A stretch of 64,000 bases of DNA, taken from a virus. Its lineage: Duplodnaviria > Caudoviricetes. The notes beneath the pieces are model-generated. The model was not told where the DNA came from. It did not search any database and worked only from the letters and a program-made list of their open reading frames with translations. A program made the position numbers and the translations under genes. The stretch's first letter is position 1, and each line of letters begins with the position of its first letter. The DNA lies in the IMG/VR virus record IMGVR_UViG_2654587515_000001, positions 1 to 64,000 of that record. The stretch is one strand, 5' to 3'. Of this stretch, positions 1-64,000 are shown piece after piece.

Positions 1-535
1 AGCGCTGTATGGCCTGTTTCCATGGCAGGTTTTCAATTTGCGCTCTTCGTATGCGGTGAGATACATCACTTAACCTCTCAATGCCTGCGTGAAACTTCCG
101 GACGCTGGCGCTATACCCCGCAGCTGGGGCGTCTACACAGTATGACCATTGCTTGCCGAGTCCCCCGTGCGATTGGCGCTGTATGACGATCATCTGTCTC
201 GCCAGTTCAATCTCATTGGTTGTTTGGTCAACCTGAGCGCGGCAGGCGTTGAACTCATCTCTGGAATAGGGGGTGTATTCGAGTAGGCGTTTCAACTCGG
301 AGGTTTTTTTGGGGCATGACAATACTCTGAATAGAGAAACCATTTTCTTATTCAGATCATTGTATACTTCAACCTTTGCTGGCCGCTTCCCCAGAAGGAC
401 AGCGCCAGAACCTCCAAAAACATCGACAAAGGTCTGATGTTCAGGGAAATATCCAACAATTTTCTTTGCCAGTCTGGACTTAGAGCCAAACCACGTTACT
501 GGGGGCGCTATTGGTTTATGTTGTTGATTAGCCAT
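1..535 (-). CDS. DNA adenine methyltransferase (D12/Dam class), 3' end runs off the window
   Basis: Absent from the ORF track; translated by hand from ATG at 535: MANQQHKPIAPPVTWFGSKSRLAKKIVGYFPEHQTFVDVFGGSGAVLLGKRPAKVEVYNDLN..., typical D12 motifs (FGSK, DVFGGSG, EVYND). Confidence 0.9.
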   Translation of the reverse strand, partial: MANQQHKPIAPPVTWFGSKSRLAKKIVGYFPEHQTFVDVFGGSGAVLLGKRPAKVEVYNDLNKKMVSLFRVLSCPKKTSELKRLLEYTPYSRDEFNACRAQVDQTTNEIELARQMIVIQRQSHGGLGKQWSYCVDAPAAGYSASVRKFHAGIERLSDVSHRIRRAQIENLPWKQAIQR

Positions 536-676
536 ACTAACCGCCTCGTTTGACCATATGTTACGTTTTATTCTATAGTGTAACATATGGTTTGTATATG
601 GCCTTTTGGCAGTATGCGGCGGACGGAAAGAGAAACAACAAACAACATATTGATCTTGAGTTGGTTAGGAGGAACG

Positions 677-883
677 GTGAAAGGTTTAAGGTATCAAAAA
701 AGAATTAGAGTACTGCCCTTTCTTTGGGTGAATATATCTAAGGCGAGCTTTTCAATTACCATTGGCAACCGATTTGTTAAATTAAATATTGGTCGTCGTG
801 GTGTTTGGTTTAGTGGCTCTTTGGTTGGCACTGGGTTGTCTTTTAGAAAGAAAGTGCCACTACAAAAGAAAGAAAACAGTTAA
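677..883 (+). CDS. DUF4236-like small basic protein
   Basis: GTG start after GGAGG; LRYQKRIRVLPFLWVNISKASFSITIG...GTGLSF resembles the DUF4236 pattern. Confidence 0.6.
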   Translation: MKGLRYQKRIRVLPFLWVNISKASFSITIGNRFVKLNIGRRGVWFSGSLVGTGLSFRKKVPLQKKENS

Positions 884-947
884 TACCGTTAAAATACTCT
901 ATAAATACTCATTCGGTATTAAGTAAACACCAATAAGGAAATGCACT

Positions 948-1259
948 GTGAGCAATGAAGTAGAAATTCAATTAGATAATGATCCGCTCGGTCGTCAGCT
1001 GAAGCTAACCCGTGATCTTGATGGCTATAACAACGAGTCAAACTACCCGTGCAATACGTGCCTGCATGGCATCTTTAACGTTGACCACTGGTGTTGCCGG
1101 AAGCTGCCGCACGACTGGGATGAATGGGACCAGTTCAAGGGCACTGACGTTTATCCGTTTGAAGAGATAAACCGAAAGGCAAGGGAAGTGCTGGGGCGCC
1201 CTGTCGATTACCCCAAAGAGGACGTCATTTTCTACGGATGCAACGCCAAGAACAGCTGA
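948..1259 (+). CDS. hypothetical protein (Cys-containing)
   Basis: ORF with AAGGA RBS; CxxC/CC motifs. Confidence 0.6.
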   Translation: MSNEVEIQLDNDPLGRQLKLTRDLDGYNNESNYPCNTCLHGIFNVDHWCCRKLPHDWDEWDQFKGTDVYPFEEINRKAREVLGRPVDYPKEDVIFYGCNAKNS

Positions 1260-1340
1260 TAACCTGACATTTTTGTATAGATGCTCGCCCAGTGGAGGCG
1301 GTGAATAATGAGCCTGTTCACCTAACCTTCAGGAGCATCT

Positions 1341-1709
1341 ATGAACACATCCCTTGCCTATCTCAAGGCACTATTCATCTTCATTTTCATTCTACTGGCC
1401 GGTGCCGCTGTTCTGCTGAGTCCGCTTGGCGTTCTGCTGGTTGCCGGCTCTTTGTTGTCACTGCCATTTCGCAAGATCAGACCCTACATTCTCAACGTGT
1501 GGGAGTCGGTCGACCAAACCGTGAATGCGGTGGGATTTGGCAACATGGACCACACCATATCAGGGCGTATAGGCCGCGCTGCCATGAAAGGGAGCAAGGT
1601 GGCCCTTATCATGGAGAAGGTGGTTAATGCGCTGTTCTGGTTTGATCCTAACCACTGCCGACGAGCCATAGAACACGATGAGCACGAGCAGTGCTACTCG
1701 TTCAAGTGA
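1341..1709 (+). CDS. phage membrane protein, unknown function
   Basis: N-terminal hydrophobic helices; TISGRIG...FWFDPNHCRRAIE motif seen in small phage proteins; AGGAG RBS. Confidence 0.7.
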   Translation: MNTSLAYLKALFIFIFILLAGAAVLLSPLGVLLVAGSLLSLPFRKIRPYILNVWESVDQTVNAVGFGNMDHTISGRIGRAAMKGSKVALIMEKVVNALFWFDPNHCRRAIEHDEHEQCYSFK

Positions 1710-1720
1710 TGGGGGATGAT

Positions 1721-2161
1721 ATGAAATACTACATTACCCGTTACACGGATAAGCTGCCGTCTTGGCAGGCTGGCAACGCCCGTCTTTTCCTGATCACCCT
1801 TCGCAAAGGCAAAGAGCACGACATTGGCCTGCTTGAGCATGAAAAGTGCCACGTCAGGCAGTGGTGGGCGCTATTTCTGCTGATGTCGTTGATTGGCTGG
1901 CCTGCGCTGTACTTCTTCAATGGCGATCCGGTCATGATGCCCGTCAGTATCGCGATCACTGGCTTGGCCCCTGCGCTTCATGCCTTGCTGTACCTGTTGG
2001 TGCGTCCTTATCGTCAATGGTCCGAGGTTCAGGCATACAAAACCCAGGTTGCTAAGGGTAATTACAGGGACAATAGCTTTGCCGTTCGGGCGCTCATGAA
2101 TCCCAAATACAAGCTCAATCTCACGGAGTCTGAGGCGTCGAAGTTGCTGGGTTTCTGGTAA
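1721..2161 (+). CDS. phage membrane protein with HEKCH (HExxH-like) motif
   Basis: ORF follows previous gene after GGGGGA RBS; two hydrophobic segments. Confidence 0.65.
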   Translation: MKYYITRYTDKLPSWQAGNARLFLITLRKGKEHDIGLLEHEKCHVRQWWALFLLMSLIGWPALYFFNGDPVMMPVSIAITGLAPALHALLYLLVRPYRQWSEVQAYKTQVAKGNYRDNSFAVRALMNPKYKLNLTESEASKLLGFW

Positions 2162-2235
2162 CAAAGTTGTGTTGTACGGATAGGCGGGTAATCCGCCTAT
2201 ATTGGCTAAGTCATAGTCATGTATAGGGAATCACA

Positions 2236-2886
2236 ATGAGTATTTATCAAGTCCTTTCGTATTGCTTAATGTCATGGTTTTTCATGACACTGGGCGTCTA
2301 TTTGTTTGTGGGATTGCTCGGTAAAAAAGAGCAGATTTCAACGACCAAACTATTCAAAGAGTTTACGCTGGCATATTGCGTTGTCATGGCCGTTATTCTA
2401 TTTGCCGCGCCGTTATCTGAACCGCTCAGGCAATTATTATGGGACCCATTAAAAGGCGGCTCGGCTATTGGAACGCTCTCTGTTTTGCTGATGCTCTTTT
2501 ATTCTGTTCCGCTGGTTGCGCATAATTTAATTGGCCCAAGTCGCGGGAAAAATAATATTCCAATCCCCTCTGGTGAAGTCTTTTTGTTATTTAAGAAGGG
2601 TAACAATGAAAAGCGATATTTATCCATTGATGTGCGGGATATGGCGTCGGTATTACGTGCGAAACGGACGCTACTGGCCGAAGTTCAAGACGATGAGACC
2701 GTGCTGGATGCCACTTGCCGGATTCAAGATCAGTACGAACAGGGCGGTTATGATTTGGTGATCGTCAATACCACGGGCGTCGGGTATGCACTGCGCGAGA
2801 CGCTGAAAACGCACTTGACCCGCATTCCGGTGGTGGGTGCTCTGCCTTCTGGCCCCGTTCCGGATTGTCACGTTCTCCCCGCCTAA
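2236..2886 (+). CDS. membrane protein with C-terminal terminase-nuclease-like segment
   Basis: Three TM segments, then ...VIVNTTGVGYALRETLK, reminiscent of the DxxGxG RNase-H-fold motif of terminase large subunits. Confidence 0.5.
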   Translation: MSIYQVLSYCLMSWFFMTLGVYLFVGLLGKKEQISTTKLFKEFTLAYCVVMAVILFAAPLSEPLRQLLWDPLKGGSAIGTLSVLLMLFYSVPLVAHNLIGPSRGKNNIPIPSGEVFLLFKKGNNEKRYLSIDVRDMASVLRAKRTLLAEVQDDETVLDATCRIQDQYEQGGYDLVIVNTTGVGYALRETLKTHLTRIPVVGALPSGPVPDCHVLPA

Positions 2887-2901
2887 TCACCACGATTGAG
2901 C

Positions 2902-2927
2902 AAAAAGCCGCCTACGGGCGGTTTTTT
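2902..2927 (+). terminator. rho-independent terminator
   Basis: AAAAAGCCGCC-TACG-GGCGGTTTTTT. Confidence 0.85.
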
Positions 2928-3016
2928 ATTGTCGGTAAGAAATACCCGAGCAAAGATGAATATTTAAAGTGTTACCGTGTCACTTTATGGGCGGTCAGAA
3001 AATGCCCGTCTAGCTC

Positions 3017-3050
3017 TCAATTTCTGAGAACTGTAATTCTCGGAAATTGA
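3017..3050. other. vlox (VloxP-type) recombination site, spacer ACTGTAAT
   Basis: TCAATTTCTGAGA-ACTGTAAT-TCTCGGAAATTGA: 13-8-13 architecture, arms match VloxP as recalled, about 310 bp upstream of cre. Confidence 0.95.
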
Positions 3051-3117
3051 CAATTTCCCCGCTTTCAATCAATATGGTTGCATAAGAAAGGCTATTAAGT
3101 TTTAAGGGGTGGGATAG

Positions 3118-3357
3118 ATGTTGTCATCTAACGAACGGGCCAAAAAGGTCGTGCTTCAGTATTGCAAGCAAACAGGATTTTTGATCCCGCAATCAAATGC
3201 AGCGCAAACACTTGAGGCGTTAATCTCAGAGGCGCTAGATCAGCATGTGTATGAGGCTTTTCATAGTAAGACCAAGCCACGCAAAAAATCAGCATTAGAA
3301 GAGTTTAAGACTAAGTTTGCTGACTATCTGGGTGATGATGGCTTAAATGATGAGTAG
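3118..3357 (+). CDS. small protein between lox and cre (position of P1 cra)
   Basis: ORF with RBS between vlox and cre. Confidence 0.65.
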   Translation: MLSSNERAKKVVLQYCKQTGFLIPQSNAAQTLEALISEALDQHVYEAFHSKTKPRKKSALEEFKTKFADYLGDDGLNDE

Positions 3358-3363
3358 AAGAAA

Positions 3364-4506
3364 ATGATAGAAAACCAACTCTCCCTGCTCGGTGACTTTT
3401 CCGGAGTTAGACCGGATGATGTCAAAACGGCGATCCAAGCGGCCCAGAAAAAAGGCATCAACGTTGCTGAGAACGAGCAGTTCAAGGCTGCATTTGAGCA
3501 CCTGCTTAATGAGTTCAAAAAGCGGGAAGAGCGTTACTCTCCCAACACGCTGCGCCGGCTGGAAAGCGCGTGGGCCTGTTTTGTTGACTGGTGTTTGGCG
3601 AATCATCGCCATTCTTTGCCGGCGACACCGGATACCGTAGAAGCCTTCTTTATTGAGCGAGCAGAAGAGTTACACCGAAACACGTTATCGGTGTATCGCT
3701 GGGCGATCTCCCGTGTTCACCGTGTGGCTGGCTGTCCGGATCCCTGCCTCGATATCTACGTGGAAGACCGGCTGAAAGCCATTGCTCGCAAGAAAGTGAG
3801 AGAGGGCGAAGCCGTGAAACAGGCGTCCCCGTTCAATGAGCAGCACCTGCTTAAACTGACCTCGCTCTGGTACCGCAGTGACAAGTTACTGCTTCGCCGC
3901 AATCTGGCATTGCTGGCCGTGGCCTATGAGTCGATGCTGCGAGCGTCAGAGCTGGCGAATATTCGTGTGAGTGATATGGAGCTGGCCGGAGACGGTACCG
4001 CGATACTGACTATCCCCATCACCAAAACCAATCACAGCGGGGAGCCGGATACCTGCATTCTCAGTCAGGATGTGGTCAGCTTGCTGATGGATTACACCGA
4101 AGCCGGCAAGCTGGATATGAGCAGTGACGGCTTTTTGTTTGTGGGTGTGTCCAAGCACAACACCTGCATCAAACCCAAAAAGGATAAGCAGACCGGCGAG
4201 GTCCTGCACAAGCCAATCACCACCAAAACGGTTGAGGGTGTGTTCTATTCTGCGTGGGAAACTTTGGGCTTGGGGCGTCAGGGGGTGAAGCCTTTCACGG
4301 CACACAGTGCGCGTGTTGGCGCTGCTCAAGATCTGCTTAAAAAAGGCTATAACACCCTGCAGATCCAACAGTCTGGCCGATGGTCTAGCGGTACCATGGT
4401 GGCGAGATATGGCAGGGCGATACTGGCGCGTGATGGTGCAATGGCTCATAGCCGTGTCAAAACACGCTCAGCCCCTATGCAGTGGGGGAAAGAGGAAAAA
4501 GATTAA
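3364..4506 (+). CDS. cre: Cre-family tyrosine recombinase (VCre)
   Basis: 380 aa beginning MIENQLSLLGDFSGVRPDDVK, matches VCre as recalled with few substitutions; catalytic R (MLRASE), K (TKTN), HSAR, W (GRWS), Y (ARYG). Confidence 0.97.
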   Translation: MIENQLSLLGDFSGVRPDDVKTAIQAAQKKGINVAENEQFKAAFEHLLNEFKKREERYSPNTLRRLESAWACFVDWCLANHRHSLPATPDTVEAFFIERAEELHRNTLSVYRWAISRVHRVAGCPDPCLDIYVEDRLKAIARKKVREGEAVKQASPFNEQHLLKLTSLWYRSDKLLLRRNLALLAVAYESMLRASELANIRVSDMELAGDGTAILTIPITKTNHSGEPDTCILSQDVVSLLMDYTEAGKLDMSSDGFLFVGVSKHNTCIKPKKDKQTGEVLHKPITTKTVEGVFYSAWETLGLGRQGVKPFTAHSARVGAAQDLLKKGYNTLQIQQSGRWSSGTMVARYGRAILARDGAMAHSRVKTRSAPMQWGKEEKD

Positions 4507-4599
4507 TACATAATTGATACTCTATAAGTATCAAGTGTACATTTATATGATACTGTTTAGGTGTTAACTTTAACGTAATTAGATACAAGGATTAGAGCT

Positions 4600-5013
4600 A
4601 TGAAAGTGACTTTTGAAGAGTCGATGTTGGATGAATACCTTGAGCAGCTGCGCGTGCAGTTTTCTCGTTACAGCAAGCTTGATCAGCACAAGGTTTTAGA
4701 GTCGGTCCGCTCGCTGGTTGTGGAACCCAAGCCGATCGCCAAGGCTCGCCCTCTCGAAGAGGTTCTGTCGGACATTCGTGAAGCAATTGAGGACGGAGGT
4801 CGTGCAAGAACGTTCTTTACCACGGCATTTGCTAACTGGTACCGCCGAGTGCCAACGCCGCGCATTGCTCATTTGCATGATTACATCAATCTTGACCTGA
4901 AAAATCGCCACCTATTCCAAGAAATGATGTGTCTGCGCGACTCAGGGCACTTTGACGACGAGGCCCTTTACCAGTTTGAGCAGTACTGTTTGTCATTTAT
5001 GGATAAGGAGTAG
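4600..5013 (+). CDS. hypothetical protein
   Basis: First ORF of a tightly packed operon; RBS present. Confidence 0.7.
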   Translation: MKVTFEESMLDEYLEQLRVQFSRYSKLDQHKVLESVRSLVVEPKPIAKARPLEEVLSDIREAIEDGGRARTFFTTAFANWYRRVPTPRIAHLHDYINLDLKNRHLFQEMMCLRDSGHFDDEALYQFEQYCLSFMDKE

Positions 5014-5017
5014 AAGA

Positions 5018-5281
5018 GTGCTGGCTAACATCGTTGAGACGTTTCATAAGTTTAATCAGGGGCAGCGCAGGCCAGACAGGCGCCGCCATCTTGAACTCTG
5101 TGGATTTGAGAGGACGAGGGTTATTGAGCCATTCAATCACGAAGCGACGCCTCGCGAGTTGGCTATGCGGTATTTAAACGCTCTGAGTGAGTCAGACGGT
5201 GGTTTTTATCATGGTGTGACGTTGCCTAAAAAAGACTATGAAGGGTGGACCTATTACGAGGTCTGGACAAAAAAGCTTTAA
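5018..5281 (+). CDS. hypothetical protein
   Basis: Probable GTG start after GGAG/AGAAGA; operon packing. Confidence 0.55.
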   Translation: MLANIVETFHKFNQGQRRPDRRRHLELCGFERTRVIEPFNHEATPRELAMRYLNALSESDGGFYHGVTLPKKDYEGWTYYEVWTKKL

Positions 5282-5295
5282 AGTGAGGGTGGGCC

Positions 5296-5517
5296 GTGTC
5301 TAGTTTTAGTCAGAAGCGCACATGTAAAAATTGCGTGTTTTCCGAGCTAACCAGCTGTCGATTTGGCGTGAAAATAAGAAATGGCGTATTAGAAGCCAAC
5401 TCTCCCCTTGAGCCGTGCCATAAAATAACGAGCGATAGAGGCGAAAAGGATTTCTATTTACTTGGGATGGACAAAGTGTTCCGTGCTGATCTAGAAATCT
5501 ACCGAGCATCTGTATGA
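5296..5517 (+). CDS. hypothetical Cys-rich protein
   Basis: CxxC-x6-C motif; GAGG RBS. Confidence 0.55.
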   Translation: MSSFSQKRTCKNCVFSELTSCRFGVKIRNGVLEANSPLEPCHKITSDRGEKDFYLLGMDKVFRADLEIYRASV

Positions 5518-5527
5518 CAGGAGAGTT

Positions 5528-5848
5528 ATGAGTATCACTATTTTTGGCACTGTTCTGGTGCCCCAATCAATGACTGAAGATGAGGCGCAAGCGCTTCAGC
5601 GTGAAATATCCGAACGTGATGAGTTTAAAGCGATCCGTGTGCAAAGGGATGTGACCCGCAAGGCTCATTTCTTGTTTGAAGGTGAGCGCACGATTGAATC
5701 AAAAGGACTTGAGCACCCAGACGTTATGTTTGGCGCTTGGTGCGAGACTGGCGGCGATCCGTTTTTCTATGAGCCGGCCTACAAACCCATTGCCTACTTC
5801 CTGAAAAGTCGTGGCTATAACCTGTTAAGTTTTCCTAGAGAGAGATAA
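5528..5848 (+). CDS. hypothetical protein
   Basis: AGGAG RBS; operon packing. Confidence 0.7.
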   Translation: MSITIFGTVLVPQSMTEDEAQALQREISERDEFKAIRVQRDVTRKAHFLFEGERTIESKGLEHPDVMFGAWCETGGDPFFYEPAYKPIAYFLKSRGYNLLSFPRER

Positions 5849-5850
5849 AG

Positions 5851-6138
5851 ATGAGTGACAGCATAGTGCAATTGTCCAACGTGTTTGGGGTGCTGAAAGA
5901 GAAGCTGCCCACAATTGAAAATGAGTTTGACCCGCTTGAGCTGGAAGTCGAAGAGCGTGACGGCATTGTCGTCGACTACATCATCAACAAGGCCGGTGAA
6001 GGGTATGTGTTGGTGATTGACGATCGTGACTTAACGCCTGAGCTGATCACGCTGGAATTTGAATCTGGTGATGCCATGGTGGCTTATTTTGAAGGCGGCA
6101 AGCGCAAGCCTATGGTGCTTGATTCTGTTGAGAATTAA
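5851..6138 (+). CDS. acidic hypothetical protein ending in MVLDSVEN
   Basis: Operon packing; C-terminal VLDS motif. Confidence 0.7.
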   Translation: MSDSIVQLSNVFGVLKEKLPTIENEFDPLELEVEERDGIVVDYIINKAGEGYVLVIDDRDLTPELITLEFESGDAMVAYFEGGKRKPMVLDSVEN

Positions 6139-6148
6139 AGGGGCATTT

Positions 6149-6445
6149 ATGCTAGATAGTGCAGCAAAGGCAAGCATAGAGAAGCTGTTGCTTGAGAAGT
6201 CGACTAATGCTGGTTTTAGTACTGAAGAGGCTCAGGATAAAATCAGCCAAGTCATGGATGCATTGAATGACCCGTCTCAGACGTTGAATAATACAATCGT
6301 AAATGAACTGGTTGGCATTGTAATGATGGACCAGCGTGATCAAGAGACCGCATTGGTCGAATTAGCGTTAAAAACAGGCTCTCAAATGGAAGGTAAGCTG
6401 ACAGGCGAGCAAAATGCGCTACTTGAGTCGTTGAGGCAAGGGTAA
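6149..6445 (+). CDS. hypothetical protein starting MLDSAAK
   Basis: ATG after AAGGGG RBS, in frame with track ORF 6059..6445. Confidence 0.7.
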   Translation: MLDSAAKASIEKLLLEKSTNAGFSTEEAQDKISQVMDALNDPSQTLNNTIVNELVGIVMMDQRDQETALVELALKTGSQMEGKLTGEQNALLESLRQG

Positions 6446-6460
6446 GACGGGGAAGGTTAT

Positions 6461-6886
6461 ATGACTCTGAAAAGCACATTGAAACTTAGGCCAATAGACC
6501 GTCAGGCTGCTTTAGTGGTCCAAAAGGCGCCTTCGCACTCAACATTTCAAATTAAGAACCGAGACAAGTTGGTTGATAGCGAGTTTTGGGAAGCGCCACG
6601 GCCACACAAACCGATCCCTGATAATACTGACTTTATTGATCTGACTGGTTCCAAAGTTGGCCGGTTGACGGTGATTGGATTTTTAGGGAAAAGTGTTTGG
6701 CAATGCCGGTGCGTTTGTGGTCGGTACTGCAAGAGAACAAAGAAGTTCATTGAACAAGTTATTGATGGCAGAGAGTCAACAGAGTCTATGTGTCGTGAGT
6801 GTTACGGGGTAATGCTTCTGAAGAAGCAGGAATACTTCAAAGCTCATGGGTGCTACCCGTCTGATAAGAAGAAAATGGAGCTTTAG
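6461..6886 (+). CDS. Cys-rich protein with the N-terminal motif of phage HNH/AP2 endonucleases
   Basis: DLTGSKVGRLTVIG...WQCRCVCG pattern; no HNH or AP2 domain follows. Confidence 0.6.
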   Translation: MTLKSTLKLRPIDRQAALVVQKAPSHSTFQIKNRDKLVDSEFWEAPRPHKPIPDNTDFIDLTGSKVGRLTVIGFLGKSVWQCRCVCGRYCKRTKKFIEQVIDGRESTESMCRECYGVMLLKKQEYFKAHGCYPSDKKKMEL

Positions 6887-7041
6887 TTGAACTATCCGGA
6901 ATTTCCGGAGGCTTCGCGGTCTATGGCTTACCTGAGTTGTTCGGCATTTCCGAACAACTGGGACCAATAACCTTTTGTTGTGGCGACAGGGTGAGCGCAA
7001 TGCCACCCTAAGTCCGTTTTATCGAGTAGAAGGAACGGACC

Positions 7042-7389
7042 ATGGACAAGTTAGAACAGCTGGGCCACCAGCTGGCCGAAGCAATGAAACAAGCGGATCA
7101 TGCCAATGTTGGCACGATTGGCAGCGTGCATCACAAAGTCAGCCCGTTAGCCTGTGAGCTGGCAAAGAATAATAACCCCTATCTCACCCTCCTGAAAGAC
7201 AACCATGAGCGTTTCGAGCGTGAATATGGGCGCCCAGCGCAGCTCGTGTACATGCCTATGGCTATGCTGATGTCTTTGGTCGGTGATCTGCCGCAAATGG
7301 AACAGCAGCTTTTCTGGATGTCGGAGGTAAAGAAAATCGAAGGCATGGAAGTGAAGCTTAGTCAGGATGGTACGCTTCGGCTTTTTTGA
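7042..7389 (+). CDS. hypothetical protein, preceded by late-promoter-like motif
   Basis: ORF with AGGA RBS; motif at 6976. Confidence 0.7.
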   Translation: MDKLEQLGHQLAEAMKQADHANVGTIGSVHHKVSPLACELAKNNNPYLTLLKDNHERFEREYGRPAQLVYMPMAMLMSLVGDLPQMEQQLFWMSEVKKIEGMEVKLSQDGTLRLF

Positions 7390-7429
7390 CGATCTGCGGG
7401 GAGTGCCTTTCGGGCGATTCCCCGCCGGT

Positions 7430-7753
7430 TCAGTTGATCAGCTTGAGGTCGTTTTTCCGTTGGTTTTTCAGGTCGGTATAAAAGTTCTCATGCGAACCAA
7501 GGCTTAACAGGTAAAGCCTTAACTCATTATCAACCCAAGAGTAACCGAGTAGCAGTTCTTGCTTGTTCACCTTGAATTTATGTACCCGCAAATGTGACAA
7601 ATCGCCTTTCTTTTGCTGACCTATTTCCGGATTGGCAATGATTTTTTCGATCTCATCTTCAACGGTGCTGAGCTGCTTTGTTGGCAGCTTGCTTAGGGCT
7701 TTGGTGAAGCGTCTAGCTTCAAAGACCTCAATTTCTCTTTGTTCTTCGCTCAT
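7430..7753 (-). CDS. type II toxin, RelE/ParE superfamily
   Basis: IEKIIANPEIGQQKKGDLSHLRVHKF...LLGY...LYLLSLGSHENFY pattern; overlaps upstream antitoxin. Confidence 0.9.
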   Translation of the reverse strand: MSEEQREIEVFEARRFTKALSKLPTKQLSTVEDEIEKIIANPEIGQQKKGDLSHLRVHKFKVNKQELLLGYSWVDNELRLYLLSLGSHENFYTDLKNQRKNDLKLIN

Positions 7754-7958
7754 ATGGCTTCACCAACCCCTGTTTAACCTCTTCAGTAGCTAATAATGAT
7801 TCACGGACAAACTCATAAGAGAGGTCTGGATTCTCCATCATGATTTTGCCAATCTTGGCCCAGTACTCTATCTGCATAGGCACAGAGCGATTCTCTGCGG
7901 TCCCGTAAGCCTTGGCTTCGGAAACAAAGTCATCATTTAATCGGACGCTTGTTGCCAT
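7728..7958 (-). CDS. ParD-like antitoxin (ribbon-helix-helix)
   Basis: MATSVRLNDDFVSEAKAYGTAENRSVPMQIEYWAKIGK typical of ParD-like antitoxins. Confidence 0.88.
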   Translation of the reverse strand: MATSVRLNDDFVSEAKAYGTAENRSVPMQIEYWAKIGKIMMENPDLSYEFVRESLLATEEVKQGLVKPYERRTKRN

Positions 7959-8272
7959 TGTTCAATCTCCTATATAGCGGTGATTTCATTATAGACACAA
8001 TGGCGCACAATGCAATCATTTGTCGCATTACAATTAAGGTGTGACACCAGTGGCCGGAAGTTGCTTGCGCCGCGCGCTGTAATTGACACAACTCACTTAA
8101 AGCAATTAGCGAAGCCCATCAAATCAAGTCTATTCAGTGGCTTATATGTCTCTAATTGTCACAATGAGCAAATAGCCAAAACAAAGCAATAGAATTTCGC
8201 AATATTTCCCTGTTGCTGCGACAACGTGCGCCAGCGTTCATCATGACCTCATTTCTATGATGAGACAAAGCC

Positions 8273-8899
8273 ATGAGCACACAGAAGAAGATATTTTGTG
8301 TCACGCTACTGGGAAGAGAGCAGGTCCAAGCGACCGCCGTGTTTGATAATGACCTGTTGGTGATCGCCAAGCTCGAAAAGATTTCCGGTGCGTTTGGCAC
8401 ATGGAAGCGAAAGCTCAAACGTGACCTGAAGAAAAAGCACGACGAAGGTTATCACATGGTCGTCGAAGAGCGCGGGGATGATTTCAGCGAGTACGCCCAC
8501 AAAGTGCTACTGGAAGAAGCGGACCCGACCGAAAAGCGCGGTTACATGAACATCGCCTTTGACCACTATTTTAACCTGCTTCGTCTTGGTGGTACTGCCG
8601 ATGGCAACCAGCAAGGTTGCATTGTGTTGAACAAGGGCTTGGAGCGCCACTGGATCCGTGACAATAGCGTTAACATCGTGCCGGATGACCGTGGCCGTTA
8701 CCGCTATGACATCGACCACTCCAAATTTACCGGTTATCAACGTGCCATTCTGTTGTGCGTGCTGACTGCGTGTGAGTTCAACCAAGTTAACCAACACTAT
8801 GTTGATACGTTCTTGGATGCCATCAACGTCGAAGACGAAGATCCCGCCTTTACAACGCTGCGCCGCATCACCATTGAGCGCGATATGGGGGATGCATGA
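8273..8899 (+). CDS. putative morphogenesis protein (position of P1 pmgM-like genes)
   Basis: First gene of a late operon; synteny with P1 26-25-7-24-6-5 block. Confidence 0.6.
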   Translation: MSTQKKIFCVTLLGREQVQATAVFDNDLLVIAKLEKISGAFGTWKRKLKRDLKKKHDEGYHMVVEERGDDFSEYAHKVLLEEADPTEKRGYMNIAFDHYFNLLRLGGTADGNQQGCIVLNKGLERHWIRDNSVNIVPDDRGRYRYDIDHSKFTGYQRAILLCVLTACEFNQVNQHYVDTFLDAINVEDEDPAFTTLRRITIERDMGDA

Positions 8900-9210
8900 C
8901 CCAGTTATCACGCCTAAGTCCGCTGAATATCCAAGATGAGCTGATCCGTGCTCGTTTTTACCGTGAGCTGCGCGACGGTTTGTTTGAGTGGGAAGAGTGG
9001 GAGGTCTCGATAGATGAGATCCGGATGCCCGAGCTTATTTCCTTGCGTTACTACGGGACGGATAGCCTCAAGAAAATCGTTTCGGTGTGTGCCGGCCTTG
9101 ATGATATGCGTGAATACCTCGCTGCCGGTAGCCTGATCCGTCTGCCGACAATTAAGTGGGTGAGAACGCGCATTCGCTATTACTGCCAGTTTGAGCAGGA
9201 GGGCGTATGA
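8896..9210 (+). CDS. baseplate protein, P1 gp26-like (tail X/LysM-like)
   Basis: MPELISLRYYGTDSL motif, size and synteny. Confidence 0.7.
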   Translation: MTQLSRLSPLNIQDELIRARFYRELRDGLFEWEEWEVSIDEIRMPELISLRYYGTDSLKKIVSVCAGLDDMREYLAAGSLIRLPTIKWVRTRIRYYCQFEQEGV

Positions 9211-10385
9211 AGCAGCCTGAAATGACCAAAAACGTCCGCAATCAGGACAAAGAGTTTAACGAACGTCGCCGTAACCAGAAGGCCGAGCGCCAGTATGCAC
9301 GCAGAACGCTGTCACCGGCAGCGATCCGTGAAGCAATCCGCACCGGTGAGCTGCCGTTGTATCACTCGGTGTTGCTGGGTTCCAAGAAAGGCGGCGATCC
9401 CTTCACTATTGACGACATGCGAGCCTTTGACAAGGCGCGTAAGTCGACCTCGAAGAAGTGGGGCCGGACTCGTGGCGCCCCGCTGGATCAGCTGATTGTT
9501 GCCTCTCGCAAGATAGACGTACAACGCGCCAATACAGAGATCCAAGTCGCACGGCTCTATAAGGTCCGTGGTGATTTGCTGCACTTCAATGTCACAGCCT
9601 CGGGCAAACATGGCGAGGGGAGCTATCAGGTCCGGATCCGTCTTGAGAACTGGATGGAAGAGTTAACTCAGACGCAGCGTAGTTGGGCAGCTGCCGTAAA
9701 GCGTATCTGTTTGGGCAATGTCTCCATTGACTGTCAGTGTGGCCGTTATCAGTTTTGGTATCGCTATGTCGCCACAGCCGGAAACTTTGCCATAGCGCCC
9801 TATGAGAAAGACTTTCCGAAGGTCCGAAACCCCAAACTGACCGGTTGTTGCTGCAAACACCAGCTCAAAGCGCTGGGGGCGTTGAAATCGCCTACGGTAC
9901 AGGCCCAGCTCGCCAAGCAGCTTGAAGCGCAGGCCGAGAAAGAAGGCTTTGCCGGTGATAACACCGATTCGTTCCTGACCAAAGAAGACCGCGAGCAGTT
10001 AGAGCGTGCCCGTCCTCGTGATGTGGACAAAGCCGCTGCTATGCAGGTGATCAACAAAATGAAGCAGGCCAAGCGCGTCTTTAAGCGTCAGGTCAAAGAT
10101 CCGAAGTACATCAAGAAGCTGGAAAAAGAGGTCGCAGAGCTGCGTAAACAACTTGGTAAGCAGCAATCCAAGGTGTCCACCAGCAAAACGAGAGCGAAGA
10201 AAGCCGTTGAGCAGCGCCAGAAGCAAGCTCAGGGCGCAAACCGTGACCAATTGAAGGCAATGCTCAGGTCTGAGCTGGACAGGGCCAAGATGTACGGCGC
10301 AGACCGTGACAGCGCGGTGAAAGTCTTCGCCAAAATGAACAAAGTCCCACTGGCTGACGCCCAGAAACTCGCTAAGGACCTGTAA
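9207..10385 (+). CDS. P1 gp25-like tail protein
   Basis: CQCGRYQFWYRY...CCCKH SWIM-like Cys motif, basic coiled-coil C-terminus; synteny. Confidence 0.7.
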   Translation: MKQPEMTKNVRNQDKEFNERRRNQKAERQYARRTLSPAAIREAIRTGELPLYHSVLLGSKKGGDPFTIDDMRAFDKARKSTSKKWGRTRGAPLDQLIVASRKIDVQRANTEIQVARLYKVRGDLLHFNVTASGKHGEGSYQVRIRLENWMEELTQTQRSWAAAVKRICLGNVSIDCQCGRYQFWYRYVATAGNFAIAPYEKDFPKVRNPKLTGCCCKHQLKALGALKSPTVQAQLAKQLEAQAEKEGFAGDNTDSFLTKEDREQLERARPRDVDKAAAMQVINKMKQAKRVFKRQVKDPKYIKKLEKEVAELRKQLGKQQSKVSTSKTRAKKAVEQRQKQAQGANRDQLKAMLRSELDRAKMYGADRDSAVKVFAKMNKVPLADAQKLAKDL

Positions 10386-11125
10386 TGAGCAGAATAACCC
10401 CCATAGACCGCAGACGTGTGTTTGAACCTATCTACGCCGATCTGCAGAAGACATTAGACATTAACCCCAATGCGTTTGACTGCCTGCTCTTTAAAGCTCA
10501 GCTGAACGCCTTAGAACACATTGATGACAGTGATGTGGTCGGTAACTTAGAGGCTCGGGAGGAAACATTTTCTTATAGTAGCCCGACTATTACACGGGCC
10601 ATAGAATTGCTCAATGATGGTGATTCTATCCAAATGCTGGCGTTTGGTGACGGTACCGATGAAGGCGAAGAGGTCTTTCAGATGCTCATCAAAGAGCCAA
10701 ACGTGCCCGAGCAAAGCGTTATCTGGATTGAAGAGCAAATCGCTGATGAAGAAATACAGGTTCGCCTGCTCTACATCGTGAAAGCTGAGCCTATCGGTAA
10801 GAATGGATCTGGCGGTTTTAAGTACCACTTGATGCCGTTTGATGTTGGCAGTGACTTCCTGCCAGACAAATTTGAACCAGAAGCCGGCGAGCCGATTGAG
10901 TTCTTACCAAATCCGCACCCAGAGCCAAGTTTGACGGGTGTAGTGAACAAGCTGGCACAAGCTGCTAGCAAAGAGCAGATTGAAGCCCTACGCCAGCCGG
11001 TACCAACGGTGAGCGAGCAGGATGAAGTCAACGAAGAGAACCTGAACAAGCAGGCAACGGACCTTCAAGAGAAAGTGGGCGCCATTGCCGATATTTTTGA
11101 TGTATTCAAAGGGGATGAACAATGA
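10385..11125 (+). CDS. P1 gp7-like tail protein
   Basis: Size and synteny. Confidence 0.6.
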   Translation: MSRITPIDRRRVFEPIYADLQKTLDINPNAFDCLLFKAQLNALEHIDDSDVVGNLEAREETFSYSSPTITRAIELLNDGDSIQMLAFGDGTDEGEEVFQMLIKEPNVPEQSVIWIEEQIADEEIQVRLLYIVKAEPIGKNGSGGFKYHLMPFDVGSDFLPDKFEPEAGEPIEFLPNPHPEPSLTGVVNKLAQAASKEQIEALRQPVPTVSEQDEVNEENLNKQATDLQEKVGAIADIFDVFKGDEQ

Positions 11126-12045
11126 GTACCGATCCTAACGCGCCAGTCGATATCACGCTTACACCGGTAACGGGTGTGGATGATACGACCGTTACCGCGC
11201 CATCCCCGAGCGATATCACGACCCAGCCAGTTCAAAACAAAGTGTCGGTCCCGTCAGTGACGGCGCCGGCCTCTGTCGATTTTACACCAGTTTCAACCGC
11301 TGATGAGGTTAACGACGAGTCTCTGAACCGTACCGCGAAGACGTTACGGGATGACGTGAACGCTAAGCTGACCTCGTTTGCAAACTCAGTCTCGCTCATT
11401 CTGGGCCAGTTGGGGACCGAGCACAGCCTGCAGATCGCTGAAATCAACAGCAAGATGGCCGCATTGCGCGATTCCATCAATGCTGAGCTGGCAACCATTC
11501 GCACGGAGAACGAGCAGCAGAACGCTGACATGGCAACGGCCATTAACCAGCGTCTCTCCACGGTGATGTCTAACCTCACCACGCTATCCGGTGCCATCAA
11601 GAACAGCCAAGACAAGATCGCGGCCCTTGATGCGACCTATGCGACCGACTCAGATATTGCTGCCAAGGTGGCAACCATCAATGCCGCATTGGAGCAGTTG
11701 AACCAGACCGATACGGACGTGCTGCAGCAGATGCAGGAAACCGTCAATCTGGTGAACTCCATGCGCAAACTCAAAGAGAAAAACATCACCATTTCCAGCA
11801 CAGCCGGCACCTATGACTTTTTGACCGTGCAGGAAGGGATGGGGAGCTATGCACTGGCGACTGACTACATGGCTACGGCCACGGTAGAAGGCAATCCGCT
11901 GGTGGAGGCGTACATCACACAAAAACTCGCGGTGGGCTTCACCATTGAGTTGAAGTCCAAAGGGGTGCATTTCCGCCCTCAACCGCATGATGCCAGCGTG
12001 ACGCCCGTTTCTGTGCGTGTCACGTTGACCTCAACGCAGGGCTAA
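11122..12045 (+). CDS. coiled-coil fibre/whisker-like virion protein
   Basis: Long heptad region followed by a beta-rich C-terminal domain. Confidence 0.6.
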   Translation: MSTDPNAPVDITLTPVTGVDDTTVTAPSPSDITTQPVQNKVSVPSVTAPASVDFTPVSTADEVNDESLNRTAKTLRDDVNAKLTSFANSVSLILGQLGTEHSLQIAEINSKMAALRDSINAELATIRTENEQQNADMATAINQRLSTVMSNLTTLSGAIKNSQDKIAALDATYATDSDIAAKVATINAALEQLNQTDTDVLQQMQETVNLVNSMRKLKEKNITISSTAGTYDFLTVQEGMGSYALATDYMATATVEGNPLVEAYITQKLAVGFTIELKSKGVHFRPQPHDASVTPVSVRVTLTSTQG

Positions 12046-12047
12046 GC

Positions 12048-12245
12048 ATGGCAACGCCCCCTAAGCGTTATGGCGAGCTGGCAACCGAAGAGCAGGTTGC
12101 TAATGCCAAACAGGAAGCTCAAACCGGCATGGTCTCCAAGCTGGAATTTGAGCAGTTTAAGCAGGATCTGATGGCGACATTACAAGCCATCACTAAACAA
12201 AACAACGATGTTGCAGATCGTTTAAGTGGGAATACCAATGCATAA
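12048..12245 (+). CDS. small coiled-coil protein (fibre adaptor candidate)
   Basis: 65-aa heptad ORF inside the fibre cluster. Confidence 0.55.
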   Translation: MATPPKRYGELATEEQVANAKQEAQTGMVSKLEFEQFKQDLMATLQAITKQNNDVADRLSGNTNA

Positions 12246-12265
12246 ACAAACTATGGGAGGTTGCC

Positions 12266-12937
12266 ATGAGTGACCCAATATTTCAGGCGGTAGTCGAAAG
12301 TAACCGCCGTTTAACTGAAACAGTAGAGGGCAAAGTAGGGGAAATCGATCAGTCTGTAGCGGCCGCTCAGAAGACGTTTGATGATTTCATTAAAAATGCG
12401 GATAGCAAGTTCCAGTCTCTGATAAAAGGGAGTGGTAAGTTTTATGGCTCTCATGACATTATGTATGTCTGTCCTCCAGTCTATGTTGACCCTGCATTGG
12501 AGTCATATAAAGAAGGGCAATACAATGGCATTTTGCTTTGGCGAATTGGAGAGGGGAATGATGACAAGCGGATAGGCTCAATTGGCCTTCAGGGTGATGT
12601 CATTCTAACTCGATACGGCTATGAATCTTTCCAAAAGGGTGAGTTGCGTGCTCTGCGTCAATACAGCTCATATTATTCATTTATTGAATCTGGCTTAAAT
12701 GTAGCCCTCGAAACAATGACGGTTGATGGCATTGAATATCGAGTGCTCACTTCCAACATGTCAGGTGGCGGAACTGTGATTTTAGACGGTCTTTTATCCT
12801 TTAGGGGGTATGGGGTGTCTGGTGACTCAGGCAGCATCCGTGATGAAAACTTTGGTCGCTATGTCAATACCAAGGACGGCTCTGTATATAACCATTACGC
12901 GCCAATAGCGTCTCTTCCATACGATGATGGTCTGTGA
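12266..12937 (+). CDS. tail fibre/receptor-binding protein candidate
   Basis: N-terminus ESNRRLTETVEGKVGEIDQSVAAA typical of short phage fibre proteins; more AT-rich than flanks; followed by fibre chaperone. Confidence 0.65.
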   Translation: MSDPIFQAVVESNRRLTETVEGKVGEIDQSVAAAQKTFDDFIKNADSKFQSLIKGSGKFYGSHDIMYVCPPVYVDPALESYKEGQYNGILLWRIGEGNDDKRIGSIGLQGDVILTRYGYESFQKGELRALRQYSSYYSFIESGLNVALETMTVDGIEYRVLTSNMSGGGTVILDGLLSFRGYGVSGDSGSIRDENFGRYVNTKDGSVYNHYAPIASLPYDDGL

Positions 12938-12945
12938 GGTAACAT

Positions 12946-13200
12946 ATGATTAAAGCAGAATACTATGGCTCTAAAGAATCAGAAGAGTACCAGGTTTTTT
13001 TAGAGAATTACTGGGGAATGGTCCGCCAAAAACGGGATGAATTGATCGCAAAAACAGATTGGACGCAAGTTCCTGACGTGCCTCTAACAGAGAGTAAAAA
13101 GACTGAATTTGCTAATTACCGTCAATCATTACGCGACATTCCGCAAAACTATAGCCACCCTGATGATATTGTGTGGCCTGATATGCCGGCGGAAGCCTAA
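12946..13200 (+). CDS. phage tail fibre assembly chaperone
   Basis: W..VRQKRDELIAKTDWTQVPDVPL...YRQSLRDIPQ...WP motif. Confidence 0.85.
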   Translation: MIKAEYYGSKESEEYQVFLENYWGMVRQKRDELIAKTDWTQVPDVPLTESKKTEFANYRQSLRDIPQNYSHPDDIVWPDMPAEA

Positions 13201-13228
13201 CATTTCCCTGTAAGGGATCTCGAAATCG

Positions 13229-13259
13229 AAAAGGGGTAGCGTTGTGCTATCCCTTTTTT
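13229..13259 (+). terminator. rho-independent terminator
   Basis: AAAAGGGGTAGC-GTTGT-GCTATCCCTTTTTT. Confidence 0.75.
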
Positions 13260-13272
13260 ATTGGGTAGTACC

Positions 13273-14004
13273 ATGACCGAGATTACTGAAAAGAACGACA
13301 TTACCGATTTTTACCCCGTCGACGTGGCCTTTGGTGGTCACATCGTAGATGCATTGGCAGAGCTGGATCCGGAAAGCTGTCCGCATCATGTGAAAGCCTT
13401 CCTTCAGCGTGATACTAAGCAACAGGTATTCCGTGGTGATTATGACTCACCTAAAGCCTTTATTCAGGCTATCCGTCAGTTTCAAAAGCAGACGGGTAGT
13501 GATGGCGAGCGTAAATTTAATGCAGCACGCCTGCCGCTCATTAACTATTATCGCCCAATCGGATTCCGCAGTGCGTCCGCTGAATATGCGCAGTTCGTAG
13601 AGAGCGTTACCGGTTGGGATGACGCCCTGCTCAAAAAGACCAATATCAGTATCAGCTATCTTGAGCTGACCTACCGCATCGTGTTTATGGCCAATGATAA
13701 GGCGTCTGTAGAGCGTTTGGTGCTGGCGTGGCACATGCACATAGCCCGTCGCCGCGCTGGTGGCCATCGCTTCAACGTGACGTACTCACTGTTTGGCGAA
13801 GATATCGACTTACCGATCACAATAGAAGACTCTCAGACGATTGAGGCGAACAATTTAAGCCACAACTACGCGGATGGTCGTCTGTATGCAGTGGATGTTG
13901 AGCACAAGGTTAATGCGCCTATCTTGTATGGGAAAGGTGTAGGCCATATCAGTCCGATCCGTTGGAAGATTGAGTTCAGACCGCTTGAAGAGGTGTTCTC
14001 GTGA
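13273..14004 (+). CDS. P1 gp24-like baseplate/tail completion protein
   Basis: Size and synteny. Confidence 0.65.
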   Translation: MTEITEKNDITDFYPVDVAFGGHIVDALAELDPESCPHHVKAFLQRDTKQQVFRGDYDSPKAFIQAIRQFQKQTGSDGERKFNAARLPLINYYRPIGFRSASAEYAQFVESVTGWDDALLKKTNISISYLELTYRIVFMANDKASVERLVLAWHMHIARRRAGGHRFNVTYSLFGEDIDLPITIEDSQTIEANNLSHNYADGRLYAVDVEHKVNAPILYGKGVGHISPIRWKIEFRPLEEVFS

Positions 14005-14996
14005 GTCGTCATGAGCACCAGCTGGTCCAGTCCATCGTCTATCACGGCGATCAACGTGAAGAACTGGACCTGTCTTTTTTGCTTGAAGCGACGTTCGTTG
14101 AAACCACCACGTTAGACGGGCCAAAACTCATTATCGAATACGACGATAAAGAGCAGTACCTGCGTGATGATTTGGCGATTAAGGAAAAAGCGGTGTTTAC
14201 CGTGGTGTTGTCCGATCCTGTCAATCAGGATGCACTCAACTGGGAAACGCAATGGATAGTCATGACGATGCCGGTCAGCGAGGGCGGCGCCATCACGTTT
14301 AACCTGCTTTTAAAGTCGCTCCATGACCTAAAGCAGCCGTCGCCCAGTGCCCGTTGCTTCGTCAAAGAGCCAGTCAGTAAGGTGTTGCGCCAACTGGCCC
14401 CAGACATGCCGCTCGATGTCGGTACGTTCCCTATCCGGTTGGACTTTCATTTGCTGCCGGCGCAGCGTCCATCACGCCTGATTAGGCAGATGGCAAAAGA
14501 GCTGGGCGCATTGGTGTTTATCCGTCGCGGCACGCTGGTATTTCGCACGCTCAAAGAGCTGCAGGAACGAGCGCCGACTTACTTGTATCACTACAACGAC
14601 ACGCGCCAGCAATACCAAATATCACAATACACAACGCCCAATGACAGCTCACTGATTGAAGATCTCACCCAGCGCCGGTTTGTGGGGTGGGATGACAAAA
14701 AAGGCATGGTCTATTCCGGTAAACACTCGGCAGCGCCCATCGAGCATTCAGGCATAACCAGCCGGTTTGTGTTGGACAACCTCAGCAAGATCCCCATTCC
14801 GGTTCTGGACGCCTACATGTTTGGTAATGGTGGTCTCAGGGCAGGGGATGCGATCGAGATTATCTGGAACCGTTCAGATTTAGAAAGGCCAATAGATGAA
14901 AGCCTGCCAACGCTGGTGGTTATTGGTCTGGTGGCGCATAGCTACAAGGGTAAAAAGTATTACAACCGTATCAAAGGGATACTGGATAAACACTAA
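14001..14996 (+). CDS. P1 gp6-like baseplate hub protein
   Basis: 331 aa directly upstream of the spike gene; synteny. Confidence 0.7.
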   Translation: MSRHEHQLVQSIVYHGDQREELDLSFLLEATFVETTTLDGPKLIIEYDDKEQYLRDDLAIKEKAVFTVVLSDPVNQDALNWETQWIVMTMPVSEGGAITFNLLLKSLHDLKQPSPSARCFVKEPVSKVLRQLAPDMPLDVGTFPIRLDFHLLPAQRPSRLIRQMAKELGALVFIRRGTLVFRTLKELQERAPTYLYHYNDTRQQYQISQYTTPNDSSLIEDLTQRRFVGWDDKKGMVYSGKHSAAPIEHSGITSRFVLDNLSKIPIPVLDAYMFGNGGLRAGDAIEIIWNRSDLERPIDESLPTLVVIGLVAHSYKGKKYYNRIKGILDKH

Positions 14997-15018
14997 CTAA
15001 GTATTTAAAGGGTATTCA

Positions 15019-15804
15019 ATGGATAATCCAGCCGATCTCCTGCTCCAACGGCCAGAGCTAGAAGCTGTGGTGGTCAGCGTGCAGGACCCAGAGAAACAAA
15101 TGCGCGTGCAAGTGCGCGTGTTTGGTGTGTTTGACGATGTGCCGGATGACAAGCTGCCATGGGCAACGTATAAGCTGCCAGTCGGCGCCCGAGTCGGACA
15201 GGGTGACTTTACACCGGTTCAGACGGGCGATCTGGTGTGGGTGGATTTTCCTTATTACACCCATGGGCGCAAAGATACACGACGCCCACGGATCACCGGC
15301 TCAGTGCATCATAACCCTGATGGTATTCCGAACCTGCCCCCTGAAGCATTTGAAGGTGAAGGACGATACCAGCACAAACGTAGCCACAAAGAACCCAAGC
15401 CATCGCCGCAGGGCTACCACGAAAGCAAGGTGTATATTCTTCACGGCATGATGTTCGAGGTGGAAAAGGACAGTGTGTATCGAGTAACCCACATGCCAAC
15501 AGGGACCGCCTTTGAGTTTGATGCGCGTGGACACTCCATTTTGCACGTTGAAGGCGACAGCCACCATTCAACCACGGGTGATATGGAAAATCATGCCGGT
15601 GGAAACATCAACAATGAAGCAGGCGGCAACCTGACAGAAAAGGTTGGGGGATACTGGCGAATCAATGTATCCGGCTCGGCGCATATTGATGCGAAAAGCA
15701 TTCACCTCAATAAAGGCAAAGGCGTTGTCACCGGTGATCACCTTTGCTCTTTTACCGGTAAGCCTCATTCTGATTTCTCAACACAAGTGACAGCGGGTAA
15801 ATAA
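15019..15804 (+). CDS. baseplate spike (P1 gp5/gpV-like)
   Basis: OB-fold start DPEKQMRVQVRVFG...P..GDLVWVDF...PRITG, then beta-helix-like repeats. Confidence 0.85.
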   Translation: MDNPADLLLQRPELEAVVVSVQDPEKQMRVQVRVFGVFDDVPDDKLPWATYKLPVGARVGQGDFTPVQTGDLVWVDFPYYTHGRKDTRRPRITGSVHHNPDGIPNLPPEAFEGEGRYQHKRSHKEPKPSPQGYHESKVYILHGMMFEVEKDSVYRVTHMPTGTAFEFDARGHSILHVEGDSHHSTTGDMENHAGGNINNEAGGNLTEKVGGYWRINVSGSAHIDAKSIHLNKGKGVVTGDHLCSFTGKPHSDFSTQVTAGK

Positions 15805-16004
15805 TGGCGCTCAGTGACAGCACTCTCAAAGGCATGATTAAATCCAACCTTGAAGGATTTGGGTTTTTGGCTAACCAGCACGGCAAGATGGATGAACTCG
15901 CAGAAGCCATCGCAAAAGCGGTTGTCGAGCACATTACCTCTTCCGGTGAAGTGATCGTGAAAGGCGGCGGCTCTTATGGCGGCGAAAAGGCGAAGATTGA
16001 ATGA
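15804..16004 (+). CDS. small spike-associated protein
   Basis: LAEAIAKAVVEHITSSGEV motif common downstream of gpV genes. Confidence 0.65.
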   Translation: MALSDSTLKGMIKSNLEGFGFLANQHGKMDELAEAIAKAVVEHITSSGEVIVKGGGSYGGEKAKIE

Positions 16005-16291
16005 ATACGAACGGTTTGGATGCGCTGCTTAAAGAAAAGCAGTCGGGTATGTCTTTCCCTGAAATCACCAAAGAGGACGAACGCAAGGCCCGTAACATGA
16101 TGGCTGGCAGTATTACTCCAATTACGGTCTGTAATGACTGTGGTTCAGTTGAAATTATGCACCGTTTAGGCTGTCGCTGCAGTTGGTCACAAAATGTGAA
16201 ATGGTTATTTACTGATTCGAGCGGTTCGCAGCTTAAACATGGCAGAGATTTCCTGTTTATCGAAGATAGACCGCTCACGGCATACACCTAA
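16001..16291 (+). CDS. hypothetical Zn-ribbon protein
   Basis: CxxC...CxC; overlaps previous stop codon. Confidence 0.55.
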   Translation: MNTNGLDALLKEKQSGMSFPEITKEDERKARNMMAGSITPITVCNDCGSVEIMHRLGCRCSWSQNVKWLFTDSSGSQLKHGRDFLFIEDRPLTAYT

Positions 16292-16310
16292 ATCGTTTTT
16301 CTCTTTCCCT

Positions 16311-16338
16311 AAAAAAGCGCCGTTTCTGGTGCTTTTTA
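16311..16338 (+). terminator. rho-independent terminator
   Basis: AAAAAAGCGCC-GTTTCT-GGTGCTTTTTA. Confidence 0.75.
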
Positions 16339-16587
16339 TGTTGTCATAAACATGCTATTAGCACGATTTAGCAATTAACCTATTTTCGCTTCACTTTTCC
16401 CCTTGCTCTATGTGCCCTCTCTACTTGCTAAAAATCGGTTGTGTAAATTAGAAGTGCCGACCGCCAAGCCCCCGATAACTAAAATTTTTGTGTTGATGCT
16501 GGGTATCTCCCCCCTTGTTAGCCTCTTTGCTGAAAAACCATGTTTGAAGCACCAAAGCCGGTGCGCAAGTCCAATAAGGAAGAGACA

Positions 16588-18186
16588 ATGGGAACTCCTA
16601 GCACAGAACAGGCGTACCGCGATCAGGTCGCTACAATCAACAACAACGCTTCGCAGCTTGCGCGACATATTATCGATCCGCAGATGGATAATGGTGAGAT
16701 TATCACTGACAGTGCCGCTCGCAATGAAGCCATCATTCAAAGCCTTGACGGTTCAATCTTTGATAATGCCGGTGAAATGTCAAAGATGGTTGCAGGCTCT
16801 GCCGCCAACGCGGTCCGTCACTACCACTCAATGCATGGTGAAATGCCGTCAGCTGAGCTGATGTCGTCAATGCACAACAGTATTGAGAATATGCTGGATC
16901 CGAACACTGAAAACCCTCATCTACGCGCGATTCTCGATAGTGCCGGTGACGGTTCAATGAGTGCTTCTGAAGGCATCATTCAGCGTAACCGCATGGTTGC
17001 TCTGGTTGTACCGGTGCAGCTGATGATGATCACCAACGACATGGTGACGCACATTCCGGCGAACTATAACAAGTCTGAAATCTTCCGCATCAACCGTGTG
17101 GCCGGCTCAACGTTTGGCGACCTAAACGAAGGCGATTTGATTGACGTCGATTTCAACGGTCAGTATGCGTCCATGGACCAACGCCACCAAATCGGCAGCG
17201 GTGACGGCACAGCCGTTGATTTTAACTTCGATATCGCCGCCAAAGCGAAGGCAATGCCATTTGTGAAAGGCAAGGTCCGTATTCTGGTTGATCGTATGCC
17301 TGTTGGTGGTGATGACGGTAAAGGCGGCATCTTCGGTAAATTCACTGACGCAGACGGTGACACGGTAACATTTACCGGTACGGTGAATTATCAAGTTGGT
17401 CAGCTTGCGGTGAAGTTCTCCAAAGCACCGAAGACCGGCATCGAGATCCATACCATTGCAGACATCTCCATTGAGAAAGACCCGTCTCTGATCCCGACCG
17501 TTGAGCACGAAATGGTGAGCTACGAGCTGTTCCCGCACGAATCTGCGCTGGTTAGCTCTAACTCTATTCAGTCTCAGTTCACTGGTAAGCGCGAATACAA
17601 CATTGATATCGCAGGTATGCAGCTGGCAACCGCTCGTAACCTGATGGCAGCGGACAAAGACCGCAAACGCCTGAACGATATCTACTTCTACGCGAAAGGC
17701 GAGAAGACATTCGACCTGACGATTCCGTCTGGCCTGTCTTACCGTCAGCACTACGAAATGATCCAAACCACGCTGTTGGCAATTTCTACCGAGCTGATGA
17801 ACCGCACCAAGCGTAGCGGTCTGGTGGGTGTTGTTGCTGGCCGTGAAGCGTCTCGCGTTCTGAAATCGCTGGGTGCGCCGCACATGGTATACGCACCGAA
17901 CTACCGCCAACTACCACAGCCGCACTATGTGGGTACCGTGTTTGGCTACAAGTTCAAAGAAGACCCGCACATGGCGGACCCATGGCGCGTGCTGTGTTAC
18001 GCCAAAGGCCGTGAGCACGGTGATGCTGGTTATGTGGCGGGTGATGCGATTTCAGCGATCAACTACGCACACAGCATCGGTCGCAACCTGAAGCACGAAA
18101 ACACGCTCTACGAGCTGGCTTATCGTGATCTCCACCCGCACAACGGGCGCGATTGGTTCATGTGGTTGCGATTCACGCCTCAGTAA
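16588..18186 (+). CDS. major capsid protein (P1 gp23-like)
   Basis: About 532 aa from ATG after AAGGAAG; precedes sheath as in P1; late motif upstream. Confidence 0.88.
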   Translation: MGTPSTEQAYRDQVATINNNASQLARHIIDPQMDNGEIITDSAARNEAIIQSLDGSIFDNAGEMSKMVAGSAANAVRHYHSMHGEMPSAELMSSMHNSIENMLDPNTENPHLRAILDSAGDGSMSASEGIIQRNRMVALVVPVQLMMITNDMVTHIPANYNKSEIFRINRVAGSTFGDLNEGDLIDVDFNGQYASMDQRHQIGSGDGTAVDFNFDIAAKAKAMPFVKGKVRILVDRMPVGGDDGKGGIFGKFTDADGDTVTFTGTVNYQVGQLAVKFSKAPKTGIEIHTIADISIEKDPSLIPTVEHEMVSYELFPHESALVSSNSIQSQFTGKREYNIDIAGMQLATARNLMAADKDRKRLNDIYFYAKGEKTFDLTIPSGLSYRQHYEMIQTTLLAISTELMNRTKRSGLVGVVAGREASRVLKSLGAPHMVYAPNYRQLPQPHYVGTVFGYKFKEDPHMADPWRVLCYAKGREHGDAGYVAGDAISAINYAHSIGRNLKHENTLYELAYRDLHPHNGRDWFMWLRFTPQ

Positions 18187-18255
18187 TCGCACTGGTTTCA
18201 CTGGGTGCCGCTTCATTGCGGCGCCCACGTCACTTAACTAAGTAGGAATTTGTCT

Positions 18256-18759
18256 ATGGCAACCACAAAAACAAACACCCGCACTACCCGTAAACCAGCA
18301 ACCAGCAACAAAACCACTGAGACCACTGACGACAAGTCAACTGGTACAGATGAAACGGTTGTCACTGGCGAAGCTGGCGCAACAGGTGCAGGTGATGCCG
18401 GCGCTGGCGATACGAATACCGGCACTGGCACCGAAGGGGCCGGAGAAGAATGCTCAGAGTCTGGCGATACATCTACAGGTACCGACGGTGACAATGCCGG
18501 TGCAGAAGGTGGTGAATCAACAGGCGCCACTGATACCGGCGCTGGCGACGTACCAGAGGGTGATGATTCTGCCCTTGAAGTGCTAATGACCAATAACAGC
18601 GTTTCTGGTCACGAAATTTTGCGTGCTGACGGCAGCATTTTAGCTATCAACGGGCACTGCAAAGATTTATCCATCACGACAAATAAAGAAGAGCTGATCG
18701 CTATTCAGTCCGCTCTTGCTGATAAGCCGTGGGTGGAAATCAAACTTAAAGCGGAGTAA
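18256..18759 (+). CDS. acidic low-complexity virion protein (head decoration candidate)
   Basis: T/K-rich N-terminus and G/D/E/T-rich linker; lies between capsid and sheath genes. Confidence 0.6.
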   Translation: MATTKTNTRTTRKPATSNKTTETTDDKSTGTDETVVTGEAGATGAGDAGAGDTNTGTGTEGAGEECSESGDTSTGTDGDNAGAEGGESTGATDTGAGDVPEGDDSALEVLMTNNSVSGHEILRADGSILAINGHCKDLSITTNKEELIAIQSALADKPWVEIKLKAE

Positions 18760-18765
18760 TTCAGC

Positions 18766-20316
18766 ATGTCTGGAATGATCAGCCAATTTATTACCGAGGC
18801 AGCCGGCATTGCCGTTCTGCCGCCCATTGATAACAACTACACCACAGGTGGCGGTGACGTCGCTGTTGGTGCTTGTGTTGTTATCGCGTCAAAAGGCCCT
18901 GTTGGGAAAATCATCACAGCCACTGCAGATGACTGGGAAGATCTACTGGGCCGTCCTATGCCAATGAACCAAGGCACGAAAGCCGAAGGTTTACGCCACC
19001 TTAAAGACGCACTGGATTCGCTGCAATACTGCCACGTCGTGCGCGTTGTCGCTGATGATGCGAAATACCCATCTATCGCGCTACCTGTTGCTGATGGTGC
19101 GGCGGTGAAATCGTCACACAGCTACGGCACGACATTGAGCCTGTCTGCCGGTCACTGGCTGTCGGTTTACCCTGTTGACGGCGATCCATCCACTAAGCGC
19201 CGCATGGTGATCAGCGACGTCGATACGGATGCAGAGCGTTTCACCCTGTCTTTCCAAGAGCAAGTCAGCGGCGAATGGCAAACCCTGCAAGGTGAAAGCT
19301 TTGTGGTGGGCGTGAACGTTGATGATGTCGACGATTCTGGCCTTACTGCCTACCTGCCGAATGTGCTGGAAGAGCGCTCAGCGCGTTTCCGTGCAGAAAT
19401 CGCAGCAACGGTCGACTTTGCCGTCGTAAAAGCCTGCGAAGAAGCCTTTGAAGGCGGTACCAATGGCGGCGAGCCAACGCTGGATAACTGGAAGGATGCG
19501 TGGGATCTGCTCAAGACCGACGACATCGACTTTAACCTTTGTTTTGCTGCCGGTAACTATGAGCCGTCCGCGATTGCTCACATGGTCACCATCGCTGATG
19601 GTCGTCTGGCGCAATTCCGTTTTGACGTACCGCCATGGTTAACGGAAGTGGCTGCAAAACAGTGGTTGGAAGATGCCAACCTTGAGTCTTATCAGGCGTC
19701 TTGTTTCCACTATCCCTACAAAGCGACCGACGAATGGTACGGCGGTAAGAGTGTCTGGGGCTTGTCTGGTGGTGCTACTGCAGCGAAAGCTAAGTGTTTT
19801 GCCCAGCCAACCGGTCATGCCGCTGTTAAAGGGGCGCACTATACCGCTGCCGGCGAGAAGCGCGGCCTTGTGAACCGTCGTGGTATCGAGCCGCTACACC
19901 TGACTGGCAAGCTGCAGCCGACAGAATTGGTGAAAGCACGTATTAACCCTGTCGCCAAAGGCAAGGTGATCAATGACTGTCTGAATATCTGGCGCAAGAA
20001 CAACTACCTGCGTTTTGAGCACACAACAGCCATTCTCAATGACCTGTGTCATGAGTTCCTGCAAGCAGCTGCCGTGGTCCAGTTTGAGCCTGACGGGTTT
20101 GTGCTGGAAAACCTGCAGGACCTTGCAGACAAGATCTGTAAGAAGCGCTTTGAAGCCGGTGCGTTCGTTGAGCCTCGCAATCCGAACAAAGACGGCAAAA
20201 ACCCTTACCGTATCACGCTGAAGCAAGTCGAGCTGGACTACTGGCACATTGAAGTCGCTTATGCTCAAACCGGCGTGGCGCGTCGTATCGCAATTCAACC
20301 TCGCCTGATGGCGTAA
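18766..20316 (+). CDS. tail sheath protein (P1 gp22-like)
   Basis: ASKGPVGK, EAFEGGTNG, ARINPV, RRIAIQPRL motifs of contractile sheaths. Confidence 0.9.
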   Translation: MSGMISQFITEAAGIAVLPPIDNNYTTGGGDVAVGACVVIASKGPVGKIITATADDWEDLLGRPMPMNQGTKAEGLRHLKDALDSLQYCHVVRVVADDAKYPSIALPVADGAAVKSSHSYGTTLSLSAGHWLSVYPVDGDPSTKRRMVISDVDTDAERFTLSFQEQVSGEWQTLQGESFVVGVNVDDVDDSGLTAYLPNVLEERSARFRAEIAATVDFAVVKACEEAFEGGTNGGEPTLDNWKDAWDLLKTDDIDFNLCFAAGNYEPSAIAHMVTIADGRLAQFRFDVPPWLTEVAAKQWLEDANLESYQASCFHYPYKATDEWYGGKSVWGLSGGATAAKAKCFAQPTGHAAVKGAHYTAAGEKRGLVNRRGIEPLHLTGKLQPTELVKARINPVAKGKVINDCLNIWRKNNYLRFEHTTAILNDLCHEFLQAAAVVQFEPDGFVLENLQDLADKICKKRFEAGAFVEPRNPNKDGKNPYRITLKQVELDYWHIEVAYAQTGVARRIAIQPRLMA

Positions 20317-20326
20317 TGGAGTAAAA

Positions 20327-20998
20327 ATGTACGGAACAGGTTATCCATTTGGTGGTTCTGATCCTGTGTTCGATGCAGCTGGCTTTGCGCCAGCTGCTAA
20401 AAAACCTGAGAGCAACGAATACACCATTCCAGAGCAAATTCTGGATGATGCCAGCAACGATCTGGGCGAAAAGCAGATCCGAGCGAATGCTATGGCCGCT
20501 GCGCTGACATGGTTGGAAGACAATGACGCCAGCTATTCAAACTTTGAAGCTATTGTTGCCGGTCTCGCTGATTTGGACGAAGACGGTGAAGTCACAGAGC
20601 CTGAAGAAGATCTATTCAACGAGATCTTAACCATGGCCGCAGACTCGCTGGTGGAACTGGGCGCCAATGCTGCCAATGTTCAGGGCTTCATTGATGATGA
20701 AAGCGAAGAGGCGGGTGAGAAGCTGCATACCTACCTCAACGATAAGCTGGCAGACAATGAAAAGTCTGATGACGAGCTGATCACTGAATATGCAGTGAAA
20801 GCCAAATTAGTGCTTGATGCGACTCAGCGCGTGGTCCGTAACGGTAAGGTGAAAGTCATTAAGAAGCCACTGAAGAAAAAACGTCTCTCTTCTGCGCAAA
20901 AAGCCGCACTGAAGAAGGCGCGTCGTAAGGCGAATAACTCAGGGGCGCGACGTAAACGTGCCAAATCCATGAAATCCCGTCGTCAGCGTAACATGTAA
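20327..20998 (+). CDS. prohead core/scaffold-like protein (P1 gp21 position)
   Basis: Very acidic body with very basic tail (SSAQKAALKKARRKAN...RRKRAKSMKSRRQR), as in T4-like prohead core proteins. Confidence 0.6.
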   Translation: MYGTGYPFGGSDPVFDAAGFAPAAKKPESNEYTIPEQILDDASNDLGEKQIRANAMAAALTWLEDNDASYSNFEAIVAGLADLDEDGEVTEPEEDLFNEILTMAADSLVELGANAANVQGFIDDESEEAGEKLHTYLNDKLADNEKSDDELITEYAVKAKLVLDATQRVVRNGKVKVIKKPLKKKRLSSAQKAALKKARRKANNSGARRKRAKSMKSRRQRNM

Positions 20999-21642
20999 TG
21001 GCGAAGGTCTGGCAATCCACAGGGGCGCGGACCGTTGGCAACAACGATCCGAAAGTCAGCCAATACCTCAAGTGCTGGATAAAGCAGGGTAACACCTGCG
21101 TTGTCGGCGTGATTGGGGAAGGGACGGCAAAAGAGCTGAACGCCAACTGGAACAGCCCTTTTGAGGGCGACTCTGTGGGTTCCAAGTTCAGCAAAGCCGG
21201 TGGCGTGCTGCAGTCAGGCACGGTTACAGAGTCAACCAATGGCATGACATCAATCACGACCCTCTCAAGCCGTCAGGTCTGGGAGGGCAACCAACCCCAC
21301 GCATTCCCGATAACGCTCTCTCTGTATGCGTTATCTGACCCAAAAGCCGAAGTCGAAGACGCCATTATGGAGTTAGAGCGCATGTTCTCTCCTGAAGTAA
21401 ACGCGATTTCACCGGTCGGGAATCCGGTAGGGGATGGCAATGCGGTCGGTCGAGTACCGAGTTCTGTCATGGTCAACATCGGGCGCAATGTCGTGCTCAA
21501 TGGTTGTGTGATTGAAAGTATGTCGGCCCCGCTGGACGGGCCTCGTAGCCGTGATGGATACCTGATGAAAGCTGACATTCAACTAATGATTCAATCTGAG
21601 GCAATGCTCAATCGTTCTCAGATCCCTTCAACTTACGGTTAA
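20998..21642 (+). CDS. PmgG-like tail/baseplate protein
   Basis: Size and synteny with P1. Confidence 0.6.
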   Translation: MAKVWQSTGARTVGNNDPKVSQYLKCWIKQGNTCVVGVIGEGTAKELNANWNSPFEGDSVGSKFSKAGGVLQSGTVTESTNGMTSITTLSSRQVWEGNQPHAFPITLSLYALSDPKAEVEDAIMELERMFSPEVNAISPVGNPVGDGNAVGRVPSSVMVNIGRNVVLNGCVIESMSAPLDGPRSRDGYLMKADIQLMIQSEAMLNRSQIPSTYG

Positions 21643-21655
21643 TTGGAGCTAAACA

Positions 21656-22156
21656 ATGGCTGTACCAAACGCAAAAGGGAACGTCGACTTACTGCGACAA
21701 GCCCACAAGAAAAACGTCGCGCTCGGTGAGCGTGCGGTCGCCTCGGATTTCATTGTCCGAATCGTAGAATATCCGGAAATTTCGGCACTGATCCGTACTT
21801 CTCAGCTGCCGGAAGAAAAGCGCGGTGAACCCGTTGAAGACTTCGGCCAGTACGGCCAAGGTTTCCGTCAGTACGGTGCCACTAAGCGTGATGGTGATAT
21901 TGCGTGTCAAATCGTTGAAATCAAACGTGGTGACGTGATCAAGACCATTTCCAAAATCGTTGACAACAAAGAGTACGTCACGATTGAAATCGTGCTGCAT
22001 GGTGAGGATATCGAAGAGAAGGGCTACCGACTTGAAGATACCATGATCGCAGCGGACCCATCGGATCTGGATGTTGAAAACCGTACTGGTACCGTGCGTG
22101 TGCCAGTGAACTTCCTGTACAACTGGTTTGAACGCATCGGAGGTTACGCAGGATGA
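21656..22156 (+). CDS. BplB-like tail tube/baseplate protein
   Basis: Size and synteny with P1. Confidence 0.65.
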   Translation: MAVPNAKGNVDLLRQAHKKNVALGERAVASDFIVRIVEYPEISALIRTSQLPEEKRGEPVEDFGQYGQGFRQYGATKRDGDIACQIVEIKRGDVIKTISKIVDNKEYVTIEIVLHGEDIEEKGYRLEDTMIAADPSDLDVENRTGTVRVPVNFLYNWFERIGGYAG

Positions 22157-22710
22157 CCCCCAACGCCCTATTAGCTCGCGTCAAGGGACAGTTTATAACT
22201 CTTTACCATGACGAAGCAGATAAGCTCGAAGCGTTGCTTATTCAAGCGCTCAACGAGTATCAAGATAGGGCGGGTGTGATCCGGACTGTCACCGTGACAC
22301 TGGACCAACAAAAAGCCGGCGGTATTGATGTACCGCCGCATTTCATGACCATGGTAACGGCCAATGACGTTGATCAGGTCTGGCATGAAGTCACGGTAGA
22401 AGAAGACAAACTGAATATTGTGACCACGGAATACAGCGTGGCCCCGTTCAAAGTCCAATATCTGGAAGCGATCAGTCAATACGATTTAGACAATGATACG
22501 CTGCCGGCACACACCACAGGGATGCTGCAAAAGTATCTCAAAGTCCTTATCGACATCCCCAACACAGAGCGTGAGCAATACTCCCGCAGCGCTGCCGGCT
22601 TACCACTGGATGGAATGCCGCAATTGTCAGAGCTGTATGAGCGCAAACGCCAGTTAGAAGAAGAAATGGAAGAGTCGGGCAATATGCTGATGCCTTCCAT
22701 GCTGCTTTAG
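22153..22710 (+). CDS. putative head-tail connector protein
   Basis: Position in late operon; ELYERKRQLEEEM C-terminus. Confidence 0.55.
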   Translation: MTPNALLARVKGQFITLYHDEADKLEALLIQALNEYQDRAGVIRTVTVTLDQQKAGGIDVPPHFMTMVTANDVDQVWHEVTVEEDKLNIVTTEYSVAPFKVQYLEAISQYDLDNDTLPAHTTGMLQKYLKVLIDIPNTEREQYSRSAAGLPLDGMPQLSELYERKRQLEEEMEESGNMLMPSMLL

Positions 22711-22720
22711 GAGAGCGGCC

Positions 22721-23080
22721 ATGCGCCACAATGATGTTTCAATCGGTACACCCTTATATTTCTACCAAATCACCCCAGAAGGGCCGCTGGTGGGCGAATG
22801 GCTCACTTGTGAAGTGACCGGCGAGCATGGGCAGGTTTGGCTGGTCAGTTACGAAGACAGAGTGTATGCCGTCGACAAGGCGACGTTAGTCAGTGAGCGA
22901 ACAGCGTTTTACACCCAGAAAGCTCCTGAGAACGAGCCAAAGGGCCGCTATGCACTCTCTGAGTCATTACGCCAGTACTTTATGGCAAACCGTCACCACA
23001 GAATGCCCTATGACCTGATCCGTCAGATGTACGACTTGGTGAACGACCATGTGACAACGGGGGCGCCGGATGGCCGCTGA
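22721..23080 (+). CDS. hypothetical protein
   Basis: AGGAG RBS; operon packing. Confidence 0.6.
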   Translation: MRHNDVSIGTPLYFYQITPEGPLVGEWLTCEVTGEHGQVWLVSYEDRVYAVDKATLVSERTAFYTQKAPENEPKGRYALSESLRQYFMANRHHRMPYDLIRQMYDLVNDHVTTGAPDGR

Positions 23081-23579
23081 TTTCAATCGTGAAAAGATGC
23101 TGGTTAAGAAAATGGTGCATACCTACTTCCAGCATCAATGGCAGTTCCGGTTGGAAATCGAAGAGCAACCGCTGGATTTTGAGATTTTCATCAAAGATGT
23201 CACCTACGGCCCTATTGAGCTGGAATACGAACCGGTGAAAGTTGGGGTAAACCAGCTGCAGTTCCCGACAGGGGTAATGCCAGTTTCTATCTCAATGACC
23301 GTCCGTGACCATGACGACGAACGGATCCATAAGTGGTTTGCCGAGTGGACCGCCAAAGTGGCCAATGGGGATGGCACCGTGAACCCGCCATTAAACCCAG
23401 ACACCAAATGGATCAGGGACTGGAAAAAATACACCCTGATCCACAAAGGGACGAGCTTTGAAGAGGTGTTATCTGAAACCTATCCCGTTGCACCGGTTCA
23501 GCTGGGGGATGTGACCCAGAGCTATACCGAGCATTCATTTAAAGAGTTCCCGCTGACCGTTATTCAATTTCGGAGTTAA
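23070..23579 (+). CDS. tail tube protein (P1 Tub-like)
   Basis: Tube-fold pattern (ISMTVRDHDDERIHKWFAEW..KV.N.DGT); synteny tub-pmgB-sit. Confidence 0.7.
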   Translation: MAADFNREKMLVKKMVHTYFQHQWQFRLEIEEQPLDFEIFIKDVTYGPIELEYEPVKVGVNQLQFPTGVMPVSISMTVRDHDDERIHKWFAEWTAKVANGDGTVNPPLNPDTKWIRDWKKYTLIHKGTSFEEVLSETYPVAPVQLGDVTQSYTEHSFKEFPLTVIQFRS

Positions 23580-23581
23580 TC

Positions 23582-24379
23582 ATGTTTGCACCGTTTTCAT
23601 TACCCAGCAAACCTATCCAGCAAGTGCTTATTCGAGAGGCGACCACAGCAGAAACACTGGATTTCTGTGATGTACTGCCCGAGCACGAAGAGTCATTAAC
23701 CACCAAGTTTTTGAACACGATTCAGGACAAAGAGAGCTTTACAGACTGTCAGCAGTGGACCGCTGAAGACCGCCGTCTGGCGCTATTCTGGTACTGGATA
23801 CATACCACGGATGACACCTTTGTTTCGCTGGATTATGAGTGCCCTCATTGCCAGGAAATGCACACCAATGAGTTTGACCTGCGCGATCTGGCCGAGGGCT
23901 ACCAAGAAATCGAAGGGATGGCGAGCCGTGATCTGTCATTCGAAGGGCGAAAGTTGGTGATCTCGCCGCTCACCGGCAAGGATATGGAAGAGCTGGAAAA
24001 CATGCGCCTTGCTTTGATGATGGAAAAAGAAGGTTCACCCGCCGCCACCCGTAAACAGGCTGAAATCCGTTTTCATAAGCTCAAAGCGGCCTTGTACATG
24101 GCAGATGATCATGAAGAGAAGCCGTATAAGCGTGAATCTAATCTAAACAACTGGCTACGTGAGCTGCCGGAAACCAAGTACAAAGCCCTGAAATCCCACG
24201 TCACTGCGGCATTGGAGAGCATGACTCACGGCCTGCCAAGCAAAATCATGGACGACGGCAAGATTATGTTGCGGTCGCCTCGTCACGTTTGCCCTACCAT
24301 CAAGGCCAAAGAAAATAAGGAGGTGACAACTGAGTTGTTGCTTCCCTTTCGGGATTACAGCCGGATTCCGCGAGTATAG
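23582..24379 (+). CDS. tail assembly chaperone/baseplate hub assembly protein (PmgB-like)
   Basis: YECPHC motif; immediately upstream of the tape measure gene. Confidence 0.75.
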   Translation: MFAPFSLPSKPIQQVLIREATTAETLDFCDVLPEHEESLTTKFLNTIQDKESFTDCQQWTAEDRRLALFWYWIHTTDDTFVSLDYECPHCQEMHTNEFDLRDLAEGYQEIEGMASRDLSFEGRKLVISPLTGKDMEELENMRLALMMEKEGSPAATRKQAEIRFHKLKAALYMADDHEEKPYKRESNLNNWLRELPETKYKALKSHVTAALESMTHGLPSKIMDDGKIMLRSPRHVCPTIKAKENKEVTTELLLPFRDYSRIPRV

Positions 24380-24512
24380 TAGCCGTTCTTGGGATGTCAT
24401 GCTTAATGAGTTATCCCTTGATGCTGGTCAGCCGATAGACAGCCTGCTCTGCTCACCAAGAAGCCGTGTTTTGACCATGCACAAACGATACAGAAAGGCA
24501 GGGCAATCGTGA
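24348..24512 (+). CDS. open +1 frame extension of the chaperone (frameshift product candidate)
   Basis: Open from CCC TTT CGG to TGA overlapping the tape-measure GTG: FGITAGFREYSSRSWDVMLNELSLDAGQPIDSLLCSPRSRVLTMHKRYRKAGQS. Confidence 0.5.
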   Translation, partial: FGITAGFREYSSRSWDVMLNELSLDAGQPIDSLLCSPRSRVLTMHKRYRKAGQS

Positions 24513-27500
24513 CTATCAAAGAAACACAACAGGCAGAAATTGTCGTAGACCCAAAAACACTGTCACCTGAGCAACAGGTGACAGATGCAACCCAGCAAGA
24601 AGAGGATTATCAGCCTAAAATCCTCGCCATTCTTGATAAGATTGAGTCAAACACGTCTGCTCTGTTACGTCGGGAGCCATTGGCTGGTGGCTCAACGTTG
24701 ATTCAATCTTCTACGCATCAAAACAACACTGATTCAGTATCAAAAAAGCATCAATACAATACTCAACAAGTATTTAATGCTAACAGTGAAGCTGCGCAAC
24801 GTCCTGTATCACGTCAGGCAGAGAAAGTGCCTGAGTCTGGTCGCCTCCATCAAGCATTGCCTGCCACGCAAAAAGCAACTGAGCGTGATTCTCAAGCACG
24901 GTCAGTCCAAGCCAGCGACCATACGCAGCGCACCGGTGACAACGAAAGCCAGCAGCGAGAGAGTGAGACTCAAGTCGTTATTGCAGGCGGTGAAAGCAAA
25001 CCTCAAGAGACGGACAGCCAGCCAAGCAAAGTCCCTGATGCTGGGGCGAAAGCCGCCCAACAGGTAGAGTCAAAAGGCAACCGTCAGGCTTCCGTTACGC
25101 CAGCGCTTGCCACGCCTGTTCAGAAAAAGGAACAGAAACCGCGCCATACTGCGCCGTCGGTATCGCCGGCAGCGGAGTCGAAGCCGACCCTCGCACAAAA
25201 GCAGCGTGAAATTGAGCGTTCCGAACCGCAAGCATCGACTCAATCAGTCGCCAGCACTGATAGCCAGCCTCAAGATAATGCGCCAGATGATAAAGAAAGT
25301 GTCACTGCCAGCCAGCAGGCCCAAGAAGAGCAAAAAGAAAAGCGAGAACGCTCTGGCTTACTGAAAACGGTCGGGGACGTCTTCAAAAAGGCCACAGAAG
25401 AGCGCGAAGAACTGGAAGCGGGAGACACGGCCACGGATGCGGCAGGCTCAGCAATGGGCGGCTCCCTTTGGGAAGCGGCAAAAGAGGTCAAAGAGGCGAC
25501 TGACGATGTAAAAAACAGCTCCCTCGGTCAAAAGGTCCTTGAGAAAGTCACAGGGAAGAAAGTTGACAGCAACGAAGCAGGCGATCAGGCTCGTGATGAT
25601 GCATCATCCAAAGAAGCATTTGCGAAAGACAACCCCCACGGGCCAGTCAGGGACGAGAAAGGGCGATTCATTAAGCGAGCTGAGGCTCAGGCCCTAAGCC
25701 ATCCCGCTCCACCTTTGGAAGTTGAGCAAAAAACAGATACCCACAAAGCACTAAACGAGTATCAAGATAATACCAAAAGAAAAGACGAATCCCGTCAAAG
25801 TGAGGGGCATTCACGCGCTGTCGATGAGTCTAGTAATCGCAATCATACTGCCACTGTTCAAACTCAGCAGCAAACAGCAACCAGCAAAGAAGCATCGAGC
25901 CATACGGCGACGGATAACCGTCAGGACAGCACGCATGATGAAAATACGACCCAGCGTGTTACTCAGAAGCCGACCTCAGAGCTTGGGAATAAGCACCTGC
26001 AGATTGCCAGTCAGTCACACCATACTGACGACTCTCGGGAAGAGATCCAAGGCAATAGCCGCGAGCTGCAAGATAACCATCGCCAAACCGATCAAAGTAG
26101 TGACAGCCGTTCAATTGATACTTATAGGGTATTAGACAAACATCAAAACAACACTCATAAGCAAAGTGAGTCTGATCACCAATCCAGCACACTGGACAGA
26201 GATAGCCAGCGTTCTGCCAAGACCAGTACTCATCAAGCGGATAAAAACAGTGACAACCGTCTTTCTGATACTCATAAAACATTAGATAAGTATCAAAACA
26301 ATACTCAAAAGAGCAGGGAAAGCCACACTCAAAAGCAAAGCGAGTTGGACCGCCAAAGCCGTGAGGTCGGTACGCACAATCAAACCAGTGTCACGTCTGC
26401 CAATGTCGTCAGAGAGAGAGAGCAGACCCGCAGCAATGAAGCGATTGCAGATCGATTGGATGAGCAGTACGACCTCTCTCAAGACCAACACAAAGAGCTA
26501 ATCAAAACCATCGACAAGAAAGAGTTCGGTGGTGAAGGTGGTGGCTCTCTCATGGACAGCGTGAGTGAGCTGTCAGATATGTTTGGTGGTGGTGATAGCA
26601 AAGAGAAGGGGGGTGGTAAGCGACGTCGAGGCCGAGGTCGGAAAGGACGTTTAGGCTCTCTAATTGACCGTTTTAAAGGCGGTAAGAGCGCAGCAGGTAA
26701 TGCATCGGCTCTAAAAGGCGCACCAACCACCAGACTCGGGCGTGTCGCTCAGGGTGTGAAGAATGCAACGGGAACGTTAGCCAATTCAGGTGTGGGCAAA
26801 GCCGCTGGTGGCGCTCTGAAAACCGTGGGTTCTGTTGCCAGCCGCGCCGCTGCACCCGTCGCCGCACTGGCAACTGGGTACTTCAAATACAATGAGGTGA
26901 AAGACAGAGAAGATCTGACCGGTTCACAAAAAGCGGTCCAAGTCGGGGCCACCACAGCAGGCTCCCTTGGTGGCGCCAGTGCCGGCGCGGCCATGGGGGC
27001 CGCTATGGGTTCGGTGGTTCCTGTTGTTGGTACTCTGGTGGGCGGTTTGCTGGGGGCTGCAGTGGGTGGCTGGCTTGGCAGTAAAGGGGGTGACATTGTT
27101 GGTGAGGCGATCAGTGACAAGATGGAAGGCACTGACGGTAAAACACGCGCAGAGCGAGAAGCCGAAACTCTTCAGTCTACTACTGAGTCGAGTGAGTCCG
27201 TTACAACCAACGGCGATAAGTCGGAGCTTTCAACGAAAAATGCTGAATCCGCGCAGGTAGTGGCAACCAGTCGTACAGAATCTAGCGCTCAAGAGGCTGG
27301 CGCCGTTCACACCTTGCAAGCCTCTGAGGCAGCAGTCATGCCTGAGCAGTTAAAGGCACCTCTACCTGAGATCAGCCCTTCCAAAGCGGCAATGAGTCAG
27401 ACCAACAACAAGGAAACCCATACCGAGAAAACGGAAACCGTAGCCAAGATTGATGAGAAAAAACTGGGTAAAGCGATTGTCGATGCAATGAGTAAAGCTC

Positions 27501-27640
27501 AGCAACAAAGCGGTGTTAGTGCGCCCGCTTCCGGCCCTCGCTATGCTGCTTCTCAGTCGAAGTCGGCATCGGTTCCCGCACCAATTAAAACCGAGTTCGA
27601 AGATAAAACGCTCGTGTTGATGGCACATGACAGGATTTAA
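24509..27640 (+). CDS. tape measure protein (P1 Sit position)
   Basis: 1043 aa low-complexity protein with G/A-rich hydrophobic segment (GASAGAAMGAAMGSVVPVVGTLVGG); sits between chaperone and baseplate wedge genes. Confidence 0.85.
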   Translation: MTIKETQQAEIVVDPKTLSPEQQVTDATQQEEDYQPKILAILDKIESNTSALLRREPLAGGSTLIQSSTHQNNTDSVSKKHQYNTQQVFNANSEAAQRPVSRQAEKVPESGRLHQALPATQKATERDSQARSVQASDHTQRTGDNESQQRESETQVVIAGGESKPQETDSQPSKVPDAGAKAAQQVESKGNRQASVTPALATPVQKKEQKPRHTAPSVSPAAESKPTLAQKQREIERSEPQASTQSVASTDSQPQDNAPDDKESVTASQQAQEEQKEKRERSGLLKTVGDVFKKATEEREELEAGDTATDAAGSAMGGSLWEAAKEVKEATDDVKNSSLGQKVLEKVTGKKVDSNEAGDQARDDASSKEAFAKDNPHGPVRDEKGRFIKRAEAQALSHPAPPLEVEQKTDTHKALNEYQDNTKRKDESRQSEGHSRAVDESSNRNHTATVQTQQQTATSKEASSHTATDNRQDSTHDENTTQRVTQKPTSELGNKHLQIASQSHHTDDSREEIQGNSRELQDNHRQTDQSSDSRSIDTYRVLDKHQNNTHKQSESDHQSSTLDRDSQRSAKTSTHQADKNSDNRLSDTHKTLDKYQNNTQKSRESHTQKQSELDRQSREVGTHNQTSVTSANVVREREQTRSNEAIADRLDEQYDLSQDQHKELIKTIDKKEFGGEGGGSLMDSVSELSDMFGGGDSKEKGGGKRRRGRGRKGRLGSLIDRFKGGKSAAGNASALKGAPTTRLGRVAQGVKNATGTLANSGVGKAAGGALKTVGSVASRAAAPVAALATGYFKYNEVKDREDLTGSQKAVQVGATTAGSLGGASAGAAMGAAMGSVVPVVGTLVGGLLGAAVGGWLGSKGGDIVGEAISDKMEGTDGKTRAEREAETLQSTTESSESVTTNGDKSELSTKNAESAQVVATSRTESSAQEAGAVHTLQASEAAVMPEQLKAPLPEISPSKAAMSQTNNKETHTEKTETVAKIDEKKLGKAIVDAMSKAQQQSGVSAPASGPRYAASQSKSASVPAPIKTEFEDKTLVLMAHDRI

Positions 27641-27642
27641 CA

Positions 27643-27987
27643 ATGGAAGAGCTTAATCACCTACTCAACGTTGACAGCACAGGCCTTGCCGTCGCATACG
27701 ATGGCAAGGCCATGAACAACAACATAGAAGAGTGGTTTGAAAATCCAGAGCACACCATTGCGGATAACCCCGCTTGGGGGCACAACTTGGCGCCGTTTCA
27801 GTTTTGTGCGCAAACAGAAGACGACGCAGTGATGATGGAAATGGCGATCGTGGAAAAGTTACCCCGTGACGTTCAAGGCGTTGTTATCAAGGGGATCCGT
27901 GTGACCTTTCCAGACATCGATCTTTGCCGCATTGTGATTATCCATCAATACGGCCTGTACGATAATCCCAACATTCCACTGAGGTAG
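27643..27987 (+). CDS. baseplate wedge protein, PmgA/gp25-like
   Basis: IADNPAWGHNL motif; synteny. Confidence 0.75.
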   Translation: MEELNHLLNVDSTGLAVAYDGKAMNNNIEEWFENPEHTIADNPAWGHNLAPFQFCAQTEDDAVMMEMAIVEKLPRDVQGVVIKGIRVTFPDIDLCRIVIIHQYGLYDNPNIPLR

Positions 27988-27990
27988 CCA

Positions 27991-29415
27991 ATGAGCAATC
28001 TTGACAACAAGGCAGAAGCACGCGCTTCCTTTACCGACATCATTCGCAAAAAGCCGGTATTAGAGCCGTTGGCTGACAGTCAGGTCATGCAGGGCGTCAA
28101 TACCTTTCAAAACCTCGCTTTGGAATACGCGCTACACAAGTTGGAGCGAGCAAGGCAGGAAGGGTACCTGAGCACGGCATACAACCGCAGTTCGATACTG
28201 GCGCTCGCAGAAGACCGTCAGTATATTCCACGAAAAGCCGCTCCCAGTCGCGGCCAGATCCGGATCCGGAATAAGCAAAACCGTGACCGAAGCGTCATGG
28301 CCTATTTTCCTATTGTCTCGGAAGATCAGGTTTACTACATGGTCAATGAGAGTGTGCGTGTGGCCGCTGGTGGCGAAGTGGTGGTGGATGGCTGTCAGGT
28401 CAAACGTCACGAGCTATCGTTTGTGGTTGAAAAAGAGCAGCCTTTCCTTGAGTTTGAGTTTGGGCGAGCCATTAGTGTCAATTTGCATAAATTCAGAGTG
28501 TTTGTGGATATGGGTTCCGGCGCTGAAGAATGGTACCCAACGAACCGGTTCCGTAATGCACGCGCGGATAAAGTCTTTGATGAGTTTTACTCACACACCG
28601 ATCAGGTCGGTATCCGATTTGGTAATAACATCTTTGGCCTTGTGCCAAGCAAAGGGGCGCAGATCACGGTTGAGCTGTGGTTGACTGAGGGTGACACCAA
28701 GCTGATGCCTAATCAGCCTCTGACGCCTGTCGATGATAATGCCGAAGACATCGAGTTTGAGACCGCTTCTGTCTTTACGGGCGGTGCAGCCAGAGAGGAA
28801 ACCGACGAGCTTCGCCGTAACGCTCTGTATTACCCGCTCTATGATGATAACCACGTTTGGGATGATGACTACCTGTTCTTTATCAAGCAGCACTTCCCCG
28901 AGGTGATATGGGGCAATGTGTGGGGAGAGGCCGAGCAAGAAGAAATGGACGGCGAACTGAAGTTTGAGAACGTCAACAAGATATTTCTCTGCGTCTACGC
29001 GCCGGATAACCCAAGTATCGGCGGTGAAATTCAGGCATACATGCAAAAGAACATCCCTCAGTTTAACCGTCGGTACCACAACGTGCCCGTGGACGAGCAA
29101 GCATTCACAGCCAAAATTACCGGCAAGCTTCTACGCAGTATCACACTGACTGATGCTAAGAAGCTGATCAGCGATACGCTATGGAACAATTACGGCAAAG
29201 ATGCCAGCAGACGCAAGGCGAAGGCGCTAAAGCGCGACCTCTATCGCCTGATGAACGGACTCAACATCTTTGAGAGCGAAGATGATATTGAGATTGAAAT
29301 TATCGGCCAATCGGAGCCGGAAAATCTCAAGCAAATGATATACATCGATCTTGATGCCACTATGAACCTGCTCGATGTCGACTATACAAATAACGCAAGG
29401 TTAAGTATTTACTAA
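27991..29415 (+). CDS. baseplate wedge protein BplA-like
   Basis: EGYLSTAYNRSSILALAEDRQYIPRK, IRFGNNIFG..P, TGGAAREETDELRRNA motifs. Confidence 0.85.
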   Translation: MSNLDNKAEARASFTDIIRKKPVLEPLADSQVMQGVNTFQNLALEYALHKLERARQEGYLSTAYNRSSILALAEDRQYIPRKAAPSRGQIRIRNKQNRDRSVMAYFPIVSEDQVYYMVNESVRVAAGGEVVVDGCQVKRHELSFVVEKEQPFLEFEFGRAISVNLHKFRVFVDMGSGAEEWYPTNRFRNARADKVFDEFYSHTDQVGIRFGNNIFGLVPSKGAQITVELWLTEGDTKLMPNQPLTPVDDNAEDIEFETASVFTGGAAREETDELRRNALYYPLYDDNHVWDDDYLFFIKQHFPEVIWGNVWGEAEQEEMDGELKFENVNKIFLCVYAPDNPSIGGEIQAYMQKNIPQFNRRYHNVPVDEQAFTAKITGKLLRSITLTDAKKLISDTLWNNYGKDASRRKAKALKRDLYRLMNGLNIFESEDDIEIEIIGQSEPENLKQMIYIDLDATMNLLDVDYTNNARLSIY

Positions 29416-29526
29416 GTATTAAAAACACACCTAATAAATACCCGTCTTAGGTAAAAAATCTTTTTGTCGTGGCGGGTGCTCACCTGAAACCGTACTCTCA
29501 TTCAAGATTTTGAGTGAGGTTTTCCC

Positions 29527-31203
29527 GTGGCTGAAAAATGGTTAGTTGAGCGTCTGACAAAGAGCAAACAAAGCTCTCCCCAATGGGTAGCGCTGGCTGA
29601 GGCATTGGAAGAATACTGGGATACCCACTTTTTCAATGAGCTTCAAACCTTTGAAGACAGCAAGAACATATTTACCGCCAGTGAGGATCACCTCAATCAA
29701 AAGATTGCCGAGTTTGGCGATTACTTTGATACAGCCCTGCCGATCGACGAATCCGGCAAGCGCCTCTCTATCTCATGGCAACGAGACAACATCCACGAAA
29801 AAGACACCATCGTTCCATTCGTCAACGCATTGCGCGTTAACTTCGCAGGTTTGGGCGTGACGTGGGAGCCGTTGTACTCCAATAAGAGCCTGCCTTATGC
29901 CCGAGATAATCTGTTCACTGAGCAAGAGGTCCAGATCAAGAAATGGGATCTCAATGATTTCTGGATGACCTCTCGCGGCAAAATCGCCGTCGACTTAACG
30001 CACCTGCACAAGCTGGGAATGGCAAAAGAAACCTTTATTGCCATTGCTAAACGAGAGATTGAGCGCCTGAGACCGGCTCACATCGTGTATGACGGTGAGC
30101 TTTTCATTCTGACCATCAACTTTGACTATGCGCCGCAAAGCTACCATGTCGAGCGACAAACGATTGGAGAAAAGGGTGGCAGCATGGTTTATCGCCTCAC
30201 TGCCTCATTTGACGACCGTCCCGCTGACGTACCTTGGCTGGATGACAGCCCTCTGTATGTGGAGCACCGAAGAGGCACCACAACGAGCGAAGCGGATTTT
30301 GTTATTGGTGGTATGTCGTGGTCTCTCGACCTGTTTGTCGATCTGGGTGGTCGTCGTGTGCCATTGGCCGGAAAGGAAGGCGACATCATCAATGCCCTGC
30401 AGGAAATATCCAGCATCGAGCGTTACATTCCTGTTCAACATGCCGACCTACCACTGTCGGGCGCCTCGTTGACCGCGACCCGCTATCCTTGCCTGAATTT
30501 CAGTATGCATTATCACTTTGATGTGGTACCCGCAGACAGTATTCAGACCGACGCGAATGAGCCTATCCACGGGCAAAGTCGCACAACCGTAAAACCAACG
30601 GCGATCAGTTACCGGCTGGGCGCGGATTGGTCACTTGACCTGTTTTTGGTTACGCCGTCAGGCTCAGTCCCGCTTGCGGGGAAAGAAGGCGAGTCGCTGC
30701 CACCAATGAAGCAGCACCGAACGCAACATCGAGCGTTTGAAGCAAAGGTTAATCCGGCCAGTCAGTCGGTGATCAAACAAAAGCAGTCATGCCACGCCAT
30801 TGATTACAGCGCGGGTTCCGGTCAGAGCCACGTCATATCAAAAGCGCCATGGATGAGCTATCAGCTGGGTGCTGATTGGTCTCTGGACCTGTTTATCACG
30901 ACGCCTTATGGAACGGCGGCCATTGCTGGTAAAGAGGGCGATACCTTACCACCAACACGCCACCACAGGCTCAAGCTGCGCACATTTACAACGCAAGTTG
31001 AGCCGCTGAGCAGTACCCATTTCAAACAAACGCAATCATTTTGCTCTGTGTTCTACAGTGCTCAAGTTGATTGCATTGTTCGAGAGTTTCCGTCTCAGCC
31101 TTATGAGCTAAATCAGCCGGCTGAGATTAATCAAAATCCGTGGCTGGGATTTGACGAGATCCCAGCTGACTTTGCACCGTTAGACACACCACTTTGGAAA
31201 TAG
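29527..31203 (+). CDS. baseplate protein, P1 gp16-like, with internal repeats
   Basis: N-terminal wedge domain; three WSLDLF...AGKEG repeats and three FD..PAD motifs. Confidence 0.7.
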   Translation: MAEKWLVERLTKSKQSSPQWVALAEALEEYWDTHFFNELQTFEDSKNIFTASEDHLNQKIAEFGDYFDTALPIDESGKRLSISWQRDNIHEKDTIVPFVNALRVNFAGLGVTWEPLYSNKSLPYARDNLFTEQEVQIKKWDLNDFWMTSRGKIAVDLTHLHKLGMAKETFIAIAKREIERLRPAHIVYDGELFILTINFDYAPQSYHVERQTIGEKGGSMVYRLTASFDDRPADVPWLDDSPLYVEHRRGTTTSEADFVIGGMSWSLDLFVDLGGRRVPLAGKEGDIINALQEISSIERYIPVQHADLPLSGASLTATRYPCLNFSMHYHFDVVPADSIQTDANEPIHGQSRTTVKPTAISYRLGADWSLDLFLVTPSGSVPLAGKEGESLPPMKQHRTQHRAFEAKVNPASQSVIKQKQSCHAIDYSAGSGQSHVISKAPWMSYQLGADWSLDLFITTPYGTAAIAGKEGDTLPPTRHHRLKLRTFTTQVEPLSSTHFKQTQSFCSVFYSAQVDCIVREFPSQPYELNQPAEINQNPWLGFDEIPADFAPLDTPLWK

Positions 31204-31207
31204 CGCT

Positions 31208-31645
31208 ATGTCAACAAATCAACCATGGCAGATTGCAGAGCTACTGCCTCGTTTTTACGAAAAAAACGCTCTCTCAATTGCAGGACTGGCAAGCCAGTTC
31301 AAGATCGTAAAATTTAAATTCGGTCATGACCCGTTGCTGGTGGACGACAGTCAAACCCCACCGGCCCTATCACCGTTCGATCCGGCAGGGACCGATATTA
31401 AAAACGTTTTCTACGAAGGCACCATCAATCCTTCCGAAGACGTGGTTTGGGCGAATGGCCGCTTGCTGTTCCGCTGCATCATGCCTGAAAACACATTATC
31501 CGAGCCGAAGCAGTACAGCCAAACCGGCCTATACGACGCAGACGGCGACTTAGTGGCAGTCAGTATTGATTTGCCTGACTGGGTGACACCGGAAGAAGGC
31601 ATCAACACGCACCCATACGTTAACTTCCCAATTTCCGGAGAGTAA
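31208..31645 (+). CDS. tail fibre attachment protein, P1 gpR-like
   Basis: 145 aa; QTGLYDADGDLVAVS motif; synteny 16-R-S. Confidence 0.7.
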   Translation: MSTNQPWQIAELLPRFYEKNALSIAGLASQFKIVKFKFGHDPLLVDDSQTPPALSPFDPAGTDIKNVFYEGTINPSEDVVWANGRLLFRCIMPENTLSEPKQYSQTGLYDADGDLVAVSIDLPDWVTPEEGINTHPYVNFPISGE

Positions 31646-31648
31646 TGG

Positions 31649-32203
31649 ATGAACACATACCCACAACAACCGTTGGATGATCTGAGAGTAGACACGGCAT
31701 GGCGTGAAAACTACTCAGGGGCATCCATGAACCAGAAGCTGCACGGCCTGTTGCCAAAAGGGGTGTACTCAGGCTTTGCGGTCAAACCAAAATCGGGACT
31801 CACCGTTGAAGTCTCTGGTGACGATCAGAACATTGCGGTACTGGAAGTCGGCACGTATTCACTGACAGCCAGAATGCCAAGCAATGTAACCAAGCAAGTC
31901 ACACTCACTGCCGGCAAAACGCAGTATGTCGTACTTGAAGCGCAATACGCGATGCACCAAGCCTCAACGATTGGGGTTTATGTGCGAGATACTGTGCCAA
32001 GTAATGCCATTATGCTGGCCAAAGTGACACTGCCAGCTGGCGCCACGTCGGTTCCTGCAGACAGTATCGAGCTGGCTTTGCCGTCTAAACCTGTCACCGC
32101 TGCCGATTATGCCGAACTGGCCGCTTACACCATCGACAACGGTCGCCGGACCTTGGAGCTTCAAGAAGAGCTGAACCAGCTCAAGAAGACACTGGGGCTA
32201 TAA
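31649..32203 (+). CDS. short homologue of the N-terminal anchor domain of P1 tail fibre S
   Basis: WRENYSGASMNQKLHGLLPKGVYSGF...TLTAGKTQYVVL...VTLPAGATSV parallels the P1 gpS N-terminus as recalled; ends after 184 aa. Confidence 0.65.
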   Translation: MNTYPQQPLDDLRVDTAWRENYSGASMNQKLHGLLPKGVYSGFAVKPKSGLTVEVSGDDQNIAVLEVGTYSLTARMPSNVTKQVTLTAGKTQYVVLEAQYAMHQASTIGVYVRDTVPSNAIMLAKVTLPAGATSVPADSIELALPSKPVTAADYAELAAYTIDNGRRTLELQEELNQLKKTLGL

Positions 32204-32207
32204 TTCT

Positions 32208-32238
32208 TACTCCCTCACGCCTTGAGGGAGTAAATTTT
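32208..32238 (+). terminator. rho-independent terminator
   Basis: TTACTCCCTCA-CGCCT-TGAGGGAGTAA followed by ATTTT. Confidence 0.7.
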
Positions 32239-32298
32239 CCTGTTGATGCGATCCCACCACCCGCGCTCTACCATCGAACTGTTAACAACACAATCACA

Positions 32299-32916
32299 GT
32301 GTGGAGCGTTCCCGTGAGTTACTTATCTTTCGATTATGCCCAATTCAACGAAAAGGGCCTGAAGAAAGTCATTGACGAATTTAAGCGTCAGGATCTTCAG
32401 GTCACAAGTGTTGAGGCGGACAACAAAGCCAAACGACAGTCTGGTGTTCAGACGAAAAAAGCCACCCTTCATTTTGCTGATGGTCAGAAGCTCATGCTTC
32501 AAGCGACTGCGCAAGGGGCTATCTTCCAAGTTCGTCTTAATACGCGAGTCATTCCGATCAAGCATGTTGACGATCTCAAAAAAGCCGTGGCCGAGATCGC
32601 CGGCAAAGTCAGTGCAAACAGTAAGCAGTTTCAGAAAACCCTGAAAAAACGCGCGTCCAGAGCCAGTAGTGCAAGCAAGGACTCAACCAGCCGCGCCAAA
32701 ACCTCGCTGAAAGCTCAAATTGCACTCGCTAAATCGGACAATCAAGAGTTGGAAAGCTCTGTTCAGGAAAAGCGTCAGCAAAAACAGACGCTGGAAGAAG
32801 CTCTGCCGGCTAAAGAGCAGAGAAAGTCCGATATCAGTGCGCAAATCACCCAAGAATACTCGGTTTCCGAGCAGCTGGAAGCCGAACTGAAACAATTAGA
32901 GGAGCTGACCTCATGA
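32299..32916 (+). CDS. hdf: Hdf-like protein (DarA N-terminal-type domain plus coiled coil)
   Basis: 205 aa directly before darA, as in P1; AKRQSGVQTKKATLHFADGQKL motif. Confidence 0.75.
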   Translation: MWSVPVSYLSFDYAQFNEKGLKKVIDEFKRQDLQVTSVEADNKAKRQSGVQTKKATLHFADGQKLMLQATAQGAIFQVRLNTRVIPIKHVDDLKKAVAEIAGKVSANSKQFQKTLKKRASRASSASKDSTSRAKTSLKAQIALAKSDNQELESSVQEKRQQKQTLEEALPAKEQRKSDISAQITQEYSVSEQLEAELKQLEELTS

Positions 32917-34421
32917 ACCCAGTGAACGGATTAAAAGTTTACGCAATGCCAGATCCACTGGCAAAAGGCTTTACACGCTCTCAAATCAAAGAAGCCATGT
33001 ATCAGTTAACGGCAGATCCGGAGCAAGAGGCATTGATGCTGGAAGCAGAGCCGTTCGCAATCATGGATGCGGCCTATGTCGAGGGTGAGCGAGTGGAAGC
33101 CCACGACGGCTTTATTCTGGATGCGGTCACAACCAGTTATGCGACGTTCCCGCGCACGATGAAGGCCCTTGCTCGGGCGCTAAATCGCTCTTTGTCCAGC
33201 AGCAACATTACCGTAACCGATCATGAGGTTGGAGAACCGAAGAAAAACAACCTCTTTGCAACGGTGGCCGCGCAATTCATCCTCAGTGACGGTCAGGCCG
33301 TCAGTGTGGTGTTTCATGCCCCAGATGAAGATCCCAAAGTGTTTAAGCCAGATGATGTCGTGATTGCGTTTCGCTGGCTGCTCAATAAGCGCGACATTAC
33401 CCAAGTCGTGGCCCCTGAAATGAATAAAGGGAAAATGCGCGAAGTCTCCCTGTCTACGATCGGTAAACGCATTGGCAATATTGCCGCTGCCAACTCAGAA
33501 ACCTTTCAGGCCAAGCAAAAAGAAGTGACGGAATCGCGCAATGAGTTAGCCAGCCTGCAGGAATCGTCCAACGCTTTGCTGGATGAACTCAATACACTCA
33601 CGACAGAAGTCGCGCAACTGGAAGGCCGAGACAAAGAACTTGAGCACATGGTCACTGTGAAGTCAGACGAGCTGGCCGAGCGCCAGCGCTACAACGATAG
33701 CCTGCGTGAGAAGATTGCCGCTCTGAAAGCAGCGCAACCAGAGCCTGAGCCATCACCCGAGCCATCACAAGGCGAAGGAGAGCCTCAACCAGAAGAGAAT
33801 ACGGCCTTAGAGCGCTTTAAACTGGTCGAACCTTCATTATTTAAGGATGTCGTGGCATCAATCAGCACCATTGCAGCTATTGACCGAGGTGAAGAGAAAG
33901 GGTTAACTCGCTCACTCTTTGTAAGTTCGATTGTTAACAAGTTAAAAACTCGACATAACAATGGGCAATCCGAAGTTGTTGATGCTGCACTGGATTTTAT
34001 CTCTGAAGCGCAAAAGTCTCTCGATAAGCCGATCATTTCCGCTCGAAATGGGGTTTGGTCTTTACATAGCAATGCCGCTGGCAGTAAGGAAGAGAAGGAT
34101 GAGAATGCCGCACCGGATGCGCCAGAAACACCGTCAACGCCTGAAGACACGCCGACAGAGACGCCAGACACACCGGATGAGTCCCAAAAAGGGGAAAATG
34201 ACGACATGAATGAACAATCTGTAGGTGATAAGCCCCAAGCGGTACTAACATTAGAAAATATCGTCAATGGTGTACATGATGATGTTGCTGCAGATGATGT
34301 GCTTGAAATGATAGAAGAAGCCAGCGAAGAGTTAGAAAAACTGGGGCTGGTGGAAGAATACGATGCCCTGATCGGCTCAGCGGTAGAGAAATACGCAGAG
34401 CTTGATGAAAAGCAGGAGTAA
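32913..34421 (+). CDS. darA: defence-against-restriction protein DarA-like
   Basis: ATVAAQFILSDGQAVSVVFHAPD...FRWLLNKRDITQVVAPE, DarA N-terminal domain, followed by coiled coil. Confidence 0.8.
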   Translation: MNPVNGLKVYAMPDPLAKGFTRSQIKEAMYQLTADPEQEALMLEAEPFAIMDAAYVEGERVEAHDGFILDAVTTSYATFPRTMKALARALNRSLSSSNITVTDHEVGEPKKNNLFATVAAQFILSDGQAVSVVFHAPDEDPKVFKPDDVVIAFRWLLNKRDITQVVAPEMNKGKMREVSLSTIGKRIGNIAAANSETFQAKQKEVTESRNELASLQESSNALLDELNTLTTEVAQLEGRDKELEHMVTVKSDELAERQRYNDSLREKIAALKAAQPEPEPSPEPSQGEGEPQPEENTALERFKLVEPSLFKDVVASISTIAAIDRGEEKGLTRSLFVSSIVNKLKTRHNNGQSEVVDAALDFISEAQKSLDKPIISARNGVWSLHSNAAGSKEEKDENAAPDAPETPSTPEDTPTETPDTPDESQKGENDDMNEQSVGDKPQAVLTLENIVNGVHDDVAADDVLEMIEEASEELEKLGLVEEYDALIGSAVEKYAELDEKQE

Positions 34422-34426
34422 TAAGC

Positions 34427-34738
34427 ATGTTGTCTGGTGTAGAAAAGCTCAAGCTGGCAAAGGAGATACGCCAGCTAAGAGCGCAAATTAAAAGCGCATC
34501 AATAAAAGGGATTGAGAAGTTGAAAATTGCCAAGCAAATAAAGGCAATTCGCGCTCAAATTGTGGGTGGTGCTCAAAAGCTCGCTTCTCGGCTTGATGAA
34601 CTCATAGGGGGTAAGTTTGATCACCTAGAGCCAGTCAAGTTTATCGCTATTGTGCGTGAAATTTCCGAAGAGTCGGGCGAATTTGAGTCCGTTAAGCAAC
34701 CAGTAATTAACTATGTCGAAAAAAGACTCCCAGCCTAA
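34427..34738 (+). CDS. DdrA-like protein
   Basis: Duplicated N-terminal helix (GVEKLKLAK/GIEKLKIAK), size and position after darA. Confidence 0.6.
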   Translation: MLSGVEKLKLAKEIRQLRAQIKSASIKGIEKLKIAKQIKAIRAQIVGGAQKLASRLDELIGGKFDHLEPVKFIAIVREISEESGEFESVKQPVINYVEKRLPA

Positions 34739-36482
34739 AAAGAAGGCAGTCATTTCCGCCATGCAAGCGTCCAGTGAGATTGACGGCCTGAGTGCCGTCT
34801 TTCTTGCGGCCTTTGGGGAAGTGATCAGTGCCCAGACGCACCAAGCGAAGGCACTAAAACAAAAATTAATCGACACCGACGATGACTTAGAGAAATTCCA
34901 AGTGTGGCGGGACATTGTTTCGCTGCAAGTTGAATTGAGCCGGTATAACGACCACCGGTTGGAAACCATTTCAGAGCAGGGCGCCGACCTTAACAGCTTG
35001 CGACAAGCCTATATTGTCCCTGACGATCTTGATGAAAGACAGCGCCATTCTTGGCAACAAAGCGGCGAAAGCTTCTTGAAAGCGGTGATTTCTCCTGAGA
35101 AGGCGCAATCACTCAAAGATGTCGCGCACAGCATCAATGAGCTATTGCGCAGCAATCCTGACATCAATGAAAAAATTGAACGTCTCGAAAGTGAGTACAT
35201 TTCGCCACTGGCTGAAAAGGCCAGAGGGGTGATCGGTCAAATTACAGAAAAAGGGCAAAGCGAAGCCCTGATGTCCGAATTCGAAATGATCCGCTCAGCC
35301 ATTGAGTCTGCACACCGGACCCAAATTGATCCAGTTCTCATGGCGTCCAGTGGTGAGCTGGACCAAGCTGCCAAAGCGCAGCTGCAGTCACTGCAAGAGC
35401 AAAAGAAACGTATTGGCACTGAACTCATGTCCAATGTCTATGACGCGCTGATTGAGCGCTCAAGCGTTTCTCAGGAAGAAGCGGACCTATGGGCGTCAAA
35501 GCAGGAGATCAGCGCCTCAGCGGTGGCGAGAATGCGCAAATCGGGCTATCCCGAGTCTGAGGTGCGCCGTGATATGGCAACCTACTACCGATTGATCAGC
35601 GGACGGCTCGACAATGTTCGCCTTGTCACTACCGGCAGTAAGCGTGCCAGCGCAATTATTAATACGGCCACGATAGATATCGACCATGACTTTGACCGGC
35701 GCACGCTCTTTCATGAAATGAGCCATTTGCTCGAAGCGGATGAGTCCGTCAAGCTGGCAAACCAACGCTTTATCCAAAAACGTGCCTCGGGAACCCCACA
35801 GCGATTGAGCGAACTCACCAATAACCGCTCCTACAAAAGCGACGAGGTGGCGATCCCCGATAACTTCTACTCACCGTATGTCGGCAAGGTGTATGCGAGT
35901 GGGGCTACCGAAGTGGCGTCTATGGGTATTCAGCAATTTTCATCACTGGAAAGCATGTACGCCCTGTATGACAGCGACGAAGAAATGTTCACGCTTATGG
36001 TTGGCATGATGACAGGCGTTAACGACACCTTGATACAGCGCCAGAAAAAGCAGCTCGAAAGACAGGTCCATGGTGATGCTTTTGGTACTGCCGTTAAGAA
36101 GATTGTGGACAAGCTATCATGGCACGACGGCCATCGAATGAGTTCAGATGAAGCATGGCAGCAAGCACTCACTGGGAAAGGGAAAACCAATGCTCACAAT
36201 AAGAAGTGGGGATGGAAGCGCACCCTTGGAAGTTGCGAGCTGTTCCCTGCAAAAGCCCCGCGCCAGCGAAAGCAGATATATGGTGTAACAGTGGCTGGTG
36301 GTGACGACACACAACCGAAGCGGCACTTTTTCAGAGAGAAATTGCAGGCAGAGATTTTCGTGTATCTTCACGAGTTGTCTACCAGAGATATTAAGCCGTT
36401 ACCTCAAAGCGCCTTTTATCTTGCCTGCAATAATCAAGCACCAGATTGGTATCAAGTTGATACTGAATTACCACTTATCTAG
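34713..36482 (+). CDS. DdrB-position protein with zincin-like metallopeptidase motif
   Basis: LFHEMSHLLE (HExxH) with downstream TEVASMG; last gene of the dar operon. Confidence 0.6.
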   Translation: MSKKDSQPKKKAVISAMQASSEIDGLSAVFLAAFGEVISAQTHQAKALKQKLIDTDDDLEKFQVWRDIVSLQVELSRYNDHRLETISEQGADLNSLRQAYIVPDDLDERQRHSWQQSGESFLKAVISPEKAQSLKDVAHSINELLRSNPDINEKIERLESEYISPLAEKARGVIGQITEKGQSEALMSEFEMIRSAIESAHRTQIDPVLMASSGELDQAAKAQLQSLQEQKKRIGTELMSNVYDALIERSSVSQEEADLWASKQEISASAVARMRKSGYPESEVRRDMATYYRLISGRLDNVRLVTTGSKRASAIINTATIDIDHDFDRRTLFHEMSHLLEADESVKLANQRFIQKRASGTPQRLSELTNNRSYKSDEVAIPDNFYSPYVGKVYASGATEVASMGIQQFSSLESMYALYDSDEEMFTLMVGMMTGVNDTLIQRQKKQLERQVHGDAFGTAVKKIVDKLSWHDGHRMSSDEAWQQALTGKGKTNAHNKKWGWKRTLGSCELFPAKAPRQRKQIYGVTVAGGDDTQPKRHFFREKLQAEIFVYLHELSTRDIKPLPQSAFYLACNNQAPDWYQVDTELPLI

Positions 36483-36490
36483 TACCTATT

Positions 36491-36522
36491 CCGGCTCCTT
36501 GCCTGAGACTTGGAGCCGGTTT
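36491..36522. terminator. hairpin terminator between convergent genes
   Basis: CCGGCTCC-N13-GGAGCCGG followed by TTT. Confidence 0.55.
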
Positions 36523-36527
36523 AATGC

Positions 36528-37091
36528 TCACTCGCACCCAAGCACCCTCGACATGCCCTCAACTACGCTCAGCCGGATACGAGCCAATGAAAGCTCACGT
36601 TTAGCCTGCGCCAGTCCTTCCTCAGCCATTTCCTTGGCTGACGATGACACTTTGGCCTCACTGTGTAGCACGGGGAGGTCTTTCTCGGTGAAAAACTCCA
36701 ATACATGCGGCTGAAAAAGTTCAACCGGTGGCGTGGAGTAGCCCTGATGCACCGCTCGTTCGTAAATTCGCTCGAACTTGTCAGAGTTCGTGTGTTTACA
36801 GTAGGTCAGAAACCTATCTCGCATGGTCCGATCGGATACGTTAATCATGACGGCAGCATCATGAATGCGAGCGCCAAGAAAAATAGACAGGATCGCTTTT
36901 CTCGTCTCTTCACCGTAGGGGGAAAGCGTTCCTCCCTTCGCATGAAAAGTTGAGGGCGAGCCATTCTGAATCGCTTCATTCTCTGAAATCGTGACATCCG
37001 TTTCCCTGTGTCCTGCAGACTCAATAAAGCCCGTTCCAAAATCCGATTTCTCAATATGAGTTATCACAGTATGAAAGTAGTCACCTAGCAC
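36528..37091 (-). CDS. HTH-like protein preceded by a LexA box; paralogue of 53792..54211
   Basis: GTG start with AAGGAG RBS; ILSIFLGARIHDAAVMINVSDRTMRDRF helix-turn-helix-like segment. Confidence 0.75.
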   Translation of the reverse strand: MLGDYFHTVITHIEKSDFGTGFIESAGHRETDVTISENEAIQNGSPSTFHAKGGTLSPYGEETRKAILSIFLGARIHDAAVMINVSDRTMRDRFLTYCKHTNSDKFERIYERAVHQGYSTPPVELFQPHVLEFFTEKDLPVLHSEAKVSSSAKEMAEEGLAQAKRELSLARIRLSVVEGMSRVLGCE

Positions 37092-37144
37092 TACGTCTTC
37101 TCCTTTTTCTTATTATGGAAGTACAACCTTTGCACCAACATAGA

Positions 37145-37164
37145 TACTGTTTAAATATACAGTA
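37145..37164. promoter_or_regulatory. LexA (SOS) box
   Basis: TACTGTTTAAATATACAGTA fits TACTGT-N8-ACAGTA, 54 bp upstream of the 36528..37091 start. Confidence 0.88.
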
Positions 37165-37256
37165 TCTTACAGCTTTTTTATATAAATCAAAGACTCAATA
37201 AGGGCGAGTATGCATAAGAACCCGTATGTTGTATGTAGACAAAAACGTCCACAAAC

Positions 37257-38009
37257 CTAACGAATACGGAATGAGTCGGTCTTGGTGATTAGCTTGGTTG
37301 ATGAGCAAGTAGACAATAAAGTGCGCAGCTCAGACACGCTGTAGCCGGTCTTATCTCGTATGCGTGCCTTCATTGATCGAACGGTAGAAGGCGTTACGCC
37401 CAGTCTTTCTGCGGCCTCCTTGTCAGAGAGGCCCATGCGCTTACAAAAGATAAGGCGCGTTTCCGTCATGCTTAGGGGGTTTGCGAGATCGGCAAAATCG
37501 GGCACCTTGACGTGCCTAGATTCGGTAACGCGAAAGAAATCATTAATCAAAAATGTGGTGCCCATCAAATTTCCGTTGAGGTCCACTAACGGGTATTTTT
37601 GAGTTTCAATGGTATGCAATTTGACACTACTGCCGAAAAAGTAATCGCAATCTGCAAATACCATAGCTTGGCGCTCTTCCATAATGAGCTTATCTTGGAT
37701 GGCATATCCTTGAGCGACTTCATCACTGACACACGTCGGCATTTCTTCTAAGCGCTTACCATAAAAAGCGTAGCCGCAAGGCAGGTCTACCAGCTCGCGG
37801 TAATGGCAATTCATCACAAGGTACTCAGAATCTAGCCCTTTGATCCCCGCCGGCCCAGGATATCGCATCAACTCAGCCACAAGACAATCACAGAGCACGA
37901 ACTGGCCCGAGTGGATGCCGTGGTGAATCGACGTATCCTTTCGGGGATAGCATCGTCGACACAGGTGTTTGTTCTTCTCTAAGCATTCATTATAAGTATT
38001 TGCGGCCAT
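37257..38009 (-). CDS. VqmA-like PAS + LuxR-HTH transcription factor
   Basis: PAS region aligns by eye with V. cholerae VqmA (PGPAGIKGLDSEYLVMNCHYRELV vs PGYWGCKDLNSVFVYANQAYGELI; QKYPLVDLNGNLMGT vs TKTPWRDSQGKIQGT); C-terminal LSMTE...AERLGVTPSTVRSMKARIRDKTG LuxR HTH. Confidence 0.8.
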   Translation of the reverse strand: MAANTYNECLEKNKHLCRRCYPRKDTSIHHGIHSGQFVLCDCLVAELMRYPGPAGIKGLDSEYLVMNCHYRELVDLPCGYAFYGKRLEEMPTCVSDEVAQGYAIQDKLIMEERQAMVFADCDYFFGSSVKLHTIETQKYPLVDLNGNLMGTTFLINDFFRVTESRHVKVPDFADLANPLSMTETRLIFCKRMGLSDKEAAERLGVTPSTVRSMKARIRDKTGYSVSELRTLLSTCSSTKLITKTDSFRIR

Positions 38010-38205
38010 TCTACCCTCTAAAGTTTTACAAGACCGCCAACTGCAAAGCGTAATTTATATGTTAATTATTATATTAATTTATAGTGTAGGCCAATTTCGG
38101 ACAGTTTTGTGTTGATGCCCGTATTTATGTGCCTTGTTACCCTCCTGATGGACATTATTGTTTGCCCATCAAAAGGAGGATGGCGAACTTCCCGCCATAA
38201 ACTGA

Positions 38206-41200
38206 ATGTACAAATTCTTAATAACAACCCCTTTTAAATCAGAAGTTTCCATTCTGATTAACTCCGATTGGGACCAAAAATCCCCCGTCGAAATGGAAGG
38301 CTCAGACGATGACCAATTGATGATCAAAAATTTCATCCGTTTTCATGGTATGACCCCCGATGGACGTATTGCCCAGCTCCCTGAAATGACGCCAATGAGT
38401 GCTCATTACTCATTCACCACCAAAGCGGCGACAGAGCAAGGCTTCACCATTAAGTTTATTCAAGGTGAGCAAAAACCATACCCGCACCGTGATGTGGTGT
38501 TTGATAGCGCGGAAGATGACGAGCCATCGTTCACCACCAAACCGCAATCATTCAAACTTCAGGACCGATACCAATTCCAAGGTTTGCCGATTTCTATCGA
38601 AAACAAAGCAGGCACCAAGCGTGCCGGCGTGGACCCAGATGGTAGCGAATGGTCCGTCGCAATGCATTATGACTACGGATACATAAGATCGACCAAAGGC
38701 ACCGACCAAGAGGGTATTGATTGTTATATCGGGCCAAACCGTAAAGCCGATCACGTCTACATCGTCAAACAACACGCGATCGAAAAAGTGAAGCAGTGGC
38801 CATCGAAATACTGCCCACAGTGTAAAGAGCACGCTCAAGACTGCGCCTGCCCTGAATTCTTTGATGAAGACAAAGTAATGCTGGGCTTTGATAACAAAGA
38901 GCAGGCGAAAGCGGCTTACCTCAAGCAGTACGATTCCGATCTGTTCTTGGGGCCGATCTCTACGATGCGTATTGAAGACTTCAAGGAAGCGATCGCTGCG
39001 GCGGCTGGGGATGAGTTGGACTTGCCATTGCAGTTCGTGCATGACCATGCCGTTTTAGATAGCGCCACAGATGAGCAAATCCAAGCCCTGCAAAGCGCAA
39101 AAGATATCAATGAGTTAGAAGTTATTTTTAACCAGATATTCCAAGCGGCCAGTCATGATGGCGATCGTGAGTTTGGCTTGAAGGCCAGCGGCGTCAAAAC
39201 GCGAGAAACGATCAACAGCAAAGTAAAAGCGATCGTTGATCGAATAAAAGCGGCGAATTGGGACACAAGCAGCCTGACAGCAGAAGATTACGATCTGCTC
39301 GTGCAATATTCTGGCCGTGGCGGCTTGAGTGAAAACAGCCAGTATGAGTACTACACACCGACGTACATTGCCGAGGGATGCTGGGACTTGCTGGGGGCCA
39401 ATGGGTTTGATAACGGTAACGTCTTAGAGCCGTCTGCCGGTGCCGGTGTATTTAATGCCACCAAACATCAAGGCGTGAAGATGACCGCAACGGAAATCGA
39501 TCCGATCAGTTCTGCCGTCAACAAGATACTTCACCCAGAAGACAACGTATTTAACCAGTCATTTGAGAAAATGGCCGTTGAGTCACCAGATAACCACTTT
39601 GACTCGGTGATTGGTAATATCCCATTCGGCAGTGCCCGAGGCGCTTCTGCGCACGACGACCCCGATCATAAGAGTGAAAAGCTCATCGAGCGCTACTTCA
39701 TCAACCGTCTGATCGACAAAGTGAAGCCAAGCGGCCTGTTAGTGCTGGTGGTACCGGTCAATATTGTACGTGAACGTGGCAAAGTGTGGCAGAAATGGCG
39801 CGCGAAAATCAGCAAGAAAGCGGAATTCCTTGGTGCGCACAAGCTGCCAAGCAAGACGTTTGGCAAGCAAGGTACGGGTGTTGTTACCGACATCATTGTG
39901 CTGCGCAAGCACTCTAAATCAGCCGCTGAGAAAATTGCTCAACTTCCAATGGAGCAGCTGCAATCGTCCAACGTGCTTTGGGATACCTTTATTGAAGGCA
40001 AATGGTGGGAGCGCGACGGCAAGCCGTTTATTCACGGTAAGTTTGTCCCTAAAGACGCCAGCAAAGTCCGTGATGATGACAAAGTGATCCGTGATGCCAG
40101 CGTGACCGATGCAGCGCTCAAGCGCAAACTGGCGGCGAAATTCCACTCCCGTATCGACTGGGAAGCGCTCGATACCGCCGAGCCGGTGATTAAGAACTAT
40201 GTCGAAGGCGACCGTCGAATGATTGATGAGCGTATGCACGAGTTCACACGCGGCAACTGGGAACCGGTTGACACCCTGCATGGGACCACAACAGCCATTG
40301 ATGAGAAAAAGTATGGCGTTGCCTCTCTCGAAGCGCTGAAAGGGCTGCTTGAGAGTAATCACGGCCTGATGTCACTGTCGGTTAAACAGGCGTTTGCTGC
40401 GATGAAGGCATGGGGCCATTTATTTAGCAAACCGCAGAAGCAAGCCATTGAGTTTGCCATGACGCAACCCAGTGATGAGTATCGAGAGCAAATCTTCCGA
40501 GGTTCGCTGATTGGTGCTGATTTGGCGCGTTTCCAAAATGACACCAACCAAGGCAACTGGGACGCAACCGAGCAAATGCGACTGCAGGAGTTGGTGGCCA
40601 ATGAGATCAACAAATACGGCCATCCAAAACAAAACAAGGGGCTTATCCTCGCCGGTGAAAGCTCGCGCTATTTTGGCGTGTTCTCAAACGCGATGGATGA
40701 AAACGGTGAATACTCCACCTTGCTAACCGGTGATGTCAGCACGAAAGGACTGTCATTTGACGACACCAATCCTCACGCTATCGTTGAGCACCTATACCTG
40801 CGTGAAGGCATGATGCATATTACGTTGGAAGATGTGCAGCAGCTGTACAAAGGCAAGACGCCTATCCGCTCTTTGTCGGATCTGGCTGATGACAAAAACC
40901 TTGCTGTCCACCCTGACGGCCTGCTTATGCCAATGAGCCGTTTTTGCTCTGGGGATGTGTATCAGAAAGTGCTCACCCTTAGCCATGCACTCAATGTTGA
41001 AACCGATCCGAAACTCAAAGCGAAGTACCAACAACAGCTGGAAGAAATCGAACAGCGTCGCCACAAAACCGCGCCAGAAAACATTGCGTTCTCGATGCGC
41101 CACAAATGGATTGATCGCAAATACGTGCTGGAATTTATGCACGAAAAAGGCTACTCAAACCTTGATTACCTTGTCGAGAAAAAGCAGCTCGCTAAAGACG

Positions 41201-44200
41201 ATGATACGGACGAAAGCTACGTTGAAAACGTTCGAGAGCGCGATACCAGTTCACCGTTTGGTGAGTTTGTGGGCTATGACGATACCCAAGGCTTCAACAA
41301 GCAGCTGAATAACTGGCTTAACGGCGGCAACGTCACCAGCTCGAAGCAAGAGTATATCGAAGAATACAAAGAGCGTGTTTCTCGCTTAGACGAAGAGTTC
41401 CGTCTCTGGATGCAGCAGCACCAAGACATTGATGATCTAACCGAGCTATATAACCAGAAATTCAACTCATACATCCCGTTTGAACACTCAGATGCGGATT
41501 TGGGGCTGGAAGGCGTCAGCGCCATGGTTAAGCCACACGGCTACCAGTGCTCCGCTGTACGTCGCCTGTCTGAAGATGGTTCGGGTATTCTCGGGTTTGA
41601 TGTGGGCTTGGGTAAAACCTTCAGTGCCTTGGCATTGGCCGCCTACAACAAGCAAATGGGCCGAGCCAGTAAGACTCTGATCGTCGTACCTAACTCAGTG
41701 CTGGCGAACTGGTACCACGAAGCCAAGATGTTTCATGGCAATCTGGATAACGCTTTGTTCGTGGGCTTTAAGCCAAAACTGGACAAAGAAGGGCAAATCC
41801 AGCGTGAGCCGGTCAAAGACGAGCAGGGCAATCCGAAAAAGAATAAGCATACAGGTGAAATTGAATATCAGGATACGCTGATTAAAGAGAGTGCCGAAGA
41901 AATCTTCGACAAGATGCACCAGATCCCACAGACGTCAAAATCACTGGTCGTTATGACGTTTGAGAAATACAAAGAGATTCAGATGCGCCCTGTTAGCAAA
42001 CACAAGTATGCCGACAAGTGGGTGGAGAAATCGCTTATTTCCGATCAGATGGCCGCAAGTACCGTTGCTGGTGATGATTTCAGTCTGGGCAAAGGCAAAG
42101 ACAAGATCAGTTACAAAGAAGCGGTACGAAAAGAAGCCCTGCAGCAGCGCTTCCTTGAAGATGGCGGACACAAAAAAGGCGAATACCCGTACTTTGAAGA
42201 TATGGGCTTTCAATCGGTCATTATTGATGAAGCCCATGCATTTAAGAACAGCTTCAAAGCCGGTGATAAAACAGGGAACATTGCTTACCTGCCCAATCCG
42301 ACGGAATCCCAGCGTGCTATCGACATGGCAATGAAGATGGCCTACCTACGCGACCAAAACGAAGGCCGAGGCCCTGTTCTATTGTCCGCAACGCCTGTCA
42401 CCAACTCGCCGCTTGAGATTTTCAACATGCTGTCACTGGTGCTGCCGGTAGAAGAGTTTGAAAAATTCGGCGTTTATACTGCAGACGATTTTGTCCGTGT
42501 GTTCGGCAAGGTAGAAACCGTTGAGAAAATGACGGTGAAAGGCGAAATCGTACAAAAAGATGGTCTGGTTGGCTTTCAAAACTTGGATGGCCTGCGCAAC
42601 CTCTTCCACCGCTACACGCTCATGCAAAACGCTGAAGACGTAAATCTGGCCCTGCCGGATGCGCCTGAGTCTCATGAAAGCGTCGACATGACCGACGCGC
42701 AAGAGTCGGCCTACGAAGCGCTGCGAGAAGAGGCCAAAGAGGCCAGTAAGCCAGCACGCCAGCGTAGTGCGAACGCTCGCGCTCTATTTGCCGTGATGCG
42801 TGATATGGATAAAGTCACAACGGATATGGACCTGTTCAATCAGACCATGACGTTCACTTTCCCTGTATCGAAAGCGAAAGCAGTCGATCAACTCATTGCC
42901 TCGCTGCCTGCCTCAATTGAAGCTGAGCGCCTTGAACAAACCGAGGACGGGGAAGAGGTTAAGCGTAAGGTATCCATCGAGCTTGATTATCAGCGCCACG
43001 AAGAAGGGGAATCCATCGTGCTGGTGGTCCCTGACGTTTATGAGCAGGCAGTGCTTGACGGATTGAATGATGCGGCCATCAAGCTGTCAGATGTCGGCCA
43101 CCCGTTAACGCCTAAATACGCCAAACTGATCGCCAACCTGCAGGCAGAGCTGGAAGTAAACGGTAAGCAGATTGTCTTCACTGAAGAAAAAACGCAGCAC
43201 CATAAGCTCAAACGCATCATCGTGAACCAGTTGGGCCTTGATGAGAAGCAAATCGGCATCATCAACGGCGCTGACGCTGCCGGCGCGAAGCTTCAGCGCA
43301 TTGCTGACTCTTACAATGCCGGTGACATCAAAATCGTTATCTGTAACAAAAAAGCTGAGGTCGGGGTTAACCTGCAGAAAGGAACCAGTGCGATTCACCA
43401 CCTAACCCTGCCGTGGACACCAGCCTCTATCCAGCAACGCAATGGTCGTGGCGTCAGACAGGGCAATACCGCTTCTAAGGTCAGCTTGTATTACTACCTT
43501 GGTAAAGGCTCGTTTGATGGCTACCGCCTTGATCTGCTTAACAAGAAAAAGAGCTGGATGCGTGACTTGTTCAACGGTACTGAGTCAGAAGCCGTCAACG
43601 GCAACGCGATCGATAACGATGACTACCTTGATATGTTCGAAGCGGATCCGGAAGCGGCTAAGGCAAAACGCATGGAGCGTCTGGCCCAGAAGCAGGCAGA
43701 ACGTCGCCGTAAATCGGATTTGAAGTGCGCGGTCGATTTGTCTCAGGTCATTGGCCTTCGAAGCCAGTTAGCCAGCTGGGAAGCCGACAAGGCAGAAGAC
43801 TATAACCGCTTGGTTGAGCGAAAAGACAAGGCGCAAGCTTCTCTGTCGAGACTCAAGGAAAAGGGCGAGGATAGCGGCAAGGCTGAGCAGGCACTGGCGC
43901 GAGTCAACAAGATGCTGCAGGATCACGAAGCCAAGTGGCAAGATGAAAAAGCGAAACTGGAATCTCGCTTATCACAACGCCTAACCTTCCTGAAGCAAAA
44001 AGCGAGTGCCGGCGAACTGCCTTTTGACAGTGGCATTATTGAAAACCCAGAAACCGCCATCGTGGCACGGGATGGCAGCGTCCTGACCGTCGGTGATTAT
44101 CTGGAAACGGATTTCGGGGCCATTTTACGTATTGAGCAAGTCGATCAGGCCACCCGAGCTGTGCAGTATTCGGTCCCGATCGGCAGCGTGTCTTACTACT

Positions 44201-45255
44201 GGTGGGGGCGCCGTAATGGCGAGCACATGAAAGCTGAGCTGGATGCTATGCCAGAAGGCTTGAAGCGCGTTTCTTTGACCGACGATGAAGTGAGAGTGAA
44301 GCAAATGTTGTCCATCACATACTCTTACAGCACATTGCCGAAATTGAAGAAAGATCAGTTTGTGAAATACCGTGATGAGCTTCAGCTGCAGAGCTACGGT
44401 AACTTCCTGTTCCGTGTCGATGGGCAACTGGTACTGGCCAATGCGGATCAACATCCAAAAGAGCAACTGGTGTTTCCTGATACCACTGATAATGCCCTCA
44501 AGCGTGAAATTGCACTGCATTACCTGAAACTGCGCCGAGAAGATAAGTCTGTCTTTGCATGGCGCGAAGTGGTGAAGCCGTTCTTTGGCGATCACTACGA
44601 GCAGGAAATTGCAGAGTACGGTCACAAAGCCTCTCAGGCTGAAGTGCTGTCCATTTGCGATCAGGCATGGACCGACTACCAGCCGACGCTGGCTGAAGGT
44701 ATTCAACTCTCGGCATCGCTCAAGACACAGCCTGAAGCTATCGCTAAGCACCAAGCGTACCGATACGCCCGTCAGGATTTCCAAGAGCAGCTCGAAGACA
44801 GAGCGGCAGAGCTGGGTGATAACCGCATGGAGATCAACCGCTGGGTGCGCGAGTTCGTCGCAGGGTTGGAGAGCAAACTGCTCGATGACGCAGAAGCGGC
44901 CAAACGACAGGCGGCAGATGCTGAGCTGGAAGAGCTGAAGCAAAACCCAGCATTCAAAGCACTGCCTGAAGAGGTTAAAAAAGGCTTTAGCGATATCGGC
45001 ATCACTGCCCGATATAACTATAAAGACGTATCTATCCCTCGCAATGGTCGCTACCGTGCGCGAACGCTGCCGGCTTTCCAACATTTCTTCCTGCAGGATA
45101 GAAATGGTAAGGCAGGCAAGCTATTTGCGGCAAAAGACATTCTCAAAAACCGCTTTGGTGCTAAGTTCTGCACTGCCGAAGGGGATTGGGATGGCAGCTG
45201 GTGGTACTTCCCTGCCAGTGTTGATGTGGCAGAGGTGTATGAGATTATCGCTTAA
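38206..45255 (+). CDS. darB: DarB-like polyvalent protein: InPase-like domain + N6-adenine methyltransferase + SNF2 helicase
   Basis: 2349 aa; VLEPSAGAG and GNIPF (MTase), DVGLGKT and IIDEAH (helicase); upstream of portal and protease as in P1. Confidence 0.92.
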   Translation: MYKFLITTPFKSEVSILINSDWDQKSPVEMEGSDDDQLMIKNFIRFHGMTPDGRIAQLPEMTPMSAHYSFTTKAATEQGFTIKFIQGEQKPYPHRDVVFDSAEDDEPSFTTKPQSFKLQDRYQFQGLPISIENKAGTKRAGVDPDGSEWSVAMHYDYGYIRSTKGTDQEGIDCYIGPNRKADHVYIVKQHAIEKVKQWPSKYCPQCKEHAQDCACPEFFDEDKVMLGFDNKEQAKAAYLKQYDSDLFLGPISTMRIEDFKEAIAAAAGDELDLPLQFVHDHAVLDSATDEQIQALQSAKDINELEVIFNQIFQAASHDGDREFGLKASGVKTRETINSKVKAIVDRIKAANWDTSSLTAEDYDLLVQYSGRGGLSENSQYEYYTPTYIAEGCWDLLGANGFDNGNVLEPSAGAGVFNATKHQGVKMTATEIDPISSAVNKILHPEDNVFNQSFEKMAVESPDNHFDSVIGNIPFGSARGASAHDDPDHKSEKLIERYFINRLIDKVKPSGLLVLVVPVNIVRERGKVWQKWRAKISKKAEFLGAHKLPSKTFGKQGTGVVTDIIVLRKHSKSAAEKIAQLPMEQLQSSNVLWDTFIEGKWWERDGKPFIHGKFVPKDASKVRDDDKVIRDASVTDAALKRKLAAKFHSRIDWEALDTAEPVIKNYVEGDRRMIDERMHEFTRGNWEPVDTLHGTTTAIDEKKYGVASLEALKGLLESNHGLMSLSVKQAFAAMKAWGHLFSKPQKQAIEFAMTQPSDEYREQIFRGSLIGADLARFQNDTNQGNWDATEQMRLQELVANEINKYGHPKQNKGLILAGESSRYFGVFSNAMDENGEYSTLLTGDVSTKGLSFDDTNPHAIVEHLYLREGMMHITLEDVQQLYKGKTPIRSLSDLADDKNLAVHPDGLLMPMSRFCSGDVYQKVLTLSHALNVETDPKLKAKYQQQLEEIEQRRHKTAPENIAFSMRHKWIDRKYVLEFMHEKGYSNLDYLVEKKQLAKDDDTDESYVENVRERDTSSPFGEFVGYDDTQGFNKQLNNWLNGGNVTSSKQEYIEEYKERVSRLDEEFRLWMQQHQDIDDLTELYNQKFNSYIPFEHSDADLGLEGVSAMVKPHGYQCSAVRRLSEDGSGILGFDVGLGKTFSALALAAYNKQMGRASKTLIVVPNSVLANWYHEAKMFHGNLDNALFVGFKPKLDKEGQIQREPVKDEQGNPKKNKHTGEIEYQDTLIKESAEEIFDKMHQIPQTSKSLVVMTFEKYKEIQMRPVSKHKYADKWVEKSLISDQMAASTVAGDDFSLGKGKDKISYKEAVRKEALQQRFLEDGGHKKGEYPYFEDMGFQSVIIDEAHAFKNSFKAGDKTGNIAYLPNPTESQRAIDMAMKMAYLRDQNEGRGPVLLSATPVTNSPLEIFNMLSLVLPVEEFEKFGVYTADDFVRVFGKVETVEKMTVKGEIVQKDGLVGFQNLDGLRNLFHRYTLMQNAEDVNLALPDAPESHESVDMTDAQESAYEALREEAKEASKPARQRSANARALFAVMRDMDKVTTDMDLFNQTMTFTFPVSKAKAVDQLIASLPASIEAERLEQTEDGEEVKRKVSIELDYQRHEEGESIVLVVPDVYEQAVLDGLNDAAIKLSDVGHPLTPKYAKLIANLQAELEVNGKQIVFTEEKTQHHKLKRIIVNQLGLDEKQIGIINGADAAGAKLQRIADSYNAGDIKIVICNKKAEVGVNLQKGTSAIHHLTLPWTPASIQQRNGRGVRQGNTASKVSLYYYLGKGSFDGYRLDLLNKKKSWMRDLFNGTESEAVNGNAIDNDDYLDMFEADPEAAKAKRMERLAQKQAERRRKSDLKCAVDLSQVIGLRSQLASWEADKAEDYNRLVERKDKAQASLSRLKEKGEDSGKAEQALARVNKMLQDHEAKWQDEKAKLESRLSQRLTFLKQKASAGELPFDSGIIENPETAIVARDGSVLTVGDYLETDFGAILRIEQVDQATRAVQYSVPIGSVSYYWWGRRNGEHMKAELDAMPEGLKRVSLTDDEVRVKQMLSITYSYSTLPKLKKDQFVKYRDELQLQSYGNFLFRVDGQLVLANADQHPKEQLVFPDTTDNALKREIALHYLKLRREDKSVFAWREVVKPFFGDHYEQEIAEYGHKASQAEVLSICDQAWTDYQPTLAEGIQLSASLKTQPEAIAKHQAYRYARQDFQEQLEDRAAELGDNRMEINRWVREFVAGLESKLLDDAEAAKRQAADAELEELKQNPAFKALPEEVKKGFSDIGITARYNYKDVSIPRNGRYRARTLPAFQHFFLQDRNGKAGKLFAAKDILKNRFGAKFCTAEGDWDGSWWYFPASVDVAEVYEIIA

Positions 45256-45342
45256 CACCTAACAGGTATCAGACAAATACTTATTTAACACTCTTAGGGT
45301 ATCTGCTATATTGTAGATACCCTATGGCAAGGAACCATAATC

Positions 45343-45759
45343 ATGAAAATTAAAATCCCAACACAAGCAGAGCTGAAGCCGCTTTACGATGAGGCGGTAG
45401 AAGGCCAAACAGAAGCGCAGTGGATGGAAACCTTTCTCGCTGCCGTCGCAAAAATGCTGCGTAAAAATCCACTTTGGTACCGCGCCTACGGGATATACTG
45501 GTGGGGGCTAAAACAGATGCTTATCGAGCGTGATCTGATTTCGTCTGATTTTATTGATGCTGAATGGGCAGAAAAGGTCCAGTACGAACAGCCGGCCTAT
45601 CACTTGCTTGCCGCATTTGCCTATCATGATGAGCGTCAGGATATCGGTGCTTTGGAAGATGATACGCACGTTATTGAGCTTGAGGATGGCGCCATTGACA
45701 GCTATGTGCTGATTGACGAAGACTTTGAGCTTGTTGCGGTCGCTAACGCCATATCTTAA
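45343..45759 (+). CDS. Ulx-like Dar accessory protein
   Basis: GQTEAQWMETFL...LRKNPLWYRAYGIYWWGLKQML resembles P1 Ulx as recalled; adjacent to darB. Confidence 0.6.
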   Translation: MKIKIPTQAELKPLYDEAVEGQTEAQWMETFLAAVAKMLRKNPLWYRAYGIYWWGLKQMLIERDLISSDFIDAEWAEKVQYEQPAYHLLAAFAYHDERQDIGALEDDTHVIELEDGAIDSYVLIDEDFELVAVANAIS

Positions 45760-45765
45760 TGCATT

Positions 45766-45793
45766 AAAAGGGTATCAATTCGATACCCTTTTA
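45766..45793 (+). terminator. hairpin terminator
   Basis: AAAAGGGTATC-AATTC-GATACCCTTTT. Confidence 0.7.
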
Positions 45794-45897
45794 ATATTTC
45801 TCTAATACCTCCCTTAACACCATCAACAAATCTGTGTTGATGCACCCCTGATCGCCCCTCGTTACTCTCTCGATGTTAATTAACAGGCGAGAGAATC

Positions 45898-47559
45898 ATG
45901 GCTGAGAACAAAAAGAAAAGGAGTCTGCTCTCACGATTATTCCATGCAATGGTGGATGATGACCAAAACGGTCATTTAGAGCTGGCGGAATCCGGTTTCG
46001 ATTATGAAGACGCTGGGAAGGTTGACGAGCTTCTTGGAAAAGAAGGCGCGCACTCTGAGTCAGAGACCGAAAAGCTCATTGAACCATTTCCACGGAATCG
46101 TCGTGCAGGCTACTTGAGATTTGAAGAGATGGCCGTCGATCCAACCATCGACAGCGCTCTAAAAATGCACGTCGCCAACGCTCTATCTGCCAAAACGGAT
46201 ACGGGAGAGATACTGTTCATCGCTTCCACAAAGGATGGAGGCGACGACAAAATAGTCAAAGACCTGAGAAACACTGTAGGTCGCTGGCTCAATGATAACG
46301 CTGAAGCGGTTGCCTTTCAGGCGGCCAAGTACGGGTTAAGTTACGTTCGCCCTTACACTGAGCCGCAAAAAGGGATCACTCATATTCGGTTTGACCATTA
46401 CACCCATCCAGCCCATATCCGCTGTTACGAGCGAGCGGGGCTTTTGTGTGGTTACACATCCAAGTACCAACGCAGTCTTGAGAAAAAAGGTATGGTTGAG
46501 CTAATGGAGCCGTGGAAATTCATTCCGTTCAAGATCCCGAAGTGGGACGGTCACGGCAGCACGCTGATTGAACCGGTGCGCCTTAACCCTTTGGCGTTTG
46601 ATATCAATGACGATGATTACCTGAATGAAGAGCCGATCGAGACGCAAGACTACGGTTCGAGCCTACTACGTTCAGCTTATGATCCATGGGTAGATTTAAA
46701 CGAAGCTATTCTCTCGCTTAACTCAGCGCGGAAAAATGCCGCCAAGCGGGACCGGTTTATCACTATTCAGACCGGTAAGAAAAACCCAACGCTGGCCGCT
46801 CAGTATTACAACACCATTCTGGGCGCTTTGAAGCGAAAATTAAACCTGTCTGCTAAGCGCTCAGCCAAGCGTGGACATATATCAACGATCGACAACCATA
46901 TTCTGCCTGTTACCGCTGACGGCTCTGGACAGGTCAACATTCAGACCGAGCAGTCCGACGTCAATATCAGCCATATTGAAGACGTGAACTTTCATGTGAA
47001 TCGCTTGTGTAGTGCATTGGGCGTTGATAAGTCCCTTGTGGGCTTTACCGAAGACATGGCCGGCGGACTCGGGGAAGGTGGCTGGTGGACACAATCTATG
47101 GTTGCGGCCATTAAGGCCAATCTGATCCGCCGAGCGATTAAAGCAGGCGCGGAACGACTCTGTGAAATCCATGTGCTGATGAAGTGGGGCAAGGTCTACA
47201 CAGAATCGGATAAACCATGGCGAATTGAGTTCAACAGCCTGAACAACGTGCTGGAACGCGAAGAAGCAACGGCGCGTGAGTCACGGATTAACTTTGCTAT
47301 GTCGGTCGTCACCCTCATGCAAATGCTGGATCCGGAACTCAACAAGTTTAATTTCAAACAAACCTCAAACTGGTTGTTTACCGACGTATTGCGAGTGAAC
47401 GAGGAAACCTTCAAACAGCTCATTGAGGCTGCAAAAGAAGGGGACAAGGATGAGGTCAACAAGGTTCTGGACTCGGTTTCTGATCCAGATAGCCACAATC
47501 AACTGAAAACGATGATTTACAGCTGCATTGCAGAGCTGATGGGAGAGGAAAATGTCTAA
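45898..47559 (+). CDS. prt: portal protein (P1 Prt-like)
   Basis: FEEMAVDPTIDSAL, YGSSLL..AYDPW, IEDVNFHVNRLCSALGVDKSLVGF; synteny darB-prt-pro. Confidence 0.88.
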   Translation: MAENKKKRSLLSRLFHAMVDDDQNGHLELAESGFDYEDAGKVDELLGKEGAHSESETEKLIEPFPRNRRAGYLRFEEMAVDPTIDSALKMHVANALSAKTDTGEILFIASTKDGGDDKIVKDLRNTVGRWLNDNAEAVAFQAAKYGLSYVRPYTEPQKGITHIRFDHYTHPAHIRCYERAGLLCGYTSKYQRSLEKKGMVELMEPWKFIPFKIPKWDGHGSTLIEPVRLNPLAFDINDDDYLNEEPIETQDYGSSLLRSAYDPWVDLNEAILSLNSARKNAAKRDRFITIQTGKKNPTLAAQYYNTILGALKRKLNLSAKRSAKRGHISTIDNHILPVTADGSGQVNIQTEQSDVNISHIEDVNFHVNRLCSALGVDKSLVGFTEDMAGGLGEGGWWTQSMVAAIKANLIRRAIKAGAERLCEIHVLMKWGKVYTESDKPWRIEFNSLNNVLEREEATARESRINFAMSVVTLMQMLDPELNKFNFKQTSNWLFTDVLRVNEETFKQLIEAAKEGDKDEVNKVLDSVSDPDSHNQLKTMIYSCIAELMGEENV

Positions 47560-48583
47560 GAAAATCCTGCAAAGTATCACCTGTACCTTCAACATTTTTG
47601 ATACAGGTCGAAAGTACACCGGCAAACAGCGCGGTTACATTCTGGATAACGTCAAATCGGTCCTGAACTCGCCAGAGGTACAAGAGCGATTGCGTTTGCG
47701 TGAGTTGGTCGGCTATGTGTCACATGGTTTGCGAGAAATGGCCGGCAAGCTCACGCTGGGGGAAACGTTACCGGTTCACCTTCCTAATGGGCAGATGACC
47801 GTGGTTAATGCTATCCCCGCCTGTGTCACCGTGTCGCTGTCATTGGATGACGACGGCAACCTGACTCACGTTCAAGAGGTGCTGGACAATGACGAGGGAC
47901 GTAAGCTGCTTGGCCTGCATAACTCTCGTATTGGTGGCTTTTCGTGGGCATGTGGCGGCGGCAAGCTGGGTGGTAATACGCTTATCAATGGTTTTTATGG
48001 CTTCGATTACGTGCATAACCCATTATTTGCGGCCAACCGTGGCTATGTGCTGGATTCTGAGTCGTCAGAAGAGGAATTTGACCGTCAGGCCGTCCTCGAC
48101 AACTTGAGCAGTGCCGGCGTGCCGGATGACGAGCGAGAAATGGTGCTTGATTCGTTCAATGCGGCCATTGCCTTTGAGTCGGCTCAGTACAAAGGGATGC
48201 TGCTTGATGCCCAGCAAGTGATTGCCGATCAGGACGAAAAAGCCCAAGAGCTGCAGCAGTTGTTAGACAGTGCTTCTCAAGAGACTGAATCTCTGAAGTC
48301 TGAAAAGACCAGTCGTGAGCAGTTTTTTAAGCAGCTCCAAGAGCGTAGTCATATTGCAATCAGCGATCAGGTTCTGGATGCGCTGATTAATGCGGACAGC
48401 GAAGAGAGTATGGAAACCGTTCTGCAGATGATCATGGATACTGCCAATATCAGTGCGCAGCACCTGCCAATTGCGCCACACAAGAAAACCTTTGTGAAGC
48501 AGCAGCCAGATTCAGCCGATCAGGCGGATAAGGACGATCCATTCAGTATCAACGCTTCGATGGACGCAGGCTATTACGACTGA
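47552..48583 (+). CDS. pro: prohead protease with scaffold-like C-terminus (P1 Pro-like)
   Basis: GYVSHG (His), GGFSWA (Ser), GFDYV (Asp) of phage prohead proteases. Confidence 0.88.
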   Translation: MSKKILQSITCTFNIFDTGRKYTGKQRGYILDNVKSVLNSPEVQERLRLRELVGYVSHGLREMAGKLTLGETLPVHLPNGQMTVVNAIPACVTVSLSLDDDGNLTHVQEVLDNDEGRKLLGLHNSRIGGFSWACGGGKLGGNTLINGFYGFDYVHNPLFAANRGYVLDSESSEEEFDRQAVLDNLSSAGVPDDEREMVLDSFNAAIAFESAQYKGMLLDAQQVIADQDEKAQELQQLLDSASQETESLKSEKTSREQFFKQLQERSHIAISDQVLDALINADSEESMETVLQMIMDTANISAQHLPIAPHKKTFVKQQPDSADQADKDDPFSINASMDAGYYD

Positions 48584-48674
48584 TGCCTTGCCAGACCGCC
48601 GCTGGCGAAGCCAGCGTGTGTTCTGAAAGGGTTTTAGGAACTTTGTTCCTATGTTAATAGTATGGTTTTATCCC

Positions 48675-48704
48675 AAAAAAAAGGAGCCAACCGGCTCCTT
48701 TTTC
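48675..48704. terminator. bidirectional terminator
   Basis: AAAAAAAAGGAGCC-AACC-GGCTCCTTTTT. Confidence 0.8.
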
Positions 48705-49041
48705 ATGCGTCTTTTTTCTTTTGCTCTTTGAGTGTTTTTTCTATCAGCTTGCTCATGCCTTCAGCGATCAGCACTTGGCAAAGGTGCTTACGGTTCGCGT
48801 ACTGTGGGTCCAGTTCTGCCAACTTGGTGCCCCATTCGCGGTAATACTCGTTCAGGTTGATGTGAACCGGCTTCTCTGAAGCTTTTGTTTTGTCAGTCGC
48901 TTCTAAAACTTCATACCATTCCAGTTGAGCTTCTTCTTTTGACTGAGAGCCTATGTCACCGTTGATGAAAGCATCGGCGTCTTTTTTGGCTTCTTGGTTT
49001 TTACGGATAGGTTCTCTAAATCGCTTTTCTTTGTCAGCCAT
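48703..49041 (-). CDS. small partition adaptor (type Ib ParB/ParG-like)
   Basis: Overlaps parA stop; basic N-terminal arm and C-terminal ribbon-helix-helix-like segment. Confidence 0.7.
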   Translation of the reverse strand: MADKEKRFREPIRKNQEAKKDADAFINGDIGSQSKEEAQLEWYEVLEATDKTKASEKPVHINLNEYYREWGTKLAELDPQYANRKHLCQVLIAEGMSKLIEKTLKEQKKKDA

Positions 49042-49699
49042 TTGCTTTCTCCAGTAATTCTTCAACTAAGGCGTTCATTTCTGCCTTCGCTTTTGCATCG
49101 CTCATTTCTCTTACGCCTCGGCCAATAGCGTAGGCATCGCTGTAAACGACTCGGTTGTATGCCACGGTTTCAAGCACACCCATTGAGCTGAATTCTCGCA
49201 GTGTGTTTTTGGTGAAAGTAATATCTTGCTCTCTCGCTGTATGGGTCGGGGCAATCGAGATCATGCAAAACGCTTTCAGTTTAGAGTTGAAGTCCATGGC
49301 AGTATCAATCAGATCTTGTACTTCCAGAATGCTATCCCTGTGGTCCTGAGTAGGACGGAAAGGGGCAAGTGCAATGTCAGCTGCTAACAGGCCGCTGCGC
49401 ATTTCTTGTGTACGTGTTGGGTCAATGTTTCCCTGCACATCCACAATCACATAATCGTATTTGGTATCCAGCTCCTGCAGGGTTTTAGTGATCTTCCCTT
49501 TTTTCTGGACACAGAAGATTGCAGGTTCAATACCTTCTTCTTCACGGTAGGCGCCAAAGTTGGCAGTTGTACCACCTGGGTCTGCATCGACCAGACAGAC
49601 TGAATGTTGACGGTGTGCGAGTTCTACGGCCAAGTTTTGAGAGCAAATAGACTTCATTGCTCCCCCTCTTTGCCCAAAAACCAAGATAATCATGAGCAT
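49034..49699 (-). CDS. parA: ParA family ATPase (short, type Ib)
   Basis: GQRGGAMKS Walker A variant, CLVDADP, YVIVDVQG; AGAAGGAG RBS before ATG 49699. Confidence 0.9.
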   Translation of the reverse strand: MLMIILVFGQRGGAMKSICSQNLAVELAHRQHSVCLVDADPGGTTANFGAYREEEGIEPAIFCVQKKGKITKTLQELDTKYDYVIVDVQGNIDPTRTQEMRSGLLAADIALAPFRPTQDHRDSILEVQDLIDTAMDFNSKLKAFCMISIAPTHTAREQDITFTKNTLREFSSMGVLETVAYNRVVYSDAYAIGRGVREMSDAKAKAEMNALVEELLEKANG

Positions 49700-49884
49700 C
49701 TCCTTCTTTTGTGTGGGCTTATCATAGCACATCAAAACTAAATTGATACCCATGCGACACCACAAAAACACCTAGTAGGTATCTGGTAGATACTTGATTA
49801 GTGTTTTAATAAAAATAGGAAAAAGAAAAATTCGATTGATTAGGCGAAGCCGATCGTGTGGGGTTGGTGGGTAACTGCGTGCAG

Positions 49885-49961
49885 TTATCCACAAATCCAT
49901 GCGATAGATCCCAATAATAAGATCCCTTTTTAAGTACCAAATAGATCCCTTAAAAGATCCC
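49885..49961 (+). promoter_or_regulatory. oriR-like origin left part: DnaA box plus four AGATCCC heptamers
   Basis: TTATCCACA at 49885; AGATCCC at 49906, 49920, 49943, 49955, same layout as P1 oriR. Confidence 0.88.
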
Positions 49962-50004
49962 TACCTCCTTAAAGCCTTGTGTGGCCTGCCTTTCAGGCTA
50001 TGTC

Positions 50005-50110
50005 GGTGTACTCTAATTGGGTAGCGGTGTATTCTAATTGGGTGGTGGGTGTGTTCTAATTGGGTTTCAAGGTGTATTCTAATTGGGTTTTAGGGTGTAT
50101 TCTAATTGGG
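50005..50110 (+). repeat. five origin iterons GGTGT(A/G)(C/T)TCTAATTGGG
   Basis: 17-bp repeats at 50005, 50026, 50048, 50071, 50094 directly upstream of repA. Confidence 0.95.
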
Positions 50111-50126
50111 ATAATAAAAACGAAAT

Positions 50127-51011
50127 GTGGACGATTTTGTGAATAAAACTAACGATAACAATACCTTTTTCCCGCCTACGGAATTTATCGAGGCCGAAAT
50201 GCCTAATTTGACGTGTAACACATCAACGAGTGTTCAACCGAATGTCCTGTTAAGGACAGGGGTGTTTACACCTGTAGGTCGACGGAATGCGACCAAATTC
50301 GTTGATATGGACCTTTCTGAAGATTTAAGGAGCCTTGAGCTTTGTCAGAAGGAGGGATACGACAGGGTAAGCGTTAGGGGTGATAAATTAAATGTAGAAA
50401 CAGACTTTAAAGTTTGGTGTGGGATTGTTCTGGCTTTCAGTACTTACGGTGCAAAATCGAACAAAATAACCTTGAAATTTAGTGAGTTTGCTAAATTTTG
50501 TTCATACCCCAGTCGTAGGTTTGATAAGAATCTTAGACGTCAAATAGGCGAATCATTAGGTCGTATCCAGTCTCAAAACCTCTCCTTTTTACGAAAAGGG
50601 GCTGCTAAAGGGGTTCATACCGGACTGTTGTTAAAAGCTGAATATGATGAATTTGAGGACTCTGTTTCTTTGATGGCTGATGAAAGCTTGTGGGATCTTT
50701 ACAGGTTAGATTTCCAAGTCCTTGTTAGCATCAAGGTCTTAGATAAGCTGCCACGGGCAGAGGTGGCTCAATGCCTATACCTGTACTTTGTTGCGCTTCC
50801 TGAAAGGCCCGTTCCGGTTTCATTTGAAAGGCTAAGGGACCGACTGCAGTTAAATACGTCAGTAAAAGAAGCAAACAGAAAAATAAAGAATGGGCTGCAA
50901 AAGCTTGAATCTATTGGGTTCCTGTCGGGAAATATCGTCAGGAAAGATGGCGAAAGCTACTACATCGTATCGACAAGAAACAAAAAACTGACAGCTGAGA
51001 GTGTACCCTAA
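50127..51011 (+). CDS. repA: plasmid replication initiator RepA (P1/RepFIB family)
   Basis: STSVQPNVLLRTGVFTP, GDKLNVETDFKVWCGI, ERLRDRLQL motifs; flanked by iterons. Confidence 0.95.
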   Translation: MDDFVNKTNDNNTFFPPTEFIEAEMPNLTCNTSTSVQPNVLLRTGVFTPVGRRNATKFVDMDLSEDLRSLELCQKEGYDRVSVRGDKLNVETDFKVWCGIVLAFSTYGAKSNKITLKFSEFAKFCSYPSRRFDKNLRRQIGESLGRIQSQNLSFLRKGAAKGVHTGLLLKAEYDEFEDSVSLMADESLWDLYRLDFQVLVSIKVLDKLPRAEVAQCLYLYFVALPERPVPVSFERLRDRLQLNTSVKEANRKIKNGLQKLESIGFLSGNIVRKDGESYYIVSTRNKKLTAESVP

Positions 51012-51186
51012 TTGGGTAAAGGTGTACTCAAAGTGGGTAACGGTGCAGATAAGTGGGGCAGGGTGTACTCTAATTGGGTTTTCTGATGGGTTGAGTAGGT
51101 GTATCTGTGCTCTTGGAAAGGGCAAGGCCCAATTAGAATACACCTAATGTAGTCAAATAGGGCAGCCTACCCAATTAGAATACACT
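51000..51186. repeat. incA-like copy-control iterons (direct and inverted)
   Basis: Iteron variants at about 51000, 51021, 51042, 51062 and inverted copies at 51128 and 51170. Confidence 0.9.
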
Positions 51187-51277
51187 TTCTTACGTGTTTT
51201 CTGAGTCCGAGGCGGGATTTGCCCGTTTTGACTACATCAAAATCGACTTATCTTGCCTCTTCCCCGTTTCAACTACA

Positions 51278-52120
51278 TCAAAGGCCAACGGCTTTGGGAT
51301 AGTAAGGCTGAAGTCCATCCATGTAGCGCCGGAACTGCTTCTTAGAAAAGCCTCTCAGGGCGATCATTTCAAACGTTTTCCCACGACCGCTGCCTTTACA
51401 GCTAATTGAGCGCCTCACAGGCGTTTTGTAGACGGTAAACCCTTCTTCCCGATAGATATGGGTTAATTCAGGCAAAAGCGTGTTGGTGGCGATTACAGCG
51501 CCGTCATAGCCGCCAAGCATGTTGACTATACGTTCTTGTAAGTTCTCGTTTTTGTCTTTGGTGTAGGCATTGAAGGTTTTCTCATACGGTGGGTCGATCA
51601 GGACTAGCTGAGCGTCAGTGATGTCCACCTCTGAAAAACAGCCACAGTTGAATGTCCAGTTCTTAGCAACTCGCATGAACTCTTTGGTGTCTGGCGGGGT
51701 CGCTATACCCTTGTATTCACCAAATGGCATGTTGAACTTACCAGCTCGCTTACTCTGGCGTACAAGGCCATTGAAAGAGTGTTTACACAGGTACCAGAAA
51801 AGACCGGCTTCTTTCTCACCCAGATCCTGACCTGATAGCAAAGCGTTATTTAGTTCTTCTCGGGCGGCATAGAAAAAATCGGCTTCCAGCAAAAACTCAT
51901 CTGGGTTGATTTCGTATCCACTGGACAGTTGCTTATACAGGTTGATAAGGGCGGGGTTAGCGTCATTGAGTATGACGTTATCGAACTCATAGTACAGTGA
52001 GAAGGCAGCCGATCCGGCGAACGGTTCTACGACTCGCTCTGGGCTTATGTCATTGACGATGCGCTCTGCGCGTTTGGCGAGCCATGTTTTACCGCCGGCC
52101 CATTTGATTAGTGGTTTCAT
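51278..52120 (-). CDS. dam: DNA adenine methyltransferase (Dam/D12 class)
   Basis: MKPLIKWAGGK, VEPFAGS, ILNDAN, FNGLVR, LIDPPY; GATC specificity is inferred, not shown. Confidence 0.88.
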   Translation of the reverse strand: MKPLIKWAGGKTWLAKRAERIVNDISPERVVEPFAGSAAFSLYYEFDNVILNDANPALINLYKQLSSGYEINPDEFLLEADFFYAAREELNNALLSGQDLGEKEAGLFWYLCKHSFNGLVRQSKRAGKFNMPFGEYKGIATPPDTKEFMRVAKNWTFNCGCFSEVDITDAQLVLIDPPYEKTFNAYTKDKNENLQERIVNMLGGYDGAVIATNTLLPELTHIYREEGFTVYKTPVRRSISCKGSGRGKTFEMIALRGFSKKQFRRYMDGLQPYYPKAVGL

Positions 52121-52121
52121 G

Positions 52122-52382
52122 CTATCCCTTTTTGTTTCTATTCTTCCCAAATTGCGGGTGAAATATGATGGCCGTGGCTGCTTCTCGTGGGTTTAACTTG
52201 ATAAATTCACGTTGAAGGCAAGCTACCTCCTGATTGATGTTGGCGCCATGATTGATAGAAATGGCGTGCAGCCCTGCCAAGAAATGAAGTTTGTACTGAG
52301 AGGAAAAGCGAAGTAACAGATCATGAAAGCCAAGCGTTTTGATGCGCTGCATTCTTCGGTAGCGTTGCTGGTGGTCCGACAT
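52122..52382 (-). CDS. hypothetical protein
   Basis: Operon packing; GGAGG RBS before MSDHQ. Confidence 0.55.
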   Translation of the reverse strand: MSDHQQRYRRMQRIKTLGFHDLLLRFSSQYKLHFLAGLHAISINHGANINQEVACLQREFIKLNPREAATAIIFHPQFGKNRNKKG

Positions 52383-52399
52383 TCTGCCTCCATTCACAG

Positions 52400-52765
52400 T
52401 TAGTCAAACCGTGATCTGTACTTCTCATGAGTCTGTTGCTCGTAATGCTCATTTAATCGCTCTTCCCAGTCTGGGTAGATGCCTTTGAGCGTCTCGTTCT
52501 CTTTGCTTAGTCCGCTGCAGTGCGAGCCAAGCTGTTTAATTCTGTCGGTCCTTTGGATCAGGGCCTCTTTGAACCACTTTGCTATTGCGATTGGATCGCC
52601 GGTGTAGCCCAAGCCATCACAGTGAACACACTCCCATGTAGTAGAAAACAGACCTTTCGTTTCCCCTTTGCCGTTGCAATGAGGGCATGTCTCGGGTGCT
52701 TGTTCTGTTTTGTTGCTGGCAAGCTCAATTGCGGCATCTACCAGTGAGCGCTTATTGTTCATCAA
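52400..52765 (-). CDS. DnaJ-type zinc-finger protein
   Basis: CPHCNGKG and CVHCDGLG repeats. Confidence 0.7.
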   Translation of the reverse strand: MMNNKRSLVDAAIELASNKTEQAPETCPHCNGKGETKGLFSTTWECVHCDGLGYTGDPIAIAKWFKEALIQRTDRIKQLGSHCSGLSKENETLKGIYPDWEERLNEHYEQQTHEKYRSRFD

Positions 52766-53117
52766 TGAGCATCAATCCAAGGGAATGAGCGGCAAACACC
52801 TCGGCCAGAGCGCCCTTTGATTCCATCCAACCGCGCAAACGGACCACAGCATTTGAGACAAAGAGATCAGATAGGCTCAGTTTCATGTACTGGTCGTAAC
52901 TCAGACCTTTGGGGTTTCTTGCTGGGTTGAGCGGGATATGGCCGGCTTCCTGAATCATGTCTTCAATCCGGAAGAACTCAGGGTGGTTAAAGTGTCGGTA
53001 CCCCGTCATCGGGCCACTGATGTAAATCGTGAGCCTTCCCGCATCTTCTTTTAATTGCTTCAAATTTTCTAAAGTCAATTCAGCGCGGCACGTTACGTGG
53101 GCAATTTCAGGCGACAT
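52752..53117 (-). CDS. DUF4406 (nucleoside deoxyribosyltransferase-like) protein
   Basis: IYISGPMTG...LNPA...L.GW.ESKGA.AE. Confidence 0.85.
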   Translation of the reverse strand: MSPEIAHVTCRAELTLENLKQLKEDAGRLTIYISGPMTGYRHFNHPEFFRIEDMIQEAGHIPLNPARNPKGLSYDQYMKLSLSDLFVSNAVVRLRGWMESKGALAEVFAAHSLGLMLIDEQ

Positions 53118-53307
53118 CCAAAATCCCTTTAAAACAAAGTGGTGGACAGAAATTAACACTTTGATGTATGTTAATCAATAGCGTAATTAAAAACGTAATT
53201 ATTAGCGTAATTTAATACGCTTTAACTAACGGTGACGAGTAAGTTGGTGATTGGTAAGTGTGCATCCTTCATGTAGCATGGCGATAATCGTCAACTAGAT
53301 AACAAAA

Positions 53308-53604
53308 TTGATGGATATCAACATGCTAAAAAACGCTGAGGTACGTGTTCTGGTCATACTCAAGAAAGAGAAAAAGAACACGATTGCCATGACCGACCTC
53401 ACTCGACGCCTTAATGTCAATGCTGGTATCAAAGCCGCAGAGAAAAACCAGATACTTGAGTCGCTAAAAGAGCAGGGCTTGGTCGCTGTTGAACGCAAAC
53501 AGATACCGGCAATGCGTCGAACTCCCACCCTGATCACGCTGACCGAGAAAGGAAAGCAGGTGCTCAAAGGTATTGAGTCTGGTGATATCGAGTTTGAAAC
53601 CTGA
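53308..53604 (+). CDS. winged-helix (MarR/PadR-like) DNA-binding protein
   Basis: LESLKEQGLV...ITLTEKGKQVL wing motif. Confidence 0.75.
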   Translation: MMDINMLKNAEVRVLVILKKEKKNTIAMTDLTRRLNVNAGIKAAEKNQILESLKEQGLVAVERKQIPAMRRTPTLITLTEKGKQVLKGIESGDIEFET

Positions 53605-53791
53605 TTGATCTGCGAAGTTTTGATCCAGTCGAGAAAAGATTAAACAACATTTTTTTGTTGTTTCTCGCCATCGCTAAAAACGGTAAACAGTGCACAACAA
53701 AAAGATAAAAGTTTGTTGTGGCAACTAAAAGTGCTTTTGAAGTAAGCGCGAGACCACGACTTAGCGGTGACGTTGGAAGGCTGAAATCAAA

Positions 53792-54211
53792 ATGGACAAG
53801 ACCGAGACAAATCAAGAGCGTGAAATCTCACTCAGAAAAGAAGAGCAAATTGCGTGCGCCATCCTGAGAGGCGCAAAAACCGCAGATGTCGCGGCAGTAA
53901 ACGGTATGAAGTATGCCGCTTGCCGCGAAATCCTTCATAAATATTGCCGTCGTGTTAATGCTCAAGCCTATGAGCAGATTAACATTGATGCCGCCAATAA
54001 AGACTGTCACAGCCCATTCCTTGAACAGCTTCGAGAAAACAAGCACCAGTTTATTTCCCAAACTGCACCTCGTGATCCTGAACAACTTCGCCGCGAAATC
54101 GAACAGCAAAGCGAGCGCTTGACCAGCGCTCAAATCACGCTGCGCTCAGAACGTACCATTTTAAGCCAGCTGGAAGCCGAGCTTGCAGCAGCGACTCAAA
54201 AAACCAAGTAA
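53792..54211 (+). CDS. HTH-like protein with coiled-coil tail; paralogue of 36528..37091
   Basis: AILRGAKTADVAAVNGMKYAACREILHKYCRRVN aligns with the LexA-box gene product. Confidence 0.7.
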   Translation: MDKTETNQEREISLRKEEQIACAILRGAKTADVAAVNGMKYAACREILHKYCRRVNAQAYEQINIDAANKDCHSPFLEQLRENKHQFISQTAPRDPEQLRREIEQQSERLTSAQITLRSERTILSQLEAELAAATQKTK

Positions 54212-54238
54212 CACCCGAAGAAAGAAGGATCCCAGAAT

Positions 54239-55150
54239 ATGAAGCCAAAAAATATCATGGCTTATCGCTTTTCTCGGGCAGTTCAACTCACTCCCGACCA
54301 ATTAAGTGAGCAACTGTCTGAATTTGCATTCGTTCCATGTGGGGAACAAGATAAGCGAAAATTTGGATGGGCGCCTGTGATGGGCAAACATAGTGACCAA
54401 TTACTGCATGTTGGTGGTGATTGGCTCCTGCTTGCCGCTCGTCTCCAAGAAAAGATGCTGCCAGCCTCAGTGATCAAAGAAGAAGTCAACGAGCGCGTGA
54501 CTATGGTGGAATCACAAGAAGGCCGACCGCTGAAGAAAAAAGAGAAGGACAACATCAAAGAAGATGTTGTTACCGATCTACTGCCTCGTGCTTTCAAGCG
54601 AACCAGCACAACGTATGTTTGGATTTGCCCTAAGAAAGAGCTGCTTTTTGTTGATGCCAGTAGCTTCAAAAAAGCGGAAGATGTTCTTGCCCTGCTAAGA
54701 AAGACAATTGGTTCCTTGCCGGTTGTCCCTGTTACCTTTGAATCTGCTATTGAATTTACGCTGACTGAATGGCTCAAAACTGGTGAAGTGCCGAGCGGTT
54801 TTTCACTGCGTGATGAGGCCGAGTTAAAATCCGTCTTGGAAGATGGCGGTCAAATCCGTTGTAAGAAGCAAGAGCTGACGTCTGAAGAAATCCAAACCCA
54901 CATTGAAGCTGACAAGATGGTCACAAAGCTGGCTATCAACTGGCAGGATCGCTTGGATTTCATTTTGTCGGATGATGGCAGTCTGGCAAGGCTCAAGTTT
55001 GCAGATGAGCTGGCCGATCAGAACGATGATATTGCGAGAGAAGATGTTGCTCAGCGATTCGACGCCGACATGGTTTTGTTTGCCGGTGAGTTTGATGCCT
55101 TCCTACCTCAACTATTTGAAGCTCTTGGCGGGGTAGCGAAATGTCAGTAA
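54239..55150 (+). CDS. rdgC: recombination-associated protein RdgC
   Basis: [49 protein letters not shown]. Confidence 0.95.
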
Positions 55151-55929
55151 AGCTAATTGAGAAGCCGTGGGCAAAAGCCGTTCGATGCCTACCGAACGAA
55201 TTAGCTCGTTATGCGCTATTTACTGTAGGTACATCACAGGAGCGTCGCTATTACACCAAGCCGGTTTTGTTGGGTCTGATTGATGGCAGTCATGCACCCA
55301 TGGAGCTGCAGTTTGTCGGGCCAGAGTTAAGACAGGATGATCTGGACGTTTTTCTTGAGCTGCTCCACTATGCGCGTGACGCCGATTTATCCGGTAAGCT
55401 CAAGTTTAAACGTGCTGAGTTAATGAAGTCTTTAGGTTGGGCCAGAACGCCATTTTATTATGAGAGATTGCTTCAATGTATGCGCCGGCTTAGCCAGTCC
55501 AACCTTGAAGGTTTGATCACTCGTAGAGACAATGGCGACTTGATTCAACATCGTTTCAACTTTAATTTGGTAGATTCGTTCGAATATAAAGACGTAAATG
55601 GTGCAATGGCTCGCTTTTGGCACTATCGTTTACCAGTGGAGTTGGTGAAGTTTTTCACGGCTTCAGGGTTTGCGAGAATCGATCTAAAACGACGACAGGC
55701 GTTAAAGAACAATCATATTGCCAAGTGGTTGCAGTTTTACTTTGCCAGCCATAAGGCAAACAACAAGTACGCCGTCTCAGTTGAAAAAGTGATGCATAGC
55801 TGTGGTTCCAAGGCGAGCGATTTGAAAACGTTTCGTCAAAAATTGAAAGCAGCGCTTAAATTGCTCAAGGCAGCTGGTATTGTAGATGCCTACATAGATA
55901 AAGATTCAGATCGGATTTTGCGTAAGTAA
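55141..55929 (+). CDS. TrfA-family replication initiator
   Basis: [33 protein letters not shown]...FRQKLKAAL motifs of TrfA-like Rep proteins; iteron array downstream. Confidence 0.85.
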
Positions 55930-55995
55930 CGCTCACGCTGTTCGGATACAACAACGTCCCAATGACAGGGGCGTTTTTATTGATAAGGTCATATT

Positions 55996-56346
55996 GTGAA
56001 TTGGATATTCATTGTTTTTAACCTCATTCCTTTGTTGCTTGGCTGGTTTGGATTTTCAGCCGGCCAGCCAGAGCTGGTGACTATTGCTATCGTGGTTATA
56101 GCGGTCCGTGCGGCGTTGGTGCTGTTTACGGTACCCAAGATGTACATCAAGTTTCAAAAGTCTGATCAGCTGACGCGACGTTATCATCGGCAGCAACTCA
56201 AAAAGCCGGCGGTGGTATTCATCGTTTCATTTATCACGCTTTGGTCGCTGGTGGTGTGGGGTGAAGAACTGGTGCTTTGCATGGTAGTGCTCAGCACAGC
56301 CATGTACCACGGCATGAGAAATCACATCGTCAGACACTCCTACTAA
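55996..56346 (+). CDS. small integral membrane protein
   Basis: Four hydrophobic segments; bounded by terminator-like hairpins. Confidence 0.7.
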   Translation: MNWIFIVFNLIPLLLGWFGFSAGQPELVTIAIVVIAVRAALVLFTVPKMYIKFQKSDQLTRRYHRQQLKKPAVVFIVSFITLWSLVVWGEELVLCMVVLSTAMYHGMRNHIVRHSY

Positions 56347-56365
56347 GCAGGTATTGAAATATGAG

Positions 56366-56398
56366 CGGCATTCTCGAAAGAGGGTGCCGTTTTTTTAT
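56366..56398 (+). terminator. rho-independent terminator
   Basis: CGGCATTCTC-GAAA-GAGGGTGCCG-TTTTTTT. Confidence 0.85.
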
Positions 56399-56498
56399 GT
56401 CTGAAAGGGAATAGACGTCGCTGTCTGGGCTTGTGGAAAAGCTGTTTATATACAGTGGTATAAGTAGTGTATATACAGTGGAATTAGACCAAAAAAAT

Positions 56499-56625
56499 GC
56501 ATAAATCGAGATACCAAAATGCATAAGTTGAGATACCCGTTTGCATAAATCGAGATACCAAAACGCATAAGTTGAGATACCCGTTTGCATAAATCGAGAT
56601 ACTAGCAAAACATAAATCGAGATAC
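56499..56625 (+). repeat. six 16-bp iterons GCATAA(ATC/GTT)GAGATAC at 22-bp period, followed by an AT-rich tract
   Basis: Copies at 56499, 56521, 56543, 56565, 56587, 56610; AT-rich region with ATAACC repeats to about 56800. Confidence 0.92.
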
Positions 56626-57021
56626 TAGAATGATTTGTTTTTCCTTTAAAAACATATTGTTATATTTTACTTCTGGTTCAACTTTCGAGGCCAACAACCA
56701 TTTTATAACCATATATAACCATTCTATAAGCCATCTTATAACCTATTAAAAAATAGAAATAATAAAGGGTTCTCTTTTTTGTTTTTTCAAAAACAGTGAA
56801 ACTACGATGAGGAAACACAAAGTGATCCCAGTTGATCTTTGTTCTTTTGAGGGTGTTTCTCGCTCTTCATTGGCTACCTGACGGCTTTTAAGGTCATGAT
56901 GAATGTCATTGCATTGCTTTTCAGTTATCGCGCTCTGTGTGCTTCTCTGGCGTTATTTATTGACGGCTGACTTAATAGGAACTCTGTGCCTATAATGTGA
57001 GCGTTAAGGGAGGGCTACGGC

Positions 57022-57561
57022 ATGAGTAAACCATTTCAAGTTTATTGGAGTGAAGACGGCCATATAACAAACAAGGCTAATTGGTTGCACTGTGTGGAGA
57101 CAGACGATCCGGTGCGAGCTGAGCAGATGTACTTCAAGCTGTGCAAAAAGATGCTTGGTAAGCAAGGGTATGTGTTCCTGCAGTCAAGTGATCCTGACTC
57201 GGTTCCTTATGGGCGATTTAATACCGGTTCTGATATTCGTTGGAATGTGGACCGCGAAGAGCAAGAGGTTCGCCGGTGGATAGTTTGGGCTATGCCCCAA
57301 GAGATCCCCTATAAGCGTTGGAAGGCGCCCACTACGTACATGGTGAAAGGGCTAAAAGCGGCTATTTTGCTTCGTTCTGGTGAAAAGATAGGGTGCGAGA
57401 TATCCGGTGAAATGATCGGGCGGGTGTTGGGGCGCAGTTCTCGTGGTATTCGTTACTGGATAGCGGAAGAGGGCGAAAACCGGAGTATTGATTACGCTAA
57501 CTGGCGTTGTTTGTTAGAAATGGCTGGATTCAAGAATAAACCGATAGCAACCTATCTGTGA
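57022..57561 (+). CDS. protein with C-terminal KorC-like HTH
   Basis: GRVLGRSSRGIRYWI...IDYANWRCLLEMAG resembles KorC-family repressors. Confidence 0.6.
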   Translation: MSKPFQVYWSEDGHITNKANWLHCVETDDPVRAEQMYFKLCKKMLGKQGYVFLQSSDPDSVPYGRFNTGSDIRWNVDREEQEVRRWIVWAMPQEIPYKRWKAPTTYMVKGLKAAILLRSGEKIGCEISGEMIGRVLGRSSRGIRYWIAEEGENRSIDYANWRCLLEMAGFKNKPIATYL

Positions 57562-57573
57562 AATTTGGATCTT

Positions 57574-58110
57574 ATGACGGAAACACAACTGGAAAACTTA
57601 GCCAAGGCCGGTAATGCGCTTGCTGGTCAGGCGCTAAGGAAGTATCGGCAAGCGAAACAGCCTCAAATGACGAACGGAAAGCCTCTCAAAGCCGTTCCAG
57701 CGAAGCGAAAGGGCGATAAAGGTCCTAGTGGGTTAGAAATGTCGTTCGCAACGCAGGTTAAGCAATCAGGGCTTCCTATGCCGCGCTGGGGGAATAACGA
57801 ATTAAAGTTTCACCCTAAGCGCCGCTGGCGTTTTGACTTCGCGTGGGAAGATCACAAGGTGGCCGTCGAGATTGAGGGTGGTACCTACAGTCACGGGCAA
57901 GAGCGATTTGACTCAGGCAAGGGGAAAAAGGTCACTCAAAAGTCGAGGCATTTAACGCCTACTGGCTTTCATGAAGACTGCATCAAATATGGTGAGGCCG
58001 CGATATTGGGGTGGTGTGTGATCCGTGTGGATGCGAAGATGATTAAAGATGGTTCGGCGCTTGCTATGCTTGAAAGGGCACTAAAAAGTAAAGTATCTAC
58101 TGAGTGTTGA
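57574..58110 (+). CDS. PD-(D/E)XK (Vsr/DUF559-like) phage endonuclease
   Basis: KFHPKRRWRFDFAW...VAVEIEGG...DCIKYGEAAILGW.V.R. Confidence 0.8.
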   Translation: MTETQLENLAKAGNALAGQALRKYRQAKQPQMTNGKPLKAVPAKRKGDKGPSGLEMSFATQVKQSGLPMPRWGNNELKFHPKRRWRFDFAWEDHKVAVEIEGGTYSHGQERFDSGKGKKVTQKSRHLTPTGFHEDCIKYGEAAILGWCVIRVDAKMIKDGSALAMLERALKSKVSTEC

Positions 58111-58151
58111 TGAAATATCTAGAGGGTATTGAGTTGATACCCCTTAGATAC

Positions 58152-58400
58152 TTAGTTGGTGTTTTCTTCGAGCAGAGCGTTTAGCTCTGTTTCGTCAGTA
58201 ATGCGCTCATTCTTGATGAGCCAGTTTACTAGGTGCTCGTATTCACCGTCGTTCATTGTTCTGAATCGAGCGCTTTCTGGGGTGGTTCGCCAAGCCCAAA
58301 TCGTGTTCACGCTTGTTTTGTAGCAAATATCAGCAACGTCTTGCGCCTTCAGCTTAAAATGTTTCTGAATTATCTTGAGTTTTTCGTTATTGGTCATCAA
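58152..58400 (-). CDS. small HTH-like protein
   Basis: LKAQDVADICYKTSVNTIWAW. Confidence 0.6.
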   Translation of the reverse strand: MMTNNEKLKIIQKHFKLKAQDVADICYKTSVNTIWAWRTTPESARFRTMNDGEYEHLVNWLIKNERITDETELNALLEENTN

Positions 58401-58454
58401 AGAGTTCCGTCAGTGTTTCGTAGAAAATAACACTCAGGCGGTACAAAGTACAGG

Positions 58455-58784
58455 TTATCGCTGAATGGCGGTCATTTGGCCGCAGTGTTGGCACTTACAA
58501 CGCATTTTATTGCGTGTTTTTTCTACTTTCTCCTGCATTTCTTGCCATCGCCAATAGAGCTGAGAGTTTTTATTGGCCAGTTGTTTCAAAACCCACATAG
58601 GGCTTAATACTTCCCCGCATAGGCCACATGCTACCGTGTCGTTGGACTCGTTGATTTTGAAGTCTCCGTGCTGACATTCAAGTCGGTGTCGGTATGTTTG
58701 AGTCTCTTTGAATATAGGCTTGTCTGTGGGTGGCTGCTTGATTCGCTTAAACTCAACAATGTTGTCGTTGTCTTCCATCATCAC
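58455..58784 (-). CDS. Zn-finger hypothetical protein
   Basis: CQH...CGLCG...CQHCG. Confidence 0.65.
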   Translation of the reverse strand: MMMEDNDNIVEFKRIKQPPTDKPIFKETQTYRHRLECQHGDFKINESNDTVACGLCGEVLSPMWVLKQLANKNSQLYWRWQEMQEKVEKTRNKMRCKCQHCGQMTAIQR

Positions 58785-58834
58785 TCCTTTGCTCTGGTAC
58801 CCTCACTGGAGAGGGTACCAATCACGGTATGGCT

Positions 58835-59653
58835 TTATTGACAGGTACAGGCTTCGGCTTCGCCGTTGTGAAGCGCTTTGCGGTTAAATTCGACCTCTGC
58901 TAACAGATCGACCAGCTCTTTGTCTGAGTTCTGCTGGTAGCCAAGAGCTTTAAGCAGAGAGCTTTTGAACATGTTTTGCTGCTCATTTGCCATATCAACT
59001 ACGCTGTGGCCCTTAGTGACGGCAGTGATCAGTGCGGAAGTGATCTCAATGAAATACTCAGCTTCATGTAAGGCATCGTATAGCGCGTGATGGAGTGGAC
59101 CTTTGCGCTCAAGGGTGTATTTAGGGTCGATGCCAAGCAGCAAACGACCAAGCAGGCAGGCTGTGCGCAGTGACTGGTTGCCTCGGAATTGCCAAGGTTG
59201 CTCGATACCGGCTTCTTCATAAGCGTGTGACAGGATAACGTTGTCAAATTCCGGACCATTCCCCATGACTTGCGCCTTTGTGCCTTCTGGCGTGTTTTCT
59301 TTGATGTAGTAGGCGATCTGGTGCAGCGCTTCAGGCAGCGATAAACGCTCATCATTTTTAGACGGTGAGAACAGTTCTGCGTAAGCCTCTGGCGACTCTT
59401 CCTTTTGTCGCTCCCAGAATGCCATGGTGCTATCTGGTTGGTCGATGGCGTCTTTGATGCGGTTTTCTTGGCCTTCATCGCTGATCAGCATGTAGGTTTG
59501 ATTGAGGATCCGGCGCTGGTAAATATCAACGGTCACTACAGAGGCTGAGAAAATGTGTGCGTCTGGGCCTTTCGCGCCGGTTTCAATGTCAGTGATATGA
59601 ATCACAGGGCTTGATTTGATGGTCTTTAGGTACTCAAGTGTCGGTAAAATCAT
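58835..59653 (-). CDS. 3'-5' exonuclease/exoribonuclease (DEDDh family)
   Basis: DIETG, GNGPEFDNVIL, HHALYDA motifs. Confidence 0.88.
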   Translation of the reverse strand: MILPTLEYLKTIKSSPVIHITDIETGAKGPDAHIFSASVVTVDIYQRRILNQTYMLISDEGQENRIKDAIDQPDSTMAFWERQKEESPEAYAELFSPSKNDERLSLPEALHQIAYYIKENTPEGTKAQVMGNGPEFDNVILSHAYEEAGIEQPWQFRGNQSLRTACLLGRLLLGIDPKYTLERKGPLHHALYDALHEAEYFIEITSALITAVTKGHSVVDMANEQQNMFKSSLLKALGYQQNSDKELVDLLAEVEFNRKALHNGEAEACTCQ

Positions 59654-60261
59654 AAATTTGTCTCGGTTTCTTCAATTTCTAGTGAATCCAAAGTGATCCT
59701 CTCACCTACAACTGTGGTTGAGTAAGTGACGGAATATTCAATTTCTAACTCATATTCGCCGCCGCAGATATCACACGTTTCTTTTCCATCGCGGGGTTCG
59801 TCTGGCTCATAGCTGGTGCCGCAGTGGGGACAGACAATTTCATCATTGTGTTTGTAGTCCCATTCGTCGTAATCGTTACTAGCAACCTTTTCCAGAGCTT
59901 CACGCTTTAGCTTCTGGTCAAGGGCGGTTTGGCATGGGGAGCATCTGAACCCCTCTCGCGTTCCCCAAGCTGATCCCACAATTTCAGATCTGTGGGTTTG
60001 GCAATCCACACAAACATTGTGCTCGTCACAAACAAAGTAGTCCCAGCCATTTGAGGTACCTAAGCACTTCTCGCAACCAACAACCCAGTACCAAGCCCCA
60101 TCAATGAACTCTGATTTTAGGCCCCTTTGTGGCGGGGTAAGTTCTAACGTTGGTAAGTCTTCAGTTTCACTGTTCCATACTGCTTTCATTGGGCCGTTGT
60201 GAATTCGGTCTGTCCATTCGGGCAGAGCTTCAGGGATGAGTATTTTGATATTTTTATCCAT
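59650..60261 (-). CDS. multi-Cys hypothetical protein
   Basis: Several CxxC pairs; CAGGA RBS before MDKNIK. Confidence 0.65.
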   Translation of the reverse strand: MDKNIKILIPEALPEWTDRIHNGPMKAVWNSETEDLPTLELTPPQRGLKSEFIDGAWYWVVGCEKCLGTSNGWDYFVCDEHNVCVDCQTHRSEIVGSAWGTREGFRCSPCQTALDQKLKREALEKVASNDYDEWDYKHNDEIVCPHCGTSYEPDEPRDGKETCDICGGEYELEIEYSVTYSTTVVGERITLDSLEIEETETNL

Positions 60262-60310
60262 GGTGATTTCCTGCTGGTGGCTGCGACGCATGGCCGCAGC
60301 CTGTTGTTGG

Positions 60311-61501
60311 TTAAGCGGCTTTAGGCTGGCGGTTTAGGTCTGACCAACTATCGTGTTGGCGTTGCCATTGCTCGACCAATTGTTCCAGTTTGGAGTAGAT
60401 TTGCTTCACGGCAGCTTCGCCAAAGCCCTTTGCAGCGGTGCCGGCTTTGTCTTTGACGATGGCACGCAGGCGGTGTGGTGGAATGTGAAGCACGCTGTAT
60501 AGACTCTGGAATCCGGCATTGTTCAATACTTCTAAGTGTTTCGGATCCAGCTGGGCATCTTCCAGATAAGTTTCTTTCGCCCACTCCATGCGCTCAATTA
60601 GGTGCGGGTGGGTGATCTCGATGCGATTAATGATGAGTTCGTGCAGTGCATCATGGATATCAGTCGGCCAGCGGTCGGCCAAGTAGTCACATGGCGGGTA
60701 GAATGGCTGCAGCCAGTCAGTCACTGAGACGGTGATATTCAATCCGTGGTTGGTTTTGACTTCGTAGTACCAATCCAGATCGTTAATGATTTTGATGGTT
60801 GATGCCTCTGGTCGGAAGGACAGGCCGTATTCAAAGACGTGGATGTAACACTTCAAAATGCCGTCGGTACCCACAAACACCTTGTTGATCACGTCGCCGT
60901 CTTTGTGCATGAGGCGAGAGCGAGCTTCGTTTAGCTCTTCGGTCAGCTGGGTGTTTGTCTGAACCATGACGTTCTTTTTCGTTTCAGCGTCCACCAGCTG
61001 GTTTTTAAGGTCACGGATCTTGGTGCGTTGCTCTTCAAGCAGCTTTTGTTTTTCGTCGTTCTTTTTGCGCTGAGCCGCGATACGGGATTTCATTTGTTCC
61101 GGCTGCATGGCCTGAAGGCGTTTCAGTTCTTCCAGTTTTTCTTTGACATTGGCTTGGGCGACTTTGGCCTGAGCTTTTTCTCGCTCGGCTTCTGCAGTGG
61201 CTTGTTTGGCCTCAAGCTCAAGTTCATCAAGGTTAGAGCGAAGTTCTGAAAGTTCACGCTCTGTGCGTGTTAAGTCTTCCTGAGTCTTTTCAAGCTCATC
61301 ACACAACGTGTTGAACTCATCAACCTCTGTGTTGTATTGCTCGATAACCAACTGCTCAGCCTGATCAATCATAGTGATGGCGGCATTGACGGATGTGTGT
61401 GCGAGACCTTCAGTTTTGTCTGCTGCAATACCCAGTTGGTAACGTGCAGGGTTCAGGGCGGACTGCAGGGCGGTTGCTACGGTGCTTTTTTCTGTTGTCA
61501 T
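60311..61501 (-). CDS. long coiled-coil protein
   Basis: About 200-aa heptad region followed by a globular C-terminus. Confidence 0.75.
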   Translation of the reverse strand: MTTEKSTVATALQSALNPARYQLGIAADKTEGLAHTSVNAAITMIDQAEQLVIEQYNTEVDEFNTLCDELEKTQEDLTRTERELSELRSNLDELELEAKQATAEAEREKAQAKVAQANVKEKLEELKRLQAMQPEQMKSRIAAQRKKNDEKQKLLEEQRTKIRDLKNQLVDAETKKNVMVQTNTQLTEELNEARSRLMHKDGDVINKVFVGTDGILKCYIHVFEYGLSFRPEASTIKIINDLDWYYEVKTNHGLNITVSVTDWLQPFYPPCDYLADRWPTDIHDALHELIINRIEITHPHLIERMEWAKETYLEDAQLDPKHLEVLNNAGFQSLYSVLHIPPHRLRAIVKDKAGTAAKGFGEAAVKQIYSKLEQLVEQWQRQHDSWSDLNRQPKAA

Positions 61502-61556
61502 TCTACTTCTCCTTCAATCTTTAAACTCGGTAGTAATAAACTAAACGGGGCGGGGC

Positions 61557-61754
61557 TTATGGCTGCATAGAGCGGTTGATTACGCTCCAAACCTTGTCGA
61601 CATAAACCTCTAACTTCTGGTCGATGCGCGTGAGCTTTGCTTGCAGCGATTTCTTGAGGCGCATAGAATAGGGAACTGGTTTACGCATTAAATAACAGTG
61701 AGCAGCTAACAGGCGCTCTGAGCGTTCCATTCTGGATAACTGTTGATTGTCCAT
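61557..61754 (-). CDS. hypothetical protein
   Basis: AAGAAGGA RBS; operon packing. Confidence 0.55.
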   Translation of the reverse strand: MDNQQLSRMERSERLLAAHCYLMRKPVPYSMRLKKSLQAKLTRIDQKLEVYVDKVWSVINRSMQP

Positions 61755-61829
61755 TGTTGGGATCCTTCTTCCTGTGTGGTGTGTAGACTATGGCGTATCA
61801 ATCTTTGGTCGGGGCGATACGCCAACCTT

Positions 61830-62058
61830 TCAAAACTTCGGCTTAATTCTGAGCTTGAATCTCTTACCGTCGGCCTTTTTGCCGGTCAGGTTAAATTCAC
61901 TATCCATATCATCAGCCAGCCTTTGAGCATCAGCGTGGAAGTCCGCGAACTGGTGTCGTGTCAGGTTATTGGCTGTGTTTCCCTGAAAATGCGCTGAAAG
62001 CACGATCACCTTGTGCTTCCCTTCTCCGTTTGCATGTCTTTGTAGTGTTGTCATCAAC
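61830..62058 (-). CDS. hypothetical protein (start uncertain; track ORF extends to 62138)
   Basis: First ORF of the leftward operon. Confidence 0.45.
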
Positions 62059-62147
62059 ATTTTCCTGTTGTCGATAGTTAGAAAATCTGGTGTTAACGTC
62101 ACCGAGACAGTTAGCGCTCTTCGTGCTAACGACGCCAATATATATCT

Positions 62148-62172
62148 AAATCCTGTACAATGTACAGGATTT
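62148..62172. promoter_or_regulatory. 25-bp palindrome, copy 1 (operator or recombination site candidate)
   Basis: AAATCCTGTACA-A-TGTACAGGATTT in the divergent intergenic region. Confidence 0.7.
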
Positions 62173-62225
62173 TTTTAAAAAGGTTGAGCCAAAGATAAAA
62201 GCAACTCAGCCAATTGGGACTCTCA

Positions 62226-63404
62226 ATGCAGACACTTACAGTCAGTTTTTCTGAATCATCCGTTAAGCGAGCGCTAAAAAACGCCGAAGGCTACGAAATC
62301 AAGGTTTCGTCAAAGCCCACGGTATTGTTGCGTCCGCATAAAGGGTTAGAGAGGGGAACTTGGTATCTGCGTAAGGGGGAGAAATATCACCCGCTTGGGG
62401 TGTATCCGGTTGTGCCGGTCTCTCTCGTAAAAGAGCGACTGCCTCACATCGTGTTTGACCTCTCGATGAATCCAGACGCTAAGGTTGAGATTATCAGTGG
62501 CTTCCAGAAAGTGACGGATTTACTCAGCTGGTACTGTGAGCGTGCTCAGTCTGACCGCGAGCTATCCAAAAAGCGCAAGGCGACGGTGAGGTCGGTGATC
62601 AACAAGCACCTGATCCCCATGCTGGGGGATAAGCTGATTGACGAGCTGAATCATGCTTGCATTGATGATGCGCTGATCTGGCCGCTTCAAAGCAAATACT
62701 CCCTGTCCAATGTGAGACTGATATTTTCTGCGTTGAAGGCCGCTTTTAAGCTGGCCGCTAAGCAGAACCGTATCAACGCTAATCCACTGGCTGACCTGCA
62801 ATTCACCGATTTCATTCAGAAACGCATTAATCCCAAAGATGCCCAGATCAGGGCCGCTGATATTCCGGCGGTACTGGCGGCGCTGGTGGACTGCCACTAC
62901 AGCACCAGAATGCTGATTTTGATGATGCTCCTATTTGGTACCCGCATTGGTGAAACCCGTCAGGCGAAGTGGTCCCATATTGATGATGATTATTGGCACT
63001 TACCGGCAGGCCATACCAAAACCAAGCAATCTCACCGCTTGCCATTAACTGAGCCGGTTAAAGCGTTGCTTGATGCATACCGCAATACCCAGAAAGCGAA
63101 GGGCTACACGGGGCAATTCCTCTTTCCTAATGACGATCGTAGTGGTCAGTGCGTGCCGGCCAGTACGGCGAGCACTCAAATTAAGCGTATTTCCTCTGGG
63201 AACTGGACCGCTCATGACCTGCGAAAAGTAGCGCGAACGGTGTGGGCAGACCTGGGGGTGGATTACATGGTAGGTGAAATGCTGTTGAACCATGCCCTGA
63301 GCAAATTGGACAAGACCTACATTCATACTCACGTCGAACACAAGATGAAAGAAGCCCTCAGCCAATACCACGACTGGCTAAAAGAGCAGGGCCTTTCGTT
63401 CTAA
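62226..63404 (+). CDS. tyrosine recombinase/integrase with N-terminal arm-binding-like domain
   Basis: FGTRIGE (R), HTKTK (K), HDLRK (HxxR), LLNH (H), KTYIH (Y); all catalytic residues present. Confidence 0.92.
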   Translation: MQTLTVSFSESSVKRALKNAEGYEIKVSSKPTVLLRPHKGLERGTWYLRKGEKYHPLGVYPVVPVSLVKERLPHIVFDLSMNPDAKVEIISGFQKVTDLLSWYCERAQSDRELSKKRKATVRSVINKHLIPMLGDKLIDELNHACIDDALIWPLQSKYSLSNVRLIFSALKAAFKLAAKQNRINANPLADLQFTDFIQKRINPKDAQIRAADIPAVLAALVDCHYSTRMLILMMLLFGTRIGETRQAKWSHIDDDYWHLPAGHTKTKQSHRLPLTEPVKALLDAYRNTQKAKGYTGQFLFPNDDRSGQCVPASTASTQIKRISSGNWTAHDLRKVARTVWADLGVDYMVGEMLLNHALSKLDKTYIHTHVEHKMKEALSQYHDWLKEQGLSF

Positions 63405-63433
63405 CCTCCTCAAAATTTCATATCAATTAAAAT

Positions 63434-63458
63434 AAATCCTGTACAATGTACAGGATTT
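63434..63458. promoter_or_regulatory. 25-bp palindrome, copy 2
   Basis: Identical to 62148..62172; 41 bp upstream of the AphA-like ATG. Confidence 0.7.
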
Positions 63459-63499
63459 TGTTATATGGTGTTTCCAATTTCCAAAAAAGGAGTGTCGAA

Positions 63500-64000
63500 A
63501 TGCTGTTAAATGAATTGCCTATCCACCTACTTTCTCTGCTGTCAGAGCACAAAAAAGCCACCGGTTACGAGCTAACCAAAATGATGAGCGAAAGCCGTCT
63601 GTGGCGTGCATCCCACCAGCAAATTTACCGTTCACTAAACAAGATGGCCGACGATGGCTTTTTGGTGTTCAAAGACGATCCACAAGAGGGCAAGCCAGAC
63701 CGTAAGGTCTATTCGCTGACCGCTGAAGGGATTGCCAAGTTCAACGAGGCGGTAGAGAGTGCCACCCCTTCAATCAAGTCATTACACAGCATTCGCACCA
63801 TCATGCTGAATGTAGGTAATCAGAAGTACTTTGAAGAGCTGCTGGAACAGCTGAGAGCTGCCATCGAGAAAACAGAGCAGCTGCTTGAAAAAACGGAAAA
63901 CCCGTCAGAACGAATCGCTATGCAGCGCGAGATTTACATCAACCGTGCTGAAGAAAGCTATTGCGTGGATGCCTTGGCATACCTGCAAGAATCCAAGCGC
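63500..64000 (+). CDS. AphA-like PadR-family transcription factor, 3' end runs off the window
   Basis: Absent from the ORF track; hand translation gives ATGYELTK...WRASHQQIYRSLNKMADDGFLVFKDDPQEGKPDRKVYSLTAEG vs Vibrio AphA ATGYDITK...WKASHQQVYRELNKM...EPQEGKPDRKVYSITQAG as recalled. Confidence 0.88.
   Translation, partial: MLLNELPIHLLSLLSEHKKATGYELTKMMSESRLWRASHQQIYRSLNKMADDGFLVFKDDPQEGKPDRKVYSLTAEGIAKFNEAVESATPSIKSLHSIRTIMLNVGNQKYFEELLEQLRAAIEKTEQLLEKTENPSERIAMQREIYINRAEESYCVDALAYLQESKR

Follow-up and report, generated by a model that had tools for sequence, protein, structure and literature searches.

Does the locus between ddrB and darB of this vibriophage hold one gene that responds both to a chemical cue and to DNA damage? 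A sequence-only reading of the window (the whole 64,000-nt stretch of DNA that was analysed) had placed three genes in one circuit: a VqmA-like receptor and an AphA-like PadR regulator, taken as captured nodes of the host quorum-sensing (QS) network, and an effector under LexA control. We find that a chemical cue and a DNA-damage cue probably converge on one phage gene. The best explanation of its sequence features, which we hold about as readily as we doubt it, is that tandem promoters, one controlled by the receptor and one by LexA, drive the gene next to the receptor (gene 2), with PadR acting separately.

A P1-like plasmid-phage of marine vibrios

The segment at 36400-38300 of the window is 97.7% identical to Vibrio plasmid p0908 and also matches six further Vibrio plasmids of 74-97 kb. 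The hosts of the p0908 family are V. parahaemolyticus, V. cholerae, V. vulnificus and V. campbellii. Plasmids p0908 and pVv01 have been described as P1-like, and pVv01, a member of the p0908 group, is induced by mitomycin C (PMC4132613).

3364-4506, Cre ortholog

The likeness to phage P1 lies in the gene order of the dar operon (hdf-darA-ddrA-ddrB, at 32299-36482), in darB-ulx, in the Cre ortholog and in plasmid partition and replication genes. With its P1-type dar operon, DarB and Ulx, a Cre-like recombinase, a plasmid replicon with partition genes, myovirus structural genes and its identity to p0908, the element belongs to the P1-like group, as had been proposed.

The immunity circuitry is where it differs from P1. 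The C1, Coi and Lxc proteins of phage P1 gave only chance-level tblastn matches (E above 0.3) in the window and an overlapping 20 kb of a sister plasmid, a search that covered all but ~6 kb of the element and that leaves room for remote homology. Because no homolog of these proteins was detectable, the immunity system of the element differs from that of phage P1; at the tblastn level, elements called P1-like are thus found without a recognisable P1 immunity system.

The receptor gene is a distant relative of vqmA

The receptor gene and gene 2, which encodes a 187-aa protein, form a proposed two-gene regulatory module that sits between ddrB and darB.

37257-38009, minus strand, PAS-LuxR one-component regulator of 250 aa, distant VqmA relative
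38010-38205, region between the PAS-LuxR gene and darB, with divergent promoters and a conserved imperfect inverted repeat at 38141-38176

The PAS-LuxR protein has the architecture of VqmA, an N-terminal PAS ligand domain and a C-terminal LuxR-type HTH in a VqmA fold; its Pfam matches (PAS_4 and HTH) are both weak. Its best PDB matches by sequence are to VqmA only, namely phage VqmA 7dwm (E 8.8e-6) and V. cholerae VqmA 6ugl/6kju/6ide. When its AlphaFold model was searched with Foldseek, the top eight matches were all VqmA chains (E 4e-13 to 8e-11) and the ninth was EL222 (E 4e-6); the TM score against the VqmA chains, which spans two mobile domains, was ~0.5. The resemblance to VqmA noticed earlier is thus genuine, VqmA being the closest solved relative by sequence and by fold.

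The relationship is distant. The protein is 24% identical to VqmA-Phage, and in the tree it falls outside the clade of V. cholerae VqmA and VP882 VqmA-Phage, in a small clade of its own, whose branch is 1.9 changes per site long and which adjoins the VqmA group with an SH-aLRT of only 87. Its family profile matched only 4 of 1.84 billion representatives at E < 1e-10, and a VqmA-like representative matched at E 6e-4 only. An extra N-terminal CxxC-N19-CxC segment is absent from VqmA; its cysteines are kept in all full-length homologs of the family alignment, and it might add a metal or redox input.

Residues K23, Y36, D71, D85 and K101 of VqmA are retained, while F67 is replaced by Tyr and F99 by Thr. 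F67, F99 and K101, which are DPO-contact residues of VqmA (10.1101/2019.12.19.881847), correspond to Y102, T136 and K138 of the PAS-LuxR protein, all three invariant within its family. The DPO contacts are therefore retained in part. The retained residues, K101 included, are common to the whole PAS-LuxR superfamily, so they are not diagnostic and say little about DPO. Judged by its sequence and model, the receptor is a VqmA-superfamily PAS-LuxR regulator. Its putative small-molecule ligand might be a new compound, DPO itself or another pyrazinone related to it.

Candidate promoters between the receptor gene and gene 2

37234-37253, minus strand, 20-bp palindrome TGTGGACGTTTTTGTCTACA, candidate PAS-LuxR operator, directly after the PAS-LuxR stop codon
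37207-37212, minus strand, -10-like hexamer CATACT of a putative activator-dependent promoter (promoter P1), 21 nt after the palindrome
37185-37190, minus strand, -35-like TTGATT of a putative proximal promoter (promoter P2), invariant in 5 of 6 elements
37145-37164, LexA (SOS) box TACTGTATATTTAAACAGTA in minus-strand reading, present in six elements

Conservation in the 165-bp spacer between the two genes exceeds that of the surrounding coding DNA, compared with an overall identity of 74%. Each element has one good copy of the palindrome (consensus TGTRGAC-N6-GTCTACA; TGTGGAC-N6-GTCTACA in the window), which in every case immediately follows the 3' end of the receptor gene. The half-sites are kept, and the spacer of the palindrome varies, across three unrelated element types (P1-like, P2-like and trfA-type); a -10-like hexamer (CATACT, CACACT or CATAAT) follows at identical spacing in all three, and the intervening sequence differs. 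The combination of palindrome and -10-like hexamer at the 3' end of the receptor gene is new here. With the hexamer 21 nt after the palindrome, the centre of the palindrome would lie near -43.5. VqmA and VqmA-Phage likewise each activate one adjacent promoter via a palindrome (PMC8284805). Most likely, the palindrome marks the promoter that the receptor itself targets. The -10 of promoter P1 (CATACT) is only weak, which counts against the model. The G-rich sites of VqmA bear no relation to this candidate operator, and no operator of that type (GG-N6-CC or GG-N9-CC) is present in either intergenic region flanking the receptor gene.

The core LexA pattern CTGTTTAAATATACAG was found at 37147-37162. 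By chance, 0.89 occurrences of so short a pattern are expected per window; the full 20-mer matches the consensus TACTGTATATATATACAGTA at 18 of 20 positions, which was reached by 0 of 100 shuffles, and is kept in six elements whose flanks have diverged. The box lies 56 nt upstream of the GTG start at 37091. It has the form of an SOS promoter site, CTGT-N8-ACAG with an AT-rich core, and overlaps the -10 candidates of promoter P2 (GATACT or TAAGAT). From these features, the promoter of gene 2 is plausibly LexA-repressed. Since the palindrome is ~85 nt upstream of the start of this LexA promoter, direct activation of promoter P2 from the palindrome is impossible.

The claims that a LexA box precedes the next gene and that a VqmA-like receptor adjoins a gene predicted to be under SOS control were thus confirmed, and members of the family share this arrangement. 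The LexA input has a precedent in the LexA site annotated on the P2coi promoter in the record of phage P1.

Gene 2 encodes a candidate DNA-binding regulator

36528-37091, minus strand, 187-aa protein (phrog_25672), candidate switch regulator, with GTG start and AGGAG ribosome-binding site
53792-54211, plus strand, 139-aa paralog of the 187-aa protein (HTH and coiled coil; pairwise E 8e-6)

The 187-aa protein can be described as a LuxR/GerE-type HTH with a coiled coil: a short N-terminal helix and a variable disordered linker are followed by the LuxR/GerE-like HTH (residues ~55-140) and a C-terminal helix of 35 residues. Comparison with the DNA-binding domains of DegU, NarL, VqmA-Phage, RcsB, TraR and GerE gave VIA Z scores of 5.3-5.8, a modest fold match (Z under 6, Foldseek E above 0.1). 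Neither Coi nor any record in the phage collection showed similarity to the protein. The modelled fold makes the protein a candidate DNA-binding regulator. The product predicted to be LexA-gated is thus this HTH protein and not a small antirepressor of the Qtip type.

The gene 2 homolog of V. vulnificus p48/10 has an insertion of 1 nt, which may be a sequencing error or a sign that the gene is dispensable. Short contigs from two RNA libraries cover gene 2 up to 37133 and 37144, and no contig in these two libraries bridges the receptor gene and gene 2. As far as they go, these contig ends favour promoter P2 as the one active in those samples.

The 139-aa paralog is the second gene of an operon of the order wHTH, HTH-coiled coil, rdgC, trfA. 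In two further contigs (L025 and L027), a PAS-LuxR gene with its palindrome promoter immediately precedes the ortholog of this paralog.

A proposed two-input switch and its alternatives

From the gene identities, folds, motif conservation and synteny observed, we infer binding events, two promoters, a ligand and an output as follows. A receptor dimer would bind TGTGGAC-N6-GTCTACA just past its own stop codon and, from ~-43.5, would activate promoter P1 (-10 CATACT, start near 37200). About 45 nt downstream of this start would be promoter P2, of sigma-70 type, with its start near 37154 and its -10 region overlapped by the near-consensus LexA box. Both promoters would read into gene 2, so that gene 2 would be switched on by DNA damage, through LexA cleavage, or by the cue of the receptor. 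LexA bound downstream might block the transcripts from promoter P1, resulting in AND rather than OR logic. Gene 2 would then start lytic development or lytic-type replication, a role suggested by its 139-aa paralog in the rdgC-trfA replicon operon and by the elements in which the receptor promoter reads into that operon. Of the earlier proposal that cell density and DNA damage are integrated, a two-input switch gene is plausible, and the three-node captured QS network is supported in part only.

Other element types bear on this model. The P2-like V. cyclitrophicus phage carries the receptor, and a LexA box precedes a small ORF downstream, next to a cI-like gene; the operon downstream of its receptor ends in RepA, whereas that in L025 and L027 ends in rdgC-trfA. 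These operon ends are what would be expected if the module did not control lysis-lysogeny as such but the antirestriction genes next to it, or else replication or copy number of the plasmid-prophage through activation of the TrfA replicon. The paralogy between the 187-aa protein and the second gene of the trfA operon and the position of the module between ddrB and darB also speak for such a role. We consider this unlikely, however: no operator is common to the gene 2 region and the trfA or darB promoters, the LexA box and the mitomycin C inducibility of pVv01 point to prophage induction, and lytic replication is itself part of P1-like induction, so that a replication role overlaps with the best explanation.

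Less probable still is that the two genes are unlinked neighbours, with gene 2 merely an SOS-induced phage regulator. The palindrome could then form a hairpin at the 3' end of the PAS-LuxR gene or serve in its autoregulation. No U-tract follows the hairpin, the -10-like hexamer keeps its spacing in three element types with differing intervening DNA, the whole spacer is unusually conserved, and a regulatory or replication operon lies ahead of the receptor in every case. These observations argue for a linked pair, against the RNA contigs, none of which spans both genes, against the P2-like phage, where >600 bp and an antisense cI-like gene separate the LexA box from the palindrome, and against L025 and L027, which have the palindrome and no LexA box.

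PadR and the integrase locus

62150-62170, second, identical copy of the palindrome below, within the divergent promoter region that precedes the integrase gene
62214-63404, plus strand, tyrosine recombinase, not the Cre ortholog, bracketed by the two palindromes
63436-63456, 21-bp palindrome ATCCTGTACAATGTACAGGAT, candidate PadR operator, 44 nt upstream of the padR start codon
63500-64000, plus strand, PadR-family regulator, ~4 codons of which are cut by the window end; complete, with 170 aa, in CP046830

The ORF at 63500-64000 matches Pfam PadR (E 1.7e-13). Its best PDB match is AphA 1yg2 (E 3.1e-20), the next PadR protein being at 2.9e-9, and it is 39% identical to AphA over 128 residues. 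The AphA signature noticed earlier is present: SHQQ.Y and PQEGKPDRKVY are common to both proteins, and 11 of 13 residues of the AphA recognition helix and 12 of 12 of the wing are identical. The PadR-type winged HTH, the similar length and probable autoregulation are further points of likeness to AphA, the low-cell-density master regulator of vibrios (PMC3440409).

Other properties set it apart from AphA. No Pfam match to PF10400 (Vir_act_alpha_C) was obtained for its sequence at E 0.01; its homologs in the element clade all carry PF03551 only, in contrast to full-length (~180-aa) AphA-like matches, which carry PF10400. In the tree, the sampling of which is biased by a word-based search, the element clade is separate, on a long branch, outside the Vibrionaceae AphA clade; the latter is monophyletic (SH-aLRT 94) save one long-branch row left unplaced. 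The gene is a phage-plasmid gene downstream of an integrase, with its own candidate operator.

The identical 21-bp palindromes occur only at 62150 and 63436 and are kept in three elements. As an AphA box the palindrome was rejected, because it differs from the consensus ATATGCA-N6-TGCATAT (PMC3440409). Matches to that consensus with up to three mismatches numbered 2 in the window against 3.0 expected, both in coding DNA. The odd symmetry of the palindrome, unlike that of the AphA box despite the AphA-like helix and wing, means that the assignment of protein to site may be wrong. Judging from these sequences, PadR is most likely a separate local autoregulator, which would act on the integrase-padR-yejK operon via the two 21-bp palindromes.

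The survey of co-occurrence supported the earlier proposal: receptor and PadR are present together in 7 of 7 p0908-like plasmids, and the LexA box in the 5 where it was checked. VqmA is the nearest solved relative of the receptor and AphA the nearest characterised relative of PadR; phylogeny placed both proteins in separate clades of their own. These clades, with the low identities, the rarity of the receptor family and the missing PF10400 match, speak against a recent capture of host QS nodes. The three genes do not form one module, PadR being 25 kb from the receptor module, missing from the receptor-bearing P2-like phage, and associated with a palindrome that is no AphA box. We therefore find it improbable that DPO acts via the VqmA-like protein and SOS via LexA, with an AphA mimic reading or rewiring the host low-cell-density programme: the retained pocket residues, the AphA-like helix and wing and the co-occurrence favour such a circuit, but the pocket residues are superfamily-wide, F99 is Thr, and neither the candidate operator, the PadR clade nor the chance-level AphA-box matches fit it.

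Comparison with known phage switches

VP882 and its relatives are linear plasmid phages with a VqmA-Phage/Qtip module (PMC8284805, PMC12802170). The present module shares with it a phage-borne PAS and LuxR-HTH receptor of VqmA fold, a single adjacent palindromic target promoter (candidate here) and DNA damage as a second induction input (predicted here). It differs in the receptor, which is of a separate clade and has the extra CxxC...CxC segment, and in the operator, the candidate TGTRGAC-N6-GTCTACA in place of GG-N9-CC. The target gene is in tandem, whereas gp55 and gp56 of VP882 are divergent, and its product is a 187-aa HTH protein rather than the 79-aa Qtip; the gene adjoining the receptor is thus not a VP882-type divergent small ORF (<100 aa) inactivating cI. 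The SOS input would act via a LexA box at the target gene itself and not via cleavage of a cI repressor, and the elements are circular P1-like and P2-like instead of linear.

LexA-controlled antirepressor or switch genes of temperate phages include tum of coliphage 186 and the antirepressors of Gifsy and N15. With these, and with P2coi-coi of phage P1, gene 2 shares a consensus SOS box over the promoter of one presumed induction-trigger gene; it differs from the antirepressors in its product, a predicted LuxR/GerE-type DNA-binding protein, and in the receptor-type promoter upstream of the SOS promoter.

There are few worked examples of phages eavesdropping on bacterial signals, chiefly VP882-like linear plasmid phages. 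If our model is true, a distinct receptor lineage with a different operator would operate in circular P1-like and P2-like vibriophages, its output would be a DNA-binding regulator and not a small antirepressor, and signal and SOS would be combined by tandem promoters on one gene, unlike in VP882-like phages. More tentatively, and with more doubt than attaches to the two promoters, these receptors may be a second independent lineage of phage-borne VqmA-superfamily receptors, which travels as a receptor-promoter cassette among P1-like, P2-like and trfA-type phage-plasmids; in P1-like elements the cassette would stand in tandem with a LexA-repressed promoter, and the HTH switch gene would compute small-molecule cue OR DNA damage at the step of transcription initiation and would set lytic replication going. 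Because the predicted operator, promoters and target gene are each short and well delimited, the model is directly testable. The cues that induce such prophages affect their spread in the hosts of the p0908 family.

The phage-plasmid family

[quoted passage not shown] The same seven plasmid records matched 61800-64000. Both p0908 and pVv01 are published P1-like plasmid prophages, and mitomycin C treatment of pVv01 yields myovirus particles (PMC4132613).

The synteny of the window with P1 was confirmed, with the following features.

3364-4506: Cre ortholog, a tyrosine recombinase of 380 aa, 30% identical to Cre
32299-36482: Hdf, DarA, DdrA and a DdrB-like protein

A Ulx homolog follows the 2349-aa DarB. 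The dar genes, the DarB-Ulx arrangement, the Cre ortholog and the identity to the p0908 family agree with the sequence-only reading of this element as a P1-like phage-plasmid. The Cre ortholog is presumably VCre of p0908. The window has a second, different tyrosine recombinase, a 396-aa integrase (62214-63404) beside padR. ParA, a Rep3-type initiator and a second replicon, rdgC-trfA, are also encoded.

When P1 C1, Coi, Lxc, c8, Cra, Hxr, Mat, Ref, Cre and Ulx were used as tblastn queries, only Cre and Ulx matched the window. There was no match for c8, Cra, Hxr, Mat or Ref in the window, and homologs of C1, Coi and Lxc were found neither there nor in 20 kb of an overlapping sister plasmid (L002). 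Candidates for the master repressor of this 'P1-like' family are the 82-aa phrog_7950 'repressor' (58152-58400, minus) and a 93-aa wHTH protein (~53324-53604). Elsewhere, two ORFs of 76 and 107 aa with a 26-nt overlap (7430-7958, minus) run against the direction of every neighbouring gene and, judged by sequence alone, resemble an addiction pair of antitoxin and RelE-ParE-type toxin.

A VqmA-like receptor outside the VqmA group

37257-38009, minus: PAS-LuxR protein of 250 aa, with weak Pfam PAS_4 and HTH matches

Among all PDB sequences, the only significant matches of this protein were phage VqmA (7dwm, E 8.8e-6) and V. cholerae VqmA (6ugl, 6kju, 6ide). Its AlphaFold model had a mean pLDDT of 77 (>90 in the PAS core), and in a fold search with the model the top eight matches were chains of VqmA (E 4e-13 to 8e-11), with EL222 (4e-6) next. 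The resemblance to VqmA seen in the sequence is thus borne out. The further proposal, that the phage has captured the VqmA node, finds no support in the lineage: the receptor is 24% identical to VP882 gp56, and the element receptors form a long-branch clade beside, not inside, the VqmA group (SH-aLRT 87). The family is small, with eight clusters in a word-based search. A profile search of 1.84 billion representatives gave four at E < 1e-10 and a next tier, at E 1e-9 to 1e-3, of about 30 PAS-LuxR proteins ~230-250 aa long. For a VqmA representative of the V. cholerae type, the score against the receptor-family profile was just 6e-4.

In VqmA, the autoinducer DPO is held by F67, F99 and K101 (10.1101/2019.12.19.881847), which correspond to Y102, T136 and K138 of the receptor. 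VqmA residues K23, Y36, D71 and D85 are retained. Because K23, D71 and K101 are near-invariant throughout the PAS-LuxR superfamily, they are no guide to ligand identity. A conserved N-terminal segment, CxxC-N19-CxC, has no counterpart in VqmA and may be a zinc or redox module. Together with nearby His residues it lies within residues 1-42 (37884-38009), and it occurs in all full-length homologs and in the distant fragment P0116; the RefSeq annotation of p0908 gives a shorter receptor of 207 aa. In the divergent promoter region between the receptor gene and darB, a conserved imperfect inverted repeat, CCTCCTGATGGACA / TGCCCATCAAAAGG (38141-38176), may be a control site for the receptor gene itself.

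A candidate receptor promoter in three element types

37234-37253: palindrome TGTGGACGTTTTTGTCTACA, immediately 3′ of the receptor stop codon

Neither the window nor any of the sister plasmids has a second good copy of this palindrome. Two further element types carry homologs of the receptor at 58-60% identity. One is a P2-like V. cyclitrophicus phage of 41 kb; the other is seen in metagenomic/assembly contigs in which the receptor is followed directly by a 94-aa wHTH protein, a 138-aa ortholog of the paralog described below, rdgC and trfA. The half-sites TGTRGAC and GTCTACA are conserved in all three contexts around a variable 6-nt spacer. In each of them a -10-like hexamer (CATACT, CACACT or CATAAT) lies 21 nt past the palindrome, across unrelated intervening DNA. 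This geometry places the dyad centre near -43.5. Class II LuxR-type activators act from about -43.5. The conserved half-sites, the hexamer at fixed spacing and the position of the dyad suggest that palindrome and hexamer form the receptor's own target promoter. VqmA at PvqmR and VqmA-Phage at Pqtip are parallel cases of a receptor at its own target promoter, but the site there is different and G-rich (PMC8284805). No TGTAGAC-type palindrome follows the gene of a distant relative, P0114, and therefore the operator appears specific to the closer receptor clade.

In the window, the candidate receptor promoter lies about 45 nt upstream of a candidate LexA-controlled one, and both face the gene for a 187-aa protein. 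Transcription would begin near 37200 at the receptor-dependent promoter and near 37154 at the LexA-repressed one. In the P2-like phage, a LexA box, TACTGTGAATATATACAGTG, precedes a 76-aa ORF further downstream of the receptor, and an opposite-strand cI-like gene lies between the receptor promoter and this ORF. The trfA-type contigs have no LexA box.

Two further details concern these elements. In the P2-like phage (L007, Vibrio phage 10N.237.312.C11_PE002A), an unannotated 109-aa Cro/CI-type HTH ORF (5886-6215, minus) lies between the PAS-LuxR and LexA-box genes, in convergent orientation to the receptor-dependent promoter predicted there; the repressor gene may be under antisense control. In the window, within 53150-53800, ACGTAAT(T/A) repeats lie ahead of the 93-aa wHTH gene that heads the 139-aa / rdgC / trfA operon. 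These repeats also stand before the orthologous operon of a trfA-type contig (L025, 3330-3420), and the second replicon may use them as operators or iterons.

The LexA box and the 187-aa gene

37145-37164: LexA box
36528-37091, minus: 187-aa product, phrog_25672, without a Pfam match

The pattern CTGT-N8-ACAG occurs once in the window (37147-37162), and chance alone would account for so short a pattern. The complete 20-mer fits 18/20 consensus positions, which none of 100 shuffles reached, and it is retained in six elements despite a diverged downstream leader, in support of a LexA box before the gene next to the receptor. The box overlaps -10 candidates downstream of a TTGATT -35 and lies 56 nt upstream of a GTG start codon, which has the ribosome-binding site AGGAG.

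The 187-aa protein is restricted to the p0908-like element family. There was no tblastn match among 50,697 phage records, and its profile had no match in P1, VP882 or the P2-like phage. Its model has a confident helical domain (residues ~55-140), a 35-residue C-terminal helix and a disordered, variable linker. Foldseek against the PDB gave no match at E <= 0.001. With VIA-align the matches were modest but consistent: DNA-binding domains of the LuxR/FixJ/GerE type, from DegU, VqmA-Phage, NarL, RcsB, TraR and GerE (Z 5.3-5.8, 62-68 residues aligned). These fold matches make the product a probable DNA-binding regulator and not a peptide of the Qtip kind. The second gene of the operon ending in rdgC-trfA (53300-55929) encodes a weak 139-aa paralog (53792-54211; pairwise E 8e-6).

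The V. vulnificus p48/10 homolog of the 187-aa gene is annotated as two ORFs, split by a single extra A in the HTH-coding part; the copy on V. cholerae pE7G, nearly the same apart from this base, is intact. Either an error in sequencing or a true loss of the gene's function may explain the insertion. RNA-library contigs from four runs cover parts of the receptor and 187-aa genes in short pieces, which show neither strand, start nor expression level and might come from DNA carry-over. Their cover of the 187-aa gene extends to 37133 and 37144, and no RNA-library contig joins it to the receptor gene.

An AphA-like PadR gene

63500-64000: PadR ORF starting at 63500, cut by the window end; full product 170 aa in CP046830

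In CP046830, padR is followed by yejK and a long co-directional operon. PadR matched AphA (1yg2) at E 3.1e-20, the next PadR structure being at 2.9e-9; the wing is identical to that of AphA and the recognition helix almost so, in keeping with the AphA signature recognized earlier. Beyond the element clade, AphA proteins of Vibrionaceae came closest to it (35-43% identity; 39% for the V. parahaemolyticus protein). Against the proposed capture of the AphA node, element PadR forms a separate long-branch clade in the tree, and the PF10400 domain carried by full-length AphA-like matches was not found in it.

The sequence-only reading had joined this gene with the receptor and the LexA-gated gene in one quorum-sensing/SOS circuit. 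That part was not upheld. The gene was present in 4/4 P1-like records tested and was not found in the receptor-carrying P2-like phage, and a search of the window for the AphA box consensus, ATATGCA-N6-TGCATAT (PMC3440409), gave matches at chance level. One candidate box, TTATGCATACTCGCCCTTAT (37217-37198, minus), had four mismatches by eye, no better than chance. On the simplest reading, PadR would regulate itself locally. It might also act on the AphA targets of the host, given the DNA-reading residues that PadR and AphA have in common. PadR-family regulators ~28% identical to this one are encoded by >100 lytic Vibrio siphophages (~76 kb, SSP002-like), and distantly related ones (~28%) by eight Listeria phages.

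62150-62170 and 63436-63456: 21-bp palindrome ATCCTGTACAATGTACAGGAT, two copies in direct orientation bracketing the integrase gene

One copy lies 44 nt upstream of padR and the other upstream of the adjacent integrase gene. Identical copies were found at no other site in the element, and the palindrome, which differs from the AphA box, is invariant among elements just ~72% identical overall. The pair could possibly be recombination sites, as the geometry (9-7-9) fits; two direct copies would, however, delete the integrase gene. An intrinsic terminator was rejected for the upstream copy, which sits between divergent gene starts. A partial third copy, CCTGTACTTTGTACCG (58439-58453), lies just upstream of the 82-aa phrog_7950 'transcriptional repressor' gene.

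A proposed mechanism and its precedents

From the sequence and the predicted promoters and sites, we propose that either LexA cleavage or an active receptor would lead to production of the 187-aa regulator. In a variant, LexA would block elongation from the upstream promoter, and production would require the two together. Once made, the regulator would set off lytic development or replication of the lytic type. Two points suggest a connection with replication: the 187-aa gene has its paralog in the trfA operon, and the receptor elsewhere reads into the trfA operon or toward RepA. A precedent for the SOS input is P1 itself, in whose record a LexA site is annotated on the P2coi promoter. The poor predicted -10 speaks against the upstream promoter, and the RNA cover stopping at 37133/37144 and the 1-nt insertion in p48/10 are weak points of the mechanism.

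That a phage can pair an SOS input with a receptor for a signal of its host is already known from VP882 and related phages (PMC12802170, PMC8284805). The window differs from that group in receptor lineage and operator, in the tandem-promoter wiring to a LexA box, in an HTH output, and in the circular P1-like and the P2-like elements that host the receptor. A literature search of incomplete coverage found no paper on a VqmA-like or AphA-like gene in p0908-like or P1-like phage-plasmids. The candidate receptor-promoter cassette conserved in three element types is new, and the model is directly testable.

Follow-up and report, generated by a model that had tools for sequence, protein, structure and literature searches.

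Phage 'eavesdropping' has so far been documented for the VP882-like linear plasmid phages, which carry VqmAφ, and for a few phages with AHL-LuxR proteins. Which signal is read, and which gene is controlled, by a PAS-LuxR regulator residing on a phage-plasmid of a different type is the question raised by the locus described here. It lies on a stretch of viral DNA of 64,000 nucleotides (positions 1 to 64,000 of IMG/VR record IMGVR_UViG_2654587515_000001), referred to as the window, which belongs to a P1-like Vibrio phage-plasmid of the p0908/pVv01 family (97.7% DNA identity to plasmid p0908). The element encodes P1-like DarB, Ulx, portal, Pro and PmgS proteins together with a Cre-like recombinase, and relatives are found in V. 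vulnificus, V. cholerae, V. campbellii and V. parahaemolyticus; pVv01, a member of the same family, is a mitomycin-C-inducible prophage (PMC4132613). Within about 48 kb of plus-strand genes, the regulator gene and a gene for an orphan protein of 187 amino acids constitute the sole minus-strand unit (Table 1). The regulator is also present in a second phage-plasmid lineage, the PE002A type of V. cyclitrophicus, where its gene sits between tail genes and repA. Beyond these, tblastn of the regulator among phages did not reach VP882 at E 0.01, megablast against phages gave no match, a scan of the genome contig set detected no relatives, and a metagenome scan yielded just additional copies of the two known lineages.

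Table 1. Features of the regulator locus, with positions counted from the first nucleotide of the window.
Feature	Position	Strand	Basis or remark
PAS-LuxR regulator gene (P0001), 250 aa	37257..38009, stop included	-	ORF list and translation; intact
RBS GAGGG of the regulator gene	38014-38018	-	4 nt 5' of ATG; kept in related plasmids
Promoter-like site of the regulator gene	38065..38094	-	TTGGCC-18-AATAAT; consensus scan match only; conserved in related plasmids
N-terminal extension, codons 1-47	37869..38009	-	conserved C17-x2-C20...H29...C40-x-C42, plus C9, H30, H33
PAS ligand-binding domain, about residues 48-160	37530..37868	-	pLDDT 84-95; VqmA-like pocket
C-terminal LuxR/sigma-70-region-4-type HTH, about residues 176-235	37305..37484	-	Pfam and alignment to the VqmA DNA-binding domain
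20-bp imperfect palindrome TGTGGAC-N6-GTCTACA, candidate operator	37234..37253	.	starts 4 nt past the regulator stop
-10-like hexamer CATACT	37207..37212	-	read from sequence; 21 nt after the palindrome; inferred TSS near 37200
Sigma-70-like promoter TTGATT-N18-GATACT	37161..37190	-	read from sequence; conserved block; -10 overlaps the LexA box
Canonical LexA (SOS) box TACTGT-N8-ACAGTA	37145..37164	.	conserved in all related loci
187-aa orphan gene	36528..37091	-	GTG start, RBS AAAGGAG; PHROG 25672, unknown function

The extent of the regulator protein is considered first. The initial annotation had placed the start at 38009 behind a good ribosome-binding site, and this assignment holds, given an intact ORF of 250 codons with the conserved GAGGG four nucleotides before its ATG; the protein matches PHROG 27555 ('transcriptional regulator'). 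Some RefSeq and PHROG annotations start at M48 instead, resulting in proteins of 203–207 amino acids that lack the conserved Cys-rich cap. This short form is rejected: codons 1–47 are conserved and show a pN/pS of 0.09–0.13 at a pS of 0.7–0.8 (0.14–0.17 in the rest of the gene), a signature of purifying selection which argues that the extension is translated, and residue 48 is Leu in the PE002A-type homologues, so that a start at M48 is impossible there. The annotation is thus corrected to 250 amino acids. In the window protein, the Cys/His motif reads C9-x7-C17-x2-C20...H29H30..H33...C40-x-C42; it is conserved in homologues of 57–97% identity, and C17, C20, H29, C40 and C42 are retained down to 38% identity, i.e., in the fragment P0013, which together with P0011 represents the most distant relatives. 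An extension of about 45 residues that VqmA lacks had been proposed. The extension is indeed real, conserved and translated, but its length is overstated; in the HMMER alignments, V. cholerae VqmA begins with its residue 14 at query residue 48 and phage VqmA with its residue 3 at query residue 29, so the true extra length is about 26–34 amino acids. For the N-terminal 47–50 residues, no match was obtained in Pfam or the ESM Atlas, and NCBIfam holds no model for either the regulator or the 187-aa protein. One natural copy of the regulator gene (L009) is frameshifted, from which it follows that the gene can be dispensable, a point against the induction role favoured below.

The regulator belongs to the PAS-LuxR (VqmA-like) superfamily of one-component sensors that double as transcription factors, and VqmA is its closest relative of solved structure. 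Pfam registers the two domains below their respective cut-offs, namely PAS_4 with E 2.3e-4 (21.8 bits; cut-off 23.1) and, for the HTH, Sigma70_r4_2 with E 4e-5 and GerE with E 0.047. Among PDB sequences searched with HMMER, VqmA chains are the sole meaningful matches, comprising phage VqmA (7dwm, E 8.8e-6) and V. cholerae VqmA (6ugl, 6kju and 6ide, E 7e-5 to 8e-5). The AF2 model (pLDDT 78) gives the same picture: the best eight Foldseek matches are all VqmA (E 1e-10 to 5e-9), and VIA aligns the model to VqmA with Z 14.4–16.2 across 183–191 residues, which places the regulator among proteins that combine the PAS plus LuxR-HTH architecture with the VqmA fold. The search by HMM and by structure that had been suggested as a check on a VqmA-like identity thus returns VqmA on top in both modes.

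Descent tells a different story. In a maximum-likelihood tree, the regulator family forms a clade of its own (SH-aLRT 100) on a stem of about 2.0 substitutions per site, located outside the VqmA clade as well as outside the other PAS-LuxR clade. By hhalign profile-profile comparison, the family comes out nearer to non-VqmA PAS-LuxR solos (E 1.3e-26) than to the VqmA clade (E 8e-16), and of the clade-specific columns, the regulator matches 4 of 14 of the VqmA signature and 3 of 6 of that of the PAS4-LuxR solos. Judged by these sequence comparisons, the regulator is not a VqmA orthologue but belongs to a separate, long-branched clade. The idea of a phage-encoded VqmA-like receptor consequently survives with respect to its phage(-plasmid) origin, its architecture and fold, and VqmA as the closest solved relative, but not with respect to membership in the VqmA clade. 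Best matches to non-VqmA PAS-LuxR families, together with unconserved pocket residues, had been named as an outcome that would speak against it; PDB sequences and fold favour VqmA, profiles favour the non-VqmA PAS-LuxR proteins, and the pocket positions named are conserved.

What the PAS domain might bind is best approached through its pocket. Alignment pairs VqmA Y36 with Y70 of the regulator, F67 with Y102, Q70 with Q105, D71 with D106, D85 with D120, F99 with T136, and K101 with K138; this reproduces the mapping made by eye in the initial annotation, with Y36, Q70, D71, D85 and K101 kept, Tyr at F67 and Thr at F99. Further pairs are K23 with K57, N33 with N67, H87 with D122, H97 with H132, and F116 with F153, and all of these positions are invariant or nearly so in the regulator family, with Y102, T136 and K138 among those that never vary. 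Seven of the ten pocket residues mutated by Huang et al. are identical in the regulator, and F67 is replaced by Tyr. In VqmA, DPO is contacted by π-stacking of F67 and F99 and by a hydrogen bond of K101, and an F99A exchange reduces DPO affinity only about 10-fold, with weak binding retained (Huang et al., bioRxiv 10.1101/2019.12.19.881847).

DPO is, on the basis of the sequence, a possible ligand. That the regulator is a true functional DPO receptor, i.e., a second, independently evolved phage VqmA through which host 3,5-dimethylpyrazin-2-ol triggers lysis at high cell density, is conceivable, yet we regard it as doubtful. The essential hydrogen-bond donor K101 and an aromatic residue at F67 are kept, as are Y36, D71, D85, H97 and F116, and among all pocket residues, Q70 and D85 alone are shared specifically with the VqmA clade. 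Every known host is a Vibrio, and these species probably make DPO. The Thr at the F99 position recurs in two members of the VqmA clade (P0052 and P0061), and the modest cost of F99A points in the same direction. On the other hand, the family constitutes a separate clade with a long stem that is not nested in VqmA, its profile is nearer to non-VqmA PAS-LuxR proteins, and the changes F99→T, H87→D and W94→L are fixed in it. Most of the retained residues are, moreover, not specific to DPO recognition: K23, N33, D71, K101 and F116 are common across the entire PAS-LuxR superfamily and hence no pointer to DPO. Also where a related heteroaromatic ligand is favoured, as below, Thr in place of the stacking F99 and Asp in place of H87 count against a pocket of the DPO type.

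The Cys-rich cap invites another interpretation. The regulator might be mainly a redox, oxygen or metal sensor, in which the Cys4/His cap, by holding Zn or an Fe-S cluster or by disulfide formation, controls dimerisation and DNA binding, with the PAS domain serving as a scaffold rather than as a small-molecule receptor; such control would resemble that of FNR, a CRP-type regulator whose Cys cluster is N-terminal, or the regulation of V. cholerae VqmA by disulfides. Consistent with this, four Cys and one His are kept under purifying selection, the protein contains 11 Cys in total, of which C68, C78 and C189 are invariant in the family, and the cap is followed by a helix whose counterpart in the alignment is the N-terminal dimer-crossover helix of VqmA. 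V. cholerae VqmA is itself under redox control via C48–C63 and C134–C134 disulfides (PMC7387800). We nevertheless consider a mainly redox- or metal-sensing role distinctly unlikely, as the cap matches no known metal-binding family in Pfam or the ESM Atlas, AF2 models residues 1–25 with low confidence, and conservation of the pocket residues equals that of the cysteines, an argument for a functioning pocket. Both roles could be combined in one protein.

Which DNA the regulator acts on is suggested by the sequence immediately behind its gene. A palindrome with the consensus TGTRGAC-N6-RNCTACA is present at the same position in the window and in all 13 related loci from both phage-plasmid lineages, whose flanking sequences are unalignable with each other. 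It is a single-copy feature of each element: with up to 2 mismatches allowed, neither the window nor any of three whole elements contains a second copy. Additional copies in the window were dismissed as chance matches (6 at 3 mismatches against 4.4 expected). The recognition helix (S208-T-V-R-x-x-K-x-R-x-R-D-K-T) is likewise invariant in the family and identical across both lineages. In the HTH alignment, VqmA K185 corresponds to S208, K193 to R216 and R195 to R218; the DNA-contacting K185 is thus a Ser in the regulator, and the adjacent conserved palindrome differs in sequence from VqmA operators. Operators of the VqmA type, i.e., GG-N6-CC (PvqmR) and GG-N9-CC (Pqtip), were also sought and discarded, as the window contains none even when 3 mismatches are allowed.

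As RNA, the palindrome could fold into a hairpin of -10.9 kcal/mol (z -3.2) in the window and of -5.8 kcal/mol (z -2.1) in PE002A; Rfam lists no RNA family within 36300–38500. The palindrome could therefore be an RNA 3' hairpin, which counts against its reading as an operator. This ties in with the view that the regulator is a lysogeny-phase accessory factor (moron) acting on host genes or plasmid maintenance but not on induction, that the palindrome is just a 3' hairpin or terminator of its mRNA, and that the proximity of the LexA box is incidental. The gene does run against the direction of its surroundings, as a self-contained cassette that has a promoter-like site to itself, the RNA fold of the P1-like copies reaches a z of about -3, a stabilising hairpin needs no U-tract, and VP882 VqmA also acts on the host promoter PvqmR (PMC8284805). 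We judge this account unlikely. The palindrome arms TGTAGAC and CTACATAC are conserved between the lineages in sequence, beyond the mere ability to pair, and the PE002A hairpin is weak; the distance from the palindrome to a -10-like hexamer is fixed; the link with a single SOS box recurs in two unrelated backbones; and a VqmA-type operator is absent from the window.

The -10-like hexamer deserves closer consideration. In PE002A-type loci, CATAAT follows the palindrome at 22 nt, the same geometry as in the window; a putative promoter with this hexamer, dependent on an activator, would have the palindrome centred at about -43.5. CATACT was not among the sites called by the consensus scan, and no -35 is evident, two points against the favoured wiring; the second promoter, TTGATT-N18-GATACT, was likewise not called. 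The LexA box is the sole match in the window (0.07 expected by chance), and three whole elements contain one full match each, with the CTGT-N8-ACAG core kept; pSA7G2 has one more match at 3 mismatches, without this core. The box lies downstream of the palindrome by 91 bp in the P1-like elements and by about 622 bp in the PE002A type. It would occupy +36 to +55 of the proposed transcript, an unusual placement that counts against the proposed wiring.

Behind the LexA box, the 187-aa gene is a candidate for an SOS-gated induction effector. Its homologues occur mainly on contigs of about 79–84 kb, the size of the P1-like Vibrio elements. The protein has a putative C-terminal coiled coil, and AF2 models a core (residues 55–140) with pLDDT above 90. 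The protein has no Pfam match, no tblastn match among phages and no Foldseek match at E <= 0.001, and its ESM Atlas matches are at or below 0.80; a wide VIA search returned weak matches to LuxR/GerE-type HTH domains only (Z 5.2–5.8), and with all HTH support at Z below 6, its description as an HTH protein is a lead rather than a finding. PE002A-type loci hold instead a trio of an XRE protein, the LuxR-type transcription factor and a 76-aa smORF, which is co-oriented with the PAS-LuxR gene and counter-oriented to the XRE gene only. Neither the 187-aa nor the 76-aa protein revealed sequence similarity to known antirepressors, which, for the 187-aa protein, counts against the wiring favoured below. 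The PE002A-type repressor, an XRE protein of 109 amino acids, has no peptidase domain, which fits control by a LexA-gated antirepressor; in the P1-like element, a c1-type repressor was not located.

Taken together, we favour a reading, modelled on VqmAφ-Qtip and in our estimation evenly balanced between right and wrong, in which the regulator is an activator that senses a ligand, and possibly redox state or metal, and through which an SOS-gated induction gene receives a second input independent of SOS. A dimer would act as a class II activator by binding TGTRGAC-N6-GTCTACA, the centre of which would fall near -43.5 of a weak promoter, and the transcript would run into the LexA-gated 187-aa gene or, in the second lineage, antisense through the short XRE repressor gene toward the LexA-gated 76-aa ORF. 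The LexA-gated gene would start prophage induction, as an antirepressor or as a lytic activator, such that the element could be induced either by DNA damage (via LexA) or by the signal of the receptor. This signal may be a small heteroaromatic molecule, DPO or a relative, that Lys138 and Tyr102 keep in place, and control by redox state or metal may be contributed by the Cys-rich cap, which would be situated at the dimer interface.

A bolder extension, which we consider improbable to a similar degree as a mainly redox- or metal-sensing role, describes a portable induction module with three inputs that comprises the gene, its operator and the promoter, and that has moved between unrelated Vibrio phage-plasmids. 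Its cap would be an FNR-like Cys4 site (Zn or Fe-S) acquired by a receptor of the VqmA superfamily, and it would respond to a pyrazine-type signal as well as to redox state or oxygen; as a single operator lies upstream of the sole LexA-gated gene, cell density, redox and DNA damage would be combined at one promoter.

On the favoured reading of a second, non-SOS input, the regulator family adds a third, uncharacterised receptor clade to phage 'eavesdropping', which spans P1-like circular phage-plasmids (V. parahaemolyticus, V. cholerae, V. vulnificus and V. campbellii) and the V. cyclitrophicus lineage. With one candidate operator, one LexA box and one orphan candidate effector, the wiring of the locus is testable, and it could show how a chemical or redox cue and the SOS response converge on one promoter in temperate phages.

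Among the closest known systems is VqmAφ-Qtip of VP882 and the VP882-like linear plasmid phages (Silpe and Bassler 2019; Santoriello and Bassler 2025, PMC12802170). Both involve a PAS plus LuxR-HTH receptor of the same fold on a phage-plasmid and a single adjoining phage target promoter thought to drive an induction effector, hence a non-SOS input beside SOS; in VP882, vqmAφ and qtip lie between telN and repA, and the PE002A-type gene is likewise close to replication genes. The differences are considerable, however. The receptors share about 23–24% identity and fall into separate clades, and the one described here has the extra Cys4/His cap, Thr at F99 and Asp at H87; its candidate operator reads TGTRGAC-N6-GTCTACA in place of GG-N9-CC; the putative target gene lies downstream in the same orientation and has a LexA box, whereas that of VqmAφ-Qtip is counter-oriented; the putatively HTH-like 187-aa effector has no detected similarity to Qtip; and the backbone is a circular P1-like element instead of a linear one. 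V. cholerae VqmA (6ugl, 6ide and 6kju) agrees in domain order and fold (Z 14.4–14.5) and in K23, N33, Y36, Q70, D71, D85, H97, K101 and F116, and its activity is cysteine- and redox-sensitive. In contrast to the regulator, it is chromosomal, regulates the sRNA VqmR, recognises GG-N6-CC and has an intact F67/F99 pair; it has no N-terminal Cys cluster, and its C22, C48, C63 and C134 occupy other positions.

The PAS-LuxR proteins with the best profile score (E 1.3e-26), which are also the nearest HMMER matches outside the family, are what we take to be PAS4-LuxR solos of Enterobacterales of the Photorhabdus type, a group reportedly described by Brameyer and colleagues in 2014. Together with plasmid-borne kin in Yersinia, Arsenophonus and Pantoea, they share PAS_4 plus a LuxR HTH in about 230–250 amino acids. 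Unlike the regulator, they have His at Q70, Glu at D85, no Cys cap and a C-terminal 'IP..F' tail, and the tree puts the regulator family outside their clade; we know of none that is phage-borne or tied to a LexA box.

The TF-smORF modules of linear plasmid-like phages, including XRE-LuxR-smORF of the Aeromonas phages Apop and ARM81ld (Silpe et al. 2023, PMC10432266), similarly pair a sensory transcription factor with a small orphan gene, within the accessory region of a phage-plasmid, and the trio of the PE002A-type loci is the same as theirs. Their LuxR-type factor has an AHL-binding domain, whereas a PAS domain is present here, and their smORF, the product of which inactivates the phage repressor, is counter-oriented and SOS-independent, whereas the neighbour here encodes 187 amino acids, is co-oriented and has the element's sole canonical LexA box, so that both inputs would meet at one gene. 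With the LexA-controlled antirepressor switches of coliphage 186 (Tum), N15 (AntC) and the Gifsy phages, the locus has in common a single SOS box over the putative promoter of a small orphan gene and, in the PE002A type, a repressor without a peptidase domain. What sets it apart from these switches is the sensory PAS-LuxR gene, with a candidate operator of its own, just upstream.

The initial annotation had proposed a phage-encoded VqmA-like receptor, with which both fold and architecture of the regulator agree. When all PDB sequences were searched with HMMER, only VqmA proteins were obtained as real matches, i.e., those of phage VP882 (7dwm; E 8.8e-6) and of Vibrio cholerae (6ugl, 6kju, 6ide; E 7e-5 to 8e-5). 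For an AlphaFold2 model built from a 27-sequence alignment (mean pLDDT 78; PAS domain 84–95; residues 1–25 <65), the top eight Foldseek matches were without exception VqmA chains (E 1e-10 to 5e-9), with EL222 coming next, and VIA-align superimposed the model on VqmA over 183–191 residues (Z 14.4–16.2). With high confidence, the regulator is a ligand-type transcription factor of the VqmA superfamily carrying a genuine Cys-rich extension.

The proposed kinship does not extend to descent. The regulator family is small, with only four matches <1e-10 in an exhaustive HMMER search of 1.84 billion representatives, followed by PAS-LuxR proteins of 230–250 aa with 21–30% identity. In a maximum-likelihood tree of 37 proteins, it forms its own clade (SH-aLRT 100; stem of ~2 substitutions per site) outside both the VqmA clade, comprising host-type and VP882-type receptors, and the other PAS-LuxR proteins; profile–profile comparison gives a weaker match to the VqmA set (E 8e-16) than to the non-VqmA PAS-LuxR set (E 1.3e-26). 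The regulator is, hence, a VqmA by fold and architecture, not by descent, and represents a previously undescribed clade of the known phage-encoded sensory PAS-LuxR type. It is labelled “PAS domain-containing protein” or “hypothetical protein” in databases, and the literature on VqmA in connection with phage-plasmids or P1-like elements, p0908 and pVv01 yielded only VP882 work and plasmid announcements, but no paper on the regulator.

In VqmA, the ligand DPO (3,5-dimethylpyrazin-2-ol) stacks on F67 and F99 and is hydrogen-bonded by K101; F67A and K101R abolish binding, while F99A weakens it about tenfold (Huang et al., bioRxiv 10.1101/2019.12.19.881847). The pocket residues mapped by eye were recovered in the HMMER alignment, both those kept (V. 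cholerae VqmA→regulator: Y36→Y70, Q70→Q105, D71→D106, D85→D120, K101→K138) and those changed (F67→Y102, F99→T136), to which the alignment added K23→K57, N33→N67, H87→D122, H97→H132 and F116→F153. K23, N33, D71, K101 and F116 are superfamily-wide rather than clade-specific, whereas Q70 and D85 are common to the regulator family and the VqmA clade only, other PAS-LuxR proteins having H and E. Since every family member retains the Lys and these VqmA-shared residues occur together with Tyr for F67, Thr for F99 and Asp for H87, the predicted pocket looks used and VqmA-like, yet altered; DPO itself is possible as the ligand, though less likely than not.

The Cys/His-rich N-terminal extension is real. 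C9, C17, C20, H29, C40 and C42 are nearly invariant in ten homologues (57–97% identity), and C-x2-C...H...C-x-C is retained even in a fragmentary relative of 38% identity (P0013). Codons 1–47 show a pN/pS of 0.09–0.13 at near-saturated synonymous divergence, similar to the remainder of the gene (0.14–0.17); neither a Pfam family nor an Atlas cluster matches this cap. M48 serves as the start codon in PHROG 27555 and in a number of RefSeq entries (203–207 aa; e.g., the related loci L002, 12142–12753, and L003, 3130–3753), which thereby lack the conserved N-terminus; it is excluded as the true start for the PE002A lineage, where residue 48 is Leu. The cap precedes the helix aligned with the dimer-crossover helix of VqmA. 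A precedent for an N-terminal Cys cluster joined to a ligand-type regulator is FNR. The Cys4/His cap may bring the regulator under metal or redox control; disulfide regulation is described for V. cholerae VqmA itself (PMC7387800).

The window is a P1-like Vibrio phage-plasmid. Plasmid p0908 is 97.7% identical to the 20 kb surrounding the regulator gene, further relatives occur in V. campbellii, V. parahaemolyticus, V. vulnificus (p48/10) and V. cholerae (pSA7G2), and nearby genes encode DarB-like (2349 aa), Ulx-like, portal, Pro and PmgS-like proteins and a Cre-type recombinase. pVv01, of the same family, is an active prophage induced by mitomycin C (PMC4132613). The regulator gene and a 187-aa gene (36528–38009) constitute the sole minus-strand unit in a ~48-kb stretch (1–48583) whose other genes, structural and dar, lie on the plus strand; its lone position between the 589-aa gene ending the hdf-darA-ddrA operon and the darB operon suggests an inserted cassette. 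In L009, a P1-like locus (IMGVR_UViG_2667527945_000002, 5001–5753), the regulator copy is out of frame from about residue 124 to about residue 188, for which either sequencing error or natural decay could account; there, the palindrome and SOS box described below are undamaged.

Upstream of the regulator ATG, a GAGGG ribosome-binding site is read at a distance of 4 nt. TGTCC-N9-CTACA (38085–38103, minus strand) coincides in part with the -35 of the promoter serving the regulator gene; it is like the downstream palindrome with spacing one base shorter, is partly kept in aligned related plasmids, and may be a weak autoregulatory site. On the opposite strand, the DarB-like gene has a conserved structured leader (38120–38205; MFE -27.9 kcal/mol, z -3.7; five plasmids), in which CCCUCCU (38141–38147) pairs with the Shine-Dalgarno AAGGAGG (38173–38179). 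A six-codon mini-ORF, MANFPP (38180–38200), itself a hairpin, is separated from the darB start codon (ATG, 38206) by 5 nt. This leader may provide translational control or coupling of the antirestriction gene.

Features of the regulator locus and of a PE002A-type counterpart
Feature	Position	Strand	Remarks
Regulator gene	37257..38009	-	intact ORF, 250 aa
Sigma-70-like promoter site of regulator gene	38094-38065	-	consensus scan
Imperfect palindrome TGTGGAC-N6-GTCTACA	37253-37234		20 bp, directly 3' of regulator stop codon
LexA box TACTGT-N8-ACAGTA	37164-37145		textbook; 91 bp past palindrome
Promoter TTGATT-N18-GATACT			read from sequence; -10 overlapped by LexA box
187-aa orphan gene	36528-37091	-	LexA box upstream
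XRE repressor gene, LexA box and 76-aa orphan ORF, L001	8886-9215, 9366-9639	-, +	same layout in L010, L011, L021, L022

The palindrome recurs in an identical location in the window and in 13/13 related loci examined, among them phage-plasmids of the PE002A type from V. cyclitrophicus (lambda/N15-like head, P2-like tail, RepA/ParA), whose flanking DNA is otherwise unalignable with P1-like elements. Three whole records each contain a single copy, as does the window, where VqmA-type operators were not found. The predicted recognition helix is identical in both lineages, as expected if the regulators bind the same site. Because the palindrome would fold as RNA (-10.9 kcal/mol, z -3.2 in the window), a 3' hairpin remains a rival reading, although the PE002A fold is weaker (only -5.8 kcal/mol, z -2.1). 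For the palindrome as an operator, a -10-like hexamer 21–22 nt beyond it (CATACT in P1-like, CATAAT in PE002A elements), read from the sequence and not called by the consensus scan, would place its centre near -43.5 of a putative promoter, the usual class II position of LuxR-type activators.

The window has no match to the LexA motif other than this box, against 0.07 matches expected. Three whole elements likewise have no second full match, counting as full those that preserve the CTGT-N8-ACAG core, and all P1-like relatives retain the box. The 187-aa protein occurs mainly on contigs of ~79–84 kb, the size of P1-like Vibrio elements; its model shows a high-confidence helical core with a long C-terminal helix and weak similarity to LuxR/GerE-type HTH domains (Z 5.2–5.8). 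The main repressor of the P1-like element was not located. Beyond the palindrome, PE002A-type elements carry first a convergent, unannotated gene for a 109-aa XRE repressor (HTH_31/HTH_3) lacking a peptidase domain and then, divergent from it, their only LexA box and, just 5' of repA, a 76-aa orphan ORF. Such an arrangement has the look of a LexA-gated antirepressor switch and is similar to the XRE-LuxR-smORF trios found in Aeromonas phages.

Two unrelated backbones, thus, share a sensor gene, a unique candidate operator and the element's only LexA-gated orphan gene, toward which the class II geometry points. From this recurrence we infer that the regulator would offer a LexA-independent route to expression of an SOS-gated induction effector, sensor and LexA inputs converging on one gene; we give this mechanism an even chance. 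In VP882, VqmAφ activates qtip (PMC10432266; PMC12802170). Like VqmAφ-Qtip, the regulator is proposed to switch on an induction effector; the two systems differ in receptor clade, operator, effector and gene order, and in the proposed convergence of both inputs on one gene here.
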